The notes under the pieces are model-generated. The model searched no databases and was not told the origin of the DNA. It saw nothing but the letters and a program-made list of their open reading frames with translations. Positions 1 through 43,027 of a stretch of 43,027 nt of DNA are shown here, one piece after another; within the stretch, counting starts at the first letter, position 1, and each line of letters opens with the position of its first letter. The translations under genes and the position numbers were made by a program. Location: IMG/VR virus record IMGVR_UViG_3300032080_000009, positions 1-43,027 of that record. The stretch is one strand, 5' to 3'. This DNA is from a virus.

Positions 1-127
1 CGGTCGCTGCGGGGCGTGCGGGTACTTCGCCGAGACGCACGACGTCGACGGCAAGTGCCACCCGGCGACCGGCGACAAGAACGGCCGCCGGGGCACGTTC
101 CGGCCGGCACCCGGGCCCGATCCCGAC
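1..127. repeat. Exact 127-bp duplication of the window ends (1-127 = 42901-43027)
   Basis: Compared base by base and identical. An ORF reads through the junction in frame. Confidence 0.97.
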
Positions 128-556
128 ATCGGGTGGCGCGAGATCATGTCGCTCGACGCTGCAGCTCGTCGAGCCGAGAGCGACCACGCTCGCGCCGCCT
201 ACGTCCCGCCCGTCGTCGAGCCGCCGCAGGTGCCGGCGCGCTCGCCGATGGGCCCGGGCGAGATCGCCGGGGCGGGCGGTCGCAAGCAGGCCACGAAGCT
301 CGGGCGGCAGGCGCTCGCGGCCGGTTGGCTCATCGAGGCGCTCTACTGGCGAGCGGCCGACGGCACCGAAGGGTGCGCGCTGCGGCTCGCTCGCGATCTC
401 GGCCTGCGCATGGTGCTCACGTGGAAGCGGCCGGCCGGACATGCCGGCGAGACGGTCGGATGGGCGTCTGACGTCGCGTACGCATGGCGCGAAGGCGTGA
501 CGCCTGCGACGAAGATCGGCCACTCAGAGGCCGAAAAGCTGCTCGAAACCTGCTAG
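2..556 (+). CDS. hypothetical protein, 3' part of a gene that starts at ATG 42896 across the circular junction
   Basis: The frame is open from base 2 and in frame with 146..556. Codon position 3 is G/C-rich. The N-terminus seen at 42896 is MNGRCGACGY...GKCH, which is Cys-rich. Confidence 0.7.
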   Translation, partial: GRCGACGYFAETHDVDGKCHPATGDKNGRRGTFRPAPGPDPDIGWREIMSLDAAARRAESDHARAAYVPPVVEPPQVPARSPMGPGEIAGAGGRKQATKLGRQALAAGWLIEALYWRAADGTEGCALRLARDLGLRMVLTWKRPAGHAGETVGWASDVAYAWREGVTPATKIGHSEAEKLLETC

Positions 557-559
557 GGT
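551..559 (+). promoter_or_regulatory. extended -10-like motif TGCTAGGGT, preceded by CTGCTCGAAAC
   Basis: Member of the CTGCTAnnnT family. The hexamer TAGGGT ends 6 nt before ATG 566. Confidence 0.4.
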
Positions 560-565
560 GGACGC

Positions 566-655
566 ATGAGAGAGATCTTCGTGAAGCTGGCAGTCGTCCT
601 GCTCGACGCCGTGCGCGCCTTCGCCGACCCGAACCGGACCGGCATCCGACAGTGA
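566..655 (+). CDS. possible 29-aa leaderless small ORF (MREIFVKLAVVLLDAVRAFADPNRTGIRQ)
   Basis: ATG sits 6 nt after the TAGGGT hexamer. The ORF is short and hydrophobic. There is no other support. Confidence 0.3.
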   Translation: MREIFVKLAVVLLDAVRAFADPNRTGIRQ

Positions 656-702
656 CCGAGCTCGTGCCGAGCGACACCGACATCGACTAGAGAGAGATCA
701 AC

Positions 703-1617
703 ATGGGAGAGACTGACAGCTTGCCGACCGCCCGGGAGTCGATGGTCCGAGCCGTCGCGGCGGCCGAGAGCGGCCGTTTCGAGCTCGCGCAGACATGGGT
801 CGCCATCGCTCGTGAGTTGCGCGAAGGCGCACGGCCGGCCGCGCCGCCGCAGATGCCCGGCAAGGCTCGGCAGGTGCCGGCCCCGCGCCCTTTCGAGCGG
901 GACGGGTCGGACGTGCAGCGGCTCGACTTCGGGCAGCGCTACGAAGACGAGCCGAAGCTCATGACGCGCCCGCACGACGACCCGAGCGCGGCCGTCATTG
1001 GCGACCCTGACAACGACGCTGACACGATGTACGGCTACACGAGGGGGCAGCAGAGACCGCCTTCGCAGACCGCCTACGCGGCGGCCGTGCGGACTCGCAA
1101 GCAGCTCGACCGGGGCGAAGGGCCCTACTCGGGCTCAGTCGTGGCCGACGTGAGCTCGCTCGTCGATGAGATCTTGACGCGAGCGCCGAAGGCTTCACAC
1201 GACGACACCGTGACGGCGATCAACGCCTTCGGGGCCGACGGTCTGCAGCGGATCGCCGACGTGCTGCACGGCCTGCCCGAGACGAGCGACGAGCGCGAGC
1301 GCCGCTTCGCGTACGCCCCGCCCGCACGCCCCTACGTCGACCCCGAGACGACCTTCGCCGGCTTCGCCCGTGGCGAGCAGGATCACACGAGGGTGCTTTC
1401 CGGCGGCCGGCCGGGCGAGTGCCGCAACTGCGGGCACGCGATCTACGAGGTGACCCCGAGCGATCTCGGCACGAGCCACCGGTTTCGGCACGAGGGCACG
1501 GGGCAGGCAATGTGCCCGACGCCGCCCCGCCATACCAACGAGGCAGGCGAAGAGACGTACGTGACGGGCCAGCATCTCTATGCCGAGCCCGGTGGCCTGC
1601 CGTACCGTGCTGAGTAG
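703..1617 (+). CDS. hypothetical protein
   Basis: 304-aa ORF with strong G/C at codon position 3. AGAGAGAG lies 6 nt upstream of the ATG. An in-frame TTG at 721 is an alternative start. Confidence 0.75.
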   Translation: MGETDSLPTARESMVRAVAAAESGRFELAQTWVAIARELREGARPAAPPQMPGKARQVPAPRPFERDGSDVQRLDFGQRYEDEPKLMTRPHDDPSAAVIGDPDNDADTMYGYTRGQQRPPSQTAYAAAVRTRKQLDRGEGPYSGSVVADVSSLVDEILTRAPKASHDDTVTAINAFGADGLQRIADVLHGLPETSDERERRFAYAPPARPYVDPETTFAGFARGEQDHTRVLSGGRPGECRNCGHAIYEVTPSDLGTSHRFRHEGTGQAMCPTPPRHTNEAGEETYVTGQHLYAEPGGLPYRAE

Positions 1618-1636
1618 GGCAGGCATAAGGCCTGCC
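1618..1636 (+). terminator. small hairpin GGCAGGC-ATAAG-GCCTGCC just after the stop codon
   Basis: 7-bp perfect stem read directly from the sequence. Confidence 0.35.
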
Positions 1637-1687
1637 TAGTGCCACGGCTAAGGCTGCTAGGCATGAGCCCCATGAGCACGGGCGATA

Positions 1688-1744
1688 CACAGCAGTGCCC
1701 CCTACTGAGCGCGTGCCCCCGCATAGGTAGGGGGCACTGCTGTG
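1688..1744 (+). terminator. 18-bp perfect stem-loop (CACAGCAGTGCCCCCTAC / GTAGGGGGCACTGCTGTG) with a 21-nt loop
   Basis: Perfect inverted repeat in an intergenic gap. The loop holds a second GTGCCCCC copy that could pair alternatively. Confidence 0.6.
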
Positions 1745-1754
1745 TGCGGGGGCA

Positions 1755-1760
1755 TATGTT
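1755..1760 (+). promoter_or_regulatory. -10-like hexamer TATGTT, 6 nt before ATG 1767
   Basis: Same hexamer-to-ATG spacing as the other leaderless-type sites, but it lacks the TGC prefix. Confidence 0.4.
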
Positions 1761-1766
1761 GGTTAT

Positions 1767-2096
1767 ATGGGTAGAGCAGCAGCTATCCCCCCTAAGCCAC
1801 GAGGGGGTAGAGAGTGGCGATCAGTACCCCTACCTCCTGATTGGGATAGGGTCATCCGCCCGCGCATTCTCAAGCGTGACCCGACGTGCAGACTCAAGGT
1901 CAACTGCTGGGGAGCGCCGAGCACAGAGGTCGACCACGGGGACAGCGGGCCAGACGATCACAGCGATGCGAACCTACGAGGTGTGTGCACGTCATGCCAC
2001 GCGAGGCGAACGGGGCAGCAAGGTGGCCGAGCACGTCAAGCGGGAGCAGCAAGAGCTAAGCGTAAGCAGGACACGCGCCATCCTGGTTTACTCTAA
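1767..2096 (+). CDS. HNH endonuclease
   Basis: 109 aa with ...RDPTCRLKVNCWGAPSTEVDHGD...NLRGVCTSCHARRT, an HNH/zinc-finger pattern. It sits next to the terminase region. Confidence 0.85.
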   Translation: MGRAAAIPPKPRGGREWRSVPLPPDWDRVIRPRILKRDPTCRLKVNCWGAPSTEVDHGDSGPDDHSDANLRGVCTSCHARRTGQQGGRARQAGAARAKRKQDTRHPGLL

Positions 2097-2283
2097 GTTA
2101 TTTTTAACTGTGTGTAATCGCCGGAGGGTGGGAGGTGCCCCCCGGGGGTAGGGTGTCAGCGCGGCTGGGTTTAGCGCCTGCCAGCCAGTATAGAACCGGG
2201 CCCGACTTACTAGGGCGAAACGGACATCACTCTGAGTAGCGTAATTGCGGAGTGTAATCCTTACTATGTGCTAGGTTTCTGCT
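2097..2283. other. 187-bp non-coding, AT-richer gap that may hold the cos/packaging-site region
   Basis: It lies between two HNH genes, upstream of terS/terL. It contains TAAGTTATTTTTAACTG, the palindrome CCCCCGGGGG (2139-2148), and GTGTAATC direct repeats at 2112-2119 and 2252-2259. Confidence 0.3.
2269..2277 (+). promoter_or_regulatory. extended -10-like motif TGCTAGGTT (a second overlapping copy, TGCTATGCC, is at 2280-2288)
   Basis: The hexamer TAGGTT ends 6 nt before ATG 2284. The 18-mer ATGTGCTAGsTTTCTGCT recurs at 2873. Confidence 0.5.
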
Positions 2284-2919
2284 ATGCCCGAAGATCGAGA
2301 GCGCCGAAACGCTCGACAGCGTGAGTACATGCGGCAGCGTCGGGCGGCCGGCATCGCTCATCGAAAAGACGAGCTCGCTTGCCCCCGTTGCGGCACGTCG
2401 AGACCGGTTCGGCGCGACAAGTCGCCCGTCTCTTGTCGTCCCTGCCAGCGTCGAGACGCGCTCGCCGCCGCCGTACAAGTGAGTGCGGAGGCTCGGCGGC
2501 TCGATCCTGCCGAGCGCCGCCGACGACGACGCGAGCGCAAGCGCGCAGCGCGTCGACCGTCGGGTTACGCCTTCGTCGCGCTGCCGCCCGAGCTGCGAGA
2601 GCGGCGTGCCCGAGCTCGTCATGCCGATCGGAAGGCCCGACGCCGGGCCCGCCTGCGCACTGCCTTCGTCGAGACCGTGCGTCGGGCCGAAATCTTCGCT
2701 CGCGATGGGCATCGCTGCCTGCTCTGCGGTGACCTGCTCGCCATGGCCGAGACCGTTCCGCACCCGCTTGCGCCTACCATCGATCACGTGCTGCCGCTCG
2801 CTCGGGGCGGCGCTCATGCCCCGTGGAACGTGCAAGCAGCACACTTTCTGTGCAACTCGCGTAAGCGCGACAATGTGCTAGCTTTCTGCTCGGGAGAGAG
2901 GACACCGACATGCCAGTAG
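2284..2919 (+). CDS. HNH endonuclease with an Arg-rich N-terminal region
   Basis: The C-terminal motif is DGHRCLLCG...TIDHVLPLARGG...NVQAAHFLCNSRK. Confidence 0.85.
   Translation: MPEDRERRNARQREYMRQRRAAGIAHRKDELACPRCGTSRPVRRDKSPVSCRPCQRRDALAAAVQVSAEARRLDPAERRRRRRERKRAARRPSGYAFVALPPELRERRARARHADRKARRRARLRTAFVETVRRAEIFARDGHRCLLCGDLLAMAETVPHPLAPTIDHVLPLARGGAHAPWNVQAAHFLCNSRKRDNVLAFCSGERTPTCQ
2876..2884 (+). promoter_or_regulatory. extended -10-like motif TGCTAGCTT inside the 3' end of the HNH gene, upstream of terS
   Basis: Near-identical copy of the 2266 motif, followed by GGGAGAGAGG and then ATG 2910. Confidence 0.4.
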
Positions 2920-3380
2920 CAGGCGCGAAGCCGAAGGCCGACCGGTCGCAGATCAGGCACCGAGTCGAAGCCGTACACGAATGGGTCGACGTCGAGAACG
3001 TGCCGTTCACCGACGCCCCGAAGCTGCCCGAGCGCGAGAAGCAGGTCTCATGGGCCGACGCCGGCGCGGTCGGCGGCTCGTGGCCGATCTCGACGCTCGC
3101 GTGGTGGCGGGACATCTCGTCGATGCCGCACGCGAAGCTCTGGACGAAGGCCGAGTGGCGCTTCGCCATCGACACGGCCGAGATCCACGCTCGCACGATG
3201 GAAGCGTGGCGCGGGTACACCGGGGCCGAGATTCGGGCCCGCGAGAAGCTGCTCGGAATGCTCGCCGACTACCGGCGCGACCTGCGTATCCGCTACGTCG
3301 AGCCGAAGGCGGCCGAAGAGCGCTCGAAGGCGGCCGATGACGCGAACGTCGTCTCGATCACGAGCCTGCGGGCGCTCTGA
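2910..3380 (+). CDS. terS: terminase small subunit (probable)
   Basis: 156 aa, first gene of the packaging operon. The segment WWRDISSMPHAKLWTKAEWRFAIDTAEIHA and the tail LRIRYVEP look like actinophage small terminases. This rests on position and recollected similarity only. Confidence 0.6.
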   Translation: MPVAGAKPKADRSQIRHRVEAVHEWVDVENVPFTDAPKLPEREKQVSWADAGAVGGSWPISTLAWWRDISSMPHAKLWTKAEWRFAIDTAEIHARTMEAWRGYTGAEIRAREKLLGMLADYRRDLRIRYVEPKAAEERSKAADDANVVSITSLRAL

Positions 3381-3643
3381 TGCGGCGCAAACTGCGCCCG
3401 GTCGCCGACGACGGGCTCGTGCCGCTCGCCGCGCTGCCGTCGGGCTCGGTCGCTGCAGAGCAACTCGCTCTCTACGGCGAGCCGCAGCGCGTCGAGCTCC
3501 CGCGCGAGCAGCGGCTCGCCGGCTCGTACACTCCGCCCGCGCCGCCACCGGCCGAGCTCGGCTTCGACCCCGAGAAATGGCGCTCGATGAACCGTGCTGA
3601 GCGCCGCGCCGTGCTGCGCTACGCGAAGCGGCAGCCGTCATGA
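3380..3643 (+). CDS. hypothetical protein
   Basis: TGATG stop/start overlap with terS. Codon position 3 is G/C-rich. Confidence 0.65.
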   Translation: MRRKLRPVADDGLVPLAALPSGSVAAEQLALYGEPQRVELPREQRLAGSYTPPAPPPAELGFDPEKWRSMNRAERRAVLRYAKRQPS

Positions 3644-3930
3644 CCGAGAGGCTCGGCGTCGGCGAGCTCACGATGCACTTCCGTCGCTTCGTCGACGGCA
3701 CGCCGCCTGCGCGGCAGCAGATTGAGTGCGGCGTGCGAGCGGGGTGCGTGACGGCTCGACTCGAAGACGTCACGTGCGCAGGGTGCAAGCTCGTCGCGGC
3801 CGAAGCCGACAAGCGGGCCGAGCACTGCGGCTGTCGTCGCGGCGACGTCCATCGGGGGCACGCGCGTGCAGCGATCGAGATCGCCGGCCGGCTGCCCGAA
3901 TTGCTCGATGAGCTGCGGGGGCGCTCATGA
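3640..3930 (+). CDS. hypothetical protein (Cys-containing)
   Basis: ATGA overlaps on both sides. Confidence 0.65.
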   Translation: MTERLGVGELTMHFRRFVDGTPPARQQIECGVRAGCVTARLEDVTCAGCKLVAAEADKRAEHCGCRRGDVHRGHARAAIEIAGRLPELLDELRGRS

Positions 3931-4088
3931 CCGCGCACGATTGGCGTCGCGGGCGCACGCGGCGATATCGCACGTTCGGCGGCGCGGTCGTCGACGTCGA
4001 GCTCGTTTGTCGCCGCTGCGGCACGACGAAGAGTGCGGGCGATGTCGTGCGAGAGGAATGCGAGCCGCCTGCCGAGTCGGCCGAATGA
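3927..4088 (+). CDS. hypothetical small protein (53 aa, contains CRRCG)
   Basis: ATGA overlap upstream (3927) and downstream (4085). It is absent from the ORF track because it is short. Confidence 0.5.
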   Translation: MTAHDWRRGRTRRYRTFGGAVVDVELVCRRCGTTKSAGDVVREECEPPAESAE

Positions 4089-5869
4089 CCGCCCCGACGA
4101 TCGAGCTCGACCCCGATGCCGGCGTCGAGATGCTGCCCGGCTACCGCGTCGATCCGTGGTACGGCACGACGGCATGGGTCACGCTCCCATGGCCCGAGAC
4201 GCAGGCCGAGAAAGACGCGCTCATCGAGAGCTCGCTCGGCCCGGGCGTCATCGATTGGGCGGAGGGGCGGGGCGAAGGGCCCGGGCTCGTCGACTACCAA
4301 AACGGCGGCCCTTGGACGTATACGGCCGGGCAGAAACGCTTTCTGATCCTTTGGTACGCCTACGACTCGCGCGGGCGCTTTCTCTACCGGCGCGGGGCGA
4401 AGCGCGGCGCGAAGGGCACGGGGAAAGACCCGTTCGGCGGCTCGGTCTGCCTCGCCGAGCTCGTCGGGCCGACGCAACTCGTGCTCGATGCCGACGGGTG
4501 GCACGGCGAGTCGCACGGAATGCCGCTCGTGCAGATCGCGAGCAACTCAGAGGCGCAGTCGAAAGACGTGCTGCGCGTCGCTAACGCGATGTGCTCGAAA
4601 GACTTTCGCGCGTACTACGATCTCGACTGCGGCGAGACGCGCACGATCGTCAAGGGCACGGGCGGTCGCATCGAAGTGCTCACGGCGTCGGAATCGAGCG
4701 CCGAAGGCGACCCGGCGACCTTCGTCTTTCTCAACGAGACGCACCATATGACCGAATCGAGCGGCGGTCACCGGGTCGCGAAAGTCGTGCGACGCAACGT
4801 GGGCAAGTCGCCGGCTCATCTGCAGGCGCGCACGCTCGACGGCACGAATGCGCACATGCAAGGCGGCGACTCGATCGCCGAGCGCACGTACGTCGCGTGG
4901 CAGGCGCAGGTGGCGGGCAAGGCGGCGCGGCGAGACATTCTGTACGACTCGATCGAAGCGCCGCCGACGACTGACCTGTTCAACGACGCGAGCCGGCAGG
5001 CCGGCCTTCGTGCCGCGTACGCCGATGCCCATTGGGCCGACCTTGAGCGGCTTGACGGCGAGGTGCTCGACCCCGAGACGCCGGTCGCCGACTCGATTCG
5101 GTACTACCTCAACGGGCTCGCGGCGGCCGAAGACGCATGGGTCGACCCGCGCAAGATCTCGGCGCTCGCGCGCCCGCAGGTGCGCATCGCCGACGGCGAG
5201 CAGGTCGCGATGTTTCTCGACTGCTCGAAGTCGGGCGACGTGACCGCGCTCGTCGCGTGCCGGCTCTCCGACGGCTTCGTGCAGCGGCTCGGCGCATGGG
5301 TCCCACCGCGCGGCACGGCTGGGAAGGGGTGGCTCGTCGACCGCGAGCAGGTCGACGGCGCGGTGCGCGGCGCATGGGCGAAATACAAGGTCGTATGGTT
5401 CGGCGTCGACCCGTCGCCGGCGAAGGACGACGAGACCGAGCTCAACTATTGGATGCCGCTCGCCGACGCATGGCACCGCGACTTCAGTAAGCGGCTCAAA
5501 GTGTGGGCTACCGGCGGCGCGAAAGTCGGGCACTCGGTGCTCTTCGACATGCGGATCAAGACGCTCGGCGGCGCGGCGCGTAACGCGCAATTCGTGCAAG
5601 CGGCGATGCAGACGCAGGACGATATCGACGAGACGGGCACGTTCCTATGGGATGGCGACCCCCTCATGCTCGCGCATTTCACGCAGGCGAAAGGCCGGCC
5701 GACGCCGTGGGGCCGCACGCTCGGCAAGGTGACCCGCGACTCGTCGAAGCACGTCGACCTCGCCGTTTCTGCAGTCGGGGCCCGCATGGGCAGGCGTATC
5801 GTGTTGAATAGCGGCAAGGTGCGGGCGCGGTCGGCACGAGCAGGCGGCACGGGGAAGGCGGTTTTCTAG
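4085..5869 (+). CDS. terL: terminase large subunit
   Basis: 594 aa from the internal ATG 4085, which is coupled by ATGA. It has a Walker A-like GAKGTGKD, FVFLNETHH, and a C-terminal nuclease-sized domain. It lies directly upstream of portal. Confidence 0.9.
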   Translation: MTAPTIELDPDAGVEMLPGYRVDPWYGTTAWVTLPWPETQAEKDALIESSLGPGVIDWAEGRGEGPGLVDYQNGGPWTYTAGQKRFLILWYAYDSRGRFLYRRGAKRGAKGTGKDPFGGSVCLAELVGPTQLVLDADGWHGESHGMPLVQIASNSEAQSKDVLRVANAMCSKDFRAYYDLDCGETRTIVKGTGGRIEVLTASESSAEGDPATFVFLNETHHMTESSGGHRVAKVVRRNVGKSPAHLQARTLDGTNAHMQGGDSIAERTYVAWQAQVAGKAARRDILYDSIEAPPTTDLFNDASRQAGLRAAYADAHWADLERLDGEVLDPETPVADSIRYYLNGLAAAEDAWVDPRKISALARPQVRIADGEQVAMFLDCSKSGDVTALVACRLSDGFVQRLGAWVPPRGTAGKGWLVDREQVDGAVRGAWAKYKVVWFGVDPSPAKDDETELNYWMPLADAWHRDFSKRLKVWATGGAKVGHSVLFDMRIKTLGGAARNAQFVQAAMQTQDDIDETGTFLWDGDPLMLAHFTQAKGRPTPWGRTLGKVTRDSSKHVDLAVSAVGARMGRRIVLNSGKVRARSARAGGTGKAVF

Positions 5870-7360
5870 GTGGCGATCGAGTCCCGCGGCGCGGTCGTTG
5901 CGCTCGCAAAAGAGCTGCACGCGACACATCTGCGCGAGCTCGAAGAGCTCGACGTGCTGCGGCGCTACGTGACCGGCAAGCAGGCCTTGCCGCTCGTCGT
6001 CCCCCGTGACGCGCCCCGCGAGGTGCAGGAGATGGCGCGCATTTCGCGGATCAACATCATCTCGATTGTCGTGAACGCGCTCGTCGAGAGTCTCTACGTC
6101 GACAACATGCGTGCTCTCGACGACGCACCCGCGCCCGAGCTCGACCCGGAAGATCTCGACCCCACGCAGCTCGACGAGCCGGGCGACGGCGAGCAGGTCG
6201 TCTCGCGCATCTGGGAAGTCTGGCAGCGCAACAAGCTCGACCGGGGGCAGAGTGGGCTCTACCGCGCCGTCTTCACGTACGGATGGGCGTACATGGTCGT
6301 CACGAATGGCGACCCCCTGCCCGTCGTGCGACCGGTCTCGCCGCGCAGCATCACTGCGCTCTACGACGACGACCCCGATTGGCCCGTCTTCGCGCTCGAA
6401 AAGCGGCGAAACGGCAGGTGGTCGCTCTACGACGAGACGCACGTCTACTCGCTCGGCCGCGACGAAAAGGGCGACTGGACGGTGCTCGGCGAGCGCCCGC
6501 ACGGGCTCACCTACTGCCCGGTCATCCGCTACGTCGACGCCGACGATCTCGATCTCGACAACGAGCCCGAGTTCTCGCCGGCCGCGTACGCGCGGGGCGT
6601 GCAGTCGAGCATCGTCGCCGGGCAGGTCGCGCCGCTCATGACGCTGCAGGATCAGGCTGACGTTACGACGTTCTCACTGCGGGCGGCCGAGTGGTATACG
6701 GCCTTCCGGCAGCGCTGGATCGTCGGGTGGACGCCGGAGAGCAAGGCGGCGAAAGTCGCGGCCGGCGCGTCGCAGATGTGGACCTTCGACGCCGACCCCG
6801 ACGAAGTGAAGCTCGGCGAGTTCGGCGAGACGACGCTCGAAGGCTACTTGCGCTCGCGCGACGCGACGGCTCGCTTCGCGGCGACGCTCTCGCAGACGCC
6901 CGTGCATGAACTGATCGGCGAGCTCGTGAACCTCTCGGCCGAAGCGCTCGCGGCGGCCGAAGCCGGCCGTGACCGCAAGGTCGACCTGCGCAAAACGGGC
7001 AACGGTGAGAGCCACGAGCAGACGGCCGGCGCGATCGGCGACCTGCTCGGGCTCGACGTGCCCGATGACATCGAAGTCGTCTGGCGCGACACAAGCGCCC
7101 GAGCCTTCGGTGCGATCGTCGACGGGCTCGGCAAGCTCGCGCAGATGCTCGGCGTGCCGCCCGAAGCGCTCTGGGAGCGCATTCCGGGCGCGACCCGGCA
7201 GGAGATCGCCCGGTGGAAGCAGCTCGCCGCGAAGGGCGACTCGATGGCGGCGCTTACCCGGCTGCTCGATCAGCAGGCCGGCGAGACGCCGCCGACCGGC
7301 GCGCCCGGCGAGCGCACGTCACCCGGCGGCGTCATCCTGCCGCCCGGCGTGGAAGTCTGA
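5870..7360 (+). CDS. portal protein
   Basis: 496 aa, GTG start abutting the terL stop. Size and position fit, and the N-terminus LRELEELDVLRRYVTG is portal-like. Confidence 0.88.
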   Translation: MAIESRGAVVALAKELHATHLRELEELDVLRRYVTGKQALPLVVPRDAPREVQEMARISRINIISIVVNALVESLYVDNMRALDDAPAPELDPEDLDPTQLDEPGDGEQVVSRIWEVWQRNKLDRGQSGLYRAVFTYGWAYMVVTNGDPLPVVRPVSPRSITALYDDDPDWPVFALEKRRNGRWSLYDETHVYSLGRDEKGDWTVLGERPHGLTYCPVIRYVDADDLDLDNEPEFSPAAYARGVQSSIVAGQVAPLMTLQDQADVTTFSLRAAEWYTAFRQRWIVGWTPESKAAKVAAGASQMWTFDADPDEVKLGEFGETTLEGYLRSRDATARFAATLSQTPVHELIGELVNLSAEALAAAEAGRDRKVDLRKTGNGESHEQTAGAIGDLLGLDVPDDIEVVWRDTSARAFGAIVDGLGKLAQMLGVPPEALWERIPGATRQEIARWKQLAAKGDSMAALTRLLDQQAGETPPTGAPGERTSPGGVILPPGVEV

Positions 7361-7362
7361 CC

Positions 7363-8148
7363 GTGGCGACGACGCCGCTCGGGGCCCGTCTGACGACCGC
7401 GTACCGGGCCGAGCAGCTCGCCGCACAGGCGGGCTCGCTGCGGCAACTCGTGCTGCTCTGGCGGGCGGTCGACGTGACGAACCTCTCCGAGACGATCGAC
7501 GTCTTCGCCCGGGCGGCGGCGCTGCTCGGCGGGCAGGGCTTCGACGCGAGCGCGATCTCGGCCGCGCAGTACGTGACCGAGTTCCGCGAAGCCGAGCTCG
7601 GCGTCGGCATCGAAGCGCGCATCGCGCAGCGGCCGGCGCAGGCGTACATCGCCGGGCAGATTCGCGGCGCGGCGCTCTCGGGCATCATCGACGCGCGTAA
7701 GGCGGGTAAGTCGATCGACTTCGCCGGCCGCAACGGGCTCGTCAAGGCGATCGGCAGCTTCGGCCGCATCATGCTCGGCGGCGGCCGGCAGACGATCACG
7801 CGCACCGTTGCCGTCGACCGCAAGGCGCTCGGATGGATGCGCGCGACGAGCGGCTCACCGTGCACGTTCTGCCGCATGATCGCGAGTCGCGGCGCGCAGT
7901 ACAAGACCGAGCGCTCGGCGTCATTCCAACCGCATGACCACTGCGGCTGTACGCCCGAGCCGCTCTACTCCGACGCCGACGAGACGCTCGGTGCCGCCGC
8001 GCAGGGTGCGAAATTCAAGGGCGAATACGACTCGGCGCAGGCATGGGCCCGCTCGAATGGCACAATGTCTCAAGGTACGAGCAATAATGCACTCAACAAC
8101 TACCGACGATGGCTCGCCGCAGGCCGGCCGGGAGCGGGTAGCAAGTGA
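7363..8148 (+). CDS. MuF-like minor capsid / head morphogenesis protein
   Basis: GTG 7363 follows just after the portal stop. The C-terminal motif is GSPCTFCRMIASRGAQYK...FQPHDHCGCTPEP. Confidence 0.8.
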   Translation: MATTPLGARLTTAYRAEQLAAQAGSLRQLVLLWRAVDVTNLSETIDVFARAAALLGGQGFDASAISAAQYVTEFREAELGVGIEARIAQRPAQAYIAGQIRGAALSGIIDARKAGKSIDFAGRNGLVKAIGSFGRIMLGGGRQTITRTVAVDRKALGWMRATSGSPCTFCRMIASRGAQYKTERSASFQPHDHCGCTPEPLYSDADETLGAAAQGAKFKGEYDSAQAWARSNGTMSQGTSNNALNNYRRWLAAGRPGAGSK

Positions 8149-8163
8149 CGGGAGCAACCCGGT

Positions 8164-8790
8164 ATGCCTACTGACGACGATGGCGACGACAAGACCGAAA
8201 CGACGTTCACCCGAGCGCAGATGGCCCGAGAGGTCAATCGGCAGGTGCGCGAGAAGGTCTCGGCGGCGCTGGCGGAATACGGCGACCTCGAAGAGCTCAA
8301 GCGCAAGGCGTCCGAAGCTGACAAGCAGAAAACGCAGCTCGACAAGGTTTCCGAGCAGCTCGACGCGCTGACGAAGCGTGCCGAAGTTGCTGAGATCGAG
8401 AACGATCGGCGCAAGGTCGCCGACGAGCTCGGGCTCACTCCGAAGGAAGCGAAGCGACTGCGAGGCAAGACGTACGCCGAGCTCAAGGCCGACGCCGATG
8501 AGCTTGTCGACGATCTCGGCATCGACGTCAAGGCGCGCAAGAACGGTAAGACGAAGACGAAGGGCAAGACGACCGACGACGGCGACGCTGCCGACGACGA
8601 GTCGTCGAGCGACGACGGCGACACGGACGACGACGGCGACAACGACGAGCAGCAGACCGCACCCGAGCGGCGGACGGCCTCACGGCGGCGACCGCGCGAG
8701 CTGCGTTCCGGCGCTCCCATGTCGGCCGGCGACGACCGCGACGCGAGCGACCCGCTTAAGCTCATCGAGAACGTGCCGCGAGGCAGGTAG
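8164..8790 (+). CDS. capsid scaffolding protein
   Basis: 208 aa, highly charged and coiled-coil-like (EELKRKASEADKQKTQLDKVSEQLDAL) with an acidic tail. It lies immediately upstream of the capsid gene. Confidence 0.7.
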   Translation: MPTDDDGDDKTETTFTRAQMAREVNRQVREKVSAALAEYGDLEELKRKASEADKQKTQLDKVSEQLDALTKRAEVAEIENDRRKVADELGLTPKEAKRLRGKTYAELKADADELVDDLGIDVKARKNGKTKTKGKTTDDGDAADDESSSDDGDTDDDGDNDEQQTAPERRTASRRRPRELRSGAPMSAGDDRDASDPLKLIENVPRGR

Positions 8791-8835
8791 TAACAGCGGA
8801 CGGAACGGCCGGCCGCGCGAGATAGGGGATATGGC

Positions 8836-9816
8836 GTGCCTAACACGTTTCTCAAGCCGAGCGTTATCGCTCGCGCGACCGTTGGTCTGCTCTACCGTGA
8901 GCTGACTGTCGCTCGTACCGTCTGGACTGACGCGATCAACCCGGGCGAGTTCTCGGGCGCTCTCAACGACACCGTGTCGATGCGCGTGCCGGCTCGCCGG
9001 GTCGCCCGTAAGCGCACCCTGCGCGCGGGTACCGCCATCGTCAACGACGTCTCGACCGAGTTCTCGGTGCCGGTCAAGCTCGACACCGACGTCTACAACG
9101 GCGCGCCGATCACCGACGAAGAGCTCACGCTCGACATCACCGACTTCGCCGCGCAGGTGCTCGCCCCGCAGGTGCGCGCCGTCGTCGAAGGCATCGATGA
9201 CGAGGTGATCAACGAGATCGAGAACGCCGACTACTCCGGCGGCATGATCGTCGACCCGACGAACACCGATCTCATCGTCTCGGGCCAGACTGACTGGTAC
9301 TTCGCCGCGCTGCGGGCCCGCACGAAGCTCAACGAGAAGCACGTCCCGCAGGAGGGTCGCACGCTGCTCATCGGCACGACCGTCGAAGAGAAGATCATGC
9401 GCAGCGACCGCTTCGTGCGCTTCGACTCTCGCGGCCCGGGTGCCGAGACCGCGCTCGAAGGCGCGACGATCGGTCGGATCGCCGGCTTCGACGTCGTGCT
9501 CTCGACCGAGATCGACCCCGACGACGCCTACGCTTACCACCGCTCGGCCTTCGTCGCCGCGACTCGGGCCCCGCTCGTGCCGCGTGGCGCAGCCTTCGCG
9601 CAGGTGCGCGGCGCGGCCGTCGGCATGGGTGCCAGCGAGTTCTACAACGGTCTGTCGGTCCGGTGGCTCATGGATTACGACTACACGAACACGACCGACC
9701 GCTCGCTCGTCAACACGTGGATCGGCACCGCGCAGGTGAAAGACCCCGTGGCCCCGCAGAACCCGGCGTCGGCGATGACCAACCAGCGCGCCGTCGCCAT
9801 TCGGGGTAACAGCTGA
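8836..9816 (+). CDS. major capsid protein (HK97-fold type)
   Basis: 326 aa, GTG start after AGGGGAT. Its position after the scaffold and its composition are typical. Confidence 0.85.
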   Translation: MPNTFLKPSVIARATVGLLYRELTVARTVWTDAINPGEFSGALNDTVSMRVPARRVARKRTLRAGTAIVNDVSTEFSVPVKLDTDVYNGAPITDEELTLDITDFAAQVLAPQVRAVVEGIDDEVINEIENADYSGGMIVDPTNTDLIVSGQTDWYFAALRARTKLNEKHVPQEGRTLLIGTTVEEKIMRSDRFVRFDSRGPGAETALEGATIGRIAGFDVVLSTEIDPDDAYAYHRSAFVAATRAPLVPRGAAFAQVRGAAVGMGASEFYNGLSVRWLMDYDYTNTTDRSLVNTWIGTAQVKDPVAPQNPASAMTNQRAVAIRGNS

Positions 9817-9817
9817 C

Positions 9818-10165
9818 ATGCCGTACACAGTCGCAGTGCTTAACCTCGCGGTCGATGCGATCGCGGGGGCCGGCGCGTACATCAGCGCGCACACTGGCGA
9901 CCCGTCGACGACGGGCGCAAACGAGGTCGCGGGCGGCTCGTACGCGAGGCAGCTCACGACGTGGGGCACGGCCGCCAACGGCGAGCGTGCCGGCTCGCAG
10001 GTGAACATTCCGATTCCGGCGTCGACCACCGTGACCCATTGGGGCATCTGGTCGGCGGCGAGCTCGGGCACGTTCCGGGGCGGCTTCGCTCTCGCCGCTT
10101 CGGAGGTCTTCGGCTCGGCCGGCACGCTGCAGCACACGCCGACGCTCGACGTCAACGCGGTCTAA
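9818..10165 (+). CDS. hypothetical structural protein
   Basis: 115 aa with the motif SAHTGDPSTTGANEVAGGSYARQ, which is recurrent in phage structural modules. The function is not assignable. Confidence 0.7.
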   Translation: MPYTVAVLNLAVDAIAGAGAYISAHTGDPSTTGANEVAGGSYARQLTTWGTAANGERAGSQVNIPIPASTTVTHWGIWSAASSGTFRGGFALAASEVFGSAGTLQHTPTLDVNAV

Positions 10166-10172
10166 CCGAGCT

Positions 10173-10213
10173 CCCGAGCAGGCCTGCTTACCCCCGTGAG
10201 CGGCCTGCTCGGG
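10173..10213 (+). terminator. 12-bp perfect hairpin CCCGAGCAGGCC / GGCCTGCTCGGG after the capsid gene pair
   Basis: Perfect inverted repeat with a 17-nt loop in a 71-bp intergenic gap. Confidence 0.55.
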
Positions 10214-10236
10214 TCTGACCACGAGGGGCGGTCGTC

Positions 10237-12942
10237 GTGACGATCACACTCGCCGGGGCAACCGGCGTCTCGACGACCGCAGCGGCGCGAGGCACGACGT
10301 CGACCACCGTTGCGTATACGGCGGTCGCGGCCGGCCGCATGGCCGTCATCACGGTCGCGATCAAGCCGAGCACCGCGACCGCAGGCACCGCGCCGTCGGG
10401 GTGGACGCAGGTCGTCAACGCCACGGGCGGCACGGGCACCGACGCGACCGGCACGGGCACGAGCCGGGTCGTGAAGTACTACCGCGAGCTCACGGGCGGC
10501 GAGACCGGCTCGGTCACGGTCACGGCGACGAGCTCGACGACCATCGAAGCAGCGATGGACGTCTACGCGAAGACGCGCGGCTCGTGGGCGACCCCGATCG
10601 GCGTCTCGGCGGCCGACACGACGCAGGGCACCAACCCGAGCGCGGCGAGCGGTACATGGGCCGAAGCGCTCAACGTCGGCGACTTCGTGCACGTCGGCTA
10701 CGCGACCAACTCGGCGAGCACGACCGCATCGAGCGCGCCGACGGTCGTGCAGGCGGGCACGACGTTCGGCACCGCGACCGCCCGCTCGCGGGTCGGCAAC
10801 TCTTCCGGCACGACCGGCTCGGTCTTCACGTGGGACGCGGCCGTCACGGGCGTGACCGCAGGCGCGGGCGCAGGCACGGGCGCGACGACGTTCGGCATGA
10901 CGTGGACGATCTCGTCTTCGGGTGCCTTCGGCGCGGTGCGCTTGCGCGAATACGACTCGATGCTCGCCGTCACCGACAACTTCGACGATGGCACGCAGAA
11001 TGCCAACGTCTACGGGCCCGACTCGTACGGCACTTTCTCGGAGTCCGGCGGCCGGCTGCGCGTCGCCATCTCGACGACCTACTCGGCGGTCTACTCACCG
11101 AATAAGTACCGCTTCGATGACATCTACTTCCGGGCGTATCCGGCGGCCGGGAATGGCGCGACGACCGAGGCTTACTCGGCATTCTGGCTCGACTCGAAGT
11201 CGCAGGCCGACGGCACCGTGCTCGGCTTTTTCTACGACGGCATTAACGATCAGCTATATCTAGCGTCATGGGTGGGCTACTCCGACGCTTCGCAGGTCGT
11301 GCTTTCCGGGGCGGCGACCGGGCATCCCTACTGGCGTCTGCTGCGCTCGGGCAGCAATGTGCTCTGGCAGACGTCGACCAACGGCTCGACATGGGTCACG
11401 CAGCGCACGGCGGCGATGCCGACATGGGTCTCGGCGGGCACCGATCTCGCGATGTGGTGGGAAGGTCACCGCGCCGAAGGCACCGCCAACAACTACGAGA
11501 TCGACAACCTGAACATCACGGCCGCGCTCGTTATCACGACGAGTGGCTCGGCCGTCGCCAACGCAACTCGCATCGCTACGAGCTCGAAGCTCGCCACCGT
11601 GGCGCGCTCGGCCGTCGCCGAAGCGACCGCCCGGGCCACGGCCGGCAAGCTGCGCGCCGTCGCCGCGAGCGCCGTCGCTGAGGCCGCCGCTCGGGCGACG
11701 ATCTCGAAGCGCGCCACGATCGCCCGCTCGGCCGTCGCTGAGGCGACCGCCCGCGCCGTTACCGTGCGGGCCCGGCTCACGATCGGCATCGCCACGGCCG
11801 AAGCTACGGCTCGCGCCGTCGCCGGCCGGCTCGTCACCGTGGCCCGATCAGCGACCGCAGAGGCGACCGCCCGGGGCGTCGCCGGCCGGCGAGTCACGAT
11901 CGCGCGCTCGGCCACGGCCGAAGCGACCGCTCGGGCGACGACCGTCACGGCTCGCGGCACGATCGGCAAGGCTGACGCCACGGCGACCGCCCGGGCAACG
12001 GCGGCGACCGCCCGGCTCACGGCGCGCAGCGCGCAGGCGACGGCCGGCGCGACCGCGACCCGTTCGACGTCTCGGGTGACCACGAGCACGGTCGTCTTCA
12101 CGGCGACCGCTCGGGGCACGGCCGGCCGGCTCGCGGCGACCGCTCGCACCGCGACCGCGCAGGCGACCGCCCGAGCGACCGCAGGCGCACGTAAGACGAC
12201 GACGGGCACCGCGAGCACAGTCGCGACGACTTCGGCCGTCACGCGCACGCTGAGGGTCACGGCGGGCCGAGCGCAGGCGGTCGCAGGCGCGAGCGCGTCA
12301 ACGGGCAACTTCGAGCAGCACCCGACCGAAGGCACGGCCGCTGCAGCGGCGACCGCCCGGGCGACGACGGCGAAGCGCGCTACGGCCGCCCGGTCGGCGA
12401 CGGCGACGGCCGGCGCGCGCAGCACGAGCGCGACCGCGCGCACGACGACCGGCCGCGCGCCGGCCGTCGCCACGGCGCGGGCGGCGACCGGTGCCGAGAC
12501 GATCATCGTCACGACCGGCTCGGCTACGGCGACCGCGACTGCTCGGGCCACGGTCGCGAAGCGGGCGGCCGTCGCACGCACGGCTGCCGCGACCGCAAGC
12601 TCGTCGGCACTCATCGCATCTCGTCGCACGAAGAGCGGCTCGGGCGTCGTCATCGCGACCGCGTACGCCACGACCGGCAACACCGAGCAGCACCCGACGA
12701 CCGGCCGAGCGCAGGCGACCGCAGGCGCACGTGCGGGCGCGCGAGGCTTCCATCGGACGACCGGCCGGGCCACGGTCGCCGCGACCGCGTCGTCTCGCCG
12801 CCCGGCGGGCACGAGTGGCCGGCCGCCGATCGTGAGCTCGACTCGCCCCGGCCGCAGCGTGACCGTGGGAGAATCGAGCAGGATTACGACAGTGACCTAC
12901 CCGCGACGCATTCTCGACGTGAGACGTCCGTACCGGGTCTAG
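10237..12942 (+). CDS. large repeat-containing virion protein (possible head or tail fibre)
   Basis: 901 aa, GTG start. It has a Thr/Ala/Gly-rich N-terminal domain and a jelly-roll/lectin-like middle segment (YWRLLRSGSNVLWQTSTNGSTW). The C-terminal ~400 aa consist of tandem 20-aa units such as VARSAVAEATARATAGKL. Confidence 0.75.
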   Translation: MTITLAGATGVSTTAAARGTTSTTVAYTAVAAGRMAVITVAIKPSTATAGTAPSGWTQVVNATGGTGTDATGTGTSRVVKYYRELTGGETGSVTVTATSSTTIEAAMDVYAKTRGSWATPIGVSAADTTQGTNPSAASGTWAEALNVGDFVHVGYATNSASTTASSAPTVVQAGTTFGTATARSRVGNSSGTTGSVFTWDAAVTGVTAGAGAGTGATTFGMTWTISSSGAFGAVRLREYDSMLAVTDNFDDGTQNANVYGPDSYGTFSESGGRLRVAISTTYSAVYSPNKYRFDDIYFRAYPAAGNGATTEAYSAFWLDSKSQADGTVLGFFYDGINDQLYLASWVGYSDASQVVLSGAATGHPYWRLLRSGSNVLWQTSTNGSTWVTQRTAAMPTWVSAGTDLAMWWEGHRAEGTANNYEIDNLNITAALVITTSGSAVANATRIATSSKLATVARSAVAEATARATAGKLRAVAASAVAEAAARATISKRATIARSAVAEATARAVTVRARLTIGIATAEATARAVAGRLVTVARSATAEATARGVAGRRVTIARSATAEATARATTVTARGTIGKADATATARATAATARLTARSAQATAGATATRSTSRVTTSTVVFTATARGTAGRLAATARTATAQATARATAGARKTTTGTASTVATTSAVTRTLRVTAGRAQAVAGASASTGNFEQHPTEGTAAAAATARATTAKRATAARSATATAGARSTSATARTTTGRAPAVATARAATGAETIIVTTGSATATATARATVAKRAAVARTAAATASSSALIASRRTKSGSGVVIATAYATTGNTEQHPTTGRAQATAGARAGARGFHRTTGRATVAATASSRRPAGTSGRPPIVSSTRPGRSVTVGESSRITTVTYPRRILDVRRPYRV
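11560..12800 (+). repeat. in-frame tandem repeat array, period 60 nt (occasionally 57 or 63), about 20 units
   Basis: Repeated strings GCCGTCGCCGAAGCGACCGCCCGGGC and variants line up in successive 60-nt sequence lines (11602, 11662, 11722 and onward). The boundaries are approximate. Confidence 0.85.
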
Positions 12943-12957
12943 TAGGGGAGCGACAGC

Positions 12958-13677
12958 GTGCAGCGATACGACCCGGGCGACAGTGCCGATCTGCGGCACA
13001 TCGTGCGCGATCTCGACGGCGCGCTCGTGGCGGCCGACGTCGACTTCGAGGTGACGAAGCCGAGCGGCGCGACCGAGCAGATCACGCCGTCGACCCCGAG
13101 CGTCGGCATCTACGACGTGACGATTCCGGCGAGCGTGCTCGACGAGCTCGGCCGCTACCGCTACGAGTGGCAGGTCTCGGGCGACGTGAGCAACACGCGC
13201 TCGGGCGCGCTCTACGTCGCCGACGCCGATGACGTCGACGAGCTGCCGCCGCTGGTCGACATCGAGCGGCTCTTCGCGAAGATCGGCTACGTGCCCGACG
13301 GGGCCGAGCTCGACCGCGCGGCCGAGCTGCTCGACGAAGCGAGCGAGCTCGTGCGCGACGTCGCCGAGAAGACGTGGACCGACGAGACGACGGGCGTCGT
13401 GACCGGCGTGCCGCGCCGCGTGCGCTCGATCGTGGTCGAAGCCGCCTACCGCGCGTTCACCAACCCGGAAGGGCTCGTACAGCGCACGATCGGCGACTCG
13501 TCGAAGTCGTGGGACCGCTCGGGGCGTGAGGGCGGGCAGATCGTCTACCTGACCGACGACGAAGAGCGCGCGGTGCGCAAGGCGGCCGGCGCGAGCTCGA
13601 TGACCGTCGCCACGCTCTACGTGCCGAACGGTGGCGGCTGCGAGCTCGATACGTGGGCGGCGGCGACCCTACAGTGA
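12958..13677 (+). CDS. head-to-tail adaptor (gp6-like connector) with an N-terminal extra domain
   Basis: 239 aa, GTG after AGGGGAG. The C-terminal half (LDRAAELLDEASELVRDVA...RSIVVEAAYRAF) is connector-like. Confidence 0.65.
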   Translation: MQRYDPGDSADLRHIVRDLDGALVAADVDFEVTKPSGATEQITPSTPSVGIYDVTIPASVLDELGRYRYEWQVSGDVSNTRSGALYVADADDVDELPPLVDIERLFAKIGYVPDGAELDRAAELLDEASELVRDVAEKTWTDETTGVVTGVPRRVRSIVVEAAYRAFTNPEGLVQRTIGDSSKSWDRSGREGGQIVYLTDDEERAVRKAAGASSMTVATLYVPNGGGCELDTWAAATLQ

Positions 13678-14021
13678 TCGGCATCTCCATGCACGAGCTA
13701 CCCGAGCGGCTCACGCATCAGCGACGGCAGACCGTACCCGATGATCTCGGCGGCGAGAGCTCGCAGCTCGTTGAACTCGGCACCGTGCCGGCGAAGGTCT
13801 CGCAGCCTGCGGCGGCCGAGCAGCTCGAAGCCGAGCAGGCGGGCTCGACCATGACGATGATCGTGCACATGATGCCCGACGCCGACGTGCGGCGCGGCGA
13901 CACGCTCGTGCGCGTCGACGGCGAGCTGCTTCGCGTGAAGTACACCATCCACCCGTCGCAGCGCGACGCCTACCTGCGCGCCGACTGCGAGCTCGTGCAG
14001 AGTGAAGGGGACGTGACGTGA
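13674..14021 (+). CDS. head closure / head-tail joining protein
   Basis: GTGA overlap with the upstream gene. It is about 115 aa. Assignment rests on position and size. Confidence 0.55.
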   Translation: MIGISMHELPERLTHQRRQTVPDDLGGESSQLVELGTVPAKVSQPAAAEQLEAEQAGSTMTMIVHMMPDADVRRGDTLVRVDGELLRVKYTIHPSQRDAYLRADCELVQSEGDVT

Positions 14022-14680
14022 CCGCGCCGACATGGGCAATCCTCGTGCCGACGATCTCGCAGCGCGAGCCGCTTTTTCTGCGCTTGCTCGTCGTGCTGCT
14101 GCCGCAGCTCGACGCGGCCGGCGGCCGGGCTCGCGTCATCGCGTGGCGCAACGACGGCGAGCCGCGACTCGCCGAAGTTCGCGACGCGATGATCAACTCG
14201 GCCGACGCCGAGTATGTGAGCTTCGTCGACGACGACGATCTCGTCTCGCCCGACTACGTGAGCAGCATCGTCGACGCGCTCGACAAACGCCCCGATCATG
14301 TCGGTTTCCGAGTCGCGTACTGCGTCGACGGCATCGAGCGCGAGATCGTCGACCACTCGCTGCAGCACGGCCGATGGCACCGCAATGCGGCCGGCCGGCT
14401 CGTGCGCGACTTCACTCACCTTGATCCGATCCGCCGTGACATCGCCACGCGCGGGCGCTTCGCCACGGCGAAGAACGGCCGCCCCGAAGATCGGGTTTGG
14501 TGCCGGCAGGTGCGCCCGTTCCTGTTCTCCGAGACGTACGTCGACGACGTGCTCTACCGCTACCTCTACTCGGAGAGCACGTCGTCGTGGCAGCGCCCCG
14601 AGCGGCTCGTGCCGTCGGCCGCGCCGCGACCGGTCGTCGATCACCCCTACTTCGAATGGCACGAGAGGTCCGACCGATGA
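14018..14680 (+). CDS. glycosyltransferase (GT-A/family 2-like)
   Basis: It has WAILVPTISQREPLFLRLL and the DxD-type motif YVSFVDDDDLVSPDY. GTGA overlap upstream. Confidence 0.8.
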   Translation: MTAPTWAILVPTISQREPLFLRLLVVLLPQLDAAGGRARVIAWRNDGEPRLAEVRDAMINSADAEYVSFVDDDDLVSPDYVSSIVDALDKRPDHVGFRVAYCVDGIEREIVDHSLQHGRWHRNAAGRLVRDFTHLDPIRRDIATRGRFATAKNGRPEDRVWCRQVRPFLFSETYVDDVLYRYLYSESTSSWQRPERLVPSAAPRPVVDHPYFEWHERSDR

Positions 14681-15420
14681 GCCGCCTACTGATGATCGTG
14701 CCGACCCGCTCGCGCCCGCAGAACGTCGAGCCGCTCGTCGCCGCGTGGCTCGATACTGGCGGTTTCCTGGCGGCCGATCTCATGCTCGTGGTCGACGTCG
14801 ACGACCCCGCCTTCGACGCCTACTGCCTCGCGGCCGAGCGGGTGAACAAGCAGCTCGCGCACTTCGGCGACGGCACGTTCATCCTGCGCTGCGCGCCCCG
14901 GCACGAGCAGCTCGTGCCGAAGCTCAACTCGGCCGCGCTTAGTGTGGCGGATGACTACGAGCTGCTCGGCTTCGCCGGCGACGACCACCTGCCGCGCACG
15001 AGCGGATGGGCGCAGCGCTTCGTGGAGCTCTTCGAGCGGAACCGCTCGGCCGGCGTCGCCTACCCTGACGATGGCTATCAGCACGAGAAGCTCGCGTCGT
15101 CATGGGTGATGCTCGCCGACGTCGTGCACGCGCTCGGCCGCATGGTGCCCGCACCCGTCGAGCATCTCTACTGCGACAACTCGATCATGGACGTCGGCCG
15201 CGAGGCGGGCTGTCTCGTCTACCTGCCCGACGTGCTCATCGAGCACGAGCACCCGGTCGCCGGCAAGCGCGAGACCGACGAGCAGTACGAGCGTGTCAAC
15301 GGCCGCGAGCAGTATCGTCGTGACCGACCGGCCTACAAGCGATGGAAGCGTGACGGCGGTCTCGTGACCGATGCCGGCATCGTGCGCGGCGTCATCGATG
15401 GGAGAGTGAGCAACGCATGA
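14677..15420 (+). CDS. glycosyltransferase (second, GT-A-like)
   Basis: Starts at internal ATG 14677 with an ATGA overlap. It has MIVPTRSRPQNVEP, VVDVDDP and FAGDDH. Confidence 0.7.
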   Translation: MSRLLMIVPTRSRPQNVEPLVAAWLDTGGFLAADLMLVVDVDDPAFDAYCLAAERVNKQLAHFGDGTFILRCAPRHEQLVPKLNSAALSVADDYELLGFAGDDHLPRTSGWAQRFVELFERNRSAGVAYPDDGYQHEKLASSWVMLADVVHALGRMVPAPVEHLYCDNSIMDVGREAGCLVYLPDVLIEHEHPVAGKRETDEQYERVNGREQYRRDRPAYKRWKRDGGLVTDAGIVRGVIDGRVSNA

Positions 15421-15959
15421 CCGAGATCTACGTCGCCAAAAACTCCGGCGTGCTGCGGGCCCCGAGCGGCGAGCAGCACCGACTTGTCGCCGGGCAGACG
15501 CTCGCCGACGGCCGGCACGAAGCCGTGACCGGCTCGCCCGACTCATGGGTGCCGATGGTCGTCGAGCTCTCGGTCGACGGCGGGCAGGGCCCGCAGGACA
15601 CCGAGGCCGATCCCGCGCTCTTCTTTGAGCGCATGACCGTCGCCGAAGCCGAGCGCGACGAGCTGCTCAACGTGCTCAACGGCATCGCGACCATTCTCGA
15701 TGAGCGCGGCCTGCTCGAAGGTGTCGATCGCGAGATGCCCGGCTGGTTGCCGCAGGCGGTCAAGCGCATCGCGAACACGCTCGCCGAGCCGCTCACCGAC
15801 GAGCCCGAGCAGGTCGTCGTCGCGGGCCCGGCCGACCCCGAGACGCCGGAGGGTCGCGCCACGATCCGCGAGTGGGCATGGGCGCAGGGACTCGAAGTCT
15901 CCGAGCGCGGGCAGCTGCCGAAGGCGGTCGTCGAAGCGTACCGGCGGAACCATGCCTAG
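15417..15959 (+). CDS. protein with a C-terminal Lsr2-type DNA-binding domain
   Basis: The C-terminus ATIREWAWAQGLEVSERGQLPKAVVEAYRRNHA matches the Lsr2 C-terminal pattern IREWA..G..VS.RG..P..V..AY. Confidence 0.7.
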   Translation: MTEIYVAKNSGVLRAPSGEQHRLVAGQTLADGRHEAVTGSPDSWVPMVVELSVDGGQGPQDTEADPALFFERMTVAEAERDELLNVLNGIATILDERGLLEGVDREMPGWLPQAVKRIANTLAEPLTDEPEQVVVAGPADPETPEGRATIREWAWAQGLEVSERGQLPKAVVEAYRRNHA

Positions 15960-16317
15960 CGTGACCATCACGGGCGAAGCCGAGCTCGCCGCGAAGATCA
16001 AAAAGATCGGCGGGCTCGTGCGCCGTGCTGCGCTCGAAGCCGTGCAGTCGGAGACGACCGAGATCGCGCAGGACATGCGGCGCAACGCCCCGCGCGAGAC
16101 GGGCACGCTCGTCGACAGCATCCAAGTCGAGATCGACGCGGGCGCGCTCGAAGGCCGGGCGGTCTCGACGGCGAAGTACACGCAGTACGTCGTGCACGGC
16201 ACGAGCGACACGGCCGCTAACGATTTCATGACGCCGGCCGCCGAGCGGTCGCGTCGCCGCTTCCCGAAGCGCGTGAAGGATGCCGTCGCCGTCGAGCTCG
16301 AAAAGCTCATCTCGTGA
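15952..16317 (+). CDS. HK97 gp10-like head-tail connector / tail completion protein
   Basis: Starts at internal ATG 15952. It has AALEAVQSETTEIAQDMRRNAPRETGTLVDSI and YTQYVVHGT. Confidence 0.65.
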   Translation: MPSVTITGEAELAAKIKKIGGLVRRAALEAVQSETTEIAQDMRRNAPRETGTLVDSIQVEIDAGALEGRAVSTAKYTQYVVHGTSDTAANDFMTPAAERSRRRFPKRVKDAVAVELEKLIS

Positions 16318-16772
16318 TCTCCACGCTGCCGCAGAACGCGGTGCAAGCGGCGATCGTCTCGCGCCTGCGGGGCGATGCCACGCTCGCCGCGCTGCTCAAG
16401 CCGATCAAGGGGCAGACGCCGCCGACGCCGGCCGTCGTCGACTTCGTGCCCGAAGGGCAGACGATGCCCTACGTCAACGTCGGCGATCACCTGTCCGTGC
16501 CCGACAACACGCACACGAGTTTCGGTCGCCGCATCACCGAGACCGTGCACGTCTGGACACGCGAGCGCAGCATGGGCCCCGGGCAGGTGATCGCGAACCG
16601 CGTCGCCGAGCTGCTCGATCACCAGGTCGCCGCGCTCTCGGCGCTGCTCGTGCCGAAGGGGCACCGCTGCGTCTCGATCCGCCTCTCTTTCGATCAGGCG
16701 CTCGACGACCCCGACCCCGAGATCAGGCATCATGTACTCAGGTTCACCATTGAGACCGCACAAGCGGCTTAG
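16314..16772 (+). CDS. tail terminator-like protein
   Basis: GTGA overlap, 152 aa. It lies immediately upstream of the major tail protein. Confidence 0.55.
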   Translation: MISTLPQNAVQAAIVSRLRGDATLAALLKPIKGQTPPTPAVVDFVPEGQTMPYVNVGDHLSVPDNTHTSFGRRITETVHVWTRERSMGPGQVIANRVAELLDHQVAALSALLVPKGHRCVSIRLSFDQALDDPDPEIRHHVLRFTIETAQAA

Positions 16773-16790
16773 CAGGAGAGAGGCGACGCG

Positions 16791-17228
16791 ATGAGCGGAC
16801 GCGACGGATTCGGTACGCTTTTTCAGCGCGCCACGACCCTTACGCCGGGCACCACGTACGAGACGATCGCCAACGTCACGAACATCGGCGGGCCCGAGCG
16901 CACCCGAGAGACGATCGACGTCACGGCGCACGACTCGCCCGGCGGGTGGATGGAGTTTCTCGGCGGGCTGAAGGATGGCGGCGAGATCTCGCTCGACGTC
17001 AACTACGACCCGGCCGAGAGCACGCACGATCTCGACGACGACTTCGACGACGCCGTGCCGCGCAACTACCGCATCGTCCTGCTGCCGGACACCGACGACG
17101 AGCACACGTGGCAGATCAAGGGGATCATGACCAACGTCGGCGATGAGTTCCCCTACGACGACAAGATGAGCCGCTCGGTCACGATCAAGGTGTCGGGCAA
17201 GCCCGACCTTACGCCGACCGGCAGCTAG
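16791..17228 (+). CDS. major tail (tube) protein
   Basis: 145 aa after GGAGAGAGG. It lies just before the chaperone/tape-measure pair and is TP901-1-like in size. Confidence 0.75.
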   Translation: MSGRDGFGTLFQRATTLTPGTTYETIANVTNIGGPERTRETIDVTAHDSPGGWMEFLGGLKDGGEISLDVNYDPAESTHDLDDDFDDAVPRNYRIVLLPDTDDEHTWQIKGIMTNVGDEFPYDDKMSRSVTIKVSGKPDLTPTGS

Positions 17229-17269
17229 TCTTACCGAGCCCCACCGATCAACTCTGGGAGAGTACGACC

Positions 17270-17665
17270 ATGCCTTTCTTGACCCGCGATGCCATTCTCG
17301 AAGCGGACGACACGAAGTACGAGACCGTCGAGTGTCCCGAGTGGGGCGGCGACGTGCGCCTGCGCTCGATCTCCGGCGCGAAGCGCGATCAGTACGAAGC
17401 CTCGCTCGTCGAAGAGCGCGGCGGCTCGCGCAAGATGAACCTGCGCAACGCGCGGGCGAAGCTCATCGTTCTCACGGCCGTCGGCGAGGACAATCGGCCG
17501 CTCTTCACGAGCGAGGATCTGCGAGCGCTCGGCAACAAGAATGCCGCCCCGCTCGACCGGCTCTTCGACGCCGCGAAGCGCCTCGCCGGCATGAGTGACG
17601 ATGACGTCGAGAAGATGACCGAAAATTTCGGCGAGACGGACGACGAAGGCGAGTCTTCCGTTTAG
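17270..17665 (+). CDS. tail assembly chaperone (G-like, zero-frame product)
   Basis: 131 aa with an acidic C-terminus, directly upstream of the tape measure. GGGAGAG lies 7 nt upstream. Confidence 0.8.
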   Translation: MPFLTRDAILEADDTKYETVECPEWGGDVRLRSISGAKRDQYEASLVEERGGSRKMNLRNARAKLIVLTAVGEDNRPLFTSEDLRALGNKNAAPLDRLFDAAKRLAGMSDDDVEKMTENFGETDDEGESSV

Positions 17666-17973
17666 CACTCGCGCTCGGCTGCACGGTCGACGAGCTGCTC
17701 GCGCGGATCGACTCGCGCGAGCTCTCCGAGTGGGAAGCCTACGAGCGCGTCGCCGGCCCGGTCGATCTCGGCTCGCGGCTCGACGAGCTCTTCGCGATGC
17801 TACAAGCCACGCTCGCCAACGTGAATCGCTCGAAGCGGCAGCGCCCGTACAAGCCTGATCAGTTCAAGGCCGAATGGGGCGTCGTCAAACCGCAGGGCCC
17901 GATGAGCGGGGAAGATATGCTCGCAGCAGTCAAGCGGATCAACGCGGGCATGGGCGGCGGGCAGGGGAGGTAG
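17270..17973 (+). CDS. tail assembly chaperone, -1 frameshift fusion (G-T-like)
   Basis: The -1 frame encodes ...LALGCTVDELLARIDSRELSEWEAYERVAGP..., typical of the T-part. It stops 3 nt before the tape measure start. Confidence 0.65.
17623..17629 (+). other. -1 programmed frameshift slippery heptamer A_AAT_TTC
   Basis: X_XXY_YYZ pattern in the zero frame (codons gaA AAT TTC). The -1 frame stays open from 17629 to TAG 17971-17973. Confidence 0.65.
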
Positions 17974-17976
17974 CGC

Positions 17977-19926
17977 GTGGCGACGTTGCAAGACCTGCTC
18001 ATTAAGGTCGGCATCGATCCGAAGGGCGTCGACAAGGGCGGCCGGGAGATGCAAGGCAAGCTGTCGAAGACGTGGGACGGCATGAAAAAGACGTCGATGG
18101 TCGCGGGTGCGGCGATCGGCGTCGCGGCCGGCGCGGCGATCTTGCAAGGCGTGCTCTCGGGCCTTGAAAGCGAGGTCGCGACCGACAAGCTCGCCGCGCA
18201 GCTCGGCGCGACCGGGCCCGAAGCCGAAGTGCTCGGCAAGCAGGCCGGCGACCTCTACAAAAAGGGTCTCGGCGACTCGATGGAAACGGTGTCGTCGGCG
18301 CTCGGCGCAGTGAAGACGAGCTTCGGCAATCTCGCCGACGACGCGATCGAGCCCGTCACCGAGAAGGTGCTCAATCTGGCGAAGGCCTTCGAGATCGACA
18401 CCGCCCGGGCGGCGCAGGTCGCCGGGCAGGCAGTGTCGAGCGGGCTCGCGAAAGACGCCACGAGCGCGCTCGATCTGCTCACGGTCTCGATGCAAAAGGT
18501 GCCGGCCGCCGTGCGCGAAGACCTGCTCGATGCCGTCGACGAATACGGACCATTCATGTCCGCTATCGGCATCACGGGCGAGCGCGCCTTCGGGCTGCTC
18601 ACGAAGAGCGCCGAGAAGGGCATGTACGGCATCGATAAGACCGGCGACGCGCTCAAAGAGTTCGGCATCCGGGCGACCGACATGGGCGCCGCGAGCAAGG
18701 CCGGATACGACCTGCTCGGCATGTCGCAGAAAGACATGACGGCCGAGCTGCTCAAGGGCGGCGACGCTGGGGCCGAAGCTTTCGACTCGATCATCGACGG
18801 CCTGCTCGGAATGAAAGACCCGGTGGCGCAGTCGCAAGCAGCGCTCGCGCTCTTCGGCACGCCGCTCGAAGATCTCGGCGTGACCGAGATTCCGAAGTTC
18901 CTCGGCGGGCTGCAGAACACGAAGGGCGCTCTCGGCGAGGTGGCCGGCGCGACCGACCGGCTCGGCGACACGCTCAACGACAACGCCGCCACGAAGCTCG
19001 AAGCGTTCAAGCGGCAGGCGCAAGCGGCGCTCGTCGAGCAGCTCGCGAAGGCGCTGCCGGCGATTGAGGCGGTCTTCGGGTGGATGCAAAAGAACGGCGA
19101 CGTCGTGCAGATCGTCGCGGTCGCGCTCGGCGTGCTCGCGGTCGCGCTCGGCATCGCCGCCGCTGCGCAATGGGCGATGAACAGCGCTCTACTCGCCAAC
19201 CCGATCACGTGGATCATCGTCGGTATCGTGGCGCTCGTCGCCGCGCTCGTCTACGTCGCCACGAAGACGCAATTCTTTCAAACGATCTGGCGCGCCGTTT
19301 GGGGATTCATGAAAACGGTTGGCGCATGGTTCGCCGGCCCCTTCGCCGGATTCTTTGTCAGCACGTGGAACAAGATTGTCTCGTCTTTCCAGCGTGCGCG
19401 CGGGCAGCTCTCGACGGCGATCAATGCCGTCAAGAATTTCTTCGTCTCGTGGTACAACAAGGCATCTGAGATGATCACGAAGATCATCGGTAAGGGCAAG
19501 CAACTCGCCGATTGGTTCCGAGGCCTGCCCGGGCGCATCGGCGGCTCGCTGCGAAACGTGTTCAACGGCCTATGGTCCGGTTTCCGCTCGGTCGCAAACC
19601 GCATTATTTCCGGGTGGAATAACCTGAGTTTCACGGTCGGCGGCGGCAACTTCGCAGGCGTCTCGCTGCCGAGCGTCACGGTCTCGACGCCGAACATTCC
19701 GTATCTCGCCGCCGGCGGCATCGTCACCGGGCCGACCGTCGCGATGATCGGCGAGGGTCGGCAGGACGAAGCCGTGATCCCGCTCGACCGCCTGCCCGAG
19801 CTCTCCGGCCGTGACGATCAAGTCGTCGTGCAGGTCGTGCCCGGCGGCGAGCGCGAGTTCCGTCGCTGGGTCAACAAGACGATTCGAGTGAAGGGCGCTC
19901 TCGGCCCGGCAGAGGCGGCGGTATGA
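17977..19926 (+). CDS. tape measure protein
   Basis: 649 aa, Ala/Gly/Leu-rich and helical, with internal hydrophobic segments (IVAVALGVLAVALGIAAAAQW). It follows the chaperones. Confidence 0.88.
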   Translation: MATLQDLLIKVGIDPKGVDKGGREMQGKLSKTWDGMKKTSMVAGAAIGVAAGAAILQGVLSGLESEVATDKLAAQLGATGPEAEVLGKQAGDLYKKGLGDSMETVSSALGAVKTSFGNLADDAIEPVTEKVLNLAKAFEIDTARAAQVAGQAVSSGLAKDATSALDLLTVSMQKVPAAVREDLLDAVDEYGPFMSAIGITGERAFGLLTKSAEKGMYGIDKTGDALKEFGIRATDMGAASKAGYDLLGMSQKDMTAELLKGGDAGAEAFDSIIDGLLGMKDPVAQSQAALALFGTPLEDLGVTEIPKFLGGLQNTKGALGEVAGATDRLGDTLNDNAATKLEAFKRQAQAALVEQLAKALPAIEAVFGWMQKNGDVVQIVAVALGVLAVALGIAAAAQWAMNSALLANPITWIIVGIVALVAALVYVATKTQFFQTIWRAVWGFMKTVGAWFAGPFAGFFVSTWNKIVSSFQRARGQLSTAINAVKNFFVSWYNKASEMITKIIGKGKQLADWFRGLPGRIGGSLRNVFNGLWSGFRSVANRIISGWNNLSFTVGGGNFAGVSLPSVTVSTPNIPYLAAGGIVTGPTVAMIGEGRQDEAVIPLDRLPELSGRDDQVVVQVVPGGEREFRRWVNKTIRVKGALGPAEAAV

Positions 19927-22634
19927 CCATCCGGGGCCCGTACGGCTTCGTCGCCGAAGTCGCGCCCGGGGCCGCCCCGAGCGCTTCGCCGTCGACGTGG
20001 AACTTCACGAGCGACGGCGTGCGTTGGCGGCAGCGCTCGGGCATCACGGTCTCGGCCGGCCGCGACGACGAGTCGAGCGACGTCGAAGCGGGCAGCATGT
20101 CGGCGACGTTCGATGCCCGCGACGGCCGCCTCTCGCCGCGCAACGTGCTCGGTCCGTGGTACGGGCTGATCGGCACGAACACGCCGATCCGTCTCATGCT
20201 GCCGACCGTGAACGACACGTTCGATCGCACGGTCGCTGCAGGCGGGCTCGGCTTCGAGCCGCTCTCGGGTGCCGGGTGGTCGACGGCCGGTGGCTCGGCG
20301 CTCAGCGTGAGTGGCTCGGCCGCCCGGGCGACGCTCGTGACGCAGAACACGATCGCGCTGGCGACCGTCAATCGCCCCGTCGGGGCCGAAGTCGACGTGC
20401 TCTCGACGAGCTCGGTCTCAGCCGTGCCCGTCGGCGGCAACTATGTGCACGCGACCGTCGTGCGGCGCGTGGACAGTACGCACTACTACCGGGTGCATAC
20501 CGAGTATCAGACGAGCGGCGTCGTCGGCGTCAAGATCACCCGCAACAACGGCGGAATCGAGACCGACCTCGCGAGCAACTTCGCGACCGGCATCGGCTTC
20601 GCCGCCAACACGCAGATCAAGACGCGCGTGCGCACGGTCGGCGCGTCGATCATGGTCAAGGTCTGGCAGGCGGTCAACACCGAGCCGGCCGCGTGGCAGC
20701 TCACCGCCAACGACGACGACATCGACGGCACGTTCGTCGGCATCTACGAGTGGCGCATCGGCACGAACACCGTCACGCTCTCGATGACCGACTTCGCCGT
20801 GCGCTCGGTCGTCTACGCCGGGCAGGTGCCTGAGTGGCCCGTACGGTGGCCGAGCAAGAGCGGTGCCGACTGCGTGACCCCCGTCGCGGCGTCGGGCATC
20901 CTGCGATGGCTCAAGCAGGGGCAACCGCCTCTCGAAGCGCCGATTCCGCAGCAGCTATCGAGCTACCGGCCGCAGGCCTACTGGCGGCTCGACGAAGGCT
21001 CGGGGTCGTCGAGCGCGGGCGATTCGGTCGCCTTCGGCTTCGACGCTCGCGGGCCCGAGATCACGTACGGCAACGACGACGCCCCGCCCGGCGCGATCGC
21101 GAGCGCGTCGCTCAATACGGCCGGCGTCTCGAAGCTCTCGGGCACGGTGCGCACATGGAATCTCGGCAACGGCGACGGCTCGACGATCATGTACTTCCGG
21201 CTCGGCTCGACGCCGCCCGCATCACTCACGCCGCTCTTCGAGCTGCGCACCGTCGGCGACGTCAACCGATGGGTCGTCTCGATCAGCAGTACGGCAATCG
21301 AGCTCAACTCATACGATCGCACGGGCATCGGCGTCGTGACGGGCATGTCGGGCGGGCTCGGCGTCGACGCGACGAAGTGGTGGGCGATCTCGATCGAGTT
21401 CGAAAAGTTCGGCGCGAGCGACACGATCGTGCAGCTCAACTGGCATCAGGTCGGCTCGACGACGTTCTACACGGCCGGCAGCACGCAGGTAAGCGGTCGC
21501 CTGCTCACCCGCATCTCGGACGTCTCAGTCTCGGCCCCGGTCGACAACACGCTCGTCTCTAACGTCTGGGTCGGCCCGTCGACAGTCCCCTTCGTCAACA
21601 CGAGCTTTATTCAGGTCTCGTCGGGCTTCGCGGGTGAGACCGACGTCGCCCGCATCCGCCGCGTGCTCGGGTACGCCGGCATCGAAGTCTTCGTGACGCC
21701 CGGCGTCGGCCGGCGGCTCGGCGCGCAGCCGCGTAACGCCACGGTGCTCGACGTCGTGCGCGATGCCGAGCAAGGCGGCTTCGGGCTGCTCTACGAGCGC
21801 GGCGCGGTTCTCGGCTACCTCCCGTGGTCGGCTCGGGTGAATCCGCCCGTGACGATGGCGCTCGACTGGTCGCTCGGGCATCTCGACGAAGCGCCCGAGC
21901 CGACCGACGACGATCAGCAGCTCGTGAACCGGTGGACGTCGACGCGCCCCGACGCCGGCTCGCGGGTCGCCGAAGACGAAGAGAGCATCACCCGGCACCG
22001 CGTGTACGCCGACGGCGAGGCGGTCAACGTCGAGCGCGACGAGCAGCTCGCCGACGACGCCGGGTGGCACGTCGCGATCGGCACGGTCGACTCGCTGCGG
22101 TGGCCGACGATCAAGATCAACTTGAGCCGCAACCCGAGCCTGATCTTCCCGTGGCTCGCCTGCCGCATCGGCTCGCGGATCACGATCGCCAATCTGCCCG
22201 AGCAGGTCGCCGGCGAAGTCGCCGATCTGCTCGTCGAAGGCTACGAGATCGTCATCGACACGGACTACGAGTGGACCGTCGAGATCGCCTGCTCGCCGGC
22301 GAAGCCTTGGACCGAAGTCGGCGTGTGGGGCGAGACGCGCGGCGACTCGAAGTCGTGCGAGCTCGTCGAAGACCTCACGATCTCGGAGACCGCCTGCGAC
22401 GTGCGCGCGCTCGTCTACGAGGACACGTGGGCGAATCCGGCCGCCCCGGGCGATTACTCGGTCGTCATGGCGGGCGAAGTGATGCCTGTGCAGTCGGCGA
22501 CCGCGCCCGTGCTCTCTGGCGGATACTGGACACAGACGATCACAGTGACGCGCGGCAGCGCGCTCGCGAAGGCACACGCCACGGGGGAACCTGTGCGGCT
22601 CGCCGAGCCTAAGCGTTGGGGGATGGGGTACTGA
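19923..22634 (+). CDS. minor tail protein (distal-tail/tip, 903 aa)
   Basis: ATGA overlap with the tape measure. The call rests on its large size and position. Confidence 0.75.
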   Translation: MTIRGPYGFVAEVAPGAAPSASPSTWNFTSDGVRWRQRSGITVSAGRDDESSDVEAGSMSATFDARDGRLSPRNVLGPWYGLIGTNTPIRLMLPTVNDTFDRTVAAGGLGFEPLSGAGWSTAGGSALSVSGSAARATLVTQNTIALATVNRPVGAEVDVLSTSSVSAVPVGGNYVHATVVRRVDSTHYYRVHTEYQTSGVVGVKITRNNGGIETDLASNFATGIGFAANTQIKTRVRTVGASIMVKVWQAVNTEPAAWQLTANDDDIDGTFVGIYEWRIGTNTVTLSMTDFAVRSVVYAGQVPEWPVRWPSKSGADCVTPVAASGILRWLKQGQPPLEAPIPQQLSSYRPQAYWRLDEGSGSSSAGDSVAFGFDARGPEITYGNDDAPPGAIASASLNTAGVSKLSGTVRTWNLGNGDGSTIMYFRLGSTPPASLTPLFELRTVGDVNRWVVSISSTAIELNSYDRTGIGVVTGMSGGLGVDATKWWAISIEFEKFGASDTIVQLNWHQVGSTTFYTAGSTQVSGRLLTRISDVSVSAPVDNTLVSNVWVGPSTVPFVNTSFIQVSSGFAGETDVARIRRVLGYAGIEVFVTPGVGRRLGAQPRNATVLDVVRDAEQGGFGLLYERGAVLGYLPWSARVNPPVTMALDWSLGHLDEAPEPTDDDQQLVNRWTSTRPDAGSRVAEDEESITRHRVYADGEAVNVERDEQLADDAGWHVAIGTVDSLRWPTIKINLSRNPSLIFPWLACRIGSRITIANLPEQVAGEVADLLVEGYEIVIDTDYEWTVEIACSPAKPWTEVGVWGETRGDSKSCELVEDLTISETACDVRALVYEDTWANPAAPGDYSVVMAGEVMPVQSATAPVLSGGYWTQTITVTRGSALAKAHATGEPVRLAEPKRWGMGY

Positions 22635-23071
22635 TGCCGCAAGCAGGCGAGATCTACTCACCGAGCGATATCCCGCGTCGGGTCGGCGTCACGCTCGGCA
22701 CGGCCGACTTGAGCGCCACGAGCGGCACGACCGAGAAGACCGTCGACGCGACAACCGTCTCGGTCGTCTCGGGAAAGACCTACTCGGTCCGTTACCTGTT
22801 CCACTACACCGGCACGGTCTCGGCCGATGCGTTCCTGATGCGGATCAGGCAAGGCGGGCTCGCCGGCGTGCAGCTCTCGTACGCGATGGCTGACGTCACC
22901 ATCACCGCCGGCGGCGCACTCACGGGGTACGTCGAAGTCGATTGGGTGGCGTCGACGACCGGCTCGCAGACGTTCACGACCACCGTGCAGCGGGCGGCCG
23001 GCTCGGGCACGTTGACCGTTAAGGGTGCCGTCTCGCAGCCGCGTAAGCTCGAAGTCCGATTCGAGGAGTAG
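22634..23071 (+). CDS. minor tail protein / possible receptor-binding component (145 aa)
   Basis: ATGA overlap. The composition is beta-rich. It is the last structural gene before lysis. Confidence 0.55.
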   Translation: MPQAGEIYSPSDIPRRVGVTLGTADLSATSGTTEKTVDATTVSVVSGKTYSVRYLFHYTGTVSADAFLMRIRQGGLAGVQLSYAMADVTITAGGALTGYVEVDWVASTTGSQTFTTTVQRAAGSGTLTVKGAVSQPRKLEVRFEE

Positions 23072-23084
23072 GGGAGGTTACCCC

Positions 23085-23792
23085 GTGCCGAACAGTCAGA
23101 ACGGATGGCCCGTCGCGCCGCGCAGCGCCGTCGACGAGCTGCCGCTGATCCGCAACGTGCGCGTGCCGAACGGCGTGCTCAAGGGCGACGTCGCCGTCAT
23201 TTTTCGGTGGCTCGCTGCGCAGTACGATCGCCGCGTCGAGCCGCTCAAGGCGGGCCAGTGCTGGGGATGGTTCGTCAAGGTCATCGAAGGCAGCTCGACG
23301 ATCAGCAATCACGCGAGCGGCACGGCGGTCGACTTCAACGCGCCCGACAACCCGATGGGGCAGGGCACGACGCGCCGCTCGATGACGGCAACGCAGATCG
23401 CGACTTGCCATGCGCTCGAAGTCGAGAGCGACAACGTGCTGCGCTGGGGCGGCGACTTCGGTCGCAACGACCCGATGCACTGGGAGATCGTCGGCTCGCG
23501 CGCCGCCTGCCGAGCCTTCGTCGCGAAGCTCACACAGACGACGACGCCGCCGCGAAAGGTGGACACCATGCAAATGACCGTCAAGCTGTCCGTACTCAAG
23601 CAGGGCGACCGCGACGACCGGCTCGGCGGGTACAACTTGATCACCCGCGTGCAGCGGATCGTCGGGGCCGACGACGATGGCATCTGGGGAGCGGACACGA
23701 CCGACGCGATCGCCCGATGGCTCAAGAAGTCGCCGGCCGAGTGCCGCGTGATGACCGAACCAATGTGGCGCAATCTGCTCGGCCTCTCGTAG
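23085..23792 (+). CDS. endolysin: M15 (VanY-like) peptidase plus a C-terminal peptidoglycan-binding domain
   Basis: GTG after GGGGAGG. It has SNHASGTAVDF...DPMHWEI (metallopeptidase) and DDDGIWGADTTDAIARWLK (PG_binding_1-like). Confidence 0.85.
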   Translation: MPNSQNGWPVAPRSAVDELPLIRNVRVPNGVLKGDVAVIFRWLAAQYDRRVEPLKAGQCWGWFVKVIEGSSTISNHASGTAVDFNAPDNPMGQGTTRRSMTATQIATCHALEVESDNVLRWGGDFGRNDPMHWEIVGSRAACRAFVAKLTQTTTPPRKVDTMQMTVKLSVLKQGDRDDRLGGYNLITRVQRIVGADDDGIWGADTTDAIARWLKKSPAECRVMTEPMWRNLLGLS

Positions 23793-23844
23793 AGACCGAA
23801 CCGATGCCGAGCACCCGAACACAACCCTTATTGTTGCCTTAAGA

Positions 23845-23878
23845 ATCGGCTCGTCGGCCTTCCGTGCGACGAGCCGAT
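23845..23878 (+). terminator. 12-bp perfect hairpin ATCGGCTCGTCG / CGACGAGCCGAT
   Basis: Perfect inverted repeat with a 10-nt loop, 53 nt after the endolysin stop. Confidence 0.55.
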
Positions 23879-23957
23879 CCGCATCAATCGGGCTCTACTC
23901 GGGTAGCTTGTGCACTGGCAGGCACTCTGGACAATGGCCTAGATCGGTAGATTATGA

Positions 23958-24251
23958 GTGAGCGAGCAGCAGCGGGATTCGCACGTGTTCCCACCGTGGT
24001 GGATCGTCACGCGGGACGTCGCGCTCTTCGTGGCGGGCCTGGCGCTCGTGTTTTGGGAAGTGTCGCGGCCGGAGATTCGGGACGCGGTTCTGATCTTGGG
24101 CGGATCGCTGCTCGGGGGCCCGACGGCGGCGCTCGGAGCAACGTCGCTCGCGCAGGCGATCACATCCCGAGTTGGTACCGGACCGCCGTCATCATCCTCT
24201 CCGGAAGTGCCTCTACCGCCGTCCTCACCGCCGTCATCGCCCGGGGCGTGA
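23958..24251 (+). CDS. membrane protein (two predicted TM segments, Pro/Ser-rich tail); possible holin-like
   Basis: The frame gives FPPWWIVTRDVALFVAGLALVFWEV and AVLILGGSLLGGPTAALGA. The start is uncertain (GTG 23958 or GTG 23985). Confidence 0.55.
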   Translation: MSEQQRDSHVFPPWWIVTRDVALFVAGLALVFWEVSRPEIRDAVLILGGSLLGGPTAALGATSLAQAITSRVGTGPPSSSSPEVPLPPSSPPSSPGA

Positions 24252-24255
24252 CCAC

Positions 24256-24576
24256 ATGACCGACCCGCAACCACCCCGCAAGATGGTCCTAGTGCCTGCG
24301 TATTGGATCGCCGTCGCGATGCTCACGGTAGCGGCGATGGTCGCCGTCTCGGCCGTCATCTCGGTCGCTCTCGCCGACCGCAACGCGAAGCAGCTCGTCG
24401 ATCGTTACGAAGCCGACAAGCAGGCGACCGCCGAGACGAACCGCGAGTTCTACTGCGCACTCTTCGGCTCGCAGGCCGACGCCTTCGCCGACGCCACGAC
24501 CGCGACCGGCAAGGCGTCGCTTAAGGCATGGCTCGATCTCTACGCACTCGCAGAGTGCAGCCCGGCGAGGCGCTGA
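24256..24576 (+). CDS. membrane-anchored protein (N-terminal TM)
   Basis: Starts at internal ATG 24256. It has MVLVPAYWIAVAMLTVAAMVAVSAVISVAL. Confidence 0.6.
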   Translation: MTDPQPPRKMVLVPAYWIAVAMLTVAAMVAVSAVISVALADRNAKQLVDRYEADKQATAETNREFYCALFGSQADAFADATTATGKASLKAWLDLYALAECSPARR

Positions 24577-24579
24577 TCG

Positions 24580-24984
24580 ATGGCCCGGCCGTCTCCACGT
24601 TTCCAACGTCGCCGCGAGCTCGATGAGCTGCGACGACGACTGATGCGCGAGCAGGTGCAGGCGCAGTCGTCGGACGCGAAGACGATCGCGCATTTGCGCG
24701 AGCAGGTCACGACGCTCACGGCACGCCGGCCGATCGTGCGCACCGCTGCAGCGGCCGTGCCGGCGATCGTGCTCGGTGCCCCGCAGCTCGTCACGGTCAT
24801 CTGGGATCAGTCGATGCCGGTCGACGACGCCTACGATCTGTCGATCGCGGTCGCGCCCGCGCTCATCGGCCGGGCGACGTGGGCGGTCGTCGAGCGCAAG
24901 AAAGAGCACGCCGAGCTGCGCATCTCGCCGGTCGGCGCATCGATCTCGCTCGGTCAATGGCTCATCGCGACGGCGGTCTACTGA
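24580..24984 (+). CDS. hypothetical protein (basic, coiled N-terminus)
   Basis: 134-aa ORF, G/C-rich at codon position 3. Confidence 0.65.
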   Translation: MARPSPRFQRRRELDELRRRLMREQVQAQSSDAKTIAHLREQVTTLTARRPIVRTAAAAVPAIVLGAPQLVTVIWDQSMPVDDAYDLSIAVAPALIGRATWAVVERKKEHAELRISPVGASISLGQWLIATAVY

Positions 24985-24998
24985 CGTACGATCGGGCC

Positions 24999-25265
24999 AT
25001 GGGACGAATCAAGACGTACGGCCGCAATTTCTGGCGGCAGGCAACCGAGCGCGCGCTCAAGACTGCCGCTCAGGCGATCGGCGTCGCGCTCGCTGGCGAC
25101 GTCGCCAACGTGCTCTCGCTCGATTGGAAAGTCGTTGGCGGTAGCGCTCTTACCGGTCTCGTGCTCTCGTACGTGACCAGCGTCGCGACCGCGCCTGCGG
25201 GCCCGGCCGACGACCCCTCGCTCATCTCGCCCGTTGACGAGAGCGGCCGGCCGCTCGACCACTAG
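24999..25265 (+). CDS. holin (r1t/LL-H-like family)
   Basis: Starts at internal ATG 24999. The segment RQATERALKTAAQAIGVALAGDVANVLSLDWKVVGGSALTGLVLSYVTSVA resembles r1t-type holins. Confidence 0.7.
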   Translation: MGRIKTYGRNFWRQATERALKTAAQAIGVALAGDVANVLSLDWKVVGGSALTGLVLSYVTSVATAPAGPADDPSLISPVDESGRPLDH

Positions 25266-25279
25266 CCCGGAAACGAAGC

Positions 25280-25306
25280 GTGCCCCCGGCATCGGACCGG
25301 GGGCAC
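25280..25306. terminator. bidirectional hairpin GTGCCCCCGG / CCGGGGGCAC between convergent operons
   Basis: 10-bp perfect stem with a 7-nt loop, extendable with a bulge. It lies between the plus-strand stop at 25265 and the minus-strand stop at 25339. Confidence 0.7.
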
Positions 25307-25338
25307 TTCGACGAGTGGCGCTCGTACTGACGAGCCTA

Positions 25339-25770
25339 CTAGGCGAACGGGTCGTAAGGCGGCTTCGTGGCGTCGCTCGCGGGCTCGGCCGGCGGCGCGG
25401 GCACGGCGACCTGCGCAGGCTCGGCCACGGCCGCAGGCGCGCTCTCCGGCGAGACCTGCTCGACGCTCGCGGCCGGCACTGCCGCCTGCTGCACGGCGTC
25501 GAGCCGCGCCGCCGCTTCGTCGGCAGCGATCTCGGCCTTCGTGCGCCGCTTGCGCTTCGGCTTGTCATCGCCGTCGGGCTCGGCGTCGTCGGCCGGCCGG
25601 GCGTCGGGCGTCACGCTGGTCACGGCGACAAGCTCGGCCCCGAGCGTCTCGGCGAGCAGGCCGGGCACGACCCGAGCGACCTGCTCGGCCGTGACGTCGA
25701 AGGCGACGAGATCTTCGATCCGGTCAGCGGTCTCGCGCTGCACGATCAGGCGAAGCTTCGGAAACGACAT
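25339..25770 (-). CDS. hypothetical protein (N-terminal domain, KRKRRTK basic patch, Ala/Pro-rich tail ending PPYDPFA)
   Basis: The second ATG (25770) was chosen because GGGAGAG lies 6 nt upstream. Confidence 0.65.
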   Translation of the reverse strand: MSFPKLRLIVQRETADRIEDLVAFDVTAEQVARVVPGLLAETLGAELVAVTSVTPDARPADDAEPDGDDKPKRKRRTKAEIAADEAAARLDAVQQAAVPAASVEQVSPESAPAAVAEPAQVAVPAPPAEPASDATKPPYDPFA

Positions 25771-25772
25771 GA

Positions 25773-26255
25773 TCAACTCTCCCAATTTGTCGGCGCGATC
25801 ACGATGAGCGCGCCCGGTCGGTCGTACAGCGGCACGCCGGGTAGCGGCCGGGTCTTGCGCAGCCCGTCGATGGCGACGACCTGCGAGTCATCCGCGTAGA
25901 GACGGGCCGAGTGCTTCGAGCTCTTCGCGCCGCCGAGAGCGTCGAGCACGCCCCGCAGCAGCTTGTCGACGTCGGGCGTGCCGAGCGGCTCATCGGTCCC
26001 TTCGGCGCGGCACTGCTGCTCTTCGACCACGAAGACGCAGCGCTCGATGTGCACGCCCCGGCCGGCCGGGTAGAGCGGCAGCGCCGCCGGCGAGATGCCG
26101 GCGTCTGCGTATGCACGGAAGGCGGCGATCCTGATCTGCTGCCGCCACGCGCGCAGGTAGGGCGAACTTTCGAGCAGCGCCCCGCCCGTGCCGAGCTCTT
26201 TCGAGCCCTGCGGGGCGGGGCGGCCGAAGGCTCGCAGAGTGAGCCGGGGCGGCAT
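25773..26255 (-). CDS. rusA: RusA-like Holliday junction resolvase
   Basis: Starts at internal ATG 26255 (TAATG overlap). It has LRAFGRPAPQGSKE...SPYLRAWRQQI...DVDKLLRGVLDAL...YADDSQVV. Confidence 0.75.
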   Translation of the reverse strand: MPPRLTLRAFGRPAPQGSKELGTGGALLESSPYLRAWRQQIRIAAFRAYADAGISPAALPLYPAGRGVHIERCVFVVEEQQCRAEGTDEPLGTPDVDKLLRGVLDALGGAKSSKHSARLYADDSQVVAIDGLRKTRPLPGVPLYDRPGALIVIAPTNWES

Positions 26256-27100
26256 TACGCGAGCGGGTGCGGGTACGTGCCCTGCGCAACGAGTCCCATG
26301 TACGTGCGGCAGAGAGCGAGCTCGCTCTCGTCGGCACCCGCGAGGTACCACGGGGCGTTCCGCTCGGGGCCCGCCTTGACGACCCGGCCGGCGACCATGC
26401 CCTGCGTGCCGCCAGTGTTCTGCGGCAGGTGCGGCTTGAGCTGCGCGACGAGCCGACTCTGTGAGATCCACATCGCCTTACGGACGTACGGCAGCGCCTC
26501 GCGGGTCGTGTGCGGCGTCGGCGGCAGCTCGTGCGGCGCGCCGCCGAAGTCGATGTAACCGCCCGACGGCGACGTGCCCGGGCCCATGTCGAGCACGACG
26601 ACGGTCGCCGTGACGAGCTCTTCGGTCGTGTTGCCCTTCGCGCGCTGCTCAGGGGTGATGAAACGCTCGGTGCGCTGCCGGGTCTCGATCGCGTGCGGGA
26701 ACACGAGCACGAGCCGGTTGTACATGTCGGCGAGCTTCGCGCCCGTGCCCGAGCCGGCCGGCGGCGGCGCGTCGGCGGCACGAAGAGCGCCCATGTCGAG
26801 CGCGGGCCCGCTGTACTGCCCGCTCGGGGCCGACTGCTGCGGGGCGGGCGCGGGTGCCTGCCCGTACTGCTGCGCGCCGTAGGCCTGCGGCACGGCGGCC
26901 GGAGGAGCGTAGCTCGGCGCGGGCTCGGCGTACTGCTGCGCGGGCGGCGCGTAGGCCTGCGGGGCGGGTGCCGGCGCGGGTGCCTGCTGCTGCACGCCGG
27001 GGCCGAACGGGTTGCTCGGCGCGGCCGGGGCCGGCTCGGGTGCGGCCTGCTGCTGCGGCGCGGGAGCGGCGAACGGATTCGTCACGTTGTGACCTTTCAT
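26255..27100 (-). CDS. hypothetical protein with a Pro/Gln/Ala-rich, low-complexity N-terminal half and a folded C-terminal domain
   Basis: Start taken at ATG 27100 (MKGHNVTNPF...). NPF motifs occur twice. The function is unknown. Confidence 0.65.
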   Translation of the reverse strand: MKGHNVTNPFAAPAPQQQAAPEPAPAAPSNPFGPGVQQQAPAPAPAPQAYAPPAQQYAEPAPSYAPPAAVPQAYGAQQYGQAPAPAPQQSAPSGQYSGPALDMGALRAADAPPPAGSGTGAKLADMYNRLVLVFPHAIETRQRTERFITPEQRAKGNTTEELVTATVVVLDMGPGTSPSGGYIDFGGAPHELPPTPHTTREALPYVRKAMWISQSRLVAQLKPHLPQNTGGTQGMVAGRVVKAGPERNAPWYLAGADESELALCRTYMGLVAQGTYPHPLA

Positions 27101-27317
27101 CGGTGAACGGGTTTCGTGTTGCGGTGTGTGCCCCCGCCCCTTCGGGATCGACCCGATGAGACAGGGGCAACGCGGTCGCGGGAGCGCTTGCATCCCCTCT
27201 GCAGTCCCGCTCTCTCGACCGCCGCCGAGAGGGTAGGGACCGCGTGCACGCTATACACTGCGCGACCTGCTCGCCGAGCCTCTGGATGCGACCCCATCGG
27301 CTCTACTTGCAAGACCT

Positions 27318-27326
27318 ACCCTAGCA
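27318..27326 (-). promoter_or_regulatory. extended -10-like motif TGCTAGGGT preceded by the palindrome GCAGGTACCTGC (minus strand)
   Basis: Family member located in the 243-bp gap between the exonuclease gene and the next minus-strand gene. Confidence 0.4.
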
Positions 27327-27343
27327 GGTACCTGCCAGGAATG

Positions 27344-28900
27344 CTACGCCGGAACCCCCGTCATCCACCCGCAGGCGCACTTGCCCGAGCCCGCGTGAAG
27401 TGCCCGCTGCGGGCACTCGATCTGCCGGCGGCGAGCGTCGCCCGCCATAGCCACGGGCCCGCCCCACGTGACCGCGTGCTGCTGTGCGAGCTGCCAGAGT
27501 TCGCCGAGCCGCTCGACGGTCGTCGCCTGCCAGATCTGCGCGATCAGCATCTTCGGCAGGTCGGGCCTGTCAGCGGCCGGCTCGGGCTGCCCGTTGACGT
27601 CGCCGACCGGTCGCCATTCGACGAGCCCGTCATCGCGCCGCGCGGCGATGTGCGTGACGACGTTGCCTTGCTGCAGCGTGTCGCCCGGCTCGTGCGCGAT
27701 CGCGTCACCGATCATCATCGTTGCCGGCTCGGCGTGCTTCACGAAGTCGATGCCGCCGACGGTCACGACGTCACCGATCGCGTGCGGCGGCAGCACGGCG
27801 GGCCCGGCCGGCGTCGAGATCTCGCCGAGCGGCACGTCGCCGGGGCGGTCAGGGCGGCCGTACTGCTTAACCGCCGCGACCTGCGTGAGCAGCTCGGCCG
27901 GCTTCGGCTCGACGATGCGCGGCATGGGCGAGAACCATCCGCCCCGAGCGCCGACGTCGCGCTTCGCGTCGAGCTCGTCGAGATACTGCTCGTAGGCACG
28001 CCCGGCGGCGCGCCACCCGGCCGAGATCTTCACGAAGTACGGGTGAGCGTGCCCGTCGTGCACGTGCACGACGACGGCGACGTCCTGCCGCACGCACGGG
28101 CTCGGCACATACTCGCCGTTCGGCACCCGCACGATCTCGCCGCTCGGCAACGTCGACTCGTGGTCGCCGCCCGTGGCGCGCCACATCTTGCGGGCCCGGG
28201 AGTAGATCGCGAGCTGCGGGCCGATGTGGATGCCATTGAGCCACGGCTTCGCTTCGGTCTTGACGTCGCCGATGACCGGCAGCTCGCCGTACGAGCCGGC
28301 CGCTTGAAAGTCGTGCACGTGATCGGGGGCGTCGTGCTGGCAGACGCCGGGCCCGAGCCGCGCGGCGAGCCCGGGAATCTCGTACACGCGGTCGAATGAC
28401 CCCGTGACGTTGCCGAGCTCTTCGCACTGCACGGTGCGCTCGATCTCGACGACACGCCACCCGTTGCGGCTCACGAGGAATCCGTAGGCGGCGACCGCGT
28501 GCGCGACGTCCGACGGCAGCGGGCGGATCACCTCGTCGAGCGGCTCGCCCCGGTCAACACGCTCGGTCAGGTCGTGCACGGCCGTGCCGACCCGAGCGCC
28601 GTCGCGCTGCTTGGCGGCCGTGCGCGCGTCGCTGACAATGCCCGCAATCTTGTCTTTGTCCTGCCGCGAGTAGCCTTCCGGGCCCGGTCGCGGAATCGCC
28701 TTGAGCGCGAGCACGAGGTCGTCGCGCAGCGCGAAGCCGATCGCCGCTTCGCGGTCGTCCCACCTGCGCAGGTTGAACGAGCCAGGCTTCGTTTCGATGT
28801 ATTCGAGCAGCTTCGACACCCGGCGATACTCGCGGCCGTCGTGGTCGCGATACCAACCCCACCGACCGGTGGTCGGCATCGTGCTCGGCGAGTCACTCAC
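27344..28900 (-). CDS. PD-(D/E)XK (RecB/Cas4-like) exonuclease with a long C-terminal extension
   Basis: 518 aa. It has GTAVHDLTE, GSFDRVYE and LPVIGDVKTEAKP (a D..K-type nuclease core). The C-terminus has a Cys cluster, CPQ...GKCACGW. Confidence 0.65.
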   Translation of the reverse strand: MSDSPSTMPTTGRWGWYRDHDGREYRRVSKLLEYIETKPGSFNLRRWDDREAAIGFALRDDLVLALKAIPRPGPEGYSRQDKDKIAGIVSDARTAAKQRDGARVGTAVHDLTERVDRGEPLDEVIRPLPSDVAHAVAAYGFLVSRNGWRVVEIERTVQCEELGNVTGSFDRVYEIPGLAARLGPGVCQHDAPDHVHDFQAAGSYGELPVIGDVKTEAKPWLNGIHIGPQLAIYSRARKMWRATGGDHESTLPSGEIVRVPNGEYVPSPCVRQDVAVVVHVHDGHAHPYFVKISAGWRAAGRAYEQYLDELDAKRDVGARGGWFSPMPRIVEPKPAELLTQVAAVKQYGRPDRPGDVPLGEISTPAGPAVLPPHAIGDVVTVGGIDFVKHAEPATMMIGDAIAHEPGDTLQQGNVVTHIAARRDDGLVEWRPVGDVNGQPEPAADRPDLPKMLIAQIWQATTVERLGELWQLAQQHAVTWGGPVAMAGDARRRQIECPQRALHAGSGKCACGWMTGVPA

Positions 28901-29157
28901 TGCTCTACCTCAAATCCTGCCGCACGGAAGGCGGCGATGATGATGGCCCGACGCTGCGCGGGCCCTGTGAACAGCTCGCGAGCAGCCTGTTCGCCGGCCG
29001 CGATGATCTCGTCGTCGACGCGCACGCGGGTCGCGGTCTCGACGGCTTCGTCAAGCGCTTCACTCACACCGCCGCGACCGTTGATCTGCACGGGCGGCGC
29101 GCCGAGCGCATCCCAGAACGCCGCGCGCGCTTCGGGCCGTCGAGCGGCGGCCGTCAC
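28897..29157 (-). CDS. hypothetical protein (86 aa)
   Basis: GTGA overlaps at both ends (29157 and 28900). Confidence 0.55.
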   Translation of the reverse strand: MTAAARRPEARAAFWDALGAPPVQINGRGGVSEALDEAVETATRVRVDDEIIAAGEQAARELFTGPAQRRAIIIAAFRAAGFEVEQ

Positions 29158-29411
29158 GGCGCGAGCCCGAGCAGCTCGCCGCGCAGCGCCGCCGCGTAGC
29201 TCACCGGGGACGTGCCGGAGCGATAGCGGGCGGCGCACCCGGCGAAGTCGAGACACAATACGAGCTCGATGCCGTCGGCGACCGCGTGTGCGGCCGGCGC
29301 GGTCGTCGAGCCGCAGGCCGAGCACTCGTGCGGCGGCGTCTCGCGGCCGGGCACGACGGCGATGCCCACCGAGCGGGCAGGGCGCACGGTGCGCCCGGTG
29401 ACTCCGAACAT
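29154..29411 (-). CDS. hypothetical protein (85 aa, Cys-containing)
   Basis: ATG 29411 lies 6 nt after GGGAGAG. The initiation region is identical to that of the gene starting at 25770. Confidence 0.6.
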   Translation of the reverse strand: MFGVTGRTVRPARSVGIAVVPGRETPPHECSACGSTTAPAAHAVADGIELVLCLDFAGCAARYRSGTSPVSYAAALRGELLGLAP

Positions 29412-29413
29412 GA

Positions 29414-29677
29414 TCAACTCTCCCATCGTTCACTGATCAACTCGACGCCGAAGCCGCCCGCGAGCAAGGCGTCGACCGCCTGCTGCTCGCCCGCGACGTC
29501 GGCGTGCTCGACGACGGTAACCGGAGTGCCGGCCGGCGGCCGACCGACAACCCGAGCGCCGTGCTTGACGAGCGTGACGGCGAGCGCGGGCTCGTGCTCG
29601 ATCGCCGCGACGCCCCAGAGCTCGCCGTCGTGGCCGAGCACGATATCGCCCGCGTGCACCTGCTCGTAAGTGCTCAT
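29414..29677 (-). CDS. hypothetical protein (87 aa)
   Basis: ATGA overlap upstream. It ends in WES, encoded by the embedded downstream RBS. Confidence 0.65.
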   Translation of the reverse strand: MSTYEQVHAGDIVLGHDGELWGVAAIEHEPALAVTLVKHGARVVGRPPAGTPVTVVEHADVAGEQQAVDALLAGGFGVELISERWES

Positions 29678-30606
29678 CCGTGTTGCTGTGCCGCGTACGT
29701 CTCGGCGCGCGACGACGCCGACGCGAGCGACCCGGCGATCGCCATCAGGCGAGCGCGCACGAGCCCGGTTGCCTGCACGATGCTGTCGGCCCCCGTCGCT
29801 GTCTCTTTCGCGGCGGCGAGGTTCGCCCGCATGAGCACGGCGTCGCTCGGGGCCGAGAGGATACCGACGGTCGCATCGGCGAGCGCGGCAGCGGCGTCGC
29901 AGTGCGGGCCGAGCTGCGCGGTCGCCGCTTCGAGCGTTTCGAGGCCGGCGATGGCGATCGCGACCGCTTCCTGCGCTTCGCCGATCTTCCGGCGGGTGGC
30001 GGCGAGCATGGCGAGGTGCTGCTCAAGAGTGCTCATGGCGTGTGCCTTTCCTAGTGGTTGGCCGATCTGATCGAGCGGCAGTTTCGCGGCCGGCTCGTCG
30101 CCGACGCCCGGCTCGGGCGCGTCAGCGGGGCGGCCGGGGAAGTAGTCGTCGACGCTCGGCGGGGCCGGCGTGCCACGCTCGCGCTCGCGCTCGCGGCGCT
30201 CCTGCCACCCTTCGACCGTGCCGGGCGGGTGGACGTACCGACGGCCGGCCGAGTCGACCATCGGGTCATCGGTGTCGAGCGTGTCGCCGATCATGTCGAG
30301 CACGATCTCGCCGACCCGCTCGCGGTGCTGCCGCTCGGCTTCGGCCGTGGCCCGTTCGGCGAGCTGCCGCACGAAGTGATCATCGGCCTGCGCGAGCGTC
30401 TCGCGGCCGGCCGGCGTGAGTGCGGGCTCGACGACGAGCTGCGACGCCGGGCAGCGCCCGAACCATGCGTTCCGGCCGATGACGTTGTGGATCGGGTAGA
30501 CGATCGCGATCGCCGTCGCGTCATAGGGGTCGGTCCGATGGGTAAGCGGCAGCGCCATGGCGGCGCACTGCCCCCAAGGGCACGACATCGGCTCGGTCTG
30601 CGTCAT
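29674..30606 (-). CDS. hypothetical protein (310 aa); the C-terminal ~120 aa are all-helical
   Basis: ATG 30606 was chosen because TGCTATGGT lies 7 nt upstream. An internal AGGAAAGG-N7-ATG at 30036 may give a second product. Confidence 0.6.
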   Translation of the reverse strand: MTQTEPMSCPWGQCAAMALPLTHRTDPYDATAIAIVYPIHNVIGRNAWFGRCPASQLVVEPALTPAGRETLAQADDHFVRQLAERATAEAERQHRERVGEIVLDMIGDTLDTDDPMVDSAGRRYVHPPGTVEGWQERRERERERGTPAPPSVDDYFPGRPADAPEPGVGDEPAAKLPLDQIGQPLGKAHAMSTLEQHLAMLAATRRKIGEAQEAVAIAIAGLETLEAATAQLGPHCDAAAALADATVGILSAPSDAVLMRANLAAAKETATGADSIVQATGLVRARLMAIAGSLASASSRAETYAAQQHG

Positions 30607-30613
30607 GCCGATC

Positions 30614-30622
30614 ACCATAGCA
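30614..30622 (-). promoter_or_regulatory. extended -10-like motif TGCTATGGT (minus strand); leaderless start at 30606
   Basis: The minus strand reads CCTGCTCGGTTTCTGCTATGGTGATCGGCATGACG. This is nearly identical to the site at 36452-36483. Confidence 0.55.
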
Positions 30623-30673
30623 GAAACCGAGCAGGTCGCAACGCCCCGCGTCATGGTCACGATGCGCGCTATC

Positions 30674-30682
30674 TGCTATGTT
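30674..30682 (+). promoter_or_regulatory. extended -10-like motif TGCTATGTT; leaderless start at 30689
   Basis: TATGTT-N6-ATG. It is divergent from the minus-strand motif, which lies 57 bp away. Confidence 0.55.
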
Positions 30683-30688
30683 TCCGGC

Positions 30689-30994
30689 ATGACTACCGCG
30701 ACCGCGCCTGCCGAAACGTCGGCCGCGCGCTACTCCGAATCCGTACACGTGCTCGTCGACCGGCCGATGCGCGCCGTCCTGCTCGGTCTCGCCGAGCTCG
30801 AAGCCGAAGAGCGGGGCGGCCGACCCAAAGAGGGCGACACCCTGCGCGTCCTGCTCGAAGCCGAGATCGGCCGGCTCGCTCGGCGTGACCGCGCCCGCTA
30901 CGACCTCGCGCTCTCGCTCGGCCGCGCCGAGCTCGACAAGCGCGCCGCCGAGAAAGAGGCGCGCCGCACCGCACGTCGGCGACCGATCGCGTAG
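30689..30994 (+). CDS. small basic protein, possible ribbon-helix-helix-type regulator
   Basis: 101 aa. The segment SESVHVLVDRPMRAVLLGLAELE fits a strand-helix pattern. The gene is divergent from the minus-strand operon. The assignment is weak. Confidence 0.5.
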   Translation: MTTATAPAETSAARYSESVHVLVDRPMRAVLLGLAELEAEERGGRPKEGDTLRVLLEAEIGRLARRDRARYDLALSLGRAELDKRAAEKEARRTARRRPIA

Positions 30995-31017
30995 GCTCGA
31001 CGTTCCCCATAAGACAA

Positions 31018-31054
31018 AACGGCGCGTCGACCGTGAAGGGGTCGTCGCGCCGTT
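31018..31054 (+). terminator. 15-bp hairpin AACGGCGCGTCGACC / GGTCGTCGCGCCGTT (one mismatch) followed by T
   Basis: Read directly from the sequence. It lies between the regulator gene and the primase gene. Confidence 0.6.
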
Positions 31055-31095
31055 TGCGTCCCGTGCCGAGACTGTCAACTCTGGGAGAGTGACTA

Positions 31096-33846
31096 GTGTC
31101 TGATACTACATATAGCGGGCCCTACGCACGAGCCGCGCATATGTACCGTGCCGCAGGTTGGCATGGCACTCTGCCGCTCGGGGCCCGCCCCGGTAAGAAG
31201 TACCCTCCGCCGCACGGATGGACCGGGCACGGCGCACCGATGCCGTCGGCCGCAGACGTCGAATCGTGGCGTGAGACACACGGGAATCGGAACATCGGCC
31301 TACGCCTGCCGCCCGGCGTGCTCGGGCTCGACGTCGACGCCTACGGCAGCAAGCGCGGCGGCGAGACGCTCGCAGCGCTCATCGCCAAGCACGGCGAGCT
31401 GCCCCCGACGTGGATCACGACCGCCCGCACCGACGGCGTCTCGGGCATCCGGCTCTTCCGCGTGCCCGAGCAGCTCGACGGCCGGCCGATCAACTGGCCC
31501 GGCGAAGCGGGCACGCACATCGAGATCATCCAAACCGGCCACCGGTACGCGGTCGTCTGGCCGAGCACGAATCCCGAAGCCGACGGCGCGACGTACGAGT
31601 GGCGGCACGAGCGCTACGAAGTCGAAGAGACCGGCTTGCCACGCCCCGAGCACATGGCCGAGCTGCCCGACGCATGGGTGCGCGGGCTCGCGCTCGCCTA
31701 TGACCGGACCGAGAAAGTCGATCTCAATCAGGGCGCGATGTCCGCATGGTGGCGCGCGCTGCGGCCGGGGCCGACGTGCCGAGTCGTCGAGACCGTGCTC
31801 GCGAAGGCGCTCGCCGACCTGCGCAACGTCGACGGCTCGCGGCACGAGAGCACCCGCGACGCCGCTGCCGCGCTCGCCCGCTTTGGCGGCGAAGGGCATC
31901 GCGGCGTCATCGACGCGTTGCAGCAGCTCGCGGGCGGCTTCGAGCAGGCGGTCGGCAGCGAGCGGGTCAAGAATGGCGAGTTCGATCGCCTGCTCGCCGG
32001 CGCGGTCAAGCTCGCCGCCCGCGACAACCCGACGCCGCGACAGCACTGCGAGCACGATGCCGCGACGCCGGTCGTCATCGACGCCGAGCTCGCAGCGGCT
32101 TTTTCGGTGCCCGAGCCGGCAAGCGTGCCGATCCCTACGGCACTCGACTCGGGCGAACAGAGGACAGCCGTTGACGCTGTGATTGCCGATCTCGCCGACG
32201 TGCCGCCTGAGCAGCTCGACGACCGCGTGCGCGAGATCGCCGCCGAGCTCGTCGCGACCGGCATCGGCGAAGCCGAGCTACAGCGAGCCCGCTCTGCGCT
32301 CACGGTCAAGTCTGGCGGGTCAAGCGTCCGGCTCGGCGAGTGGGACGCGATCGTGCGCGATGCTCGCAAGCAGCTCAAAGAGGCAGCGAAGGCGGCGGCC
32401 GAAGTCGGCGCACGCATCGCCGCGCAGCAATCCGTCGCCGCCAAGAGAGAGGCAGGTCAACTCTTGCCACCGCCGCACGCTCCGATCGACGTCGCCCGGG
32501 AGCTCGCGGCGTCGCTGCCCGCGCCCGCGAAGTGGTGGCGGGGCGACTTCTACCTATGGGACGGCACGCGTTACCGCGTCTGGCGGGACGAAGCCGTTGA
32601 CAACTGGCTCTACGGCCGTACGGCCGACGCTTACTTCGAGGGCAGCGGCGAAGACGCAGGTCCGAAGCCGTGGCGGCCGAATGAGTCGCGCATCACCGGT
32701 GTCTCGCACGCGCTCTCCCGTGGCGTGCTCTACCGGCCGAGCGAGCTTGACGTCGACGACTCGCCGGCGCAGGTCGCATGCGCCAATGGCGTCTACGACG
32801 TGCCGACAGCGACCCTGCTCGCGCACGACCCCGAGCGATTCAATCTGCAATCGGTGCCGTTCCCCTACGACGCGAGCGCCGATGCGCCGACGTGGCGCGC
32901 CTTTCTTGACGACACGCTGCCGCGAGACGCACAGCTATTCCTACAGGAATGGTTCGGTTACGTGCTCTCGGGGCGCACCGATCTTGAGAAGATGGCGAAC
33001 CTTGTCGGCCCGCCTCGCAGCGGAAAGGGCACGATCGCGACCGTGCTCGAAGCGCTCATCGGCGGCGAGAACGTCGCGAGCCCGAGCATGCCGTCGCTCG
33101 TCGGGACGTTCGGCGAGCAGCCGCTCATCGGTAAGACGCTCGCGATCTTCTCGGACATCTCGTGGTCGCACCGCGACATCGTGACCGGCGTCGAGATCCT
33201 CAAAGCGATCAGTGGGCAGGACACACGCGACGTCAACCGCAAAAATCGCGAGATCTGGCACGGCCGGCTCGGCGTCCGTTTCATGATCATGGGAAACGAC
33301 ATGCCGAAGTTCACCGACGCGAGCGGCGCGCTCGCGGGCCGCATGGTGCATGTCCAGTTCACCCGGTCGGTTGCCGGCCGCGAAGACCCGACGCTCAAAC
33401 CGCGCCTACTCGAAGAGCTTCCCGGCATGCTCAATTGGGCGCTCGAAGGCTTGCGGCGGCTCGGGGCGCAAGGACGCTTCACGGTCCCGCAGACGAGCGC
33501 CGAGCTCGCCGCAGAGGTGCGGCGGCAGCAGTCGCCCGTACAGGGCTTTCTCGACGACTGCTGCGCGTTCTCCGAGAACGCCAACCCGGCCCCGCTCGAT
33601 GAGCTCTACCCCGTTTACCGGGCCTGGGCGAAGGCGGCCGACGTCGAGCACCTGCTCGACCGCGAGCGTTTCTCTCGGGCGCTCTCGTCGGCCGGTCTGA
33701 CCGTCGAGCGCAAGATGATCAACGGCGTACGAGCGCGTCGCGTGCTCGGCATCACCCCGGCTCGCGTCTCCACGTGGTCGGCGCTACTCAACCCCAACCT
33801 GCCGCAGGTGACCCCCATCGACCCCCCGGAGGGATTCCTCCCATGA
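31096..33846 (+). CDS. bifunctional DNA primase-polymerase / D5-type SF3 helicase
   Basis: 916 aa. The N-terminal prim-pol pattern is GWHGTLPL...KYPPPHGWTG...LGLDVDAY...IEIIQTGHRYAVVWPS. The C-terminal P-loop is GPPRSGKGT. GTG start after GGGAGAG. Confidence 0.85.
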   Translation: MSDTTYSGPYARAAHMYRAAGWHGTLPLGARPGKKYPPPHGWTGHGAPMPSAADVESWRETHGNRNIGLRLPPGVLGLDVDAYGSKRGGETLAALIAKHGELPPTWITTARTDGVSGIRLFRVPEQLDGRPINWPGEAGTHIEIIQTGHRYAVVWPSTNPEADGATYEWRHERYEVEETGLPRPEHMAELPDAWVRGLALAYDRTEKVDLNQGAMSAWWRALRPGPTCRVVETVLAKALADLRNVDGSRHESTRDAAAALARFGGEGHRGVIDALQQLAGGFEQAVGSERVKNGEFDRLLAGAVKLAARDNPTPRQHCEHDAATPVVIDAELAAAFSVPEPASVPIPTALDSGEQRTAVDAVIADLADVPPEQLDDRVREIAAELVATGIGEAELQRARSALTVKSGGSSVRLGEWDAIVRDARKQLKEAAKAAAEVGARIAAQQSVAAKREAGQLLPPPHAPIDVARELAASLPAPAKWWRGDFYLWDGTRYRVWRDEAVDNWLYGRTADAYFEGSGEDAGPKPWRPNESRITGVSHALSRGVLYRPSELDVDDSPAQVACANGVYDVPTATLLAHDPERFNLQSVPFPYDASADAPTWRAFLDDTLPRDAQLFLQEWFGYVLSGRTDLEKMANLVGPPRSGKGTIATVLEALIGGENVASPSMPSLVGTFGEQPLIGKTLAIFSDISWSHRDIVTGVEILKAISGQDTRDVNRKNREIWHGRLGVRFMIMGNDMPKFTDASGALAGRMVHVQFTRSVAGREDPTLKPRLLEELPGMLNWALEGLRRLGAQGRFTVPQTSAELAAEVRRQQSPVQGFLDDCCAFSENANPAPLDELYPVYRAWAKAADVEHLLDRERFSRALSSAGLTVERKMINGVRARRVLGITPARVSTWSALLNPNLPQVTPIDPPEGFLP

Positions 33847-34412
33847 CGCAAACGATTCCCCGTGGCGTATGGCTCGGCGCAAGCGTGCGGCTCGGCCGCC
33901 CGGTTTCGACCATCGATCCCTACCCGCACGTCTGCGGCACCGATGCGAATCCGCAGGCGTGGCGGCGAGATTGCCCCGCCTGCGCAGAGGGGCGACCGCT
34001 CGAAGCCGCCGAGCGCCCGGCCCCGAACCTGCGTCGCGGGGAAGGCGAAGTGCCGATCGCCAATTTCGCTCCGGGGTCCACCGGCCCGCAACGCGCTCCG
34101 CTCGATCCCCCGTGCCCCCCGGGACGGTATGCGTTCCTGCGTGGCGATAAGCGCTTTTTCTACGTCGTCGAGCAGGGGTGGGCGTTGGGCCGGTTGACCG
34201 TGCGAGAGCAGATCACGGACAACGTCGTGCAGGCTCGACACCCGAAGGGAGAGATCCTTAGCCGGATCATGCCGGACGTCGAGCGAGCCGGGCTCAACTA
34301 TGCCGAGTGGCTCGGTCGCTGTCGCCGCTGTGGCCGGGCGCTGACCGATAACGGCAACCCCTACCTCTCGCGAGGCTTTGGGCCCGATTGCGGTCACGAG
34401 CTCTTCGGCTGA
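33843..34412 (+). CDS. hypothetical protein with a C-terminal zinc-ribbon-like motif (DUF6011-like)
   Basis: ATGA overlap. The C-terminus is GRCRRCGRALTDNGNPYLSRGFGPDCG. Confidence 0.65.
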   Translation: MTQTIPRGVWLGASVRLGRPVSTIDPYPHVCGTDANPQAWRRDCPACAEGRPLEAAERPAPNLRRGEGEVPIANFAPGSTGPQRAPLDPPCPPGRYAFLRGDKRFFYVVEQGWALGRLTVREQITDNVVQARHPKGEILSRIMPDVERAGLNYAEWLGRCRRCGRALTDNGNPYLSRGFGPDCGHELFG

Positions 34413-34424
34413 CAAATCGCTCAT

Positions 34425-34459
34425 AGCGCCCCCGTACGGCTTCGGCCTACGGGGGCGCT
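34425..34459 (+). terminator. GC-rich hairpin AGCGCCCCCGTA...TACGGGGGCGCT
   Basis: 12-bp perfect outer stem, 3 further base pairs, and a TTCG loop. It lies 13 nt after the stop codon. Confidence 0.65.
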
Positions 34460-34469
34460 CGCGTTGCGC

Positions 34470-34565
34470 TGCCCGGTAGTGCCCGGTAGCTGCCCGGTTG
34501 ATTGCCCGGTACCCTGCCCGGTTATTTCCGCTGGTCAGACCGCCCTTTACCCGGTTACCCGGTTA
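34470..34565 (+). repeat. left iteron array: 5 x TGCCCGGTW and 2 x ACCCGGTTA
   Basis: Copies are at 34470, 34480, 34491, 34503 and 34515 (10-12 bp spacing), and at 34549 and 34557. Confidence 0.85.
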
Positions 34566-34712
34566 CTTGTAGAGATCGCGTCTATAGAGAAGTAGAAAAT
34601 AAAGTAGAGTGTTAGGTATACCTAAGTATATTTTTCAGAGTGCCGCAGAGTGAGCCACGATTGCGCAGCGAACCGGGCAACCGGGCAGCACCCCTCCCCA
34701 CCAGCGGAAATA
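34523..34712. repeat. 13-bp perfect inverted repeat TATTTCCGCTGGT (34523-34535) / ACCAGCGGAAATA (34700-34712)
   Basis: Exact reverse complements. Their midpoint falls within 1 bp of the central palindrome. Confidence 0.85.
34612..34625. repeat. 14-bp perfect palindrome TTAGGTATACCTAA in the centre of an AT-rich stretch of about 75 bp (34567-34640)
   Basis: Read directly. The surrounding stretch is far more AT-rich than the rest of the genome. Confidence 0.85.
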
Positions 34713-34752
34713 GCCTGCTCGTACCGGGCAGCGGCTACCGGGCAACTGGGCA
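34671..34752 (-). repeat. right iteron array, in inverted orientation: WACCGGGCA x4 plus AACTGGGCA
   Basis: Copies are at 34671, 34679, 34722, 34736 and 34744. They are reverse complements of the left-arm units. Confidence 0.8.
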
Positions 34753-34765
34753 GCGAGCCGACGTC

Positions 34766-34794
34766 GGACTTTTATTACGTGTCGAAGCAAGTAT
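34766..34794. repeat. left copy of a 29-bp inverted repeat (GGACTTTTATTACGTGTCGAAGCAAGTAT)
   Basis: It matches the reverse complement of 35101-35129 at 26 of 29 positions. Confidence 0.8.
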
Positions 34795-34804
34795 GTATGG
34801 AAAG

Positions 34805-34813
34805 TTATCCACA
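34805..34813 (+). promoter_or_regulatory. perfect DnaA-box consensus TTATCCACA
   Basis: Exact 9-mer next to the iteron region. It is AT-rich, so a chance match is unlikely in this GC-rich genome. Confidence 0.45.
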
Positions 34814-34840
34814 GTCGGGCCCCCAAACCTGCTCGGTTCC

Positions 34841-34849
34841 TGCTATACT
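34841..34849 (+). promoter_or_regulatory. extended -10-like motif TGCTATACT; leaderless start at 34856
   Basis: The sequence reads CCTGCTCGGTTCCTGCTATACT-N6-ATG. Confidence 0.55.
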
Positions 34850-34855
34850 TACTGC

Positions 34856-35041
34856 ATGAGGAAATACGAACTGGTAGAGGTCGAAGCGGACGGAACCGAA
34901 GGCGGACGCGAGACGCTGGTCGCCACCGGAACCCTCCGGAAGATGACGGCGGCGCTGCAGGAGAGCATCGAAGAGGCCATCGAGGATTACGACGAGCGCG
35001 GCTACGACTGGCCGAGCTACCGGGTGCAGCCCGCGCAGTAA
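34856..35041 (+). CDS. small acidic protein (61 aa: MRKYELVEVEADGTEGGRE...)
   Basis: It has its own promoter motif and its own terminator. The longer track ORF from 34640 runs through the non-coding iteron region. Confidence 0.55.
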   Translation: MRKYELVEVEADGTEGGRETLVATGTLRKMTAALQESIEEAIEDYDERGYDWPSYRVQPAQ

Positions 35042-35069
35042 GGCCCCGGGGCCCCCGCGAGGGGCCCTT
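35040..35069 (+). terminator. GC hairpin (GGGCCCC / GGGGCCC core) followed by a T-containing tract
   Basis: Read directly from the sequence. It overlaps the stop codon of the 61-aa gene. Confidence 0.5.
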
Positions 35070-35100
35070 CCGTTTACGCGGCTTTTGATACGTTTCAATT

Positions 35101-35129
35101 ATACTTGTATCGACAAGTAATAAAAGTCC
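35101..35129. repeat. right copy of the 29-bp inverted repeat; contains the 6-4-6 palindrome ACTTGTATCGACAAGT
   Basis: Its reverse complement matches 34766-34794 at 26 of 29 positions. It lies about 30 nt upstream of ATG 35159. Confidence 0.8.
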
Positions 35130-35158
35130 CCCTCCGACCACGCGATACGCTGCTCGGC

Positions 35159-35458
35159 ATGGGAGAGCAGACCCGCGTCACCTTCGACGCGAAGACGATC
35201 AACGATCTCGGCAAGAGTCTCGGCCGCGCCATCGCCGAGCAGCTCGCCGCGAAGCACGAGCCCGCACCCGAGCCGCCGCCGGCCGTCGACGCCCCGCTCG
35301 CCGTGCACATCGAGCCGTGGCACATCTTCGACCCCCGTAGGCAGACCATCGTCGCGGCCTACGTCGACGACGCGCAGCAGCAGCGATGGGTGCCGGTCGC
35401 CGACGAGCTCGAAGTGCCGAAGGCCTGGCGCAAGCTCTTCCGGCAGCGTGCCGCATGA
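35159..35458 (+). CDS. hypothetical protein (99 aa)
   Basis: Starts at internal ATG 35159 (MGEQTRV...). TACGCT lies 7 nt upstream, which may make it leaderless. Confidence 0.6.
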   Translation: MGEQTRVTFDAKTINDLGKSLGRAIAEQLAAKHEPAPEPPPAVDAPLAVHIEPWHIFDPRRQTIVAAYVDDAQQQRWVPVADELEVPKAWRKLFRQRAA

Positions 35459-36108
35459 GCGCCATCCCGACGCTCGGCGACGTGCGCCCGGGCGACCTGA
35501 TGTTCGCCGGCATGAGCGGCGCGCCCGCGCAGGCGGTCGTCTACGCCGGGCAAGCACTGCTCGGCGAGTTCGTCGCCGTCGGCCGCTTCGTCGTCGGGCA
35601 CGTCGCCATCTGCTCACGGCCGGGCCACATCGTCGAAGCGATGCCGCGCGGTGCCCGCGAGCGCCCGCTACGGGCGAGCGATTGGTCGACGAAGACCGCC
35701 TTCGCGCGCCTGCCGGAATCGTGGCCGGGGCAGGCGGCCGACGCCGCCGCGATCGGCACGCTCATGATCGGCACGCCCTACTCGTTCGGCTCGTACGTGC
35801 AGCTCGCCGCGTGGCGCTTCGGGTGGAAGACGTGGGCGCTCGAAGAGCGGATCAACCGACGCCGCCCCGAGCCGATTAGGCTGCCCCGTTGGAGCAACGG
35901 CCCGGCCGAGATCACGGGGCGGGTGAGTCGCGGCGGTCGACTGCCGACCGAGGCGATCTGCTCGGTGCTCGTCGATCAGGCGTGGTCACTTGCGGGCGCT
36001 CGCGTCATGGTCGGCACGAAGCCGCAGATCGTCACGCCGGGCGCGCTCGCGCAGCAGCTTTTGACGCGACCGGGCGTCGCATGGGGCGGCGCGGGCATTC
36101 TGGGGTAA
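35455..36108 (+). CDS. permuted NlpC/P60-like (papain-fold) hydrolase
   Basis: ATGA overlap. It has PGDLMF...GHVAICSRPGHIVEAMPRG (His region) and then EAICSVLVDQAW (Cys region). Confidence 0.55.
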   Translation: MSAIPTLGDVRPGDLMFAGMSGAPAQAVVYAGQALLGEFVAVGRFVVGHVAICSRPGHIVEAMPRGARERPLRASDWSTKTAFARLPESWPGQAADAAAIGTLMIGTPYSFGSYVQLAAWRFGWKTWALEERINRRRPEPIRLPRWSNGPAEITGRVSRGGRLPTEAICSVLVDQAWSLAGARVMVGTKPQIVTPGALAQQLLTRPGVAWGGAGILG

Positions 36109-36147
36109 TACGCTGTCAGCACACACCCGAGCGACGAAGGGCTCACC

Positions 36148-36423
36148 ATGACCGAGCAGGACATGAGCAAGACCGAGATTGCCGAGCAGGCCGACGAGCA
36201 GTCGAGCGGCGTTGAAGGCGGCGACACCGCGACCCGTCACTTCGACGGCGACGAGCTCGCCAACGGCGCGGCCGACGCGCTGCACGGCGCGAGCGCCAAC
36301 GTTGAGCGGCGCGAGCAGGGCGGCGCGACCGAGCTCATCGGCGGGACGCTCATCGGCGACGAGCCGGCCGGCCCCGACAACAACATCGGTAAGCGCGTCG
36401 ACGACGAGCGCGCCGACGCCTGA
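36148..36423 (+). CDS. hypothetical acidic protein (91 aa)
   Basis: ORF with G/C-rich third positions. Confidence 0.6.
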   Translation: MTEQDMSKTEIAEQADEQSSGVEGGDTATRHFDGDELANGAADALHGASANVERREQGGATELIGGTLIGDEPAGPDNNIGKRVDDERADA

Positions 36424-36461
36424 CCGTACGGGGGTCGGCGTGCCGCGACCGAGCAGGTTTC

Positions 36462-36470
36462 TGCTATGGT
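36462..36470 (+). promoter_or_regulatory. extended -10-like motif TGCTATGGT; leaderless start at 36478
   Basis: The sequence reads GCAGGTTTCTGCTATGGT-N7-ATGACG. Confidence 0.55.
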
Positions 36471-36477
36471 TGGCGGC

Positions 36478-37230
36478 ATGACGACCCCCGTTTTGCTCGA
36501 CGTCTACTGCTGCGCGGGCGGCGCGACCGCTGGATACAAGCGCGCCTTCGAGGGCACGCCCGTCAAGGTCATCGGAATCGACAAGATGCCGCGCCCCCGT
36601 TACTGCGGCGATCACTTCGTGCAGACCGACGCGATCGCGTTCCTGCTCGACCCGGGCCGATTCTTGACCGGCATCGAGATCGTCGCCGTGCACACGAGCC
36701 CGCCGTGCCAAGCGGGCAGCACCCTGACCGTCGGTACCAATGCGTCGAAGGGCTGGGGCGGCGAGCATGAGCAACTCGTGCCGCCGACCCGCGAGCTCTG
36801 TGAGGCGCTCGGCGTGCCGTTCGTCATTGAGCAGCCGAGCAACCATGGCGGCTTGATCCGGCCCGATCTCGTGCTCTGCACGGACATGTTCCCCGAGCAG
36901 GTCGGTCCGCCCCCGTGGGTGCAGCGGCACCGCGACTTCGAGTTGCACGGCTTCGACGTCCCGCAGCCTGCGCACCCTAAGGGCCCGGTACGCGGGCACC
37001 GTGGCTACGTGCGTGGCTACCGGGGCAAGAGCGGCGACCGCCCCGGATTCTTCCGGGACGGGCCCTACGTCGCGGCGTACGGCGACGGGGGCGGTAAGGC
37101 GACGGTCGCCGAGATGCAACACGCGCTCGGCATCGATTGGACCGACGAGCGCGAAGAACTCACGGAAGCGCTGCCCACGGTCTACACGGAACACATCGGC
37201 CGCGCGCTACGGGCACATCTCGGCTTGTAG
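36478..37230 (+). CDS. DNA (cytosine-5) methyltransferase, compact (250 aa)
   Basis: Motif I is DVYCCAGGATAGY, motif IV is HTSPPCQ, and motif VIII-like is QRHRDF. Confidence 0.8.
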   Translation: MTTPVLLDVYCCAGGATAGYKRAFEGTPVKVIGIDKMPRPRYCGDHFVQTDAIAFLLDPGRFLTGIEIVAVHTSPPCQAGSTLTVGTNASKGWGGEHEQLVPPTRELCEALGVPFVIEQPSNHGGLIRPDLVLCTDMFPEQVGPPPWVQRHRDFELHGFDVPQPAHPKGPVRGHRGYVRGYRGKSGDRPGFFRDGPYVAAYGDGGGKATVAEMQHALGIDWTDEREELTEALPTVYTEHIGRALRAHLGL

Positions 37231-37244
37231 GTCTGGCAGGAACC

Positions 37245-37253
37245 TGCTATGTT
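37245..37253 (+). promoter_or_regulatory. extended -10-like motif TGCTATGTT; leaderless start at 37261
   Basis: The sequence reads GCAGGAACCTGCTATGTT-N7-ATG. Confidence 0.55.
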
Positions 37254-37260
37254 TACGGGC

Positions 37261-38820
37261 ATGGGAGAGACGACACGCAAACAGCAGCACGAGGCAGCAA
37301 TCCGGCAGCTCGCCCGGGTGATCGCGAAGGGTGCGACCCCGGGCATCGAGCTCGATCTTTTCAAGGCGTACGCCTTCGCGGCCGGCGTCATCAAGGGCGA
37401 CCGGGGCGGTTGGGTCTACCCTTTCGGACGTCAGATGTCGGCGATCAACGGCTTCCGTAAGCTCGCAGAATTCATGCTCAATCCCCCGGCCGGCTGGGGC
37501 AGCGAAGTCGAGCAGCTCGTCGAGCGCATGGGCGAAGCGCGCGCCGCTGCGCATCTCGCCGACCCCCCGCGCTCCGAGCCCGCCCCCGAGCCGCCGAAGG
37601 CCGATCCCGACTCGCTCGAAGCGCTCGTCGGCAAGCGCGTTGACATCAATTACGGCATCTCGGCCGGCCGCTCGGGTGTCGTGACCGGCGTCGACGAGCG
37701 CCCCGGAATGATCGCCGTCGACGTCGACGGCCGCTCGGTCAAGGTCGACAAGCTCAACGTGTCGATCTCGGCCGAGCCCGACTCGCCGCTCGTCGAGAGC
37801 GCGAAGCAGCTCGACGCCGCCCGGGCCGAAGCGCGCAAGCTCGACGGGTACTACGACGAGCCGTCGCAGCTTCGCCCGATGGATATCGTGCAGCTCGCCG
37901 ACGGCGCGATCGGTGTCGTCGAGCGGGTCAACATGGGCGGCGACGTGCTCGTGCGCGCCAACGACGTACGCGACGGCATCCTTTCCGTCTTCGACGTCAA
38001 CGCGCTGCGCAGCGTGCCGCCGATCGCCTACGAGTGTGCGGGCGTGCCGGGCGCTGTCTTCGGGCACAACGTGCCGCGCGAGTTCGCGACGAGCGAGCTC
38101 TCGCAGCGCGCCGTCATGCGGGCCCGCAAGGTCGCCCCCGACGCCCGACTCACGCTCACGGCGGTCAAGGTCGACAACCGTTACGAATACGGCCGCGCCT
38201 TCGTCTACGCGATCGCGAGCATCATCGACGCGACGCGCCTGCTCGCCGCCCGCTGCTCTAACGCGTACTGGCACGAGAGCGCCCCCGCTCGTCGCCTACA
38301 GCCGTGCGCGCACTGCGGCGAGCCGGTCGACGAGCAGGTGCCCGTGCGCACGTCGGCTGTCGAGATCCTGACCGATGGCACCCGCGTGCCGATCGGCAAG
38401 CCTCGCGAGACGACGATTTCGCGGGGGGCGCTCGACACGCTGATCGAGAGCGCGACCGGGCTTGTGCACGGCCTCTCCGATCTCGAAGCCCTGATCAAGC
38501 AACAGGCGGCCGAGCCCGGGCCGGCTCGGGCCACCGACCCCGCGACCGATGACGACATCGACGAGATCGTCGAGCGGCTCGTGCGGCGGGCGCAGTATCT
38601 CGCGCTGTGCAAGGTGCTCGACGAGCTCGACGGGTGGCGCGAAGGGCAGCGCAGCAATCATGACGCCAACGCCCACCGTGGCGAAGCGGCCGGCGAGCAG
38701 TGTTGGGAGCACTGGCACTCGTCAGACGTACGCACGATGGTCGCCGACGCCGCCAGTGAGTTGCGCACAGCCGATCCGAACGGCGCGCACGTGCCGAGCG
38801 ACCTTCCCGCGCCGTTGTGA
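37261..38820 (+). CDS. hypothetical protein (519 aa) with two SH3/KOW-like beta segments
   Basis: The two segments are GKRVDINYG..GVVTGVDERPGMIAVDVDGRSVKV and MDIVQLADGAIGVVERVNMGGDVLVRA. No enzymatic motif was recognised. Confidence 0.7.
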   Translation: MGETTRKQQHEAAIRQLARVIAKGATPGIELDLFKAYAFAAGVIKGDRGGWVYPFGRQMSAINGFRKLAEFMLNPPAGWGSEVEQLVERMGEARAAAHLADPPRSEPAPEPPKADPDSLEALVGKRVDINYGISAGRSGVVTGVDERPGMIAVDVDGRSVKVDKLNVSISAEPDSPLVESAKQLDAARAEARKLDGYYDEPSQLRPMDIVQLADGAIGVVERVNMGGDVLVRANDVRDGILSVFDVNALRSVPPIAYECAGVPGAVFGHNVPREFATSELSQRAVMRARKVAPDARLTLTAVKVDNRYEYGRAFVYAIASIIDATRLLAARCSNAYWHESAPARRLQPCAHCGEPVDEQVPVRTSAVEILTDGTRVPIGKPRETTISRGALDTLIESATGLVHGLSDLEALIKQQAAEPGPARATDPATDDDIDEIVERLVRRAQYLALCKVLDELDGWREGQRSNHDANAHRGEAAGEQCWEHWHSSDVRTMVADAASELRTADPNGAHVPSDLPAPL

Positions 38821-38972
38821 AGACCTGCGACTACTGCCCGCGCTACGCCGGCACGACAATCTACCTGCGTCGCTCGCCGCTGCGGATCGTGCTGCGTAAG
38901 CCGCCGAAGCGCCGCGACGTGTGCACGGATCACATTGACCGCGCCCGACGTCCCGGTGGCCGGCATGGCTGA
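38817..38972 (+). CDS. hypothetical small Cys-containing protein (51 aa)
   Basis: GTGA overlap. It has a CxxC...C..H pattern (KTCDYCP...VCTDH). It is not in the ORF track. Confidence 0.45.
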   Translation: MKTCDYCPRYAGTTIYLRRSPLRIVLRKPPKRRDVCTDHIDRARRPGGRHG

Positions 38973-39243
38973 TCCGTTCCAACTCTTCGAGCAGGCCGAC
39001 GCCGGCCGGCAAGAGTCCCTGCGCGTCATCTGGCCCGAGCTGCACGCGATGCTCGCTCGTGAAGACGAGCCGGCGTCGGAGCGTACGACCCGCTGCGCGG
39101 TCTACGCGACGCACGAGATCGGTACGCACGCGGTCGCCGTCGGCCGGCTCGTCGCGGACGGGCCCCCGGCGTGCGCCGAGTGCGTCGCGAAGGCAGCGAC
39201 CCGCGAAGGCGGGTATCCCCTCACCCGAGAGGCAAGACGATGA
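38965..39243 (+). CDS. hypothetical protein (92 aa)
   Basis: ATG 38965 lies in frame within track ORF 38935..39243. Confidence 0.55.
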   Translation: MADPFQLFEQADAGRQESLRVIWPELHAMLAREDEPASERTTRCAVYATHEIGTHAVAVGRLVADGPPACAECVAKAATREGGYPLTREARR

Positions 39244-39635
39244 ACGTCACCATCCTCCGTTTCTTCACGCTCATCGCCGACGTGCTGCTGCGTCTGCGGT
39301 ACGAGCGCGGCGAGTCGCAGGTCGCCGTCGCGGCCCGGGCCGGGCTCGCCAATCCGCAGATCTCGAAGTACGAGCGAGGCGTCGTCACGCCCGATCTGTC
39401 GACGACGCTGCAGCTCTTGCACGCCTACGGGCAGCATCTCGTCGTGATGCCGGCCCCGCTCGCCGAGACGCTCCCCGAGCGCGACGTGGTCGTCGCGGCG
39501 GCGTCGCGCTGGTATGCCATCGGCCCGTCGAGTAACCCGCACGAGCTCATCGCGGCCGTCGAGAAGCTCGTCGCGGCCGAGCTGCGGCACGGTGGCGGCG
39601 CACACGCTCGACTCGTCGAAGGCGGCGACCGATGA
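39240..39635 (+). CDS. helix-turn-helix (XRE/Cro-CI type) DNA-binding protein
   Basis: ATGA overlap. It has LRLRYERGESQVAVAARAGLANPQISKYERGVVTPDLSTTLQLLHAYG. Confidence 0.75.
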   Translation: MNVTILRFFTLIADVLLRLRYERGESQVAVAARAGLANPQISKYERGVVTPDLSTTLQLLHAYGQHLVVMPAPLAETLPERDVVVAAASRWYAIGPSSNPHELIAAVEKLVAAELRHGGGAHARLVEGGDR

Positions 39636-39967
39636 TCGAGTCCGAAGTCGCGCTCGTCGAGTGGGAAGGGCTCGTCGGCGTCGAGCTCGTGCCGGCACTG
39701 CGGGCGGGCACCGAGCGGGTGCTCGTTGGCGAGCCGTACGCGCTGCACGAACTCGTCGACGAGCTGCGCGAGCGCATCACGAAGCTCGAAGCCGCCTTCG
39801 AGCAGGTCGCGCGCTCGCGCAACGAGTGGCGGGCCCGGGCGAAGCGCGAGCCGACTGCGCGCGACGGCTTCGAGCTCTGCTCGCACCCGCGACTCGTGCC
39901 GCGCCTGCCGTGCTCGGCGTGCGCCCCGCGCTACGCCGTCGAAGCCGCTCGGCGGTCGAAGCCGTGA
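39632..39967 (+). CDS. hypothetical protein (111 aa)
   Basis: ATGA overlap. It has a coiled segment. Confidence 0.6.
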   Translation: MIESEVALVEWEGLVGVELVPALRAGTERVLVGEPYALHELVDELRERITKLEAAFEQVARSRNEWRARAKREPTARDGFELCSHPRLVPRLPCSACAPRYAVEAARRSKP

Positions 39968-40131
39968 AGCGTGACCACCGAGCGGCCGTCGTCGAGCGGG
40001 CGCGGCGCTCGGGCGGTCGCGTCATGCCTGCGAATTGGCGGGAGCGACGCGCGCTGCGGCGCATGAGCGCCTACGGTGCCGCTCGCCCCGCTCTCGGCTA
40101 TCCGGACATCTGGGAGATTCCGTGCGTTTGA
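39964..40131 (+). CDS. hypothetical small basic protein (55 aa)
   Basis: GTGA overlap at 39964. Confidence 0.45.
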   Translation: MKRDHRAAVVERARRSGGRVMPANWRERRALRRMSAYGAARPALGYPDIWEIPCV

Positions 40132-41735
40132 GGCCCTATCAGCAAGAGCTCATCGACGGCATGATGCGCGAGTGGAAGGCCGGGCACCGCCGCATCGCCG
40201 CTGTGATGGCGACCGGCGGCGGCAAGACGCCGACGGCGATCACTGTCGCCGAGATGTCGCTCGCTCGCGGCCGGCCGGTGTTGTGGATCGCGCACCGCAC
40301 CGAGCTCATCGATCAGGCGATCGATAAAGCGCAGCAGGTCGCGCCCGGCCGGCGCATCGGCAGGATGCAAGGTCGCGTCAAGCAGTACCGGGCCGAGCTC
40401 GTCGTCGCGTCGATCCAAACGGCGTCGACGCAGGGCTCTATCGCGATGCTCAAGTCGCGCATCTGGGGTCTGATCATCATCGACGAGACGCATCACGTTG
40501 TCGCCGACACGTACGTGCGCCTGCTGCGCGAGCTCGGCGCGTACGAGCCCGACGGACCGCTCGTGCTCGGCGTGACCGCGACGCTCGACCGCAGCGACGG
40601 CCGGGCGCTCGGGGCGGTCTTCGAGTCGGTCGTGAGCCCGCAGATCGGCTTGATCGATCTGATCCGAGCGCCCGCGCCCGGGCCCTACCTCGTGCCGCCC
40701 CGGGGAGTGCGGGTGCGCATCGCCGAGCTCGATCTCGACCGCGTGAAGCGCACGGCCGGCGACTACAACTCGGGCGCTCTCGGGGCGGCGATGTCGGCCG
40801 CCATGGCACCGAAGCGGATCGTCGAAGCGTGGCAAGAGCACGCGCTCGGCCGGCCGACGGTCGCGTTCCTGCCGTCGGTCGCGCTCTCGATCGAGCAGGC
40901 GCAGACGTTCAACGACCACGGCATCGCCGCCGTGCATCTCGACGGCACGACGCCGGCCGCCGATCGGGCCGACGCGCTCGACCGGTTCCGGCGCGGCGAG
41001 CTCACGGTGCTCTGTAACGTCGGCCTGTTCACCGAAGGGACCGACCTGCCGAGCATCGCGTGCGTCGTGCTCGGGCGGCCGACGTCGAGCGGCTCGCTCT
41101 ATCAGCAGATGGTCGGCCGTGGCCTACGACTGCACCCGGGCAAGCGCGATTGCGTCGTGCTCGACGTCACGGGCGTCACGGGCCGGCACAAGCTGGCCAC
41201 GCTCGCTTCGCTCGGCGGTGCGGACGGGCCCGAAGACATGCCCGACGAGCTGCTGCTCTACGAAGTCGACGATGACAAGCTGCTCGCCGAATCGGTCGAA
41301 GACGAGACAAATAACGTGGCCATCGACGAGGAGCCGTCCGTGTACGCCGACGGCGATCTCGCGCACGAGCTCGTCGATCTCTTCGGACAGTCGCACTCGT
41401 CATGGCTGCGCACGCCCGGCGGTCGATGGTTCGTCCCCGCAGGCTCGGCCGGCTTCGTGTTCCTCGTGCCCGCCATGAGTGGCGAGACCGAGAGGTATGA
41501 CGTGCGGTGGACAACGGTCGAACGCGGTCACGAGGGGCTCATACAGGCCGACATGGAGATCGGCTATGCGATGGCGGCCGGCGATGAGTTCGTCGCGTCG
41601 CGGCCGATCTGGCAGGCCGAGCGCGATGCGCCGTGGCGCGCCGAGAAGGTGCGCGGCGGCCGTACGCGCGGCGAGATCGCCGACGCGAAGATGATCACCC
41701 GCGCCGCCGCGCTCTTCGACCCGCGCCCGCTGTAG
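40122..41735 (+). CDS. SF2 DEAD/DEAH-box helicase
   Basis: GTG 40122. It has LRPYQQELI, Walker A MATGGGKT, the DExH motif IIDETHH, VTATLDR and a QQMVGRGLR arginine finger. Confidence 0.85.
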   Translation: MRLRPYQQELIDGMMREWKAGHRRIAAVMATGGGKTPTAITVAEMSLARGRPVLWIAHRTELIDQAIDKAQQVAPGRRIGRMQGRVKQYRAELVVASIQTASTQGSIAMLKSRIWGLIIIDETHHVVADTYVRLLRELGAYEPDGPLVLGVTATLDRSDGRALGAVFESVVSPQIGLIDLIRAPAPGPYLVPPRGVRVRIAELDLDRVKRTAGDYNSGALGAAMSAAMAPKRIVEAWQEHALGRPTVAFLPSVALSIEQAQTFNDHGIAAVHLDGTTPAADRADALDRFRRGELTVLCNVGLFTEGTDLPSIACVVLGRPTSSGSLYQQMVGRGLRLHPGKRDCVVLDVTGVTGRHKLATLASLGGADGPEDMPDELLLYEVDDDKLLAESVEDETNNVAIDEEPSVYADGDLAHELVDLFGQSHSSWLRTPGGRWFVPAGSAGFVFLVPAMSGETERYDVRWTTVERGHEGLIQADMEIGYAMAAGDEFVASRPIWQAERDAPWRAEKVRGGRTRGEIADAKMITRAAALFDPRPL

Positions 41736-41753
41736 ACACACCTGCTCGATACC

Positions 41754-41762
41754 TGCTATCTT
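41754..41762 (+). promoter_or_regulatory. extended -10-like motif TGCTATCTT (CCTGCTCGATACCTGCTATCTT)
   Basis: Family member. The downstream gene has a leader of about 30 nt. Confidence 0.45.
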
Positions 41763-41798
41763 TTGCCGACCGAGAAACCAACCGAACAGGGGCACGAC

Positions 41799-42323
41799 AT
41801 GCAGCGCAAATCGAACCGCAAGCTGCTCTGGCTGATCGCCGGGCTCATCTTCGTTCTGGCTGCCGGCCTGCTCTGCGCCGGCCTGCTCACGCCGAGCGCC
41901 GACACGGCGAGCCGTGGCGTCGTCCTGCCGACCGTGACCGGCATGGGCGACGACCCGAGCCCGGAGAGCACGGCCGAGCTCGACGCCGAAGCCACGAAGG
42001 CGCTCGAAGAGCTCGACAAGTTGCTCACGCCGAGCGCGACCACGCCGGCCGCGCCGAAGGCCAAGCCGGTGCCGACGAAGCCGACGATCGCTGGTGACGA
42101 CCTCGTGCACGTCGGCGAAGACGTGCCGGCCGGCACGTACCGCGCCGTCGAGCGCGTCACGAAGGATGGGCCCTTCGAGATCTGCTACTGGTCGAAGACG
42201 CGCGACTCGGAAGGCTCGGACATCATCGACAACGGCATCCCGACAGGCGGCCGGCCGCAGGTGACCTTGAAAAAGGGGCAGTGGTTTAAGTCGCAGGGCT
42301 GCCCGATGTGGGCGAAGCGTTGA
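41799..42323 (+). CDS. membrane-anchored/exported protein
   Basis: Starts at internal ATG 41799. The signal-anchor is MQRKSNRKLLWLIAGLIFVLAAGLLCAGLL. The C-terminal domain has Cys pairs. Confidence 0.65.
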   Translation: MQRKSNRKLLWLIAGLIFVLAAGLLCAGLLTPSADTASRGVVLPTVTGMGDDPSPESTAELDAEATKALEELDKLLTPSATTPAAPKAKPVPTKPTIAGDDLVHVGEDVPAGTYRAVERVTKDGPFEICYWSKTRDSEGSDIIDNGIPTGGRPQVTLKKGQWFKSQGCPMWAKR

Positions 42324-42514
42324 CTGTCGCGCTGCTCAAGACGATCGCCGCGCTCTCACTCGTCGTGTCGACGATGATGGGCGCGGTGCTCGCGGCCGAG
42401 AAGCTCTACGACGGCGCGGTCGCGCAGTGCCAGACGCTCGGCGGCACGCCCGTCGCCGTCGAGAATCGGCTCGCGTACGACTGCGCGACGCCATACGGAA
42501 GGATCAGCCCGTGA
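42308..42514 (+). CDS. small membrane protein
   Basis: The hydrophobic N-terminus is LLKTIAALSLVVSTMMGAVLAA. TTG 42320 (TTGA overlap) is an alternative start. Confidence 0.5.
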   Translation: MGEALTVALLKTIAALSLVVSTMMGAVLAAEKLYDGAVAQCQTLGGTPVAVENRLAYDCATPYGRISP

Positions 42515-42813
42515 GCATCCACTACAACGGCGACCTCTCGAAGCGCCCCGGCCGGCAGGCGTGCACGCAGCGCGGCGCGCAGGCCTACGCGACTCGTTGG
42601 TACGCGACCGACTGCTCGCAGTGCAAGGTCACGCTGCTCGGCCTGCCGCTCGTGAAGCTCGACGACGCGACCGTCACGGCGACCGTGACCGATCTCGACG
42701 AGACAAGCGTGCTCGTCGAGCGGCCGGCCGCCGACGGCGAGAGCGCGCCCGACGGCGAGCGCATCAGCTTCGACGCCTTCGACGAGTCGTGGCGCTCGGG
42801 CGGCTCGGCATGA
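42511..42813 (+). CDS. hypothetical protein (100 aa)
   Basis: GTGA overlap at 42511. Confidence 0.55.
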   Translation: MSIHYNGDLSKRPGRQACTQRGAQAYATRWYATDCSQCKVTLLGLPLVKLDDATVTATVTDLDETSVLVERPAADGESAPDGERISFDAFDESWRSGGSA

Positions 42814-42896
42814 TCACCACCCTGCGCGAGCAGGTGCTCGTCACGGTCGTCGGCGTCGCCTATCTCGCGTGCGCTGTCACGCTCGCGCTGATCTGA
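42810..42896 (+). CDS. possible 28-aa membrane peptide (MITTLREQVLVTVVGVAYLACAVTLALI)
   Basis: ATGA overlaps on both sides. Confidence 0.4.
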   Translation: MITTLREQVLVTVVGVAYLACAVTLALI

Positions 42897-43027
42897 TGAA
42901 CGGTCGCTGCGGGGCGTGCGGGTACTTCGCCGAGACGCACGACGTCGACGGCAAGTGCCACCCGGCGACCGGCGACAAGAACGGCCGCCGGGGCACGTTC
43001 CGGCCGGCACCCGGGCCCGATCCCGAC
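42896..43027 (+). CDS. 5' part of the junction-spanning gene (continues at base 2)
   Basis: ATG 42896 overlaps the preceding TGA. The same frame runs on into 2..556. Confidence 0.65.
   Translation, partial: MNGRCGACGYFAETHDVDGKCHPATGDKNGRRGTFRPAPGPDPD
42901..43027. repeat. second copy of the 127-bp end duplication
   Basis: Identical to 1-127. Confidence 0.97.

Follow-up and report, generated by a model that had tools for sequence, protein, structure and literature searches.

A recurrent promoter-like motif with paired boxes at the gene boundaries of an uncultivated siphovirus-like phage from an actinobacterium

The window analysed here, the 43,027 nucleotides of IMG/VR record IMGVR_UViG_3300032080_000009, is the complete, circularly permuted genome (approximately 42.9 kb) of an uncultivated, siphovirus-like phage from an actinobacterium. 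Non-coding DNA accounts for 5.5% of the window in our own gene map, and no integrase, lysogeny genes or immunity repressor homologue were found in this phage. The initial annotation had reported at least ten TGCTAnnnT sites, and the ten that it listed were all recovered as TGCTANNNT matches, each at its position and strand. The sites, the genes that they face and associated features are as follows.

538-568, plus strand: putative promoter site 1; upstream box GCTGCTCGA (538-546), downstream box CCTGCTAGG (549-557), extended -10 TGCTAGGGT (551-559); predicted leaderless ATG 566 of a 29-aa ORF (566-655), followed by a gene at 703-1617
2254-2286, plus strand: putative promoter site 2; extended -10 TGCTAGGTT (2269-2277), second copy CTGCTA downstream (2279-2284); predicted leaderless ATG 2284 of an HNH endonuclease gene (2284-2919)
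2254-2283 and 2861-2890, plus strand: left (site 2) and right (site 3) copies of a 30-nt direct repeat
2861-2912, plus strand: putative promoter site 3, of the late/structural operon; extended -10 TGCTAGCTT (2876-2884), CTGCTCG downstream (2886-2892); SD GGGAGAGAGGA and ATG 2910 of the small terminase, 25 nt from hexamer to ATG
27191-27339, minus strand: putative promoter site 4; inverted-type upstream box CCTGGCAGG (27331-27339), palindrome GCAGGTACCTGC, downstream box CCTGCTAGG (27320-27328), extended -10 (27318-27326); ATG 27193 with an SD, 124 nt after the hexamer
30604-30635, minus strand: putative promoter site 5, leftward arm of a divergent control region; direct-type upstream box CCTGCTCGG (30627-30635), extended -10 TGCTATGGT (30614-30622); predicted leaderless ATG 30606, 310-aa product
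30672-30691, plus strand: putative promoter site 6, rightward counterpart of site 5 in the divergent control region; extended -10 TGCTATGTT (30674-30682), no recognisable upstream box in this subclade; predicted leaderless ATG 30689
30689-30994, plus strand: candidate regulator gene (101 aa) that opens the rightward operon
34828-34858, plus strand: putative promoter site 7; upstream box CCTGCTCGG (34828-34836), extended -10 TGCTATACT (34841-34849); predicted leaderless ATG 34856 of a 61-aa ORF
35143-35161, plus strand: possible eleventh leaderless promoter, lacking TGC; TACGCT, 7 nt, ATG 35159 (99 aa, GC3 0.91); CTGCTCGG overlaps the interval between the -10 and the start codon
36449-36480, plus strand: putative promoter site 8; upstream box CCGAGCAGG (36449-36457), exactly reverse-complementary to that of sites 5 and 7, extended -10 TGCTATGGT (36462-36470); predicted leaderless ATG 36478 of a DNA methyltransferase
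37232-37263, plus strand: putative promoter site 9; upstream box TCTGGCAGG (37232-37240; palindrome GCAGGAACCTGC), extended -10 TGCTATGTT (37245-37253); predicted leaderless ATG 37261, 519 aa
41733-41801, plus strand: putative promoter site 10; -35 TAGACA (41733-41738), upstream box CCTGCTCGA (41741-41749), extended -10 TGCTATCTT (41754-41762); 36 nt from hexamer to ATG 41799 of a membrane protein

The ten TGCTANNNT matches compare with 2.78 ± 1.62 in shuffled sequences (maximum 7; none of 100 shuffles reached 10), and CTGCTANNNT was matched eight times against 1.0 expected. Eleven matches to TGNTANNNT were present in the window, 10 of them with C at N, and this preference within TGnTAnnnT suggests a constraint beyond sigma recognition. 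All ten sites are located at gene boundaries, each pointing at the downstream gene, and eight lie wholly in non-coding DNA. Site 551 overlaps the upstream gene's stop codon, the TAG of its extended -10, and site 2876 falls at the very end of the HNH gene, within its final 44 nt and immediately ahead of the small-terminase (TerS) gene, where it is syntenic with the promoter found upstream of the small terminase in related contigs. The initial annotation had raised the question of whether the motif is equally frequent inside genes, and no site was found deep inside one. In an unbiased comparison of 6-mers between non-coding and coding DNA, ATAGCA ranked first (7 vs 0) and CTGCTA second (10 vs 3). 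CTGCTCG alone is common inside genes, with 99 copies, which counts against the reading that we favour below. The block of about 28 nt described as common to 30614(-) and 36462 is real.

At seven sites an ATG lies exactly 6 or 7 nt after the hexamer (566, 2284, 30606(-), 30689, 34856, 36478 and 37261), as had been described. Sites 2876, 41754 and 27318(-) have leaders, with 25, 36 and 124 nt, respectively, between hexamer and ATG; the proposal of a phage-wide leaderless set therefore holds for seven of the ten sites but not for these three. The comparison was extended to a clade set of 165 non-redundant sites from approximately 40 related metagenomic phage contigs, of which 150 were scored for ATG spacing. 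The ATG was found at 6 nt in 40 of these 150 sites, at 7 nt in 25 and at 5 or 8 nt in none, against a background at other distances of mostly 0-4 per position. This geometry and the same motif were present in every related phage contig examined. Genes with the 6-7 nt geometry have no Shine-Dalgarno sequence, whereas a leader carrying a strong GGGAGAGAGGA-type SD follows wherever the motif lacks this spacing. The geometry in the relatives, this dichotomy and the placement at boundaries strongly supported the promoter and leaderless reading of the initial annotation, and the sites are very probably promoters with leaderless starts at predicted transcription start points. If so, one conserved promoter type would start nearly all transcription units of the phage. 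The proposed revisions of start codons with respect to the longest-ORF calls are also plausible. The hexamer in the relatives is TAGnnT and, consequently, the in-hexamer ATG of the longest-ORF calls is absent there. Revision to ATG 37261 is backed by the orthologue in the related contig L043, which can start only at the leaderless ATG. The position of ATG 30689 is the start of nearly all aligned members of its family (45 representatives), and the database call for the window copy of this product, 129 aa, is over-extended.

Could the motif be a translation signal instead? The AGG of TAGGnT, 8-9 nt before the ATG, might serve as a weak Shine-Dalgarno, and the hexamer of the relatives is often TAGGGT or TAGGTT at an SD-compatible spacing. 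However, the invariant T, A and final T, with free middle bases, are the signature of a -10, and AGG is absent from the hexamers TATACT, TATGTT and TATCTT of the window. Moreover, the real SDs of this genome are long GGGAGAGAGGA-type runs, and the leadered sites put the motif 25-124 nt from the start codon. The sequence data essentially refute this reading.

The clade consensus is TTGnCA-N2-CCT(GCT/AGC)AGG-TA-CCTGCTAGGnT, which can also be written CCTrsyAGG-TA-CC-TGCTAGGnT, and consists of two 9-bp boxes 11 bp apart with the extended -10 inside the downstream box. The box, CCT(GCT/AGC)AGG, is pseudo-symmetric, and takes the forms CCTGCTCGG, CCGAGCAGG or ..GCAGG in the window subclade. The proximal box is always in the orientation that contains TGCTAG and thus doubles as the extended -10, while the distal box fills the spacer in either orientation. 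An upstream box (at least 7/9 matches to the 9-mer) was found at 110 of the 165 clade sites and in 1.8% of controls; 63 were direct and 47 inverted, with an offset of 11 bp in 93 and 12 bp in 17. The 11-bp spacing places both boxes on one face of the helix. The claim that each site in the window is preceded by a second copy was borne out at seven of the ten sites, all with the box exactly 11 bp upstream (CCTGCTCGG-type at 551, 30614(-), 34841 and 41754; ..GCAGG-type at 27318(-), 36462 and 37245), but not at 2269 and 2876, where the second copy is 11 nt downstream, or at 30674, which has none. The orientation of the box can flip at a fixed position: at 34841 in the window and at 14272 in L043 the equivalent place is taken by boxes that are exact reverse complements, CCTGCTCGG and CCGAGCAGG, and the leftward control promoter carries CCTGCTCGG in the window and the inverted-type CCTCGCAGG in L043. 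A -35 with at least 4/6 matches to TTGACA at 16-19 nt, preferentially with spacers of 18 and 17 nt, was detected at 39% of the sites and 9% of controls. TTGaCA-like elements, 17-18 nt upstream, are present at a minority of sites; in the window, three of the ten sites reach 4/6 matches.

These data can be accounted for by promoters only, the spacer and second box having arisen by common descent or by copying of a strong cassette without a dedicated regulator; the cassette is perhaps tuned to the host RNA polymerase through spacer or extended -10 contacts. Early and late units all use the same motif, as expected of a generic strong promoter, the promoter was clearly duplicated along with the HNH gene, three window sites presumably work without an upstream box, and the motif could not be linked to any DNA-binding protein. 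Nevertheless, a strict 11-12 bp phase is kept in opposite orientations, while copying alone would give one orientation and contacts with RNA polymerase are not orientation-blind. The boxes also persist where proteins are about 30% identical and the flanking intergenic DNA does not. Nor is the upstream box a second promoter, since it usually lacks the final T of a -10 (hexamer TAGGTA). We consider this explanation unlikely, although it is the most serious competitor.

The inverted arrangement raised another alternative, that the palindrome is an RNA terminator or attenuator hairpin protecting against upstream read-through, as in a promoter-coupled terminator. The sites are placed between transcription units, inverted-type hairpins are stable (-16.5 kcal/mol at a relative's site, -13.6 at 27318(-) and -14.1 at 36462), and promoter-terminator coupling has already been described (bioRxiv 10.64898/2026.08.19.745784). 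However, the direct-type majority forms no hairpin (-2.3 and -4.5 kcal/mol, no more stable than shuffled sequences), a U-tract is absent after the palindrome, some sites already have other GC-rich hairpins upstream of them (for example at about 34426-34458 and 35042-35068), and in the divergent control region no transcript arrives from upstream that could be terminated. A role in termination is therefore very improbable.

The phased 9-bp box in either orientation supports, as an inference, the earlier suggestion that a regulator binds here, but a host regulator is unlikely. The perfect palindrome gave 14 hits, all singletons, in 596 Gb (approximately 185,000 genomes), and no host genome in that set has more than one copy; within IMG/VR it is confined to this phage clade. 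Since it is never repeated in those genomes and is restricted to the clade, the regulator would rather be encoded by the phage. The best candidate is gp30689, the 101-aa product encoded in the divergent control region by a gene that lies upstream of the primase-polymerase gene. It is kept in every relative examined, among them the five primary ones, which do not all share the single HTH protein of the window, and remote relatives have a homologue of about 30% identity at the same position together with the same motif. It co-occurs with the motif only as every clade core gene does. The AF2 model (pLDDT 90.7) has an extended strand, two helices and a long C-terminal helix, and ribbon-helix-helix (RHH) DNA binders were three of its top five PDB hits (ParD, TM 0.71; Reg576, TM 0.68; SegB-DNA), which suggests that the predicted topology resembles that of an RHH protein. 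No Foldseek hit was significant (best E = 1.2), a hand-made Arc/Mnt/CopG/omega profile gave no hhalign signal with the family, and the family had no Pfam, PHROG or PDB sequence match. No covariation of the box sequence with gp30689 residues was found. Assignment of the boxes to gp30689 is accordingly tentative.

A phage factor could also act positively, in a manner similar to sigma appropriation, licensing the host polymerase at promoters that mostly have no good -35. Only three of the ten window sites have a -35 with at least 4/6 matches, the distal box, within the spacer, has its centre near -24, a location at which MerR-type and appropriation-type factors act, and rightward transcription begins with the candidate gene. 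However, a protein bound at the proximal box, which overlaps the -10, would compete with sigma, and the factor's gene would have to be transcribed from its promoter before any of the factor is present. Furthermore, actinobacterial extended -10 promoters need no -35 (PMC6448022), and -35-like hexamers are enriched fourfold in the relatives, whose sites thus look like complete promoters. Such an activator seems improbable.

The reading that we favour, and judge probable, is one of SigA promoters, mostly leaderless, that carry an operator for a phage-encoded regulator. The ten sites would be read by the host housekeeping RNA polymerase, with TGcTAnnnT as the extended -10. At seven of them transcription would begin at the A of the ATG, giving an mRNA without leader or Shine-Dalgarno, and at three, including the promoter of the approximately 22-kb structural operon, the transcript would have a leader with a Shine-Dalgarno. 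The boxes probably bind a protein, and we infer the binding, the identity of the protein and the sign of regulation. The pair of boxes would be the operator for a small oligomeric DNA-binding protein encoded by the phage, whose binding would occlude the -10; its most likely role would therefore be to repress or autoregulate every transcription unit of the phage jointly. For a phage without integrase or lysogeny genes a global repressor is unusual, which weighs against this proposal, and the same motif before early and late operons means that it cannot alone explain temporal control.

The closest known promoters are those of actinobacterial SigA, with a TANNNT -10, an optional TGn, a weak or absent -35 and leaderless mRNAs, genome-wide maps of which exist for Mycobacterium smegmatis and M. 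tuberculosis (PMC6448022). The phage sites share with them TAnnnT, the TG two bases upstream, a hexamer ending 6-7 nt before the presumed start, a 5'-end ATG without Shine-Dalgarno and a variable or absent -35. Unlike the host promoter sets, a whole phage genome appears to depend on one nearly identical promoter, in which the C at -13 is invariant, -17/-16 are CC and the spacer includes another conserved box.

As for the operators, the RHH protein omega of pSM19035 binds as a dimer of dimers to 7-bp boxes, direct or inverted, that overlap promoters (PMC9499535). Both systems have short pseudo-symmetric boxes in either orientation overlapping promoters, that of the (here putative) regulator's own gene included. 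Omega binds two boxes cooperatively, and the same would apply to the phage boxes. The phage boxes are of 9 bp at 11-bp spacing rather than contiguous heptads, one of them is itself the extended -10, and the sites are spread over about ten phage promoters. For gp30689, which shows no sequence homology with omega, Arc and CopG, an RHH fold is suggested rather than established. A case similar to omega is that of Arc and Mnt of phage P22, with operators located inside the Pant promoter. Streptomyces phage phiC31 is also an actinophage with a near-identical promoter family and a conserved dyad at many sites, its conserved inverted repeats (CIRs) at early promoters being bound by its repressor. It is, however, temperate, its early promoters are not known to be SigA-like, and the CIR, a 17-bp palindrome of unrelated sequence, stands apart from the -10 instead of being fused to it. 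In Cluster A mycobacteriophages (L5, Bxb1, TipsytheTRex) the stoperators are likewise many copies of a phage-specific site, oriented with transcription, across an actinobacteriophage genome (PMC9283540, PMC6550527). They are single asymmetric sites of 13-14 bp, recognised by a monomeric two-domain repressor of a temperate phage, and they block elongation and are mostly not promoters, while the paired boxes described here are confined to promoters. Finally, in promoter-coupled terminators the -35 is provided by a stem-loop and the -10 comes after a T-tract (bioRxiv 10.64898/2026.08.19.745784). There too a palindrome adjoins or overlaps promoter elements between adjacent transcription units, but in this phage its right arm is the -10, the T-tract is absent, and direct repeats, unable to fold, make up over half of the sites.

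The window has a G+C content of 69%, and because its first 127 nt (1-127) equal its last 127 nt (42901-43027), it represents a whole genome, closed and circularly permuted, of about 42.9 kb. Judged from the sequence, the gene content is that of a siphovirus-like actinophage, with the following genes:

2284-2919, plus strand: HNH endonuclease
2910-3380: small terminase (TerS)
3866-5869: large terminase (TerL)
5870-7360: portal
Also identified in the window: protease, scaffold, major capsid, head-tail adaptor, tape measure and endolysin
About 25339-30606, minus strand: leftward block, which includes an exonuclease
31096-33846, rightward block: primase-polymerase/D5 helicase
Rightward block: DNA methyltransferase, one HTH protein and DEAD-box helicase

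The window ORFs scanned revealed no integrase, no partition gene, no sigma factor and no RNA polymerase, and tRNA and Rfam scans of the window gave no matches. A megablast comparison (20 kb) with 50,697 phage records returned no close isolates, the sole match being a TerL segment with 72% identity. In protein searches the best identity to isolated phages was at most 37%, all of them actinobacteriophages, and no prophage relative was found among 185,579 species genomes with the primase-polymerase as query. This query led to five IMG/VR contigs (55-63% identity), the TerL query to 36 further contigs and the helicase query to 19 metagenome contigs, and homologues of gene 30689 were used to reach closer and more remote genomes. 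A metagenome scan with gene 146-556 gave no matches.

Several features of the gene map were recorded. The ORF from 42869 runs in frame over the junction into 146-556, giving a product of about 195 aa with a Cys-rich N-terminus (CGACG...GKCH) that is kept in all relatives. TerL homologues in the 36 related contigs align only from residue 41-89 or so on, and the true start is probably downstream of the GTG at 3866, which overlaps the preceding ORF. Between the capsid and head-tail adaptor genes, a 901-aa ORF (10237-12942) has an unusual codon-position GC (minimum at position 1), a sole match to PHROG 14065 (unknown function) and no Pfam match. At 24978-25568, codon-position GC prefers the plus-strand ORF 24999-25265 (88 aa, with TACGAT-N6-ATG ahead) over the overlapping minus-strand ORF 24978-25568, and the leftward block probably starts near 25339. 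The minus-strand ORFs 25773-26471 and 26255-27193, both with homologues in all relatives, overlap by about 217 nt in different frames, through either a wrong downstream-gene start, a frameshift or an overlapping-gene arrangement. The roughly 660 bp at 1618-2283 contain no convincing coding frame, a perfect 19-bp inverted repeat (1687-1705/1727-1745) and an AT-rich patch near 2085-2105. The primase-helicase operon is followed by some 430 non-coding bp (34413-34840). Here (T)GCCCGGT(A/T) is repeated directly at least seven times (34468-34565), the centre is very rich in AT and includes the palindrome TAGGTATACCTA (about 34570-34640), and the reverse complement ACCGGGCA occurs four to five times (about 34672-34750). 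ACCGGG is also among the top 6-mers enriched in non-coding DNA. The layout, iteron arrays on either side of a putative unwinding element, resembles a replication origin.

The initial annotation had listed ten TGCTAnnnT (TGCTANNNT) sites, named here by their first nucleotide (551, 2269, 2876, 27318-, 30614-, 30674, 34841, 36462, 37245 and 41754; a trailing minus denotes the minus strand), and all ten were located. Dinucleotide shuffles yielded 2.78 ± 1.62 TGCTANNNT matches and none of them reached ten, while the degenerate form TGNTANNNT occurs 11 times in the genome, with C as N in 10 of them. The motif is not equally frequent inside genes: every site lies at a gene boundary, co-oriented with the downstream gene, and eight are entirely non-coding, in a window whose non-coding share is 5.5% by our gene map. 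The TAG of site 551 is the stop codon of the upstream gene, and site 2876 is within the final bases of the HNH gene, directly ahead of TerS. The 24-kb stretch 2885-27317 is free of sites. When 6-mers were compared between non-coding and coding DNA without reference to the motif, ATAGCA (7 vs 0) ranked first and CTGCTA (10 vs 3) second.

An ATG follows the TAnnnT hexamer by exactly 6 or 7 nt at the seven sites for which this spacing had been proposed (ATGs at 566, 2284, 30606-, 30689, 34856, 36478 and 37261). At the leadered sites the distance is 25 nt with GGGAGAGAGGA (2876), 36 nt (41754) and 124 nt (27318-). Shine-Dalgarno-like motifs are absent from all seven window genes with the leaderless geometry and present in most other window genes. 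A generic E. coli-style promoter scan of the window returned site 41754 only, and a -35 with at least 4/6 matches to TTGACA at 16-19 nt was found at three of the ten sites.

Two of the sites lie in a 30-nt direct repeat (2254-2283/2861-2890; 80% identity; core ATGTGCTAG[G/C]TTTCTGCT) that flanks the HNH endonuclease gene. This gene is present in few relatives and its codon-position GC is atypical (GC3 0.68). Apparently it arrived as a cassette whose insertion duplicated the TerS promoter. A minus-strand gene suggested at 2227-2844 by the GC3 frame plot was rejected because the plus-strand ORF carries the HNH domain.

The related contigs all have the motif in a cleaner form, e.g. TTGACGgaCCTAGCAGGtaCCTGCTAGGTT, followed by 6-7 nt and then ATG. 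At 150 non-redundant clade sites the distance to the ATG was 6 nt in 40 cases and 7 nt in 25 (65/150 together), with none at 5 or 8 nt and 0-4 at most other distances; the sites that do not have this geometry show a strong Shine-Dalgarno sequence and a start codon 25-36 nt on. A TTGACA-like -35 (at least 4/6, 16-19 nt) accompanies 39% of the clade sites vs 9% of controls, with preferred spacers of 18 (modal) and 17 nt. All 165 clade sites are TGCTAnnnT by selection, and in the site alignment the T, A and final T of the hexamer are invariant. This invariance, together with hexamers such as TATACT, stands against the motif being a Shine-Dalgarno-like signal, a reading that can practically be dismissed.

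Site 2876 is syntenic with a promoter directly upstream of TerS, located about 110 nt from the contig end, in nine contigs (L013-L016, L019-L021, L024 and L026). Therefore, the 22-kb structural operon, in which there are no internal copies, uses the same promoter type. A physical genome end (cos or pac) is probable near 2160-2170, because a start some 110 nt ahead of the TerS promoter is shared by many of the related contigs. The divergent control region (30604-30691) consists of back-to-back leaderless-type promoters, an architecture conserved in all eight genomes aligned. In the relative L004 the two promoters share three boxes and the divergent ATGs are just 45 bp apart. In two other relatives, motif promoters (L002 13628-13740 and L003 13172-13250) are followed by conserved 70-100 nt leaders (..gtcggtcgttccg..) ahead of the first ORF, which may be a structured 5′ UTR or a small RNA.

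Extended -10 promoters can dispense with a -35, and this promoter type combined with leaderless expression is textbook actinobacterial biology. In M. smegmatis, ANNNT is found between -6 and -13, with TANNNT preferred, leaderless mRNAs make up about a quarter of transcripts, and a 5′-terminal ATG or GTG suffices for translation (PMC6448022). The phage sites match the geometry of mapped actinobacterial SigA promoters. This match, the recurrence across the clade, the ATG spacing and the Shine-Dalgarno pattern make it very likely that the sites are promoters with leaderless starts. At the seven leaderless sites, the A of the start codon would be the first nucleotide transcribed by host RNAP-SigA.

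The start-codon revisions that had been proposed from the motif against the longest-ORF calls appear reasonable. Homologue N-termini support the predicted starts for 30689 (in almost all aligned family members) and for 37261, whose orthologue in the close relative L043 starts at the leaderless ATG. In the window's subclade the hexamer is TATGnT, and its internal ATG is in frame at the 7-nt spacing, so that longest-ORF and database calls start there or further upstream. The database record of the 30689 product (129 aa) would exceed the true protein by 28 codons and extends across the gene's own promoter, and genes of the close relative L042 are called from the in-hexamer ATG. This ATG is absent in the larger clade because the hexamer there is TAGnnT. 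Standard gene callers appear to mis-start the leaderless genes of these genomes systematically. Genome-wide, TAnnnT-N6/7-ATG/GTG opens an ORF only twelve times, seven of them at motif sites. One further convincing case, TACGCT-N7-ATGGGAGAG at 35159 (99 aa), suggests that the TTG start at 35105 is wrong and that 35159 is the true one. Ahead of it, at about 35042-35068, there is a GC-rich hairpin followed by a conserved AT-rich element, TTTGATACGTTTCAATTATACTTGTATCGACAAGTAATAAAAG, also present in the related contigs L043 and L079, which holds the window's only TGnTAnnnT with n other than C.

Leaderless genes open unusually often with ATGGGAGAG (MGE; 11/65 sites) or ATGACTACC (MTT; 7/65). Such start sequences were seen at 703, 35159 and 37261 in the window and at many sites in the relatives L002-L005, L042, L043, L078 and L088. 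The genome's Shine-Dalgarno sequence likewise has GGGAGAG as its core. The recurrent starts may reflect a downstream enhancer of leaderless translation or shared cassette ancestry.

Alignment of 87 non-redundant sites on the -10 gave the consensus A-n-A-CCT-[A/G][G/C][C/T]-AGG-T-A-C-C-TGCTAGg-n-T, i.e., two 9-bp boxes of the form CCT(GCT/AGC)AGG. The proximal box, which is always CCTGCTAGG, includes the extended -10, and the distal box occupies the spacer. The outer CCT...AGG is palindromic, so the box is pseudo-symmetric and the central triplet alone flips. A distal 9-mer matching the box at 7/9 or more positions was found at 110 of the 165 non-redundant sites vs 1.8% of random positions, in direct orientation at 63 and inverted at 47; 93 of these boxes are offset by 11 bp and 17 by 12 bp. 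Within the window, where every site had been described as having a second copy or its palindromic counterpart upstream, this held at seven of the ten, always at the 11-bp offset, and failed at 2269 and 2876 (at both of which the copy is downstream) and at 30674 (none). The window and its closest relatives, L042 and L043, make up a subclade with variant boxes, the distal one being CCTGCTCGG, its exact reverse complement CCGAGCAGG or ..GCAGG, and the proximal one ending in TAT, not TAG. At the same position, W (the window) has CCTGCTCGG (34841) and L043 has CCGAGCAGG (14272), and the leftward control promoter carries CCTGCTCGG in the window but the inverted-type CCTCGCAGG in L043. These flips indicated that function is independent of box orientation. 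The distal box is not simply a second promoter, since its hexamer reads TAGGTA, normally without the final T of a -10.

Folding energies of the inverted-type sites ranged from -13.6 to -16.5 kcal/mol, those of the direct-type sites were no better than shuffles, and the site consensus has no T-tract. Hairpin formation is not a property common to the sites. An RNA hairpin or coupled terminator would draw on the inverted-type folds, but the majority of sites are direct-type, and the stable hairpin and U-tract of intrinsic or promoter-coupled terminators are missing from the direct-type fold and from the consensus, respectively, which leaves this explanation very improbable. The initial annotation had proposed binding by a phage or host regulator. 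The exact perfect 18-bp palindrome CTAGCAGGNNCCTGCTAG gave 14 single matches in unrelated taxa in 596 Gb of genomes, none of which had more than one copy, and among 2.9 million viral contigs the perfect palindrome was found in this clade only. The exact palindrome is thus specific to these phages and does not behave as the motif of a host regulon, which makes the host half of the proposal unlikely.

One promoter module, with strict geometry and strict box phasing, serves essentially all transcription units, and the finding is well supported computationally. The boxes are probably bound by a protein, although with a fair margin for doubt. The two boxes, on the same helix face and tolerant of inversion, would suit a symmetric oligomeric protein. 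On the proximal box, which is the -10 itself, such a protein would keep sigma away and so act as a repressor. That plain promoters were copied around with no regulator would account for their recurrence, but two box orientations at a fixed phase argue against it, and we consider it rather unlikely. An activator or specificity factor that binds the boxes is improbable, given that the proximal box overlaps the -10 and that -35 hexamers are enriched.

A candidate for a box-binding protein is gp30689 (101 aa), the product of gene 30689-30994. This gene is the first of the rightward ones, and every relative has it. The only HTH protein of the window (39171-39635) was rejected as the regulator because it has no homologue in L001-L005. 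The gp30689 family comprises 45 representatives (50% clustering). The members that were aligned begin, with few exceptions, MT.. at the leaderless ATG, and the most remote ones (29-35% identity) are encoded at the equivalent place in phages that also carry the motif. An AF2 model from a shallow alignment (pLDDT 68.8) gave meaningless Foldseek matches. The model from a deep alignment (pLDDT 90.7) shows an extended segment, helices at 25-42 and 48-66 and a long C-terminal helix, a predicted topology that suggests a ribbon-helix-helix (RHH) subunit. Three of its five best Foldseek matches in the PDB are RHH DNA binders, namely a ParD antitoxin domain (TM 0.71), Reg576 (TM 0.68) and SegB-DNA, all non-significant (E at least 1.2). 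Foldseek against BFVD gave nothing significant, a PDB profile search no sequence match, a Pfam search of 12 and 47 family members no match, and hhalign against a hand-made Arc/Mnt/CopG/omega profile was negative. Box sequence and candidate-strand residues gave no covariation signal, because L005 has the window-type Ser18 yet standard boxes. The conserved small proteins 29414-29677 and 38935-39243 had no PDB sequence match. Gp30689 is a tentative and somewhat doubtful choice for the box-binding protein.

It is an unlikely extension that this conserved first rightward product reads the 9-bp box that is the extended -10 of every phage promoter, gating early and late transcription of a lytic actinophage. 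Sigma and the regulator would then recognise one and the same stretch of DNA, and a partner box in helical phase with it could be used either way round. If true, a phage that lacks lysogeny functions would have a lock or licence on promoters across its whole genome. Were the two-box element an operator, one of its boxes would coincide with the -10 and the other would work in either orientation. Such a compact element could be useful in actinobacterial synthetic biology and could illustrate how a single factor might control all promoters of a phage. The near-identical promoter cassettes might also be junctions for gene-cassette exchange, as with the HNH gene between duplicated promoters. The promoter map, drawn from sequence alone and open to testing, spans an entire clade of uncultivated soil actinophages, for which the conserved 30-bp module is a specific metagenome probe.

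A literature search found no papers describing the motif, the motif strings giving unrelated primer matches only; the motif, the clade and the gp30689 family are undescribed. The conserved inverted repeats of phiC31 are genome-wide repeated regulatory sites. Another such set is formed by the Cluster A stoperators (PMC9283540, PMC6550527). Stoperators are single asymmetric 13-14 bp sites, many of them off promoters, in temperate phages with an immunity repressor and an integrase or parABS. In contrast, the phage described here has paired boxes at promoters only, and no immunity, integration or partition genes were found in the ORFs scanned, so the system does not belong to the stoperator family. 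In anatomy it resembles RHH operator systems, to which it may belong. RHH proteins such as omega of pSM19035 bind as dimers of dimers to short direct or inverted boxes over promoters (PMC9499535), and such behaviour is what the box pattern would require. Short direct or inverted boxes, about one helical turn apart and over a promoter, are the arrangement expected of operators of the Arc, Mnt, CopG and omega type, and the phage sites show it.

Follow-up and report, generated by a model that had tools for sequence, protein, structure and literature searches.

Fibres built on a rope-and-bead plan were recognised only recently, and all of them by cryo-EM, in the podophage GP4 (2023) and in the Ounavirinae myophages Sf14 and Bas63 (2025). 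In Bas63, an extended "rope" runs through whisker dimers as a string runs through beads and completes their incomplete sandwiches; in GP4, a separate and longer rope protein bears five dimers (PMC12609058). The GP4 assembly, known as Fiber I, consists of gp80 dimers on a rope, held by a 93-aa Ig-like fiber-tail-adaptor (PDB 8jou). The baseplate arm of Staphylococcus phage 812 (9fko) is composed in a like manner, of the scaffold gp117, whose linkers bear six dimers of the segment gp118 (PMC13433997).

Here, we examine a stretch of viral DNA of 43,027 nucleotides (IMG/VR record IMGVR_UViG_3300032080_000009, positions 1 to 43,027; hereafter, the window) in which a 901-aa protein ends in a long array of tandem repeats. 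We propose, with a probability of about 0.6, that this protein is the rope of an adhesion fibre of the rope-and-bead type, which would probably have its anchor at the neck. The proposal is made because the gene upstream belongs to the family PF23140 and so points to the known architecture in which an extended rope carries dimers of a small protein.

Position and domains of the 901-residue protein

The 901-aa gene is real. An earlier note, made from the letters alone, had placed it between the capsid and connector genes, and it is indeed present there as one large inserted structural gene, flanked by the major capsid gene on its 5' side and by the head-tail adaptor gene on its 3' side (Table 1). 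That account of the gene order had omitted the 115-aa ORF that separates the capsid gene from the 901-aa ORF.

Table 1. Coordinates of the fibre locus in the window (aa numbers are those of the 901-aa protein)
Feature	Positions	Strand	Proposed role or remark
Major capsid gene	8836..9816		phrog_283
115-aa "bead" protein, PF23140 family	9818..10165	+	proposed partner of the array
Stem-loop in the 71-nt spacer	10173..10213	+	possible partial terminator or mRNA stabiliser
901-aa ORF, stop included	10237..12942	+	GTG start; rope of the proposed beaded fibre
N-terminal Thr/Gly/Ala-rich beta domain, aa 1-240	10237..10956	+	proposed distal head domain 1
Middle domain, aa 241-427	10957..11517	+	proposed distal head domain 2, putative concanavalin-A-like lectin/glucanase fold
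Antisense ORF, 439 aa	11493..12812	-	composition artefact, no gene
Array, ~20 units of 20 aa, aa 434-860	11536..12816	+	proposed rope
Insertion GNFEQHPTEG, aa 690-699	12304..12333	+	interrupts the array
Insertion GNTEQHPTTG, aa 814-823	12676..12705	+	interrupts the array
C-terminal tail, aa 861-901 (...GRPPIVSSTRPGRSVTVGESSRITTVTYPRR...)	12817..12939	+	proposed virion-proximal anchor
Head-tail adaptor, 239 aa, unusually long	12958..13677	+	phrog_137; candidate fibre docking site
Glycosyltransferase gene	14018..14680		PF00535, phrog_14775
Glycosyltransferase gene	about 14680..15420		phrog_14945

In the AlphaFold model, residues 20-425 are confidently folded as two beta-rich domains. The first of these (aa 1-240) is all-beta, with a pLDDT mostly of 70-90, and a search of 1.84 billion representatives with its profile gives 3247 clusters at E<=1e-3, of which 437 reach E<=1e-30; the matches include secreted bacterial proteins, with tandem copies in the DUF6701 protein P0018. 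The middle domain (pLDDT about 80-93) is the part most likely to have a non-catalytic concanavalin-A-like lectin fold, much as the earlier note had supposed when it described this part as lectin-like or jelly-roll. Foldseek searches with the whole model returned GH16 glucanases and a GH43 C-terminal domain (E about 2e-5 to 1e-3; TM up to 0.68, normalised by target length) as well as actinophage minor tail proteins. These outputs come without query ranges; we infer that the fold matches belong to the middle domain because sequence similarity to these phage proteins lies there, tblastn with aa 241-451 finding Kromp gp22, Galactica gp11, Hiyaa gp13 and Ponzi gp58 of Streptomyces phages. The GH16 catalytic motif E-x-D-x-x-E is absent from the 901-aa sequence on direct reading, the nearest string (YEIDNLN, on the last strand) lacking the third Glu, and Pfam gives no match of any kind for the protein, GH families included; on these grounds we class it as lectin-like and not as a hydrolase.

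The repeat array and its candidate partner

The array comprises about 20-21 units once the insertions are subtracted, of which six are near-perfect (aa 451-570) and some 14 are degenerate. The consensus unit is K-L-x-T-V-A-R-S-A-v-A-E-A-T-A-R-A-T-A-G, with Ala at every second residue of positions 9-19. Its self-identity is 0.40 at lag 20 (z 12.7 vs shuffles) and 0.37 at lag 40 (z 10.9), which agrees with the previous remark that the repeats hold frame and period. In the DNA, Tandem Repeats Finder detects a 60-nt unit in only 2.8 and 3.6 copies, at 68-70% matches. The six clean units share just 61% identity in DNA and 60% in protein, and their differences predominate at third codon positions (150, compared with 98 and 100 at the other two); the array is therefore old and not recently expanded. 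The motif of its insertions, G-[NS]-x-E-[QH]-H-x-T-x-G, recurs in P0001, P0002, P0016 and L022.

Self-identity in the array alternates between negative values at odd lags and positive values at even lags, which indicates beta strands. There is no period of 3 or 7 in the array, as collagen G-X-Y triplets or heptads would produce, only one Gly occurs per 20 residues, and the AlphaFold monomer model predicts no helices there; the earlier judgement that the array is neither collagen-like nor a coiled coil is thus upheld. The same single-chain model has a pLDDT <50 for aa 428-901 and gives the array no fold. This is what is expected of a rope that donates strands, and equally of any obligate oligomer, which a monomer prediction cannot model. 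Of the novel fibre or beta-solenoid suggested previously, a fibre component is still the most likely identity, but the model lends no support to a self-standing fold.

The 115-aa protein encoded just upstream matches Pfam PF23140 with 52.3 bits (cut-off 27; E 9e-14) and also phrog_240. Its AlphaFold model (pLDDT 94) has an N-terminal helix (aa 5-18) followed by a beta-sandwich, and its top six Foldseek matches in the PDB are the Bas63 whisker (9mt4_L/K/M/I, TM 0.75-0.80), the Sf14 whisker (9c39_K, 0.78/0.82) and GP4 Fiber I (8jou_a); overall, TM is 0.68-0.82 for the first five and 0.49-0.57 for 8jou_a. Beyond these three assemblies the model matches almost nothing else, the seventh match, 9fko_A of phage 812, an arm segment of the type also known from A511 and T4 gp8, being weak (E 0.023, TM 0.56/0.40). 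By tblastn, the bead is found in 757 phage records (585 Mycobacterium, 156 Gordonia). The phage records that carry it are mostly annotated "hypothetical", "head protein" or "minor tail protein", and PHROGs labels the family "head protein".

The 901-aa gene begins 71 nt past the end of the bead gene. The stem-loop in this spacer has a folding energy of -45.5 kcal/mol (z -3.7), and 0 of 200 shuffles fold equally well; L001 and L022 have a hairpin at the equivalent place, with another stem sequence and only z -1.2 and -0.8. A consensus terminator scan at the stem-loop found nothing, and no T-run follows the stem. Such an element would fit high expression of the bead and low expression of the rope.

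At the other end of the protein, the C-terminal tail is kept in P0001, P0002 and the 574-aa protein of L022, even where the head domains differ, and homologues on other phage backbones have other tails (e.g. PPW..PFIE...EGG in P0007, P0011 and P0015). The adaptor encoded next is also peculiar. Its match to phrog_137 (Ad1) is limited to aa 80-220, and the extra N-terminal domain of ~80 aa gives a weak match to MG2, a beta-sandwich (aa 4-79; 22.5 bits, under the cut-off of 32.8). In the PDB it matches an adaptor (8zdj_a) at aa 103-184 and, weakly, alpha-2-macroglobulin (E 0.046). Adaptors of 237-238 aa lie 3' of the fibre gene in L001, L004, L022 and L023, and Attoomi, with a related capsid protein and without the fibre module, has a 123-aa adaptor directly 3' of its capsid gene.

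In the fibre that we envisage, the two N-terminal domains would together form a distal head that binds a carbohydrate of the host cell wall. Each repeat would stay extended and form a strand, one face of it all Ala, that inserts into the groove of the PF23140 protein and completes its incomplete beta-sandwich. Bead dimers would in this manner be threaded along the array, and fibre length would follow from the repeat count. The last ~40 residues would anchor the fibre to the virion, and the extra N-terminal domain of the adaptor, at the neck, is the most likely site; synteny and the sub-threshold MG2 match weakly indicate this location. The fibre could serve either accessory or primary adhesion.

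A bolder version of this proposal, about which we are doubtful, would have one bead dimer on each repeat, the repeat number alone fixing the length, and the neck fibre acting as the main host-recognition device. About 20 repeats (~400 aa) would measure roughly 130 nm when extended, and would reach past the tip of a roughly 100-nm tail in a siphophage whose tail tip is a single protein. The tail tip is minimal in the window, with one 903-aa gene between the tape measure and endolysin genes, and this favours the main proposal as well.

Conservation of the gene pair and competing explanations

A gene with repeats of ~20 aa and a PF23140 gene are adjacent in most of the loci examined, which comprised the window, nine metagenomic relatives, mycobacteriophages, Gordonia and Microbacterium phages, and GP4. 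The PF23140 gene lies directly 5' of the 901-aa homologue in L001, L003, L004, L012 and L013, and a reverse search from the bead led to a repeat-bearing gene just 3' of it in L022, L023 and L024. Among the bead's neighbours, lag 20 stands out in NormanBulbieJr gp20 (z 10.6), GenevaB15 gp35 (z 11.9), Magritte gp27 (z 8.6) and the 325-aa gene beside gp80 of GP4 (z 7.2), and lag 18 in BarrelRoll gp28 (z 10.5), with z values of 2.4 or less in five window proteins scanned as controls. Gustav gp28 has about six units of 21-22 aa by eye, the top signal of the scan being lag 10, in its Pro-rich N-terminus, and the bead neighbour in Bromden has a weak period only (z 1.0). No bead gene was detectable beside the 14-aa-repeat homologue P0004 (L002), nor was any PF23140 gene detectable in the Hiyaa locus, though gp13 there shares the slot of the 901-aa protein and resembles it in layout.

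Within the family, the arrays have periods of 20, 21, 22, 18 or 14 aa with unrelated consensus sequences, and several have a super-period of 40 aa, which a polar rope carrying dimers would be expected to produce. Where the backbone is the same, relatives have retained the bead (72-93% identity), the type of rope, the C-terminal tail and a 237-aa adaptor; their head domains are swapped, and their arrays range from ~5-6 units (in a protein of 293 aa) to ~20 units. In Magritte, the head includes a GDPD phosphodiesterase domain. The fibre module sits among tail-fibre or lysis genes in mycobacteriophages of clusters F, K and M and in L013.

An array that assembles by itself into a homo-oligomeric (e.g. 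trimeric) beta shaft, the PF23140 protein then being a separate component of neck or tail, seems to us unlikely. Adenovirus and reovirus triple beta-spirals or phage beta-helices are the models for such a shaft. The alternating small/polar pattern and the single Gly per unit fit a two-strand repeat, the low pLDDT would be no surprise in an obligate oligomer, and P0004 and Hiyaa gp13 possess arrays in loci where the bead gene went undetected. A shaft nevertheless leaves unexplained why ~20-aa arrays stand beside PF23140 genes in most loci, across unrelated backbones and hosts, and why a rope is threaded through all the solved PF23140 assemblies; the complete divergence of the repeat sequences between relatives, under a preserved period, is, moreover, unusual for a core that packs on itself.

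It is rather improbable that the array is merely a disordered, Thr/Ala-rich, O-glycosylated spacer of the mucin type that distances the lectin domains from the particle. Its composition (21% Thr, 33% Ala) and its pLDDT below 50 would suit such a spacer, but Thr-richness is not conserved in the family, homologous arrays being rich in ETD/R, DLRW, QSNL or Ala/Leu, and a strict register of 20 aa over ~400 aa at 61% DNA identity indicates a structural constraint and not one of composition alone. The two glycosyltransferases that the earlier note had placed nearby are both real genes, and the connector cluster has such a pair in the window, L001, L004 and L022; Magritte also has a glycosyltransferase nearby. 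Virion O-glycosylation has reportedly been described in mycobacteriophages, by Freeman and colleagues in 2023. Glycosyltransferases are, however, present also in L023, where the array has only ~5-6 units, and glycosylation of the array by the two nearby enzymes is pure speculation. The rope and the mucin-like spacer are compatible: glycans could also be attached to the head domains, or to a rope with its beads bound.

Still less probable is a head decoration or head fibre on the capsid hexamers or vertices (Hoc-like or phi29 gp8.5-like). The gene does lie 3' of the capsid gene, its homologue in L002 is located 5' of the scaffold and capsid genes, and there is the PHROGs label of the bead family to consider. 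Pfam, however, identifies neither an Ig-like nor a known capsid-binding domain in the protein, whose fold matches are ConA-like and not Ig-like; every PF23140 assembly solved so far is suspended from a collar, at the neck or tail, and the fibre gene co-occurs with the extended adaptor.

There is, finally, the frame of the array to consider. GC3 in the sense frame is 0.78-1.00 over the entire 901-aa ORF, and it cannot separate the two strands because the sense frame and the antisense 439-aa frame have their third codon positions in common; the antisense frame even has the more typical-looking pattern of GC1 > GC2. On the antisense strand, sense Ala, Thr and Arg codons read Ala, Val and Arg, and stops would come chiefly from sense Tyr codons, of which the sense frame has almost none where the antisense ORF lies. 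That the annotated translation of the C-terminal half is wrong, the true product being the antisense one or the 3' part being non-coding repeat DNA, is scarcely credible, because the sense frame continues without a stop from two folded, homologous N-terminal domains to a conserved tail ending 16 nt 5' of the next gene and is retained as a single long frame in at least 15 homologues despite very different repeats; all neighbouring genes are on the + strand, and the antisense frame is the artefact that it had been taken for.

Consequences and comparison with described fibres

If the rope-and-bead proposal is true, a rope would be recognisable from sequence as tandem, strand-forming repeats of ~20 aa beside a PF23140 gene, and this architecture would extend to siphophages of the Actinobacteria. 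Were the bolder version with one dimer per repeat to hold, hundreds of gene pairs now called "minor tail" or "hypothetical" would be re-annotated as beaded fibres. Candidates for re-annotation occur in mycobacteriophages, Gordonia phages and other actinophages. The adhesin would be modular, with exchangeable heads (lectin-like, GDPD enzyme or glycine-rich domains) on ropes of 5 to >20 units, which bears on the prediction of host range and on the engineering of actinophages, therapeutic mycobacteriophages included. The locus also calls for caution with AlphaFold models, in which strictly periodic regions of low confidence can be partner-dependent strands and not disorder.

GP4 Fiber I resembles the proposed fibre in its bead, which belongs to the same Pfam family (PF23140, named after gp80) and has a matching fold, and in its candidate rope, the product of a separate gene beside the bead gene (325 aa, 20-aa period); the GP4 fibre hangs from the neck region. 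It differs in that GP4 is a Ralstonia podophage, whereas the phage here is an actinobacterial siphophage, and in that the rope here would be ~2-4x longer (~20 units vs five dimers) and is fused to ~425 aa of folded heads. No separate Ig-like collar or adaptor gene of the 93-aa GP4 type was found here, where it is the head-tail adaptor that has an extra N-terminal domain.

The bead finds its closest structural matches in the Ounavirinae collar-whisker complexes of Bas63 (9mt4) and Sf14 (9c39), with TM 0.75-0.82. In these, end-to-end whisker dimers on a rope are attached at the level of the neck adaptor and head-completion proteins, but the rope is a ~45-aa N-terminal extension of a 166-aa Ig-like collar, carries two dimers and is without a distal receptor-type domain; reinforcement of the head-tail joint or transient contact with LPS has been proposed as its role. 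The Sf17 collar has Cys52/69/90 as in the Bas63 collar, and its ~45-aa rope contains two ~22-aa pseudo-repeats for two dimers, which suggests that a dimer takes up one repeat; by analogy with GP4, each monomer would take up one. The phage 812 arm follows the same design principle, and its scaffold carries receptor-binding proteins, but it belongs to a myophage baseplate, its similarity to the bead is weak, and its scaffold has interspersed folded domains and no regular 20-aa array.

Hiyaa gp13 (a "minor tail protein" of 1110 aa, with relatives in KimJongPhill, Spocter and Keanu) occupies the same slot directly before the adaptor. Its middle domain is homologous (36% identity) and its C-terminal half has a degenerate 20-aa period (z 5.5), but its N-terminal domains are different; we know of no experimental localisation of it. 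The neck passage structure (collar-whisker) proteins of lactococcal 936 and P335 siphophages are, to our knowledge, self-trimerising and made without a bead protein. They bear carbohydrate-binding modules and would be a functional analogue of the fibre proposed here, as accessory fibres that display such modules at the head-tail junction of siphophages with a Gram-positive host.

The 901-aa gene and its repeat array

The window is an actinophage-like genome with a G+C content of 69%, whose structural operon lies on the forward strand. The features discussed here are collected in the following table, in which the bead gene and the rope gene are our names for the 115-aa and 901-aa ORFs.

Features of the window, in map order
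Feature	Position	Strand	Match or remark
HNH/endonuclease VII-like gene	2284..2919		directly 5' of the next gene
156-aa gene	2910..3380		phrog_226 ('minor tail protein') and a small-terminase family
Large terminase	3866..5869	+	
Portal	5870..7360	+	
Protease	7213..8148	+	
Scaffold	8164..8790	+	
Major capsid protein	8836..9816	+	
Bead gene (115 aa)	9818..10165	+	PF23140
Stem-loop	10173..10213		
Rope gene (901 aa)	10237..12942	+	phrog_14065
Interrupting motif, two copies	12304..12333, 12676..12705		
Head-tail adaptor (239 aa)	12958..13677	+	
Head closure protein	13653..14021	+	
Glycosyltransferase	14018..14680	+	PF00535/phrog_14775
Glycosyltransferase	about 14680..15420	+	phrog_14945
Lsr2-like gene	15417..15959	+	phrog_1223; tail genes downstream
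Tail-tip region	17977..22634		649-aa tape measure, 903-aa protein
Endolysin	23025..23792		follows a 151-aa ORF

The earlier note, made from the sequence alone, had described a very large ORF ending in tandem 20-aa repeats, and both parts of that description hold. GC3 is high in the ORF frame throughout, and composition divides the protein into four parts: a Thr/Ala/Gly-rich region (aa 1-240), an ordinary one (aa 241-455), the Ala/Thr/Arg array (aa 456-860), and an Arg/Pro/Ser-rich tail. Within aa 434-860 self-identity reaches 0.40 at a lag of 20 residues (z 12.7) and 0.37 at a lag of 40 (z 10.9); even lags give positive values and odd lags negative ones, an alternation that marks beta strands with a single uniform face. 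Of the units, six (aa 451-570) are near-perfect and the rest degenerate. The DNA of the six is only 61% identical, the differences falling mostly at third codon positions, and the array is therefore old and constrained and not the product of recent slippage. The GNxEQHPT insertions reported earlier are present twice, as GNxEQHPTxG (aa 690-699 and 814-823). In the more general form G-[NS]-x-E-[QH]-H-x-T-x-G this motif breaks the rope about every six units, and it recurs in the homologous proteins P0001, P0002 and P0016, in the related locus L022 and at the head-rope junction of locus L023; it may act as a hinge, bind a metal or serve for docking.

A 439-aa antisense ORF also spans the repeats, and we agree that it is an artefact. 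GC3 is unable to separate the two frames because third positions are common to both; the sense frame is preferred since folded homologous domains lead into it, a conserved tail closes it just 5' of the next gene, and every relative compared keeps it as a long frame, repeats included.

Several neighboring features deserve mention in their own right. The glycosyltransferase pair, lodged inside the head-tail connector cluster, is kept in L001, L004, L022 and L023 whatever the rope length; its possible substrates include the capsid, the tail tube, the head of the fibre and, as the earlier note suggested, the repeat array. Between this pair and the tail-completion genes the operon holds a gene for an Lsr2-like nucleoid-associated DNA-binding protein, whose counterparts in L001 and L022 belong to PF23359. 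The tail tip is minimal: the short tape measure gene is followed by that of just one 903-aa protein (phrog_5313; a stretch of it is phosphodiesterase-like, phrog_24476), and no separate distal-tail, tail-associated lysin or receptor-binding gene was recognised in this region, which would make an extra adhesion device plausible. The 156-aa gene near the left end is probably the small terminase. The phages nearest by terminase, TPA4 and the BritBrat group, carry a head module of another kind and lack a gene like the 901-aa ORF.

Folded domains and homologues of the 901-aa protein

An AlphaFold2 model built from a 17-sequence alignment is confident and all-beta over aa 20-425, and pLDDT falls below 50 over aa 428-901. 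The novel self-standing solenoid that had been proposed for the array is unsupported, as this model gives the array no fold. In the PDB, Foldseek matched the model to GH16 glucanases and to the C-terminal sandwich of GH43 enzymes, that is, to the concanavalin-A-like lectin/glucanase fold; among viral models it matched actinophage 'minor tail proteins' such as those of KimJongPhill, Tourach and GurgleFerb. Both searches used the whole model and their outputs carry no query ranges; we assign the matches to the middle domain because its own sequence matches are to phage proteins of these kinds, and with that placement the lectin-like middle domain of the earlier note is upheld. The sequence matches in isolated phages, the Streptomyces phages Kromp, Galactica, Hiyaa and Ponzi, are restricted to the middle domain, and Kromp gp22 is a protein of 207 aa that stands on its own, encoded where the tail-fibre genes end. 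As the middle domain contains no GH16 catalytic motif, we take it to be a carbohydrate-binding module and not an enzyme.

Megablast with the gene found no match among 50,697 phage records, Pfam and PDB sequence searches with the protein found none either, and its one PHROGs family is unannotated. A word-index search with the full-length query gave 20 homologues. The same index queried with an N-terminal-domain profile gave only 14 matches and missed the first set; low-complexity words hampered both searches, so that the size of the family had to be judged by an exhaustive profile search of 1.84 billion representatives. This returned 3247 clusters (50% identity) at E<=1e-3 for aa 1-240, apparently a large and unnamed family. 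The domain occurs, sometimes in tandem, in secreted bacterial proteins too (for example a DUF6701 protein), and in large bacterial proteins its copies follow signal-peptide-like N-termini (P0017, P0018, P0019, P0035-P0037). A visual impression that it also heads the rope proteins of NormanBulbieJr, Magritte and L024 was dropped, as profile searches gave zero matches even with filters off. A scan of genome contigs gave no prophage context, its single match, a distant one to the middle domain, lying in a Polyangia MAG.

All 20 homologues share the N-terminal domain, and most also have a middle domain, of one of two kinds. Their C-terminal halves are invariably tandem arrays with unrelated consensus sequences (ATARA-, QSNL-, ETD-, ATLTAAA- and DLRW-type), and the period is strikingly constant: 20 aa in most, 14, 18, 21 or 22 aa in the others, with a doubled super-period in several. 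That the period is conserved where the sequence is not suggests that something outside the array constrains its geometry. One subfamily (P0004, at L002 8001..10307, with P0005, P0047 and P0055) has the same N-terminal and middle domains and, in place of the 20-aa units, about 20 copies of a 14-aa repeat of the 'DDxDLRWAVRxxxT' type.

The neighboring PF23140 gene and candidate ropes in other phages

In Pfam the 115-aa protein scores well above the threshold of PF23140 ('Podophage GP4 fiber I protein gp80'). Its model (72-sequence alignment, pLDDT 94) is an N-terminal helix followed by a beta-sandwich, and its only significant PDB matches are the whiskers of the Ounavirinae myophages Bas63 (9mt4, TM 0.75-0.80) and Sf14 (9c39_K, TM 0.78/0.82) and Fiber I of the Ralstonia podophage GP4 (8jou_a); the next, weak, is the arm segment protein of phage 812. 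In Bas63, dimers of this family are arranged end to end around an extended rope, 'such as beads on a string', which threads the monomer grooves and fills out their incomplete sandwiches (PMC12609058). The rope of Bas63 belongs to an Ig-like collar protein, as its N-terminal extension, and holds two dimers; that of GP4 is a separate, longer protein with five dimers, interlocked with an Ig-like collar (PMC12609058). The baseplate arms of phage 812 follow the same principle (PMC13433997).

Of the six homologue loci compared, five, from at least three phage backbones, have a PF23140 gene immediately 5' of the homologue. None is detectable beside P0004 in the sixth, L002, and none was found in Hiyaa; the P0004-type fibre may be bead-less or have a different partner. 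In the reverse direction, close relatives found through the bead carry a repeat-bearing gene just 3' of it. By tblastn the bead occurs in 757 phage records, mostly of Mycobacterium and Gordonia phages, and a period scan of the genes adjoining bead genes in isolated phages gave a best lag of 20 aa for NormanBulbieJr gp20 (z 10.6), GenevaB15 gp35 (z 11.9), Magritte gp27 (z 8.6) and the 325-aa gene adjoining GP4 gp80 (z 7.2), and of 18 aa for BarrelRoll gp28 (z 10.5); five control proteins of the window gave various lags with z at most 2.4. In Gustav gp28 about six units of 21-22 aa are visible by eye in the translation, the scan's top signal being a lag of 10 from the Pro-rich N-terminus. Bromden is the sole weak case (z 1.0).

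The arrangement varies. In mycobacteriophages of the cluster F, M and K types (L014, L021 and L020; NormanBulbieJr gp20-gp21 is L014 4760..6327) the order is reversed, with the bead gene directly after a 340-400-aa 'minor tail protein' whose N-terminus bears the ~20-aa repeats; in GenevaB15 gp35 and BarrelRoll gp28 the repeats lead into a Gly_rich_2 domain. The Microbacterium phage Magritte (L018 4642..7928) has two PF23140 paralogues, gp25 and gp26, 5' of the 821-aa gp27, which joins a GDPD glycerophosphodiester phosphodiesterase domain to a head domain and to about 18 units of 20 aa; each of the three genes carries the annotation 'hypothetical protein'.

Two systems bear on the stoichiometry. 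The Sf17 collar, which shares Cys52/69/90 with that of Bas63, has a rope about 45 aa long for two dimers; this rope contains two pseudo-repeats of about 22 aa, pointing to a single repeat for each dimer. With about 8-11 repeats to five dimers, the 325-aa neighbor of GP4 gp80, a candidate rope, points to one for each monomer; it has no match among PDB sequences, even at E 10, and our literature search found no paper that names the GP4 rope gene.

A predicted rope-and-bead fibre

The 901-aa gene is a real finding and more than a low-complexity curiosity. Its best explanation, to which we give a probability of roughly 0.6, is a rope-and-bead fibre with predicted binding between the two neighboring products. 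The array would be the rope that carries the bead dimers, the number of units would set its length, the distal head (the folded N-terminal domains) would bind the receptor, and the C-terminal tail would anchor it proximally. Such a design should show exchangeable heads, variable unit numbers, and a constant tail, bead and adaptor, and this is the pattern seen in relatives on the same backbone, which share the portal, the protease and the capsid protein, the bead (72-93% identity), the 237-aa adaptor and the glycosyltransferases.

Rope proteins on the shared backbone
Locus	Length	Layout
Window	901 aa	N-domain, lectin-like domain, ~20 units, conserved tail
L001	818 aa	as in the window
L004	800 aa	as in the window, more divergent
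L022	574 aa	no N-domain; different lectin-like domain; same A/T/R rope and C-terminal tail
L023	293 aa	another head again; only ~5-6 units

The C-terminal tails track the phage backbone and not the type of head. We also considered a tail-length ruler, in which each repeat would bind one tail-tube ring; it is rejected because the repeat number varies from about 5 to 20 among these relatives.

The weakest step in the fibre reading is its attachment. The adaptor is about twice the usual size and has an extra N-terminal domain of about 80 residues, for which the only match is a sub-threshold one to MG2 (an alpha-2-macroglobulin-like beta-sandwich). This domain is kept in all relatives with the fibre module (237-238 aa). 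Attoomi, with a related capsid protein and no fibre module, has a 123-aa adaptor directly after the capsid gene, and in Bongo the capsid gene is followed by one small gene and then the connector genes. By likeness to the Ig-like collars of GP4 and Bas63, the extra domain would anchor the fibre at the neck. In cluster F, K and M mycobacteriophages and in locus L013 the two-gene module sits among tail-fibre or lysis genes.

The spacer that separates the bead and rope genes holds a strong stem-loop of about 18 base pairs (-45.5 kcal/mol, z -3.7). L001 (about 8149..8195) and L022 (about 5353..5399) have one in the same position, its stem differing in sequence and its z-score modest. It has no T-run, and a scan of 8700..13800 for consensus terminators found none. 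The stem-loop may act as a partial terminator or as an RNA stabiliser and in this way fix the ratio of bead to rope, and would be in keeping with strong expression of the capsid and bead proteins and weaker expression of the rope.

If correct, the rope-and-bead reading offers a signature by which an architecture known until now from cryo-EM only can be recognised in sequence, and would re-annotate many actinophage genes. The architecture itself is that of known fibres; the setting, an actinobacterial siphophage, and the form, a long regular rope fused to lectin-like heads, would be new.

Follow-up and report, generated by a model that had tools for sequence, protein, structure and literature searches.

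What are two glycosyltransferase-like genes and a gene for a protein with an Lsr2-type DNA-binding domain doing among the head-tail connector genes of a phage? The phage has a 42.9-kb high-GC genome, and we refer to the whole stretch of DNA analysed (43,027 nucleotides) as the window. A sequence-only reading of this DNA had proposed that the three genes interrupt the usual order of neck genes, that they are translationally coupled, and that they encode two GT-A-like glycosyltransferases and an Lsr2-domain protein, with virion glycosylation as the suggested function of the enzymes. The features of the locus are listed in Table 1.

Table 1. Features of the interval between the head-closure and HK97-gp10-like genes and of its flanks.
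Feature	Coordinates	Strand	Basis
Head-tail adaptor (Ad1)	12958..13677	+	phrog_137, 7.9e-19; kept in relatives; upstream of slot
Head closure / head completion protein (Hc1)	13674..14021	+	PF05521, 3.6e-11; phrog_25, 1.1e-13; left slot border
GT1, 220 aa, family-2 (GT-A type) glycosyltransferase	14018..14680	+	PF00535; phrog_14775, 4e-49
GT2, 247 aa, putative glycosyltransferase	14677..15420	+	phrog_2675, 1e-66; phrog_14945 'glycosyltransferase', 1.3e-39
180-aa modular protein (N-domain / hairpin / linker / Lsr2-type DNA-binding domain)	15417..15959	+	Family alignment, AF2 model
N-domain, residues 1-52, new five-strand and short-helix domain	15417..15572	+	Most conserved part
Helical hairpin, residues 66-123	15612..15785	+	AF2 helices 66-96 and 110-123, pLDDT about 97
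Lsr2-type DNA-binding domain, residues 144-179	15846..15953	+	PF23359, 2.3e-11
HK97-gp10-like neck / tail-completion protein	15952..16317	+	PF04883, 1.6e-9; phrog_5, 1.1e-19; right slot border
Tail terminator (gp17-like)	16314..16772	+	PF11367, 4.7e-17; phrog_176, 8.9e-19

Three genes interrupt the neck module

The ORF list gives three plus-strand ORFs at the positions first proposed, and all family matches back these frames; long minus-strand ORFs are also listed there. GC3 is 0.81–0.90 across the three ORFs, and no excess of promoters or terminators is seen in 12800–17400. The head-closure gene probably starts at the GTG at 13674, as indicated by the N-termini of its 115–116-aa orthologues, the longest ORF beginning at 13653, and the flank also includes a tail tube gene (PF16461, 1e-12).

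Overlapping start and stop codons join the slot genes to their neighbours. Read from the sequence, the head-closure stop and the GT1 start share GTGA (14018–14021), and ATGA is shared both by the GT1 stop and GT2 start (14677–14680) and by the GT2 stop and the start of the 180-aa gene (15417–15420). At the final junction the stop codon of the 180-aa gene (TAG, 15957–15959) and the ATG of the next gene (15952) share 8 nt, ATGCCTAG, an overlap that is not of the 4-nt type; the proposed GTGA and ATGA overlaps are those of the three upstream junctions. The proposed break in gene order is borne out, since in 10 related phages the head-closure gene is followed directly by the gp10-like gene.

The interval is a variable slot among relatives

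To survey the contents of this interval, the tail-tube protein was used to sample 45 relatives. GT1, GT2 and the gene carrying the N-terminal domain of the 180-aa protein (N-dom gene) are all present in 22; the N-dom gene is alone in 8, the glycosyltransferases occur without it in 3, the slot is empty in 10, and two other combinations were found. The N-dom gene is thus not in all relatives with the same neck module, being missing from several of the 45, and is dispensable in such phages. The window and one relative, L003, differ by an exact 1.4-kb indel that comprises the two GT genes and has both junctions at (A/G)TGACCG start codons, and the pair moves as a unit among the relatives compared, some of which add a methyltransferase to it. 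Dozens of metagenomic phages share the order HCP-GT1-(x)-GT2-Ndom-gp10; the insertion of glycosyltransferases into the neck module, described at first as unusual, is therefore real but not peculiar to one genome. Because 10 of the 45 relatives keep the same neck proteins with nothing in the slot, a core structural role for the slot proteins is argued against.

The overall explanation that we favour, tentatively and with a probability of about 0.45, is that a lineage of ~40-kb high-GC siphophages has, at the head-closure/gp10-like interval of its late structural operon, an accessory slot with variable contents, and that in the window genome this slot holds two independent cargoes, a glycosylation cassette and a modular DNA-binding protein. 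The cassette belongs to a kind already known, and the chimeric DNA-binding protein is previously undescribed.

Linkage between the cargoes bears on a different and very unlikely explanation, that the three genes form one system in which the N-dom protein is an adaptor of the glycosyltransferases to their substrate or is itself the glycosylated product, or in which the enzymes modify DNA and the N-dom protein targets them. In 30 of 36 loci the stop of GT2 overlaps the start of N-dom by 4 nt, all 14 loci found via the N-dom motif alone carry both GT1 and GT2, and the trio recurs in another order (Ndom-GT1-x-GT2) and against another structural background, where a Micromonospora nigra prophage and contigs like it have the three genes downstream of the capsid gene; GT2 homologues also lie among DNA-metabolism genes in Streptomyces BE-type phages. 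However, the GT pair and the N-dom gene each occur without the other among the loci compared, not only in the 8 relatives with N-dom and no glycosyltransferases but also at about 35 GT2 loci, including that of phiAsp2, that have no N-dom. Overlaps of 4 nt are the norm throughout the operon (21 of 31 loci at HCP>GT1 and 22 of 36 at gp10>Tc), so the one between GT2 and N-dom carries no special meaning. Che8, with three glycosyltransferase genes, has no annotated N-dom-like neighbour, and the 180-aa protein has a linker that is not rich in Ser or Thr. Among the ORFs scanned, which are part of the genome's ORFs, we found no pathway to a glycosylatable base and no thymidylate-synthase-like or hydroxymethylase gene as the source of a DNA acceptor base.

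GT1 and GT2

GT1 is supported as a family-2, GT-A-type glycosyltransferase, as was first proposed. The Pfam search suggested as a check gives a match to PF00535 above threshold (31.0 bits with a cut-off of 23.3, E 3e-7) that covers residues 39–108 only. The DxD motif FVDDDD occupies residues 69–74 (context SFVDDDDLV), and among 10 homologues D72 and D73 are invariant and D71 and D74 are at least 90% conserved. Glycosyltransferase matches in NCBIfam are weak and all below their cut-offs, and the best PDB sequence match is to the PglI-type 9jma (E 0.006, 49 residues). The N-terminal half of Che8 gp108 is 28% identical to GT1 over 190 aa (E 2e-18 pairwise, 4e-11 with tblastn).

GT2 is a different case. 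It has 485 homologues at E <= 1e-5 and conserved motifs PTRSRP, DxDDP, FAGDDH and EHxHP, within which D40-x-D42-D43, F99-A-G-D102-D103-H104 and E189-H190 are invariant in the alignment, a pattern that is GT-A-like by eye. Neither the single sequence nor a 36-sequence profile matches anything in Pfam, NCBIfam or the PDB; just one of the 36 homologues matches a Pfam family (Glyco_tranf_2_3, E 0.083). Comparison of GT2 with GT1 by hhalign is not significant, and it has no detectable similarity to Che8 gp109 or gp110. A homologue is annotated as a glycosyltransferase in more than 60 Streptomyces phage records, where it adjoins another glycosyltransferase and a heptose-1-P adenylyltransferase or nucleotidyltransferase. 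The putative class of GT2 comes from its PHROG family and from annotators only, curated profiles lending it no support. The sequence-only reading of the locus stands for the insertion, for the class of GT1 and for the Lsr2-type C-terminus described below, and is weak for GT2 as a second GT-A-like enzyme.

Virion glycosylation is the most reasonable role of the GT pair

Freeman et al. (2023) reportedly dealt with virion glycosylation and the Che8 glycosyltransferases gp108–gp110. Phage virion glycosylation has been shown only recently, and in few mycobacteriophages. PMC11256854 describes glycans on the capsid of Che8 virions, and because GT1 is homologous to gp108 the most reasonable function to assign to the two enzymes is the glycosylation of virion proteins, as suggested in the sequence-only reading. 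PMC11256854, PMC11600133 and PMC12619734 report glycosylation of Che8 and cluster O virions on both capsid and tail tube. Soluble GT1 and GT2 would be co-produced with the structural proteins, drawing on host nucleotide sugars, and would glycosylate virion proteins in the cytoplasm during assembly, the precedent being the C-termini of capsid and tail tube. The targets cannot be read from the C-termini in this lineage, since the tail-tube C-terminus (TGS) is shared by GT-plus and most GT-minus relatives, and the capsid difference, GNS versus PAP, rests on a single close GT-minus relative.

Three known systems resemble the pair in different ways. In Che8, as in the window, the genes are tandem, overlapping glycosyltransferase genes of an actinobacteriophage, with GT1 homologous to the N-terminal glycosyltransferase domain of gp108, and the methyltransferase added in relatives of the window has a counterpart in some cluster F records that annotate the gp108 homologue as glycosyltransferase/methyltransferase; however, the Che8 genes are remote from the structural genes, at the right end of the genome, and encode three enzymes rather than two. 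In cluster O phages, modification enzymes (in Corndog gp35–38, an O-methyltransferase and glycosyltransferases) lie within the virion structural operon, where such genes were already known (PMC4351075). Infected cells express the Corndog enzymes, which were not detected in virions (PMC4351075), and according to PMC11600133 the cluster O enzymes modify the capsid and the tail tube. They differ in lying between portal and protease rather than in the neck module, with no associated DNA-binding gene. The closest isolated-phage homologues are in phiAsp2 (Pas33–Pas35), where GT1 shares 51% identity with Pas33 and GT2 shares 46% with the N-terminus of Pas34, from adjacent and overlapping genes; these follow the tail genes, Pas34 (596 aa) carries a methyltransferase fused to its GT2 part, another glycosyltransferase comes third, and there is no N-dom gene.

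An alternative, slightly less probable even than the single-system explanation, is that the pair acts on host envelope glycans, in superinfection exclusion or release, or that GT2 is no glycosyltransferase at all. Serotype-changing phage glycosyltransferases are known, as cited in PMC12619734, and GT2 has no curated-family or solved-structure match. Against this, GT1 is homologous to Che8 gp108, the placement in a late operon among head and tail genes recurs in many phages, no integrase or lysogeny module was seen among the ORFs scanned (part of the genome's ORFs), and GT2 has conserved acidic and His motifs and sugar-metabolism neighbours elsewhere. A cassette related to Che8 gp108, which may or may not include a methyltransferase, is found widely among uncultured high-GC phages, where it occupies a defined slot prone to recombination, and near-isogenic GT-plus and GT-minus natural pairs exist, such as the window and L003.

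An Lsr2-type domain joined to a new module

The C-terminus of the 180-aa protein had been matched by eye to the Lsr2 DNA-binding domain, and each line of comparison agrees. The suggested profile search gives a match to PF23359 (Lsr2_DNA-bd) at 43.3 bits, above the cut-off of 26.9, the family profile matches solved Lsr2 C-domains (6qkq, 6qkp, 2kng) at about 9e-8, and Foldseek aligns the domain with 2kng with a probability of 0.99 and an rmsd of 0.6–1.1 Å. The equivalent of Lsr2 R84 (R151) is invariant in the family alignment. The RGR motif reads RGQ in the window (SERGQLP, compared with STRGRIP in Lsr2); close relatives have RGQ, RGA, RGT, HGT or SGK at this position, and distant members RGR, KGR or SGR. 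Changing RGR to AGA in Lsr2 almost abolishes DNA binding (PMC8476142), so with Gln in place of the second Arg the DNA affinity of the window protein may be reduced.

No N-terminal Lsr2 oligomerisation domain accompanies this C-domain: PF23359 is the sole Pfam match at E <= 0.1, no Lsr2 N-terminal family is among the 25 of 35 Pfam families listed for 67 family members, and no Lsr2 N-domain structure is among the Foldseek PDB matches listed. On its sequence, the protein is not a canonical Lsr2 but has the C-domain only, joined by a flexible linker to a new module. An AF2 model built from a 67-sequence alignment has a mean pLDDT of 91, with 93–98 in the N-domain, whose invariant residues are T2, G11, R14, P16, G18, R22, G26, T28, L29, A30, H34, A36, V37, P41, W44, P46 and L51. 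Those of the hairpin are L87, R97, G98, G109, W110 and L111, and in the model it is possibly a self-association element. The N-domain has no Pfam or PHROG match, either in the window protein or in the 67 members (25 of 35 families listed), and no fold match among the Foldseek PDB matches listed. As judged from the alignment, the N-terminal beta domain and hairpin are a new conserved module that makes up three quarters of the 180-aa protein and is also found without the Lsr2 domain, which 29 of the 67 aligned members carry; the other 38 have short Pro/Arg/Lys tails (PPRKR, PRGRGR, RPRKPR). A profile of the N-terminal part finds about 83 clusters among 1.84 billion representatives, a new protein family seen in head or neck modules in every context examined, and the module is absent from isolated phages among 50,697 records.

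Lsr2 of Mycobacterium and Streptomyces and its full-length phage homologues share with the window protein the two-helix C-terminal domain, the phosphate-contacting Arg, and the overall logic of a structured N-terminus, a linker and a minor-groove DNA-binding domain. They differ in that residues 1–125 of the window protein are an unrelated beta domain and helical hairpin, and in that its gene is in the neck operon and not in a regulatory or replication region. Separate shuffling of Lsr2 domains has been described before, as a cluster J fusion of Ku to the C-domain alone (PMC8612146) and as N-terminal-only, 'truncated' Lsr2 in clusters BD, BK, EE and EH (PMC10066036). Here, however, the partner domain is new, is specific to phage head and neck modules, and alternates with basic tails. 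A phage-specific module that elsewhere ends in a simple basic tail has acquired the DNA-binding domain of Lsr2. Phage Lsr2 derivatives thereby widen from full-length, N-terminal-only and Ku-fused forms to an N-dom chimera.

Possible roles of the 180-aa protein

The features of the protein point to either a DNA-to-particle tether or a late nucleoid-type regulator. For the tether, the N-terminal module would dock on a partner in assembly (procapsid, portal-neck or packaging machinery) or bind to itself, and the C-terminal element would hold DNA via the minor groove. In this way the protein would fasten phage DNA to the particle as the head is filled or completed, and it may remain associated with the DNA. 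This is our committed guess, held at somewhat short of even odds. Its logic is comparable to that of T4 gp2, a DNA-end protector, and lambda gpFI, a packaging chaperone, which are likewise products of accessory late head- or neck-region genes that link DNA or the packaging complex to the head, although no sequence or fold similarity was found and neither is among the Foldseek PDB matches listed. The condensing or marking of DNA for packaging, or the silencing of AT-rich loci, as first suggested, are possible activities.

Position in the slot alone is no proof of a DNA-binding protein in the particle, because the slot also holds enzymes that are presumably not virion parts, and phage Lsr2-like proteins have been treated as regulators or interference factors rather than virion components (PMC8612146, PMC10066036). 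This leads to a somewhat unlikely alternative, in which the 180-aa protein is a non-virion, late nucleoid-associated or xenogeneic-silencer-type factor that binds AT-rich DNA via its Lsr2 domain, self-associates through its N-terminal module, and owes only its late timing to the neck operon. Its targets would be the AT-rich islands of the phage at 34.5–35.2 kb or host AT-rich loci, and its effect late silencing of early or host transcription, or competition with host Lsr2, as a counter-silencer or in inter-phage exclusion. The architecture parallels that of Lsr2 and H-NS (PMC8476142), Lsr2-like proteins are frequent in phages and are regarded as regulators or interference factors (PMC8612146, PMC10066036), the N-dom gene is accessory and shares its slot with non-structural enzymes, and the genome has islands with a GC of 0.28 at 34543–34664 and 0.33 at 35060–35152, compared with about 0.69 overall. 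On the other hand, the protein lacks the oligomerisation domain that co-assembly with host Lsr2 would require, a counter-silencer acting at entry would need early synthesis or packaging whereas this gene belongs to a late operon, every context examined is a head or neck module and never a regulatory or replication region, and the RGQ variant may bind weakly.

The tether remains our preferred reading, and an extension of it, which we regard as unlikely, makes the N-dom family a new accessory virion-associated class, with the N-domain anchored in the head or neck and the Lsr2-type or AT-hook-like tail gripping the packaged genome, for example at the last-packaged end or AT-rich islands, entering the cell with it and shielding the DNA from host Lsr2 silencing or nucleases. 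If true, the phage would deliver a piece of the host xenogeneic-silencing machinery, turned against the host, as a packaged protein. Productive infection by mycobacteriophages requires host Lsr2 (PMC10066036), so a late or packaged protein with an Lsr2 DNA-binding domain offers a concrete way to approach how phages cope with nucleoid proteins.

One DUF2635 protein occurs among the Foldseek matches (probability 0.41). Membership of the N-domain in DUF2635 (PF10948) was rejected, neither sequence nor profile similarity being detected, with hhalign giving a probability of <1% against Mu gp38 and the DUF2635 alignment, and DUF2635 is not among the 25 of 35 Pfam families listed for the 67 N-dom members. 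Mu gp38 resembles the family by analogy only, in its small beta-rich N-terminus, acidic linker and basic C-terminal tail (PKKRSKSK), and its gene lies between those for the neck and that for the tail sheath.

A variable position between the head-closure and gp10-like genes

The first and last 127 bases of the window are identical, so that the assembly is circularly closed and the genome measures about 42,900 bp; overall GC is about 0.69. Profile matches identify a late operon of standard siphophage type on the + strand, in the order large terminase (3866-5869), portal (5870-7360), protease, scaffold, major capsid protein (8836-9816), Gp80-like head protein, a 901-aa Ala/Thr-rich repeat protein, Ad1 adaptor, head closure, GT1, GT2, the 180-aa gene, gp10-like, tail terminator, tail tube, chaperone and tape measure. 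A putative small terminase gene is at 2910-3380. Endolysin, exonuclease, primase-polymerase, DNA methyltransferase, helicase and HTH protein genes lie elsewhere; neither an integrase nor a base-hydroxymethylation gene was seen among the scanned window ORFs, many right-arm ORFs having no match. Megablast found no DNA-level relatives of the region among 50,697 phage records.

Features of the window and of related or comparison loci
Feature	Source	Coordinates	Strand	Remark
Identical ends	window	1-127, 42901-43027		127 bases
AT-rich island	window	2048-2286		minimum GC 0.42
Capsid C-terminus	window	9781-9816		
901-aa protein	window	10237-12942	+	Ala/Thr-rich
Degenerate tandem repeats	window	11587-11930		~60 bp (20 aa)
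GT1	window	14018-14680	+	FVDDDD
GT2	window	14677-15420	+	putative glycosyltransferase
180-aa protein	window	15417-15959	+	N-terminal module, Lsr2 domain
903-aa protein	window	19923-22634	+	after tape measure
AT-rich island	window	34543-34664		minimum GC 0.28
AT-rich island	window	35060-35152		minimum GC 0.33
Pas34	L001, phiAsp2	8001-9791		GT2-methyltransferase fusion
GT2 homologue locus	L002, Streptomyces phage MeganTheeKilla	6375-8099		BE-type
Capsid C-terminus	L003, GT-minus relative	1826-1861		PAP
Methyltransf_21	L006, relative	3638-4270		between GT1 and GT2
Gene between GT1 and GT2	L009, relative	4086-4733		Methyltransf_21 or 213-aa protein
Gene between GT1 and GT2	L010, relative	5367-6008		Methyltransf_21 or 213-aa protein
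HNH_3 endonuclease	L007, relative	3654-4127		between tail-tube and chaperone genes
HNH_3 endonuclease	L009, relative	7727-8200		between tail-tube and chaperone genes
gp38 (DUF2635)	L105, Mu	1990-2193		

The sequence-only reading had placed three coupled genes among the head-tail connector genes, and they are present there, with GTGA, ATGA and ATGA overlaps read directly in the sequence; 4-nt overlaps are the rule across the whole operon, and the 180-aa gene overlaps the gp10-like gene by 8 nt (ATGCCTAG). GC3 of the three ORFs is 0.81-0.90. The overlapping genes, together with the lack of any excess of promoter or terminator signals and of any Rfam match in the region, place the genes of this slot in one late transcription unit.

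Relatives differ in what the slot contains. The closest-homologue contigs (L004, L005, L007 and L008) have the order head closure-GT1-GT2-N-dom-gp10, where N-dom denotes genes sharing the N-terminal module of the 180-aa protein, and in L006 the two GTs of this order are separated by a Methyltransf_21 gene. L003 lacks GTs and reads head closure-N-dom-gp10; it aligns with the window on either side of a clean 1.4-kb indel whose ends are the start codons of GT1 (GTGACCG) and N-dom (ATGACCG). We mapped our own HMMs on IMG/VR loci recruited via GT2 (80), an N-dom motif (14) or the tail-tube protein (72), and counted slot content in the tail-tube sample, which is unbiased in this respect, at the 45 loci with both border genes detectable. 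GT1, GT2 and N-dom occur together in 22 of the 45 (5 with an Lsr2 domain), N-dom alone in 8 (7 with an Lsr2 domain) and GTs without N-dom in 3; the slot is empty in 10 and holds other combinations in 2. About 35 phiAsp2-type GT2 loci also lack N-dom, and in a Micromonospora nigra prophage and similar contigs the order N-dom-GT1-x-GT2 lies directly 3' of the capsid gene. This variable content marks the slot as a recombination-prone accessory position, and the GT pair and N-dom are cargoes that are often together, are separable, and are not core neck components. It is improbable that GT1, GT2 and the 180-aa protein form a single three-gene system, since the parts occur separately. We regard the slot and the N-dom family as real and previously undescribed.

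The cassette is itself mosaic in some relatives, with Methyltransf_21 between GT1 and GT2; in that place the M. nigra prophage encodes a 213-aa protein with a P-loop-like GSGRCGTKYL motif, which looks sulfotransferase-like by eye. The HNH_3 gene inserted in some relatives marks a second variable position of the same operon.

GT1 and GT2

GT1 is a family-2 glycosyltransferase with an FVDDDD motif, as had been proposed: it scores 31 bits against the Pfam family-2 profile (threshold 23.3) and 4e-49 against phrog_14775, and D72 and D73 of the motif are invariant among homologues. It matches 63 phage records (tblastn), with 51% identity to phiAsp2 Pas33 and 26-30% to annotated glycosyltransferases of cluster F mycobacteriophages including Che8 gene 108; residues 8-190 of the 391-aa Che8 gp108 align with GT1 in a pairwise comparison (E 2e-18).

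The assignment of GT2 as a second GT-A-like enzyme has only indirect support. GT2 matches phrog_14945 'glycosyltransferase' (1.3e-39), its homologues are annotated as glycosyltransferases in more than 60 Streptomyces phages and adjoin GTs and sugar nucleotidyltransferases, and acidic and His motifs are invariant in its alignment. Against this, neither the single sequence nor a profile found a Pfam, NCBIfam or PDB match, a member-by-member Pfam scan of homologues was negative, and so was hhalign against GT1. A stronger match, to phrog_2675 (1e-66), carries a (DNA) methyltransferase label that is probably due to fusions such as phiAsp2 Pas34, in which GT2 makes up the N-terminal third of a roughly 600-aa protein that has a methyltransferase-like C-terminal part; the fusion also occurs in about 30 IMG/VR loci (e.g. 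L029, L047-L049 and L059). PHROG family, annotations, neighbours and motifs thus make GT2 a probable, still putative, glycosyltransferase. In BE-type phages such as MeganTheeKilla the GT2 homologue is accompanied by another GT and a nucleotidyltransferase, and the cluster sits among genes of DNA replication and nucleotide metabolism (dNMP kinase, 5' nucleotidase); the substrate in these phages may therefore be another one, possibly DNA.

Putative glycosylation of the virion

The reading that best fits the GT pair is a putative virion-glycosylation cassette of the Che8 or Corndog kind; it adds, as a prediction from genes, to a type of virion glycosylation already known. Judged from gene order, its placement is new for isolates and common in metagenomes. 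The Che8 capsid is reported to bear glycans (PMC11256854), mycobacteriophage capsid and tail-tube subunits carry glycans at their C-termini (PMC12619734), and cluster O enzymes reportedly act on both of these proteins (PMC11600133). GT-plus relatives and most GT-minus ones share the same tail-tube C-terminus (…TGS). Capsids of GT-plus close relatives end in GNS, SGS, NGS, DGS or DNS, whereas that of L003, the sole close GT-minus relative, ends in PAP; more distant GT-minus phages have TATS, TAAS or TAES, and we found no clean co-variation of capsid or tail-tube C-termini with GT presence. The capsid C-terminal serine is a suggestive candidate acceptor, although with one contrast this is a lead and not evidence. 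Glycosylation of DNA is held unlikely, no base-hydroxymethylation genes having been detected among ORFs of which many in the right arm lack matches.

The gene of the 901-aa protein lies 3' of that of the Gp80-like head protein and 5' of the adaptor gene; the only match of the protein is phrog_14065, a family without an assigned function. Orthologues in L003, L004, L006 and L008 span 308 to 823 aa, one with DUF4082. Conceivably the protein decorates the head or forms a head fibre, and it may be glycosylated. The 903-aa protein matches phrog_5313 (1.5e-112), of unassigned function, and at residues 624-797 phrog_24476, labelled phosphodiesterase (1.7e-45), and so may belong to the distal tail and carry an enzymatic domain.

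A new N-terminal module joined to an Lsr2 DNA-binding domain

Profile and structure searches bore out the proposed C-terminal Lsr2 DNA-binding domain of the 180-aa protein and limited it to residues 144-179, which match PF23359 (2.3e-11) and align with the Lsr2 C-domains 6qkq, 6qkp and 2kng (Foldseek probability 0.99 for 2kng). R151, equivalent to Lsr2 R84, is invariant in the family, whereas the RGR minor-groove motif is RGQ (SERGQLP versus STRGRIP of Lsr2); replacement of both RGR arginines almost abolishes binding by Lsr2 (PMC8476142).

No Pfam or PHROG family covers the N-terminal part, Foldseek gives no PDB fold match for its 125 residues, and its BFVD neighbours are exclusively small uncharacterised phage proteins. 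A search of 5.8 billion proteins gave 14 full-length relatives, and a profile of residues 1-125 alone gave 83 clusters among 1.84 billion representatives. In tblastn of phage records the full protein matched only Arthrobacter phage Casserole gp1, annotated Lsr2 (E 8e-4), and the N-terminal 125 aa nothing at E <= 1. GTDB pattern scans with the 180-aa protein and N-dom alignments returned nothing genuine, the sole match, in a Limnocylindria MAG, being rejected as a spurious frame, and thus give no evidence for prophage copies of the close family. With a 14-sequence alignment AF2 left the N-terminal domain below pLDDT 50; a rerun with 67 sequences resolved it, and the model (mean pLDDT 91) shows five strands with a short helix in residues 1-50, then a helical hairpin (66-96, 110-123), a linker of low confidence and the two helices of the Lsr2 domain.

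The C-terminal ends vary on this constant module. An Lsr2 domain is present in 29 of the 67 members, some with canonical RGR, and the remaining 38 finish with a short patch of Pro, Arg and Lys (e.g. PPRKR, RPRKPR or PRGRGR); Micromonospora-type members have a third, unclassified C-terminus with no Pfam match. Interchangeable small basic or minor-groove-binding ends suggest that the conserved job of the tail is nucleic-acid binding, and the N-terminal module presumably supplies a partner interface or self-association. Lsr2-type C-termini are enriched in GT-minus phages of this lineage (7/8) and basic-tail versions dominate in GT-plus phages (17/22), which may reflect phylogenetic structure or a functional link.

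Mu gp38 is small and beta-rich, with an acidic linker and the basic tail PKKRSKSK, and is encoded between neck genes and the sheath gene, so that layout and position parallel the basic-tail N-dom members. Homology to DUF2635 was unsupported in two hhalign tests, and a large protein search with Mu gp38 returned close E. coli homologues alone.

Possible roles of the 180-aa protein

Phage Lsr2 has been described as full-length proteins, as truncations that keep only the N-terminal part (PMC10066036) and as a fusion of its C-domain to Ku (PMC8612146); we came across none placed in a neck operon or carrying the N-dom module. The chimera is the most novel component here, its function being putative, as is the class of GT2. 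We tentatively favour (probability about 0.4) a role as a DNA-to-particle tether that would act while the head is filled or completed and may itself be packaged. In its favour, the gene occurs exclusively in head and neck modules, its operon is a late one, and a phage-specific module has taken the place of the Lsr2 oligomerisation domain. Somewhat less probable in our view is a non-virion, late nucleoid-type regulator or competitor of host Lsr2; it would fit all that is known of phage Lsr2 homologues (PMC8612146, PMC10066036), the finding that the N-dom gene is accessory and shares its slot with non-structural enzymes, and the islands of AT-rich DNA at 34.5-35.2 kb.

The islands, whose minimum GC was taken in 60-nt windows, stand out sharply in this 69% GC genome, where AATT occurs at just 15 sites in all. 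The two islands near 35 kb lie just downstream of the primase-polymerase gene, and by base composition all three are candidates for an origin or a promoter and for targets of an Lsr2-type domain.

Follow-up and report, generated by a model that had tools for sequence, protein, structure and literature searches.

Gene content and repeat architecture of the locus

The locus belongs to a 43,027-bp stretch of DNA from an uncultured virus, the whole of which is referred to here as the window. Its features are as follows.

31096..33846, + strand: predicted initiator gene, 916 aa (PrimPol, D5_N, SF3 helicase, predicted C-terminal winged helix)
33843..34412, + strand: gene of a 189-aa protein ending in a DUF6011-like zinc ribbon, located between initiator gene and putative origin
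34425..34459, + strand: GC-rich hairpin that closes the replication operon, with perfect 12-bp arms (inverted repeat 100% complementary) and without a T-tract
34470..34523, + strand: left outer iteron array, five direct TGCCCGGTW copies
34525..34538, + strand: left conserved box TTTCCGCTGGTCAG, which matches TTTCCGCWGSTCAG without mismatch and precedes the inner doublet by 23 bp
34548..34564, + strand: left inner iteron doublet, two copies of TACCCGGTT 8 bp apart
34565..34651, no strand: AT-rich core, predicted DNA-unwinding element, with A-tract GTAGAAAATAAAG and palindrome TTAGGTATACCTAA
34652..34665, + strand: second conserved box GAGCCACGATTGCG at the right core edge (family consensus GAGCACGATAGG, from the alignment of relatives)
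34671..34687, - strand: right inner iteron doublet, two copies of TGCCCGGTT 8 bp apart, mirroring the left doublet
34697..34710, - strand: right inverted conserved box TTTCCGCTGGTGGG, 2 mismatches
34722..34752, - strand: right outer iteron array, three inverted copies
34805..34813, + strand: match to the DnaA-box consensus TTATCCACA, judged to have arisen by chance and excluded from the element
34826..34855, + strand: promoter-like motif pair, AACCTGCTCGGTT then CCTGCTATACTT, directly 5' of the ATG of the next gene

The intergenic gap of 443 bp (34413-34855) is free of GC3 frame bias, in agreement with the first-pass annotation, which had taken it to be non-coding. That annotation had also placed repeats, an inverted repeat, a palindrome and a DnaA-box match here, and all of their coordinates were reproduced. 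On the + strand TGCCCGGTW starts at 34470, 34480, 34491, 34503 and 34515, a spacing of 10, 11, 12 and 12 bp, and is followed by TACCCGGTT at 34548 and 34556 (equivalent to ACCCGGTTA at 34549 and 34557). Five inverted copies had been claimed at 34671-34752; four are exact (34671, 34679, 34722 and 34736) and the one at 34744 (AACTGGGCA) carries a single mismatch. Orientation is strict, with 7/7 left copies on the + strand and 5/5 right copies on the - strand, flanking the lowest-GC spot of the window. The innermost 8-mer matches, at 34556 on the left and 34672 on the right, lie 116 bp apart from start to start.

The iteron repeats are genuine and greatly exceed what chance would give. Every one of the nine exact TGCCCGGTW matches that the 43,027-bp window contains lies inside 34470-34744 (275 bp); none was found outside this interval, and the window holds no second iteron cluster. 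With up to one mismatch allowed, TGCCCGGTW occurs 35 times in the window against 11.9 expected, and CCCGGTW occurs 24 times against 6.3; neither count was reached in any of 100 shuffles. A count of this kind had been proposed as a check with the first-pass annotation, and over the window it shows clustering above the compositional expectation.

The 80-bp stretch from 34561 has 34% GC, the minimum of the whole window (mean 69%), confirming the reported AT-rich stretch in a GC-rich genome. It contains the 14-bp palindrome TTAGGTATACCTAA (34612-34625). The arms of the 13-bp inverted repeat (34523-34535 / 34700-34712) pair perfectly and lie inside a 16-nt pair that is 94% complementary. A symmetry centre shared to within 1 bp had been claimed, and we find centres at 34617.5 for the inner doublets, 34617.5 for the inverted repeat and 34618.5 for the palindrome. 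Folded as single-stranded DNA, 34462-34760 gives -77.9 kcal/mol (z = -8.6).

The hairpin at 34425-34459 is likely a terminator of actinobacterial type, protecting the origin against read-through, and comparable hairpins lie 5' of the array in three relatives (L002, L003 and L004; L numbers denote the relatives introduced below). A scan of 34300-35200 for the intrinsic terminator consensus gave no match, the hairpin escaping it because it has no T-run. Over the same interval no consensus sigma-70 promoter was matched; both negative results say little for a phage of a high-GC actinomycete. The promoter-like pair at 34826-34855 precedes a 61-aa gene (34856-35041). Matches to the motif AACCTGCTAGGTT are scattered over the window (15, against 2.1 expected), mostly ahead of gene starts, and the motif also stands ahead of the downstream genes in L002, L003 and L004; the pair is part of the downstream transcription unit and lies outside the origin. 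Rfam and tRNA scans of the window returned no match, hence no known RNA is present here. Cumulative GC skew has no inflection at 34.5 kb and is therefore uninformative for origin position.

The primase-helicase and the adjacent small gene

The 916-aa product joins a PrimPol primase to an SF3 helicase, which is followed by a predicted winged helix at the C-terminus. Its N-terminal PrimPol contains the motif GLDVDAY and its SF3 helicase the Walker A motif GPPRSGKGT. Pfam matches were obtained to Prim-Pol (PF09250, 1.3e-19), D5_N (9.9e-12) and DUF5906 (6.5e-13), and the protein scored 175.7 bits against TIGR01613, 'phage/plasmid primase, P4 family' (cutoff 108.7). In the PDB, the family profile matched only PriRep5 of SaPI5 (7OLA/7OM0; E 1.7e-11, aa 551-848), to which the 916-aa protein has ∼ 19% sequence identity. 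An AF2 model (pLDDT 91.3) has winged-helix topology at its C-terminus: model residues 284-345 (aa 823-884) form a strand, two helices and a β-hairpin, and the predicted winged helix spans about aa 823-888. The best Foldseek match of this model is 7OLA_C (E 5e-14, TMq 0.69), and alignments are 40-70 columns longer to PriRep5 chains with a built CTD than to those without. By profile and model comparison, the helicase half is homologous to the self-loading initiator-helicase PriRep5. No phage DNA polymerase was found among the 30 proteins scanned.

The start of the 189-aa gene overlaps the helicase stop as ATGA. Its product matches Pfam DUF6011 at E 2e-4, below the cutoff. At this place L001, L003 and L004 lack the gene, and L002 has a truncated form; judged from these loci, the gene is an insertion that lies outside the conserved module and is dispensable. 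The first-pass annotation had named the DUF6011-like protein as a candidate for binding the repeats. We rejected it as an unlikely iteron binder because L001, L003 and L004 lack the gene between helicase and array and nevertheless keep the array.

Repeat arrays beside related helicase genes

Searches of deposited phages with 33800-35200 (megablast) and 34400-34900 (blastn) gave no match, and the comparison was therefore made through the protein. The family has 491 homologues at E ≤ 1e-10, many of them in Micromonospora and Streptomyces genomes; a protein search of genome contigs gave no confirmed relative. We compared the loci of 27 non-redundant relatives of the 916-aa gene, with 20-90% identity in the ATPase core, using an unbiased scan in which the top-ranked 7-mer cluster of each whole locus was placed relative to the end of the helicase gene. 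Array and dyad layout are kept past the helicase gene, with differing words, in 23 of the 27 relatives, where the top cluster lies -400 to +900 bp from the gene end. The chance expectation is 5.4, and 0/200,000 simulations reached 23. For 17/27 the cluster starts within -80 to +150 bp. The four exceptions to top rank (L001, L013, L026 and L028) have arrays that are visible by eye. In the window the array starts 624 bp past the helicase stop, an offset due to the one inserted small gene; likewise it does not follow immediately in L002, L009, L017 and L018.

Across the family the dyad layout is repeated with at least 14 unrelated iteron words. The 8-9-bp inner doublet occupies the same place in L001-L004, L009, L017 and L018, and the innermost left and right 8-mers start 112-122 bp apart in L001-L004. 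The AT-rich core of relatives also has a conserved A-tract, GTAAAAAAAT; a markedly AT-rich centre is missing in some distant relatives (L019, L021, L024 and L029). The central palindrome had been presented as part of the origin; it is present, but it is specific to this phage and not a family-wide feature, relatives having other inverted repeats or the A-tract alone at this place. The 13-bp inverted repeat proved real and perfect, and what had been overlooked behind it is a family-conserved element: the repeat represents the two copies of a 14-bp box, TTTCCGCWGSTCAG (34525-34538 and 34697-34710). Conservation of this box extends from soil actinophages as far as Mycobacterium phage Barnyard, and its distance to the inner doublet stays at 22-23 bp.

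The relatives compared include cultured Barnyard (NC_004689), in which 12 copies of TGTCCCCT, an AT-rich core and a perfect box are present and the array falls in the last 330 bp, and a Micromonospora tarensis prophage of the same layout. NadineRae, a Gordonia phage with 28.6% identity across its tblastn match, was considered as a cultured model and set aside; it has no array downstream of gene 52, which adjoins a convergent gene.

Downstream genes differ between loci, those of the window, L001/L005, L002/L003, L004 and Barnyard being unrelated. L009 and L018 share the iteron of the window and have 77% winged-helix and 71-74% ATPase identity to it, whereas L002/L003 have a different iteron, with 70% winged-helix and 78% ATPase identity. 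L005 keeps the PrimPol part and has a different helicase, C-terminal domain and iteron. These comparisons suggest that similarity of the winged helix tracks the iteron word better than similarity of the ATPase core does, a pattern drawn from few independent lineages and partly confounded by phylogeny.

Interpretation as a probable replication origin

We consider it probable that 34470-34752 is where an uncultured tailed actinophage starts its replication, in an origin whose construction resembles that of Staphylococcus aureus pathogenicity islands (SaPIs). This reading is supported by the comparison of relatives and by the homology of the predicted initiator. The first-pass annotation had argued for an origin from iterons, an AT-rich unwinding element, a DnaA box and the adjacent primase-helicase; of these, all but the DnaA role are retained, and the layout in 23/27 relatives and the homology to a SaPI initiator are added to them. 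By the published definition, a SaPI ori consists of 6-12 iterons that directly follow rep and surround an AT-rich centre, with two or more on either side and the two sides pointing in opposite ways; the winged-helix domain within the Rep C-terminal domain binds them, and specificity is set by a word that varies from element to element (PMC9371898). The present locus resembles this design in having an SF3 helicase initiator with a C-terminal winged helix (here predicted), which is fused to a primase in SaPI5 as well as here, in the position of the origin downstream of the initiator gene, and in oppositely pointing iterons, at least two per side (here 7 on + and 5 on -), around an AT-rich centre. 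It differs in belonging to an actinophage of a high-GC host rather than to a Firmicute satellite, in iterons of 8-10 bp as opposed to 5-6 bp, in the two-tier architecture of outer array and inner 8-bp doublet, and in the boxes TTTCCGCWGSTCAG and GAGCACGATAGG, which are missing from the SaPI description in PMC9371898. A further difference is that the primase domain here is an archaeo-eukaryotic PrimPol (PF09250).

Other systems share parts of this arrangement. Besides ori, satellite phage P4 depends on crr, a further cis site kilobases away that has the same iterons; no such bipartite arrangement was found here, the 43-kb window having no second iteron cluster. The window protein passes the NCBIfam P4-family primase model TIGR01613, and P4 alpha is likewise a multifunctional primase-helicase, whose C-terminal winged helix binds origin iterons; the P4 primase, however, is of the Toprim (DnaG-like) type and not a PrimPol (PMC4234260). 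ORF904 of the Sulfolobus plasmid pRN1 and the Bordetella phages BPP-1/BIP-1 have the same domain order of PrimPol, SF3 helicase and winged helix, and an origin just 3' of the gene with long stem-loop potential, the z at the present locus being -8.6; their stem-loops are described without iterons (PMC4234260), whereas the arms at the present locus are made of repeated words that appear to change with the protein. Sfi21-type origins of Streptococcus thermophilus may lie downstream of the primase gene. The SF3 initiators papillomavirus E1 and SV40 large T form two hexamers on a dyad-symmetric origin, in which inverted recognition sites adjoin an AT-rich, easily melted segment. They belong to eukaryotic viruses, have no fused primase, and bind the origin through a domain other than a winged helix, placed on the N-terminal side of the helicase.

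Four other explanations were weighed. It is very unlikely that the repeats form a transcriptional hub, with operators for a phage repressor or activator, such as the HTH protein encoded at 39171-39635, controlling the operon from 34856. The region does lie between a terminator-like hairpin and a promoter-like motif, multiple dyad-symmetric operators are common in phage switches, and an HTH_3/HTH_31 protein is encoded in the window. Yet the array travels across the family with the helicase gene and not with any downstream gene; the genes downstream are unrelated between loci, and in Barnyard the array adjoins the genome end. The repeat word also appears to track the winged helix of the helicase, the HTH gene is 4.4 kb distant, the 110-bp AT-rich spacer between mirror arrays is unlike an operator layout, and the promoter-like motif (34826-34855) is outside the dyad. 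The position in Barnyard, within 330 bp of the genome end, would suit a packaging (pac/cos) site, and centromeres and pac sites are likewise repeat arrays of protein-binding words. A partition (parS-like) or packaging function is nonetheless scarcely credible: no ParA/ParB family match was found among the 30 proteins scanned across the window, the small terminase (2910-3380) and portal genes are ∼ 31 kb away, and the arrays of all other relatives are internal and tied to the helicase gene.

The very strong folding energy (z = -8.6) invites the idea that only structure matters, as a long hairpin, cruciform or structured RNA in which the 'iterons' are simply paired arms. Proteins of the pRN1 type (PrimPol/SF3/winged helix) are reported with such a stem-loop origin downstream of the gene (PMC4234260). 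We judge this highly unlikely, since a hairpin does not require several direct copies of one word, repeated in an arm at one-turn spacing. Copy numbers are unequal between the arms (7 vs 5), the position at which the left word of L002 (TGTCCCGG) departs from its right word (TGGCCCGG) is uncompensated, both orientations occur inside an arm in Barnyard and L005, and Rfam gave no match. Cruciform extrusion may instead aid melting, and the structural reading may be more a component of the best explanation than its rival. The exact 9-mer TTATCCACA, ∼ 50 bp from the right array, had suggested the classic iteron-plasmid layout, in which host DnaA opens the AT-rich core. The match is present, but its role as an origin element is not supported. 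It is a single box at chance level (with up to one mismatch, at least one match arises in 63/100 shuffles), none was found in the relatives L001-L005, and the symmetric unit does not include it, the core being ∼ 150 bp away. It also has the E. coli-type consensus, and high-GC actinobacteria prefer the form TTGTCCACA. SaPI-type Reps, moreover, melt their origins without accessory factors (PMC9371898). A DnaA-dependent origin is therefore extremely improbable, and DnaA would have no demonstrable part in initiation here.

In the SaPI-like origin that we favour, the winged helix would read the 8-9-bp iterons. Each of the two oppositely oriented sets, consisting of an outer array with ∼ 11-bp (one-turn) spacing and a tight inner doublet 8 bp apart, would recruit and orient one helicase hexamer beside the 34%-GC core. 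The two assemblies would melt this core, helped by the A-tract and the cruciform-prone dyad symmetry, and the helicases would then travel outward, 3' to 5'. The tethered PrimPol domain would lay the first primers, which the host replisome would extend. The iteron word would set origin specificity, co-diversifying with the winged helix, and the 14-bp box TTTCCGCWGSTCAG would be a second, invariant contact.

Lytic replication origins of actinobacteriophages are largely uncharted; the one paper on actinophage origins that we found treats prophage origins in cluster A mycobacteriophages, of the RepA and RNA-based kinds (PMC7157519). A dyad iteron array just past the helicase stop could serve to predict the origin in a large family of actinomycete phages and integrated elements. 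The family would constitute a natural library of at least 14 pairs of winged helix and iteron word in which DNA-recognition specificity and origin incompatibility can be studied, and cultured Barnyard, with the array in its last 330 bp, offers an experimental handle. Gene-plus-origin cassettes could seed new replicons for actinomycete genetics.

For the conserved 14-bp box, a speculative and, in our judgement, rather unlikely reading is a two-part code in which the variable iterons would be an 'address' for the winged helix and the invariant TTTCCGCWGSTCAG box a 'start' for the conserved module. A candidate reader of the box would be the fused PrimPol domain, with the box as a site-specific start of primer synthesis; site-specific initiation has reportedly been seen with the PrimPols of pRN1 and NrS-1. 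In L005 the PrimPol domain and the box are kept and the helicase and the iterons are both swapped, a pattern that fits such a code.

A repeat array in a non-coding gap

The window is a tailed-phage genome. Besides a small terminase, its structural side encodes an SPP1-type portal, a minor tail/tape-measure protein and an M15 peptidase; the rightward early region encodes an exonuclease, a methyltransferase, an SF2 helicase and an HTH protein. No DNA-level similarity to deposited phages was found. The repeats occupy a 443 bp gap without coding (34413–34855), in which GC3 frame bias is absent.

Genes referred to in the text
2910–3380, small terminase
31096–33846, primase-helicase gene (916 aa), upstream of the array
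33843–34412, 189-aa gene with a DUF6011-like C-terminus, left neighbour of the gap
34856–35041, 61-aa gene, right neighbour of the gap

Exact TGCCCGGTW occurs nine times in the 43,027 bp window, each time within 34470–34744, which confirms the clustering proposed in the first-pass annotation; the coordinates given there were correct wherever checked. Two copies of TACCCGGTT and one variant, AACTGGGCA, bring the iterons to 12 sites, seven on the + strand (34470–34564) and five on the − strand (34671–34752). The shorter CCCGGTW was observed 24 times against 6.3 expected (0/100 shuffles reached 24). Between the arms lies the GC minimum of the genome (34% in the 80 bp from 34561; genome mean 69%). 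The annotated 13 bp inverted repeat, 14 bp palindrome and common centre are all present, and the single-stranded fold of 34462–34760 gave z = −8.6. A GC-rich hairpin at 34425–34459 probably marks the end of the replication operon, directly before the proposed origin, and the promoter-like motifs at 34826–34855 are part of the next transcription unit, downstream of it.

A separate motif, AACCTGCTAGGTT, is scattered through the window (15 matches with ≤ 3 mismatches, 2.1 expected; 0/100 shuffles reached 15), at positions that include 547, 27318 (−), 30625 (−), 30670, 34826, 36447 (−), 37241 and 41750. Most copies overlap gene starts or sit just upstream, and the motif also precedes genes in three loci with relatives of the primase-helicase gene (L002, L003 and L004). 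We regard it as a candidate promoter of the phage or a candidate signal for leaderless starts.

Across the family, arrays lie near the helicase gene end

Relatives of the primase-helicase were drawn from viral contigs, metagenomes, GenBank phages and bacterial genomes, and their loci labelled L001, L002 and so on. For each locus we located the most clustered strand-collapsed 7-mer, a measure chosen without reference to the finding. Of 27 non-redundant loci, 23 had this cluster within −400 to +900 bp of the end of the helicase gene (5.4 expected by chance; 0 of 200,000 simulations reached 23). Different lineages have unrelated genes 3′ of the array, and Mycobacterium phage Barnyard has the genome end there. 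The linkage of the array is therefore with the helicase gene and not with what follows.

Alignment with the relatives showed that the layout is kept and that the words differ by lineage. From the left, an outer array of 3–5 copies at ∼11 bp spacing, a ∼30 bp spacer and a tight doublet (8–9 bp apart) lead to a core of ∼112–122 bp, usually AT-rich and with an A-tract, beyond which doublet, spacer and array are mirrored. The central palindrome of the window is not conserved: L002 and L003 carry another inverted repeat in the core (AAAATCCA ... TGGATTTT) and further relatives the A-tract only.

Table. Iteron words and the loci that carry them
TGCCCGGT: window, L001, L009, L018
TACCCGGT: L017
GTCCCGGT: L002, L003
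GTCCCGCTG: L004
ATCCTGGACA: L019
CCTGTCC(C): L020, L025
GGTGGCAA: L021
CCTGCAC: L022, L027
ACCCGGCACA: L023
CGGGTCC: L024
CCTGGTCC: L029
CTGACTACA: L031
ACCCTCGCA: L011
TGTCCCC: L005, Barnyard
CTGCCCGGGTC: Micromonospora tarensis prophage

No word is shared more widely among the compared origins than a 14 bp box with the consensus TTTCCGCWGSTCAG. What had been annotated as a perfect 13 bp inverted repeat consists of two copies of this box.

34525–34538, left copy, 0 mismatches
34697–34710, right copy, inverted, 2 mismatches

With ≤ 2 mismatches allowed, 29 matches to the box lie in the 29 kb around helicase ends and 7 in the other 216 kb, so that it is enriched 31-fold near these ends. The left copy has a constant orientation, and in the window, L001–L004 and L018 its start precedes the inner doublet by 22–23 bp. 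Barnyard, too, has the TTTCCGCAGGTCAG box, in perfect form and inverted. The right edge of the core carries another conserved box, GAGCACGATAGG.

In Barnyard (NC_004689, ∼70468–70746; L038 5452–5730), the last ∼330 bp hold 12 TGTCCCCT/AGGGGACA iterons in dyad layout with an AT-rich core, downstream of primase gp108 and gp109; we found no description of this array in the searchable literature. L040, a non-phage integrated element of Streptomyces marincola (CP084541.1), encodes Prim-Pol and D5_N/SF3 in two genes, with an HTH_17 gene after them. Since six GAGTCGCG copies (5410–5490) overlap its helicase gene 3′ end, the rule that iterons come after the helicase gene seems to reach integrative elements of Streptomyces. 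L004 matches residues 3–900 in tblastn (6001–8741), yet its longest ORF starts at 6672 (689 aa); a frameshift, a misassembly or a division into primase and helicase could be the cause.

The primase-helicase and its iteron word

The 916-aa protein comprises Prim-Pol, D5_N and DUF5906 (SF3 helicase) domains with intact DxD (GLDVDAY) and Walker A (GPPRSGKGT) motifs, and passes TIGR01613 ('phage/plasmid primase, P4 family'). Its closest cultured relatives, at ∼28–30% identity, are proteins of Barnyard and Gordonia phages. Among solved structures, a profile built from the window protein plus four relatives matched only 7OLA/7OM0 (E 1.7e-11, aa 551–848), which is PriRep5 of the staphylococcal pathogenicity island SaPI5 (PMC9371898). 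The AlphaFold2 model, restricted to aa 540–916 (81 homologues, pLDDT 91.3), places a strand, two helices and a β-hairpin at aa ∼823–884, a winged-helix topology. Its top Foldseek matches were PriRep5 chains, with the longest alignments where the C-terminal domain was built, followed by ASFV PrimPol, poxvirus D5/E5 proteins and NrS-1. By profile and model, the protein is homologous to SaPI Rep, and its C-terminus is predicted to form a winged helix.

Divergence is faster in the winged-helix segment than in the ATPase core: relatives with a core ∼50–65% identical to the window's have only 20–40% identity in that segment. L009 and L018 (core 71–74%, winged helix 77%) have the same iteron as the window; L002 and L003 (core 78%, winged helix 70%) have TGTCCCGGT. 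A natural domain swap is seen in L005 (IMGVR_UViG_3300046799_000095, 5971–8472), a chimeric 833-aa primase-helicase. Its PrimPol part (aa 1–349) shares 56% identity with the window protein, its helicase and C-terminal DNA-binding region are unrelated to the window's, and its iteron differs too (TGTCCCC, downstream, in palindromic pairs, GGGGACATGTCCCC). These few sequence contrasts are suggestive of a winged helix that may set iteron specificity.

A probable SaPI-like replication origin

SaPI origins have six to twelve iterons immediately downstream of rep, an AT-rich centre with half of the iterons per side, and at least two per side in opposite directions (PMC9371898). All of these sequence-level features are found in the window element, which, on wholly computational evidence, is probably a replication origin. 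Neither the TTTCCGCWGSTCAG nor the GAGCACGATAGG box is mentioned in the accessible text of that description; both are features of the window family. In SaPIs a winged-helix domain within the Rep C-terminal domain recognizes the iterons, one hexamer is thought to load on each side, two in all, and neither accessory factors nor ATP are thought necessary for loading and melting (PMC9371898). By analogy, winged helices would bind the iterons and two hexamers of opposite orientation would assemble on the two arms. The AT-rich core would then melt, perhaps helped by cruciform extrusion of the dyad, given its strong single-stranded fold. The fused PrimPol would prime and a host polymerase would presumably elongate, since no phage DNA polymerase was found among 30 proteins scanned.

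The other readings fit less well. Repeats serving as regulatory operators are contradicted by an array that follows the helicase gene and not any regulated gene. Against a partition site, the scan of 30 proteins detected no Par genes; against a packaging site, the terminase module lies 31 kb away. A pure hairpin, as proposed for the pRN1 and BPP-1 origins (PMC4234260), leaves unexplained the several direct copies per arm, their unequal numbers between arms, an uncompensated left/right difference in L002 and the mixed orientations in Barnyard and L005. Nor is a DnaA-driven origin supported: the annotated DnaA box (TTATCCACA) is the single match in the window, lies beyond the symmetric unit, is absent from L001–L005 and is at chance level (63/100 shuffles gave at least one match with ≤ 1 mismatch).

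We read the element as a SaPI/P4-style initiator-helicase origin. Its family comprises phages and integrated elements of actinomycetes, for which the searchable literature contains no description of such an origin. To a specialist in replication the layout as such would be no surprise. The element is of value for the general rule, a set of presumably cognate protein/word pairs, a test case in culture (Barnyard) and the conserved 14 bp box.

The DUF6011-like protein had been suggested as a partner of the array, but its gene cannot be required, because L001, L003 and L004 lack it at the corresponding position. In L020 (∼2255–2756) and L029 (∼3596–4178) no stop codon interrupts the helicase frame across the iteron array, and its end is a common Cys-rich motif (APCxxC...GFGH...C...PPW) that resembles the zinc-ribbon C-terminus of the DUF6011-like gene. 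On one side or the other, these origins seem to come with a small zinc-ribbon gene. In L028 (metagenome contig Ga0065707_10004562, 3506–3565), five perfect copies of the DnaA-box consensus (TTATCCACAG/CTGTGGATAA; one on +, four on −) stand in tandem at ∼11 bp spacing, 2.2 kb downstream of the helicase and directly upstream of a small-terminase- or HTH-like gene; they could form a DnaA-titrating or terminase-recognition array.
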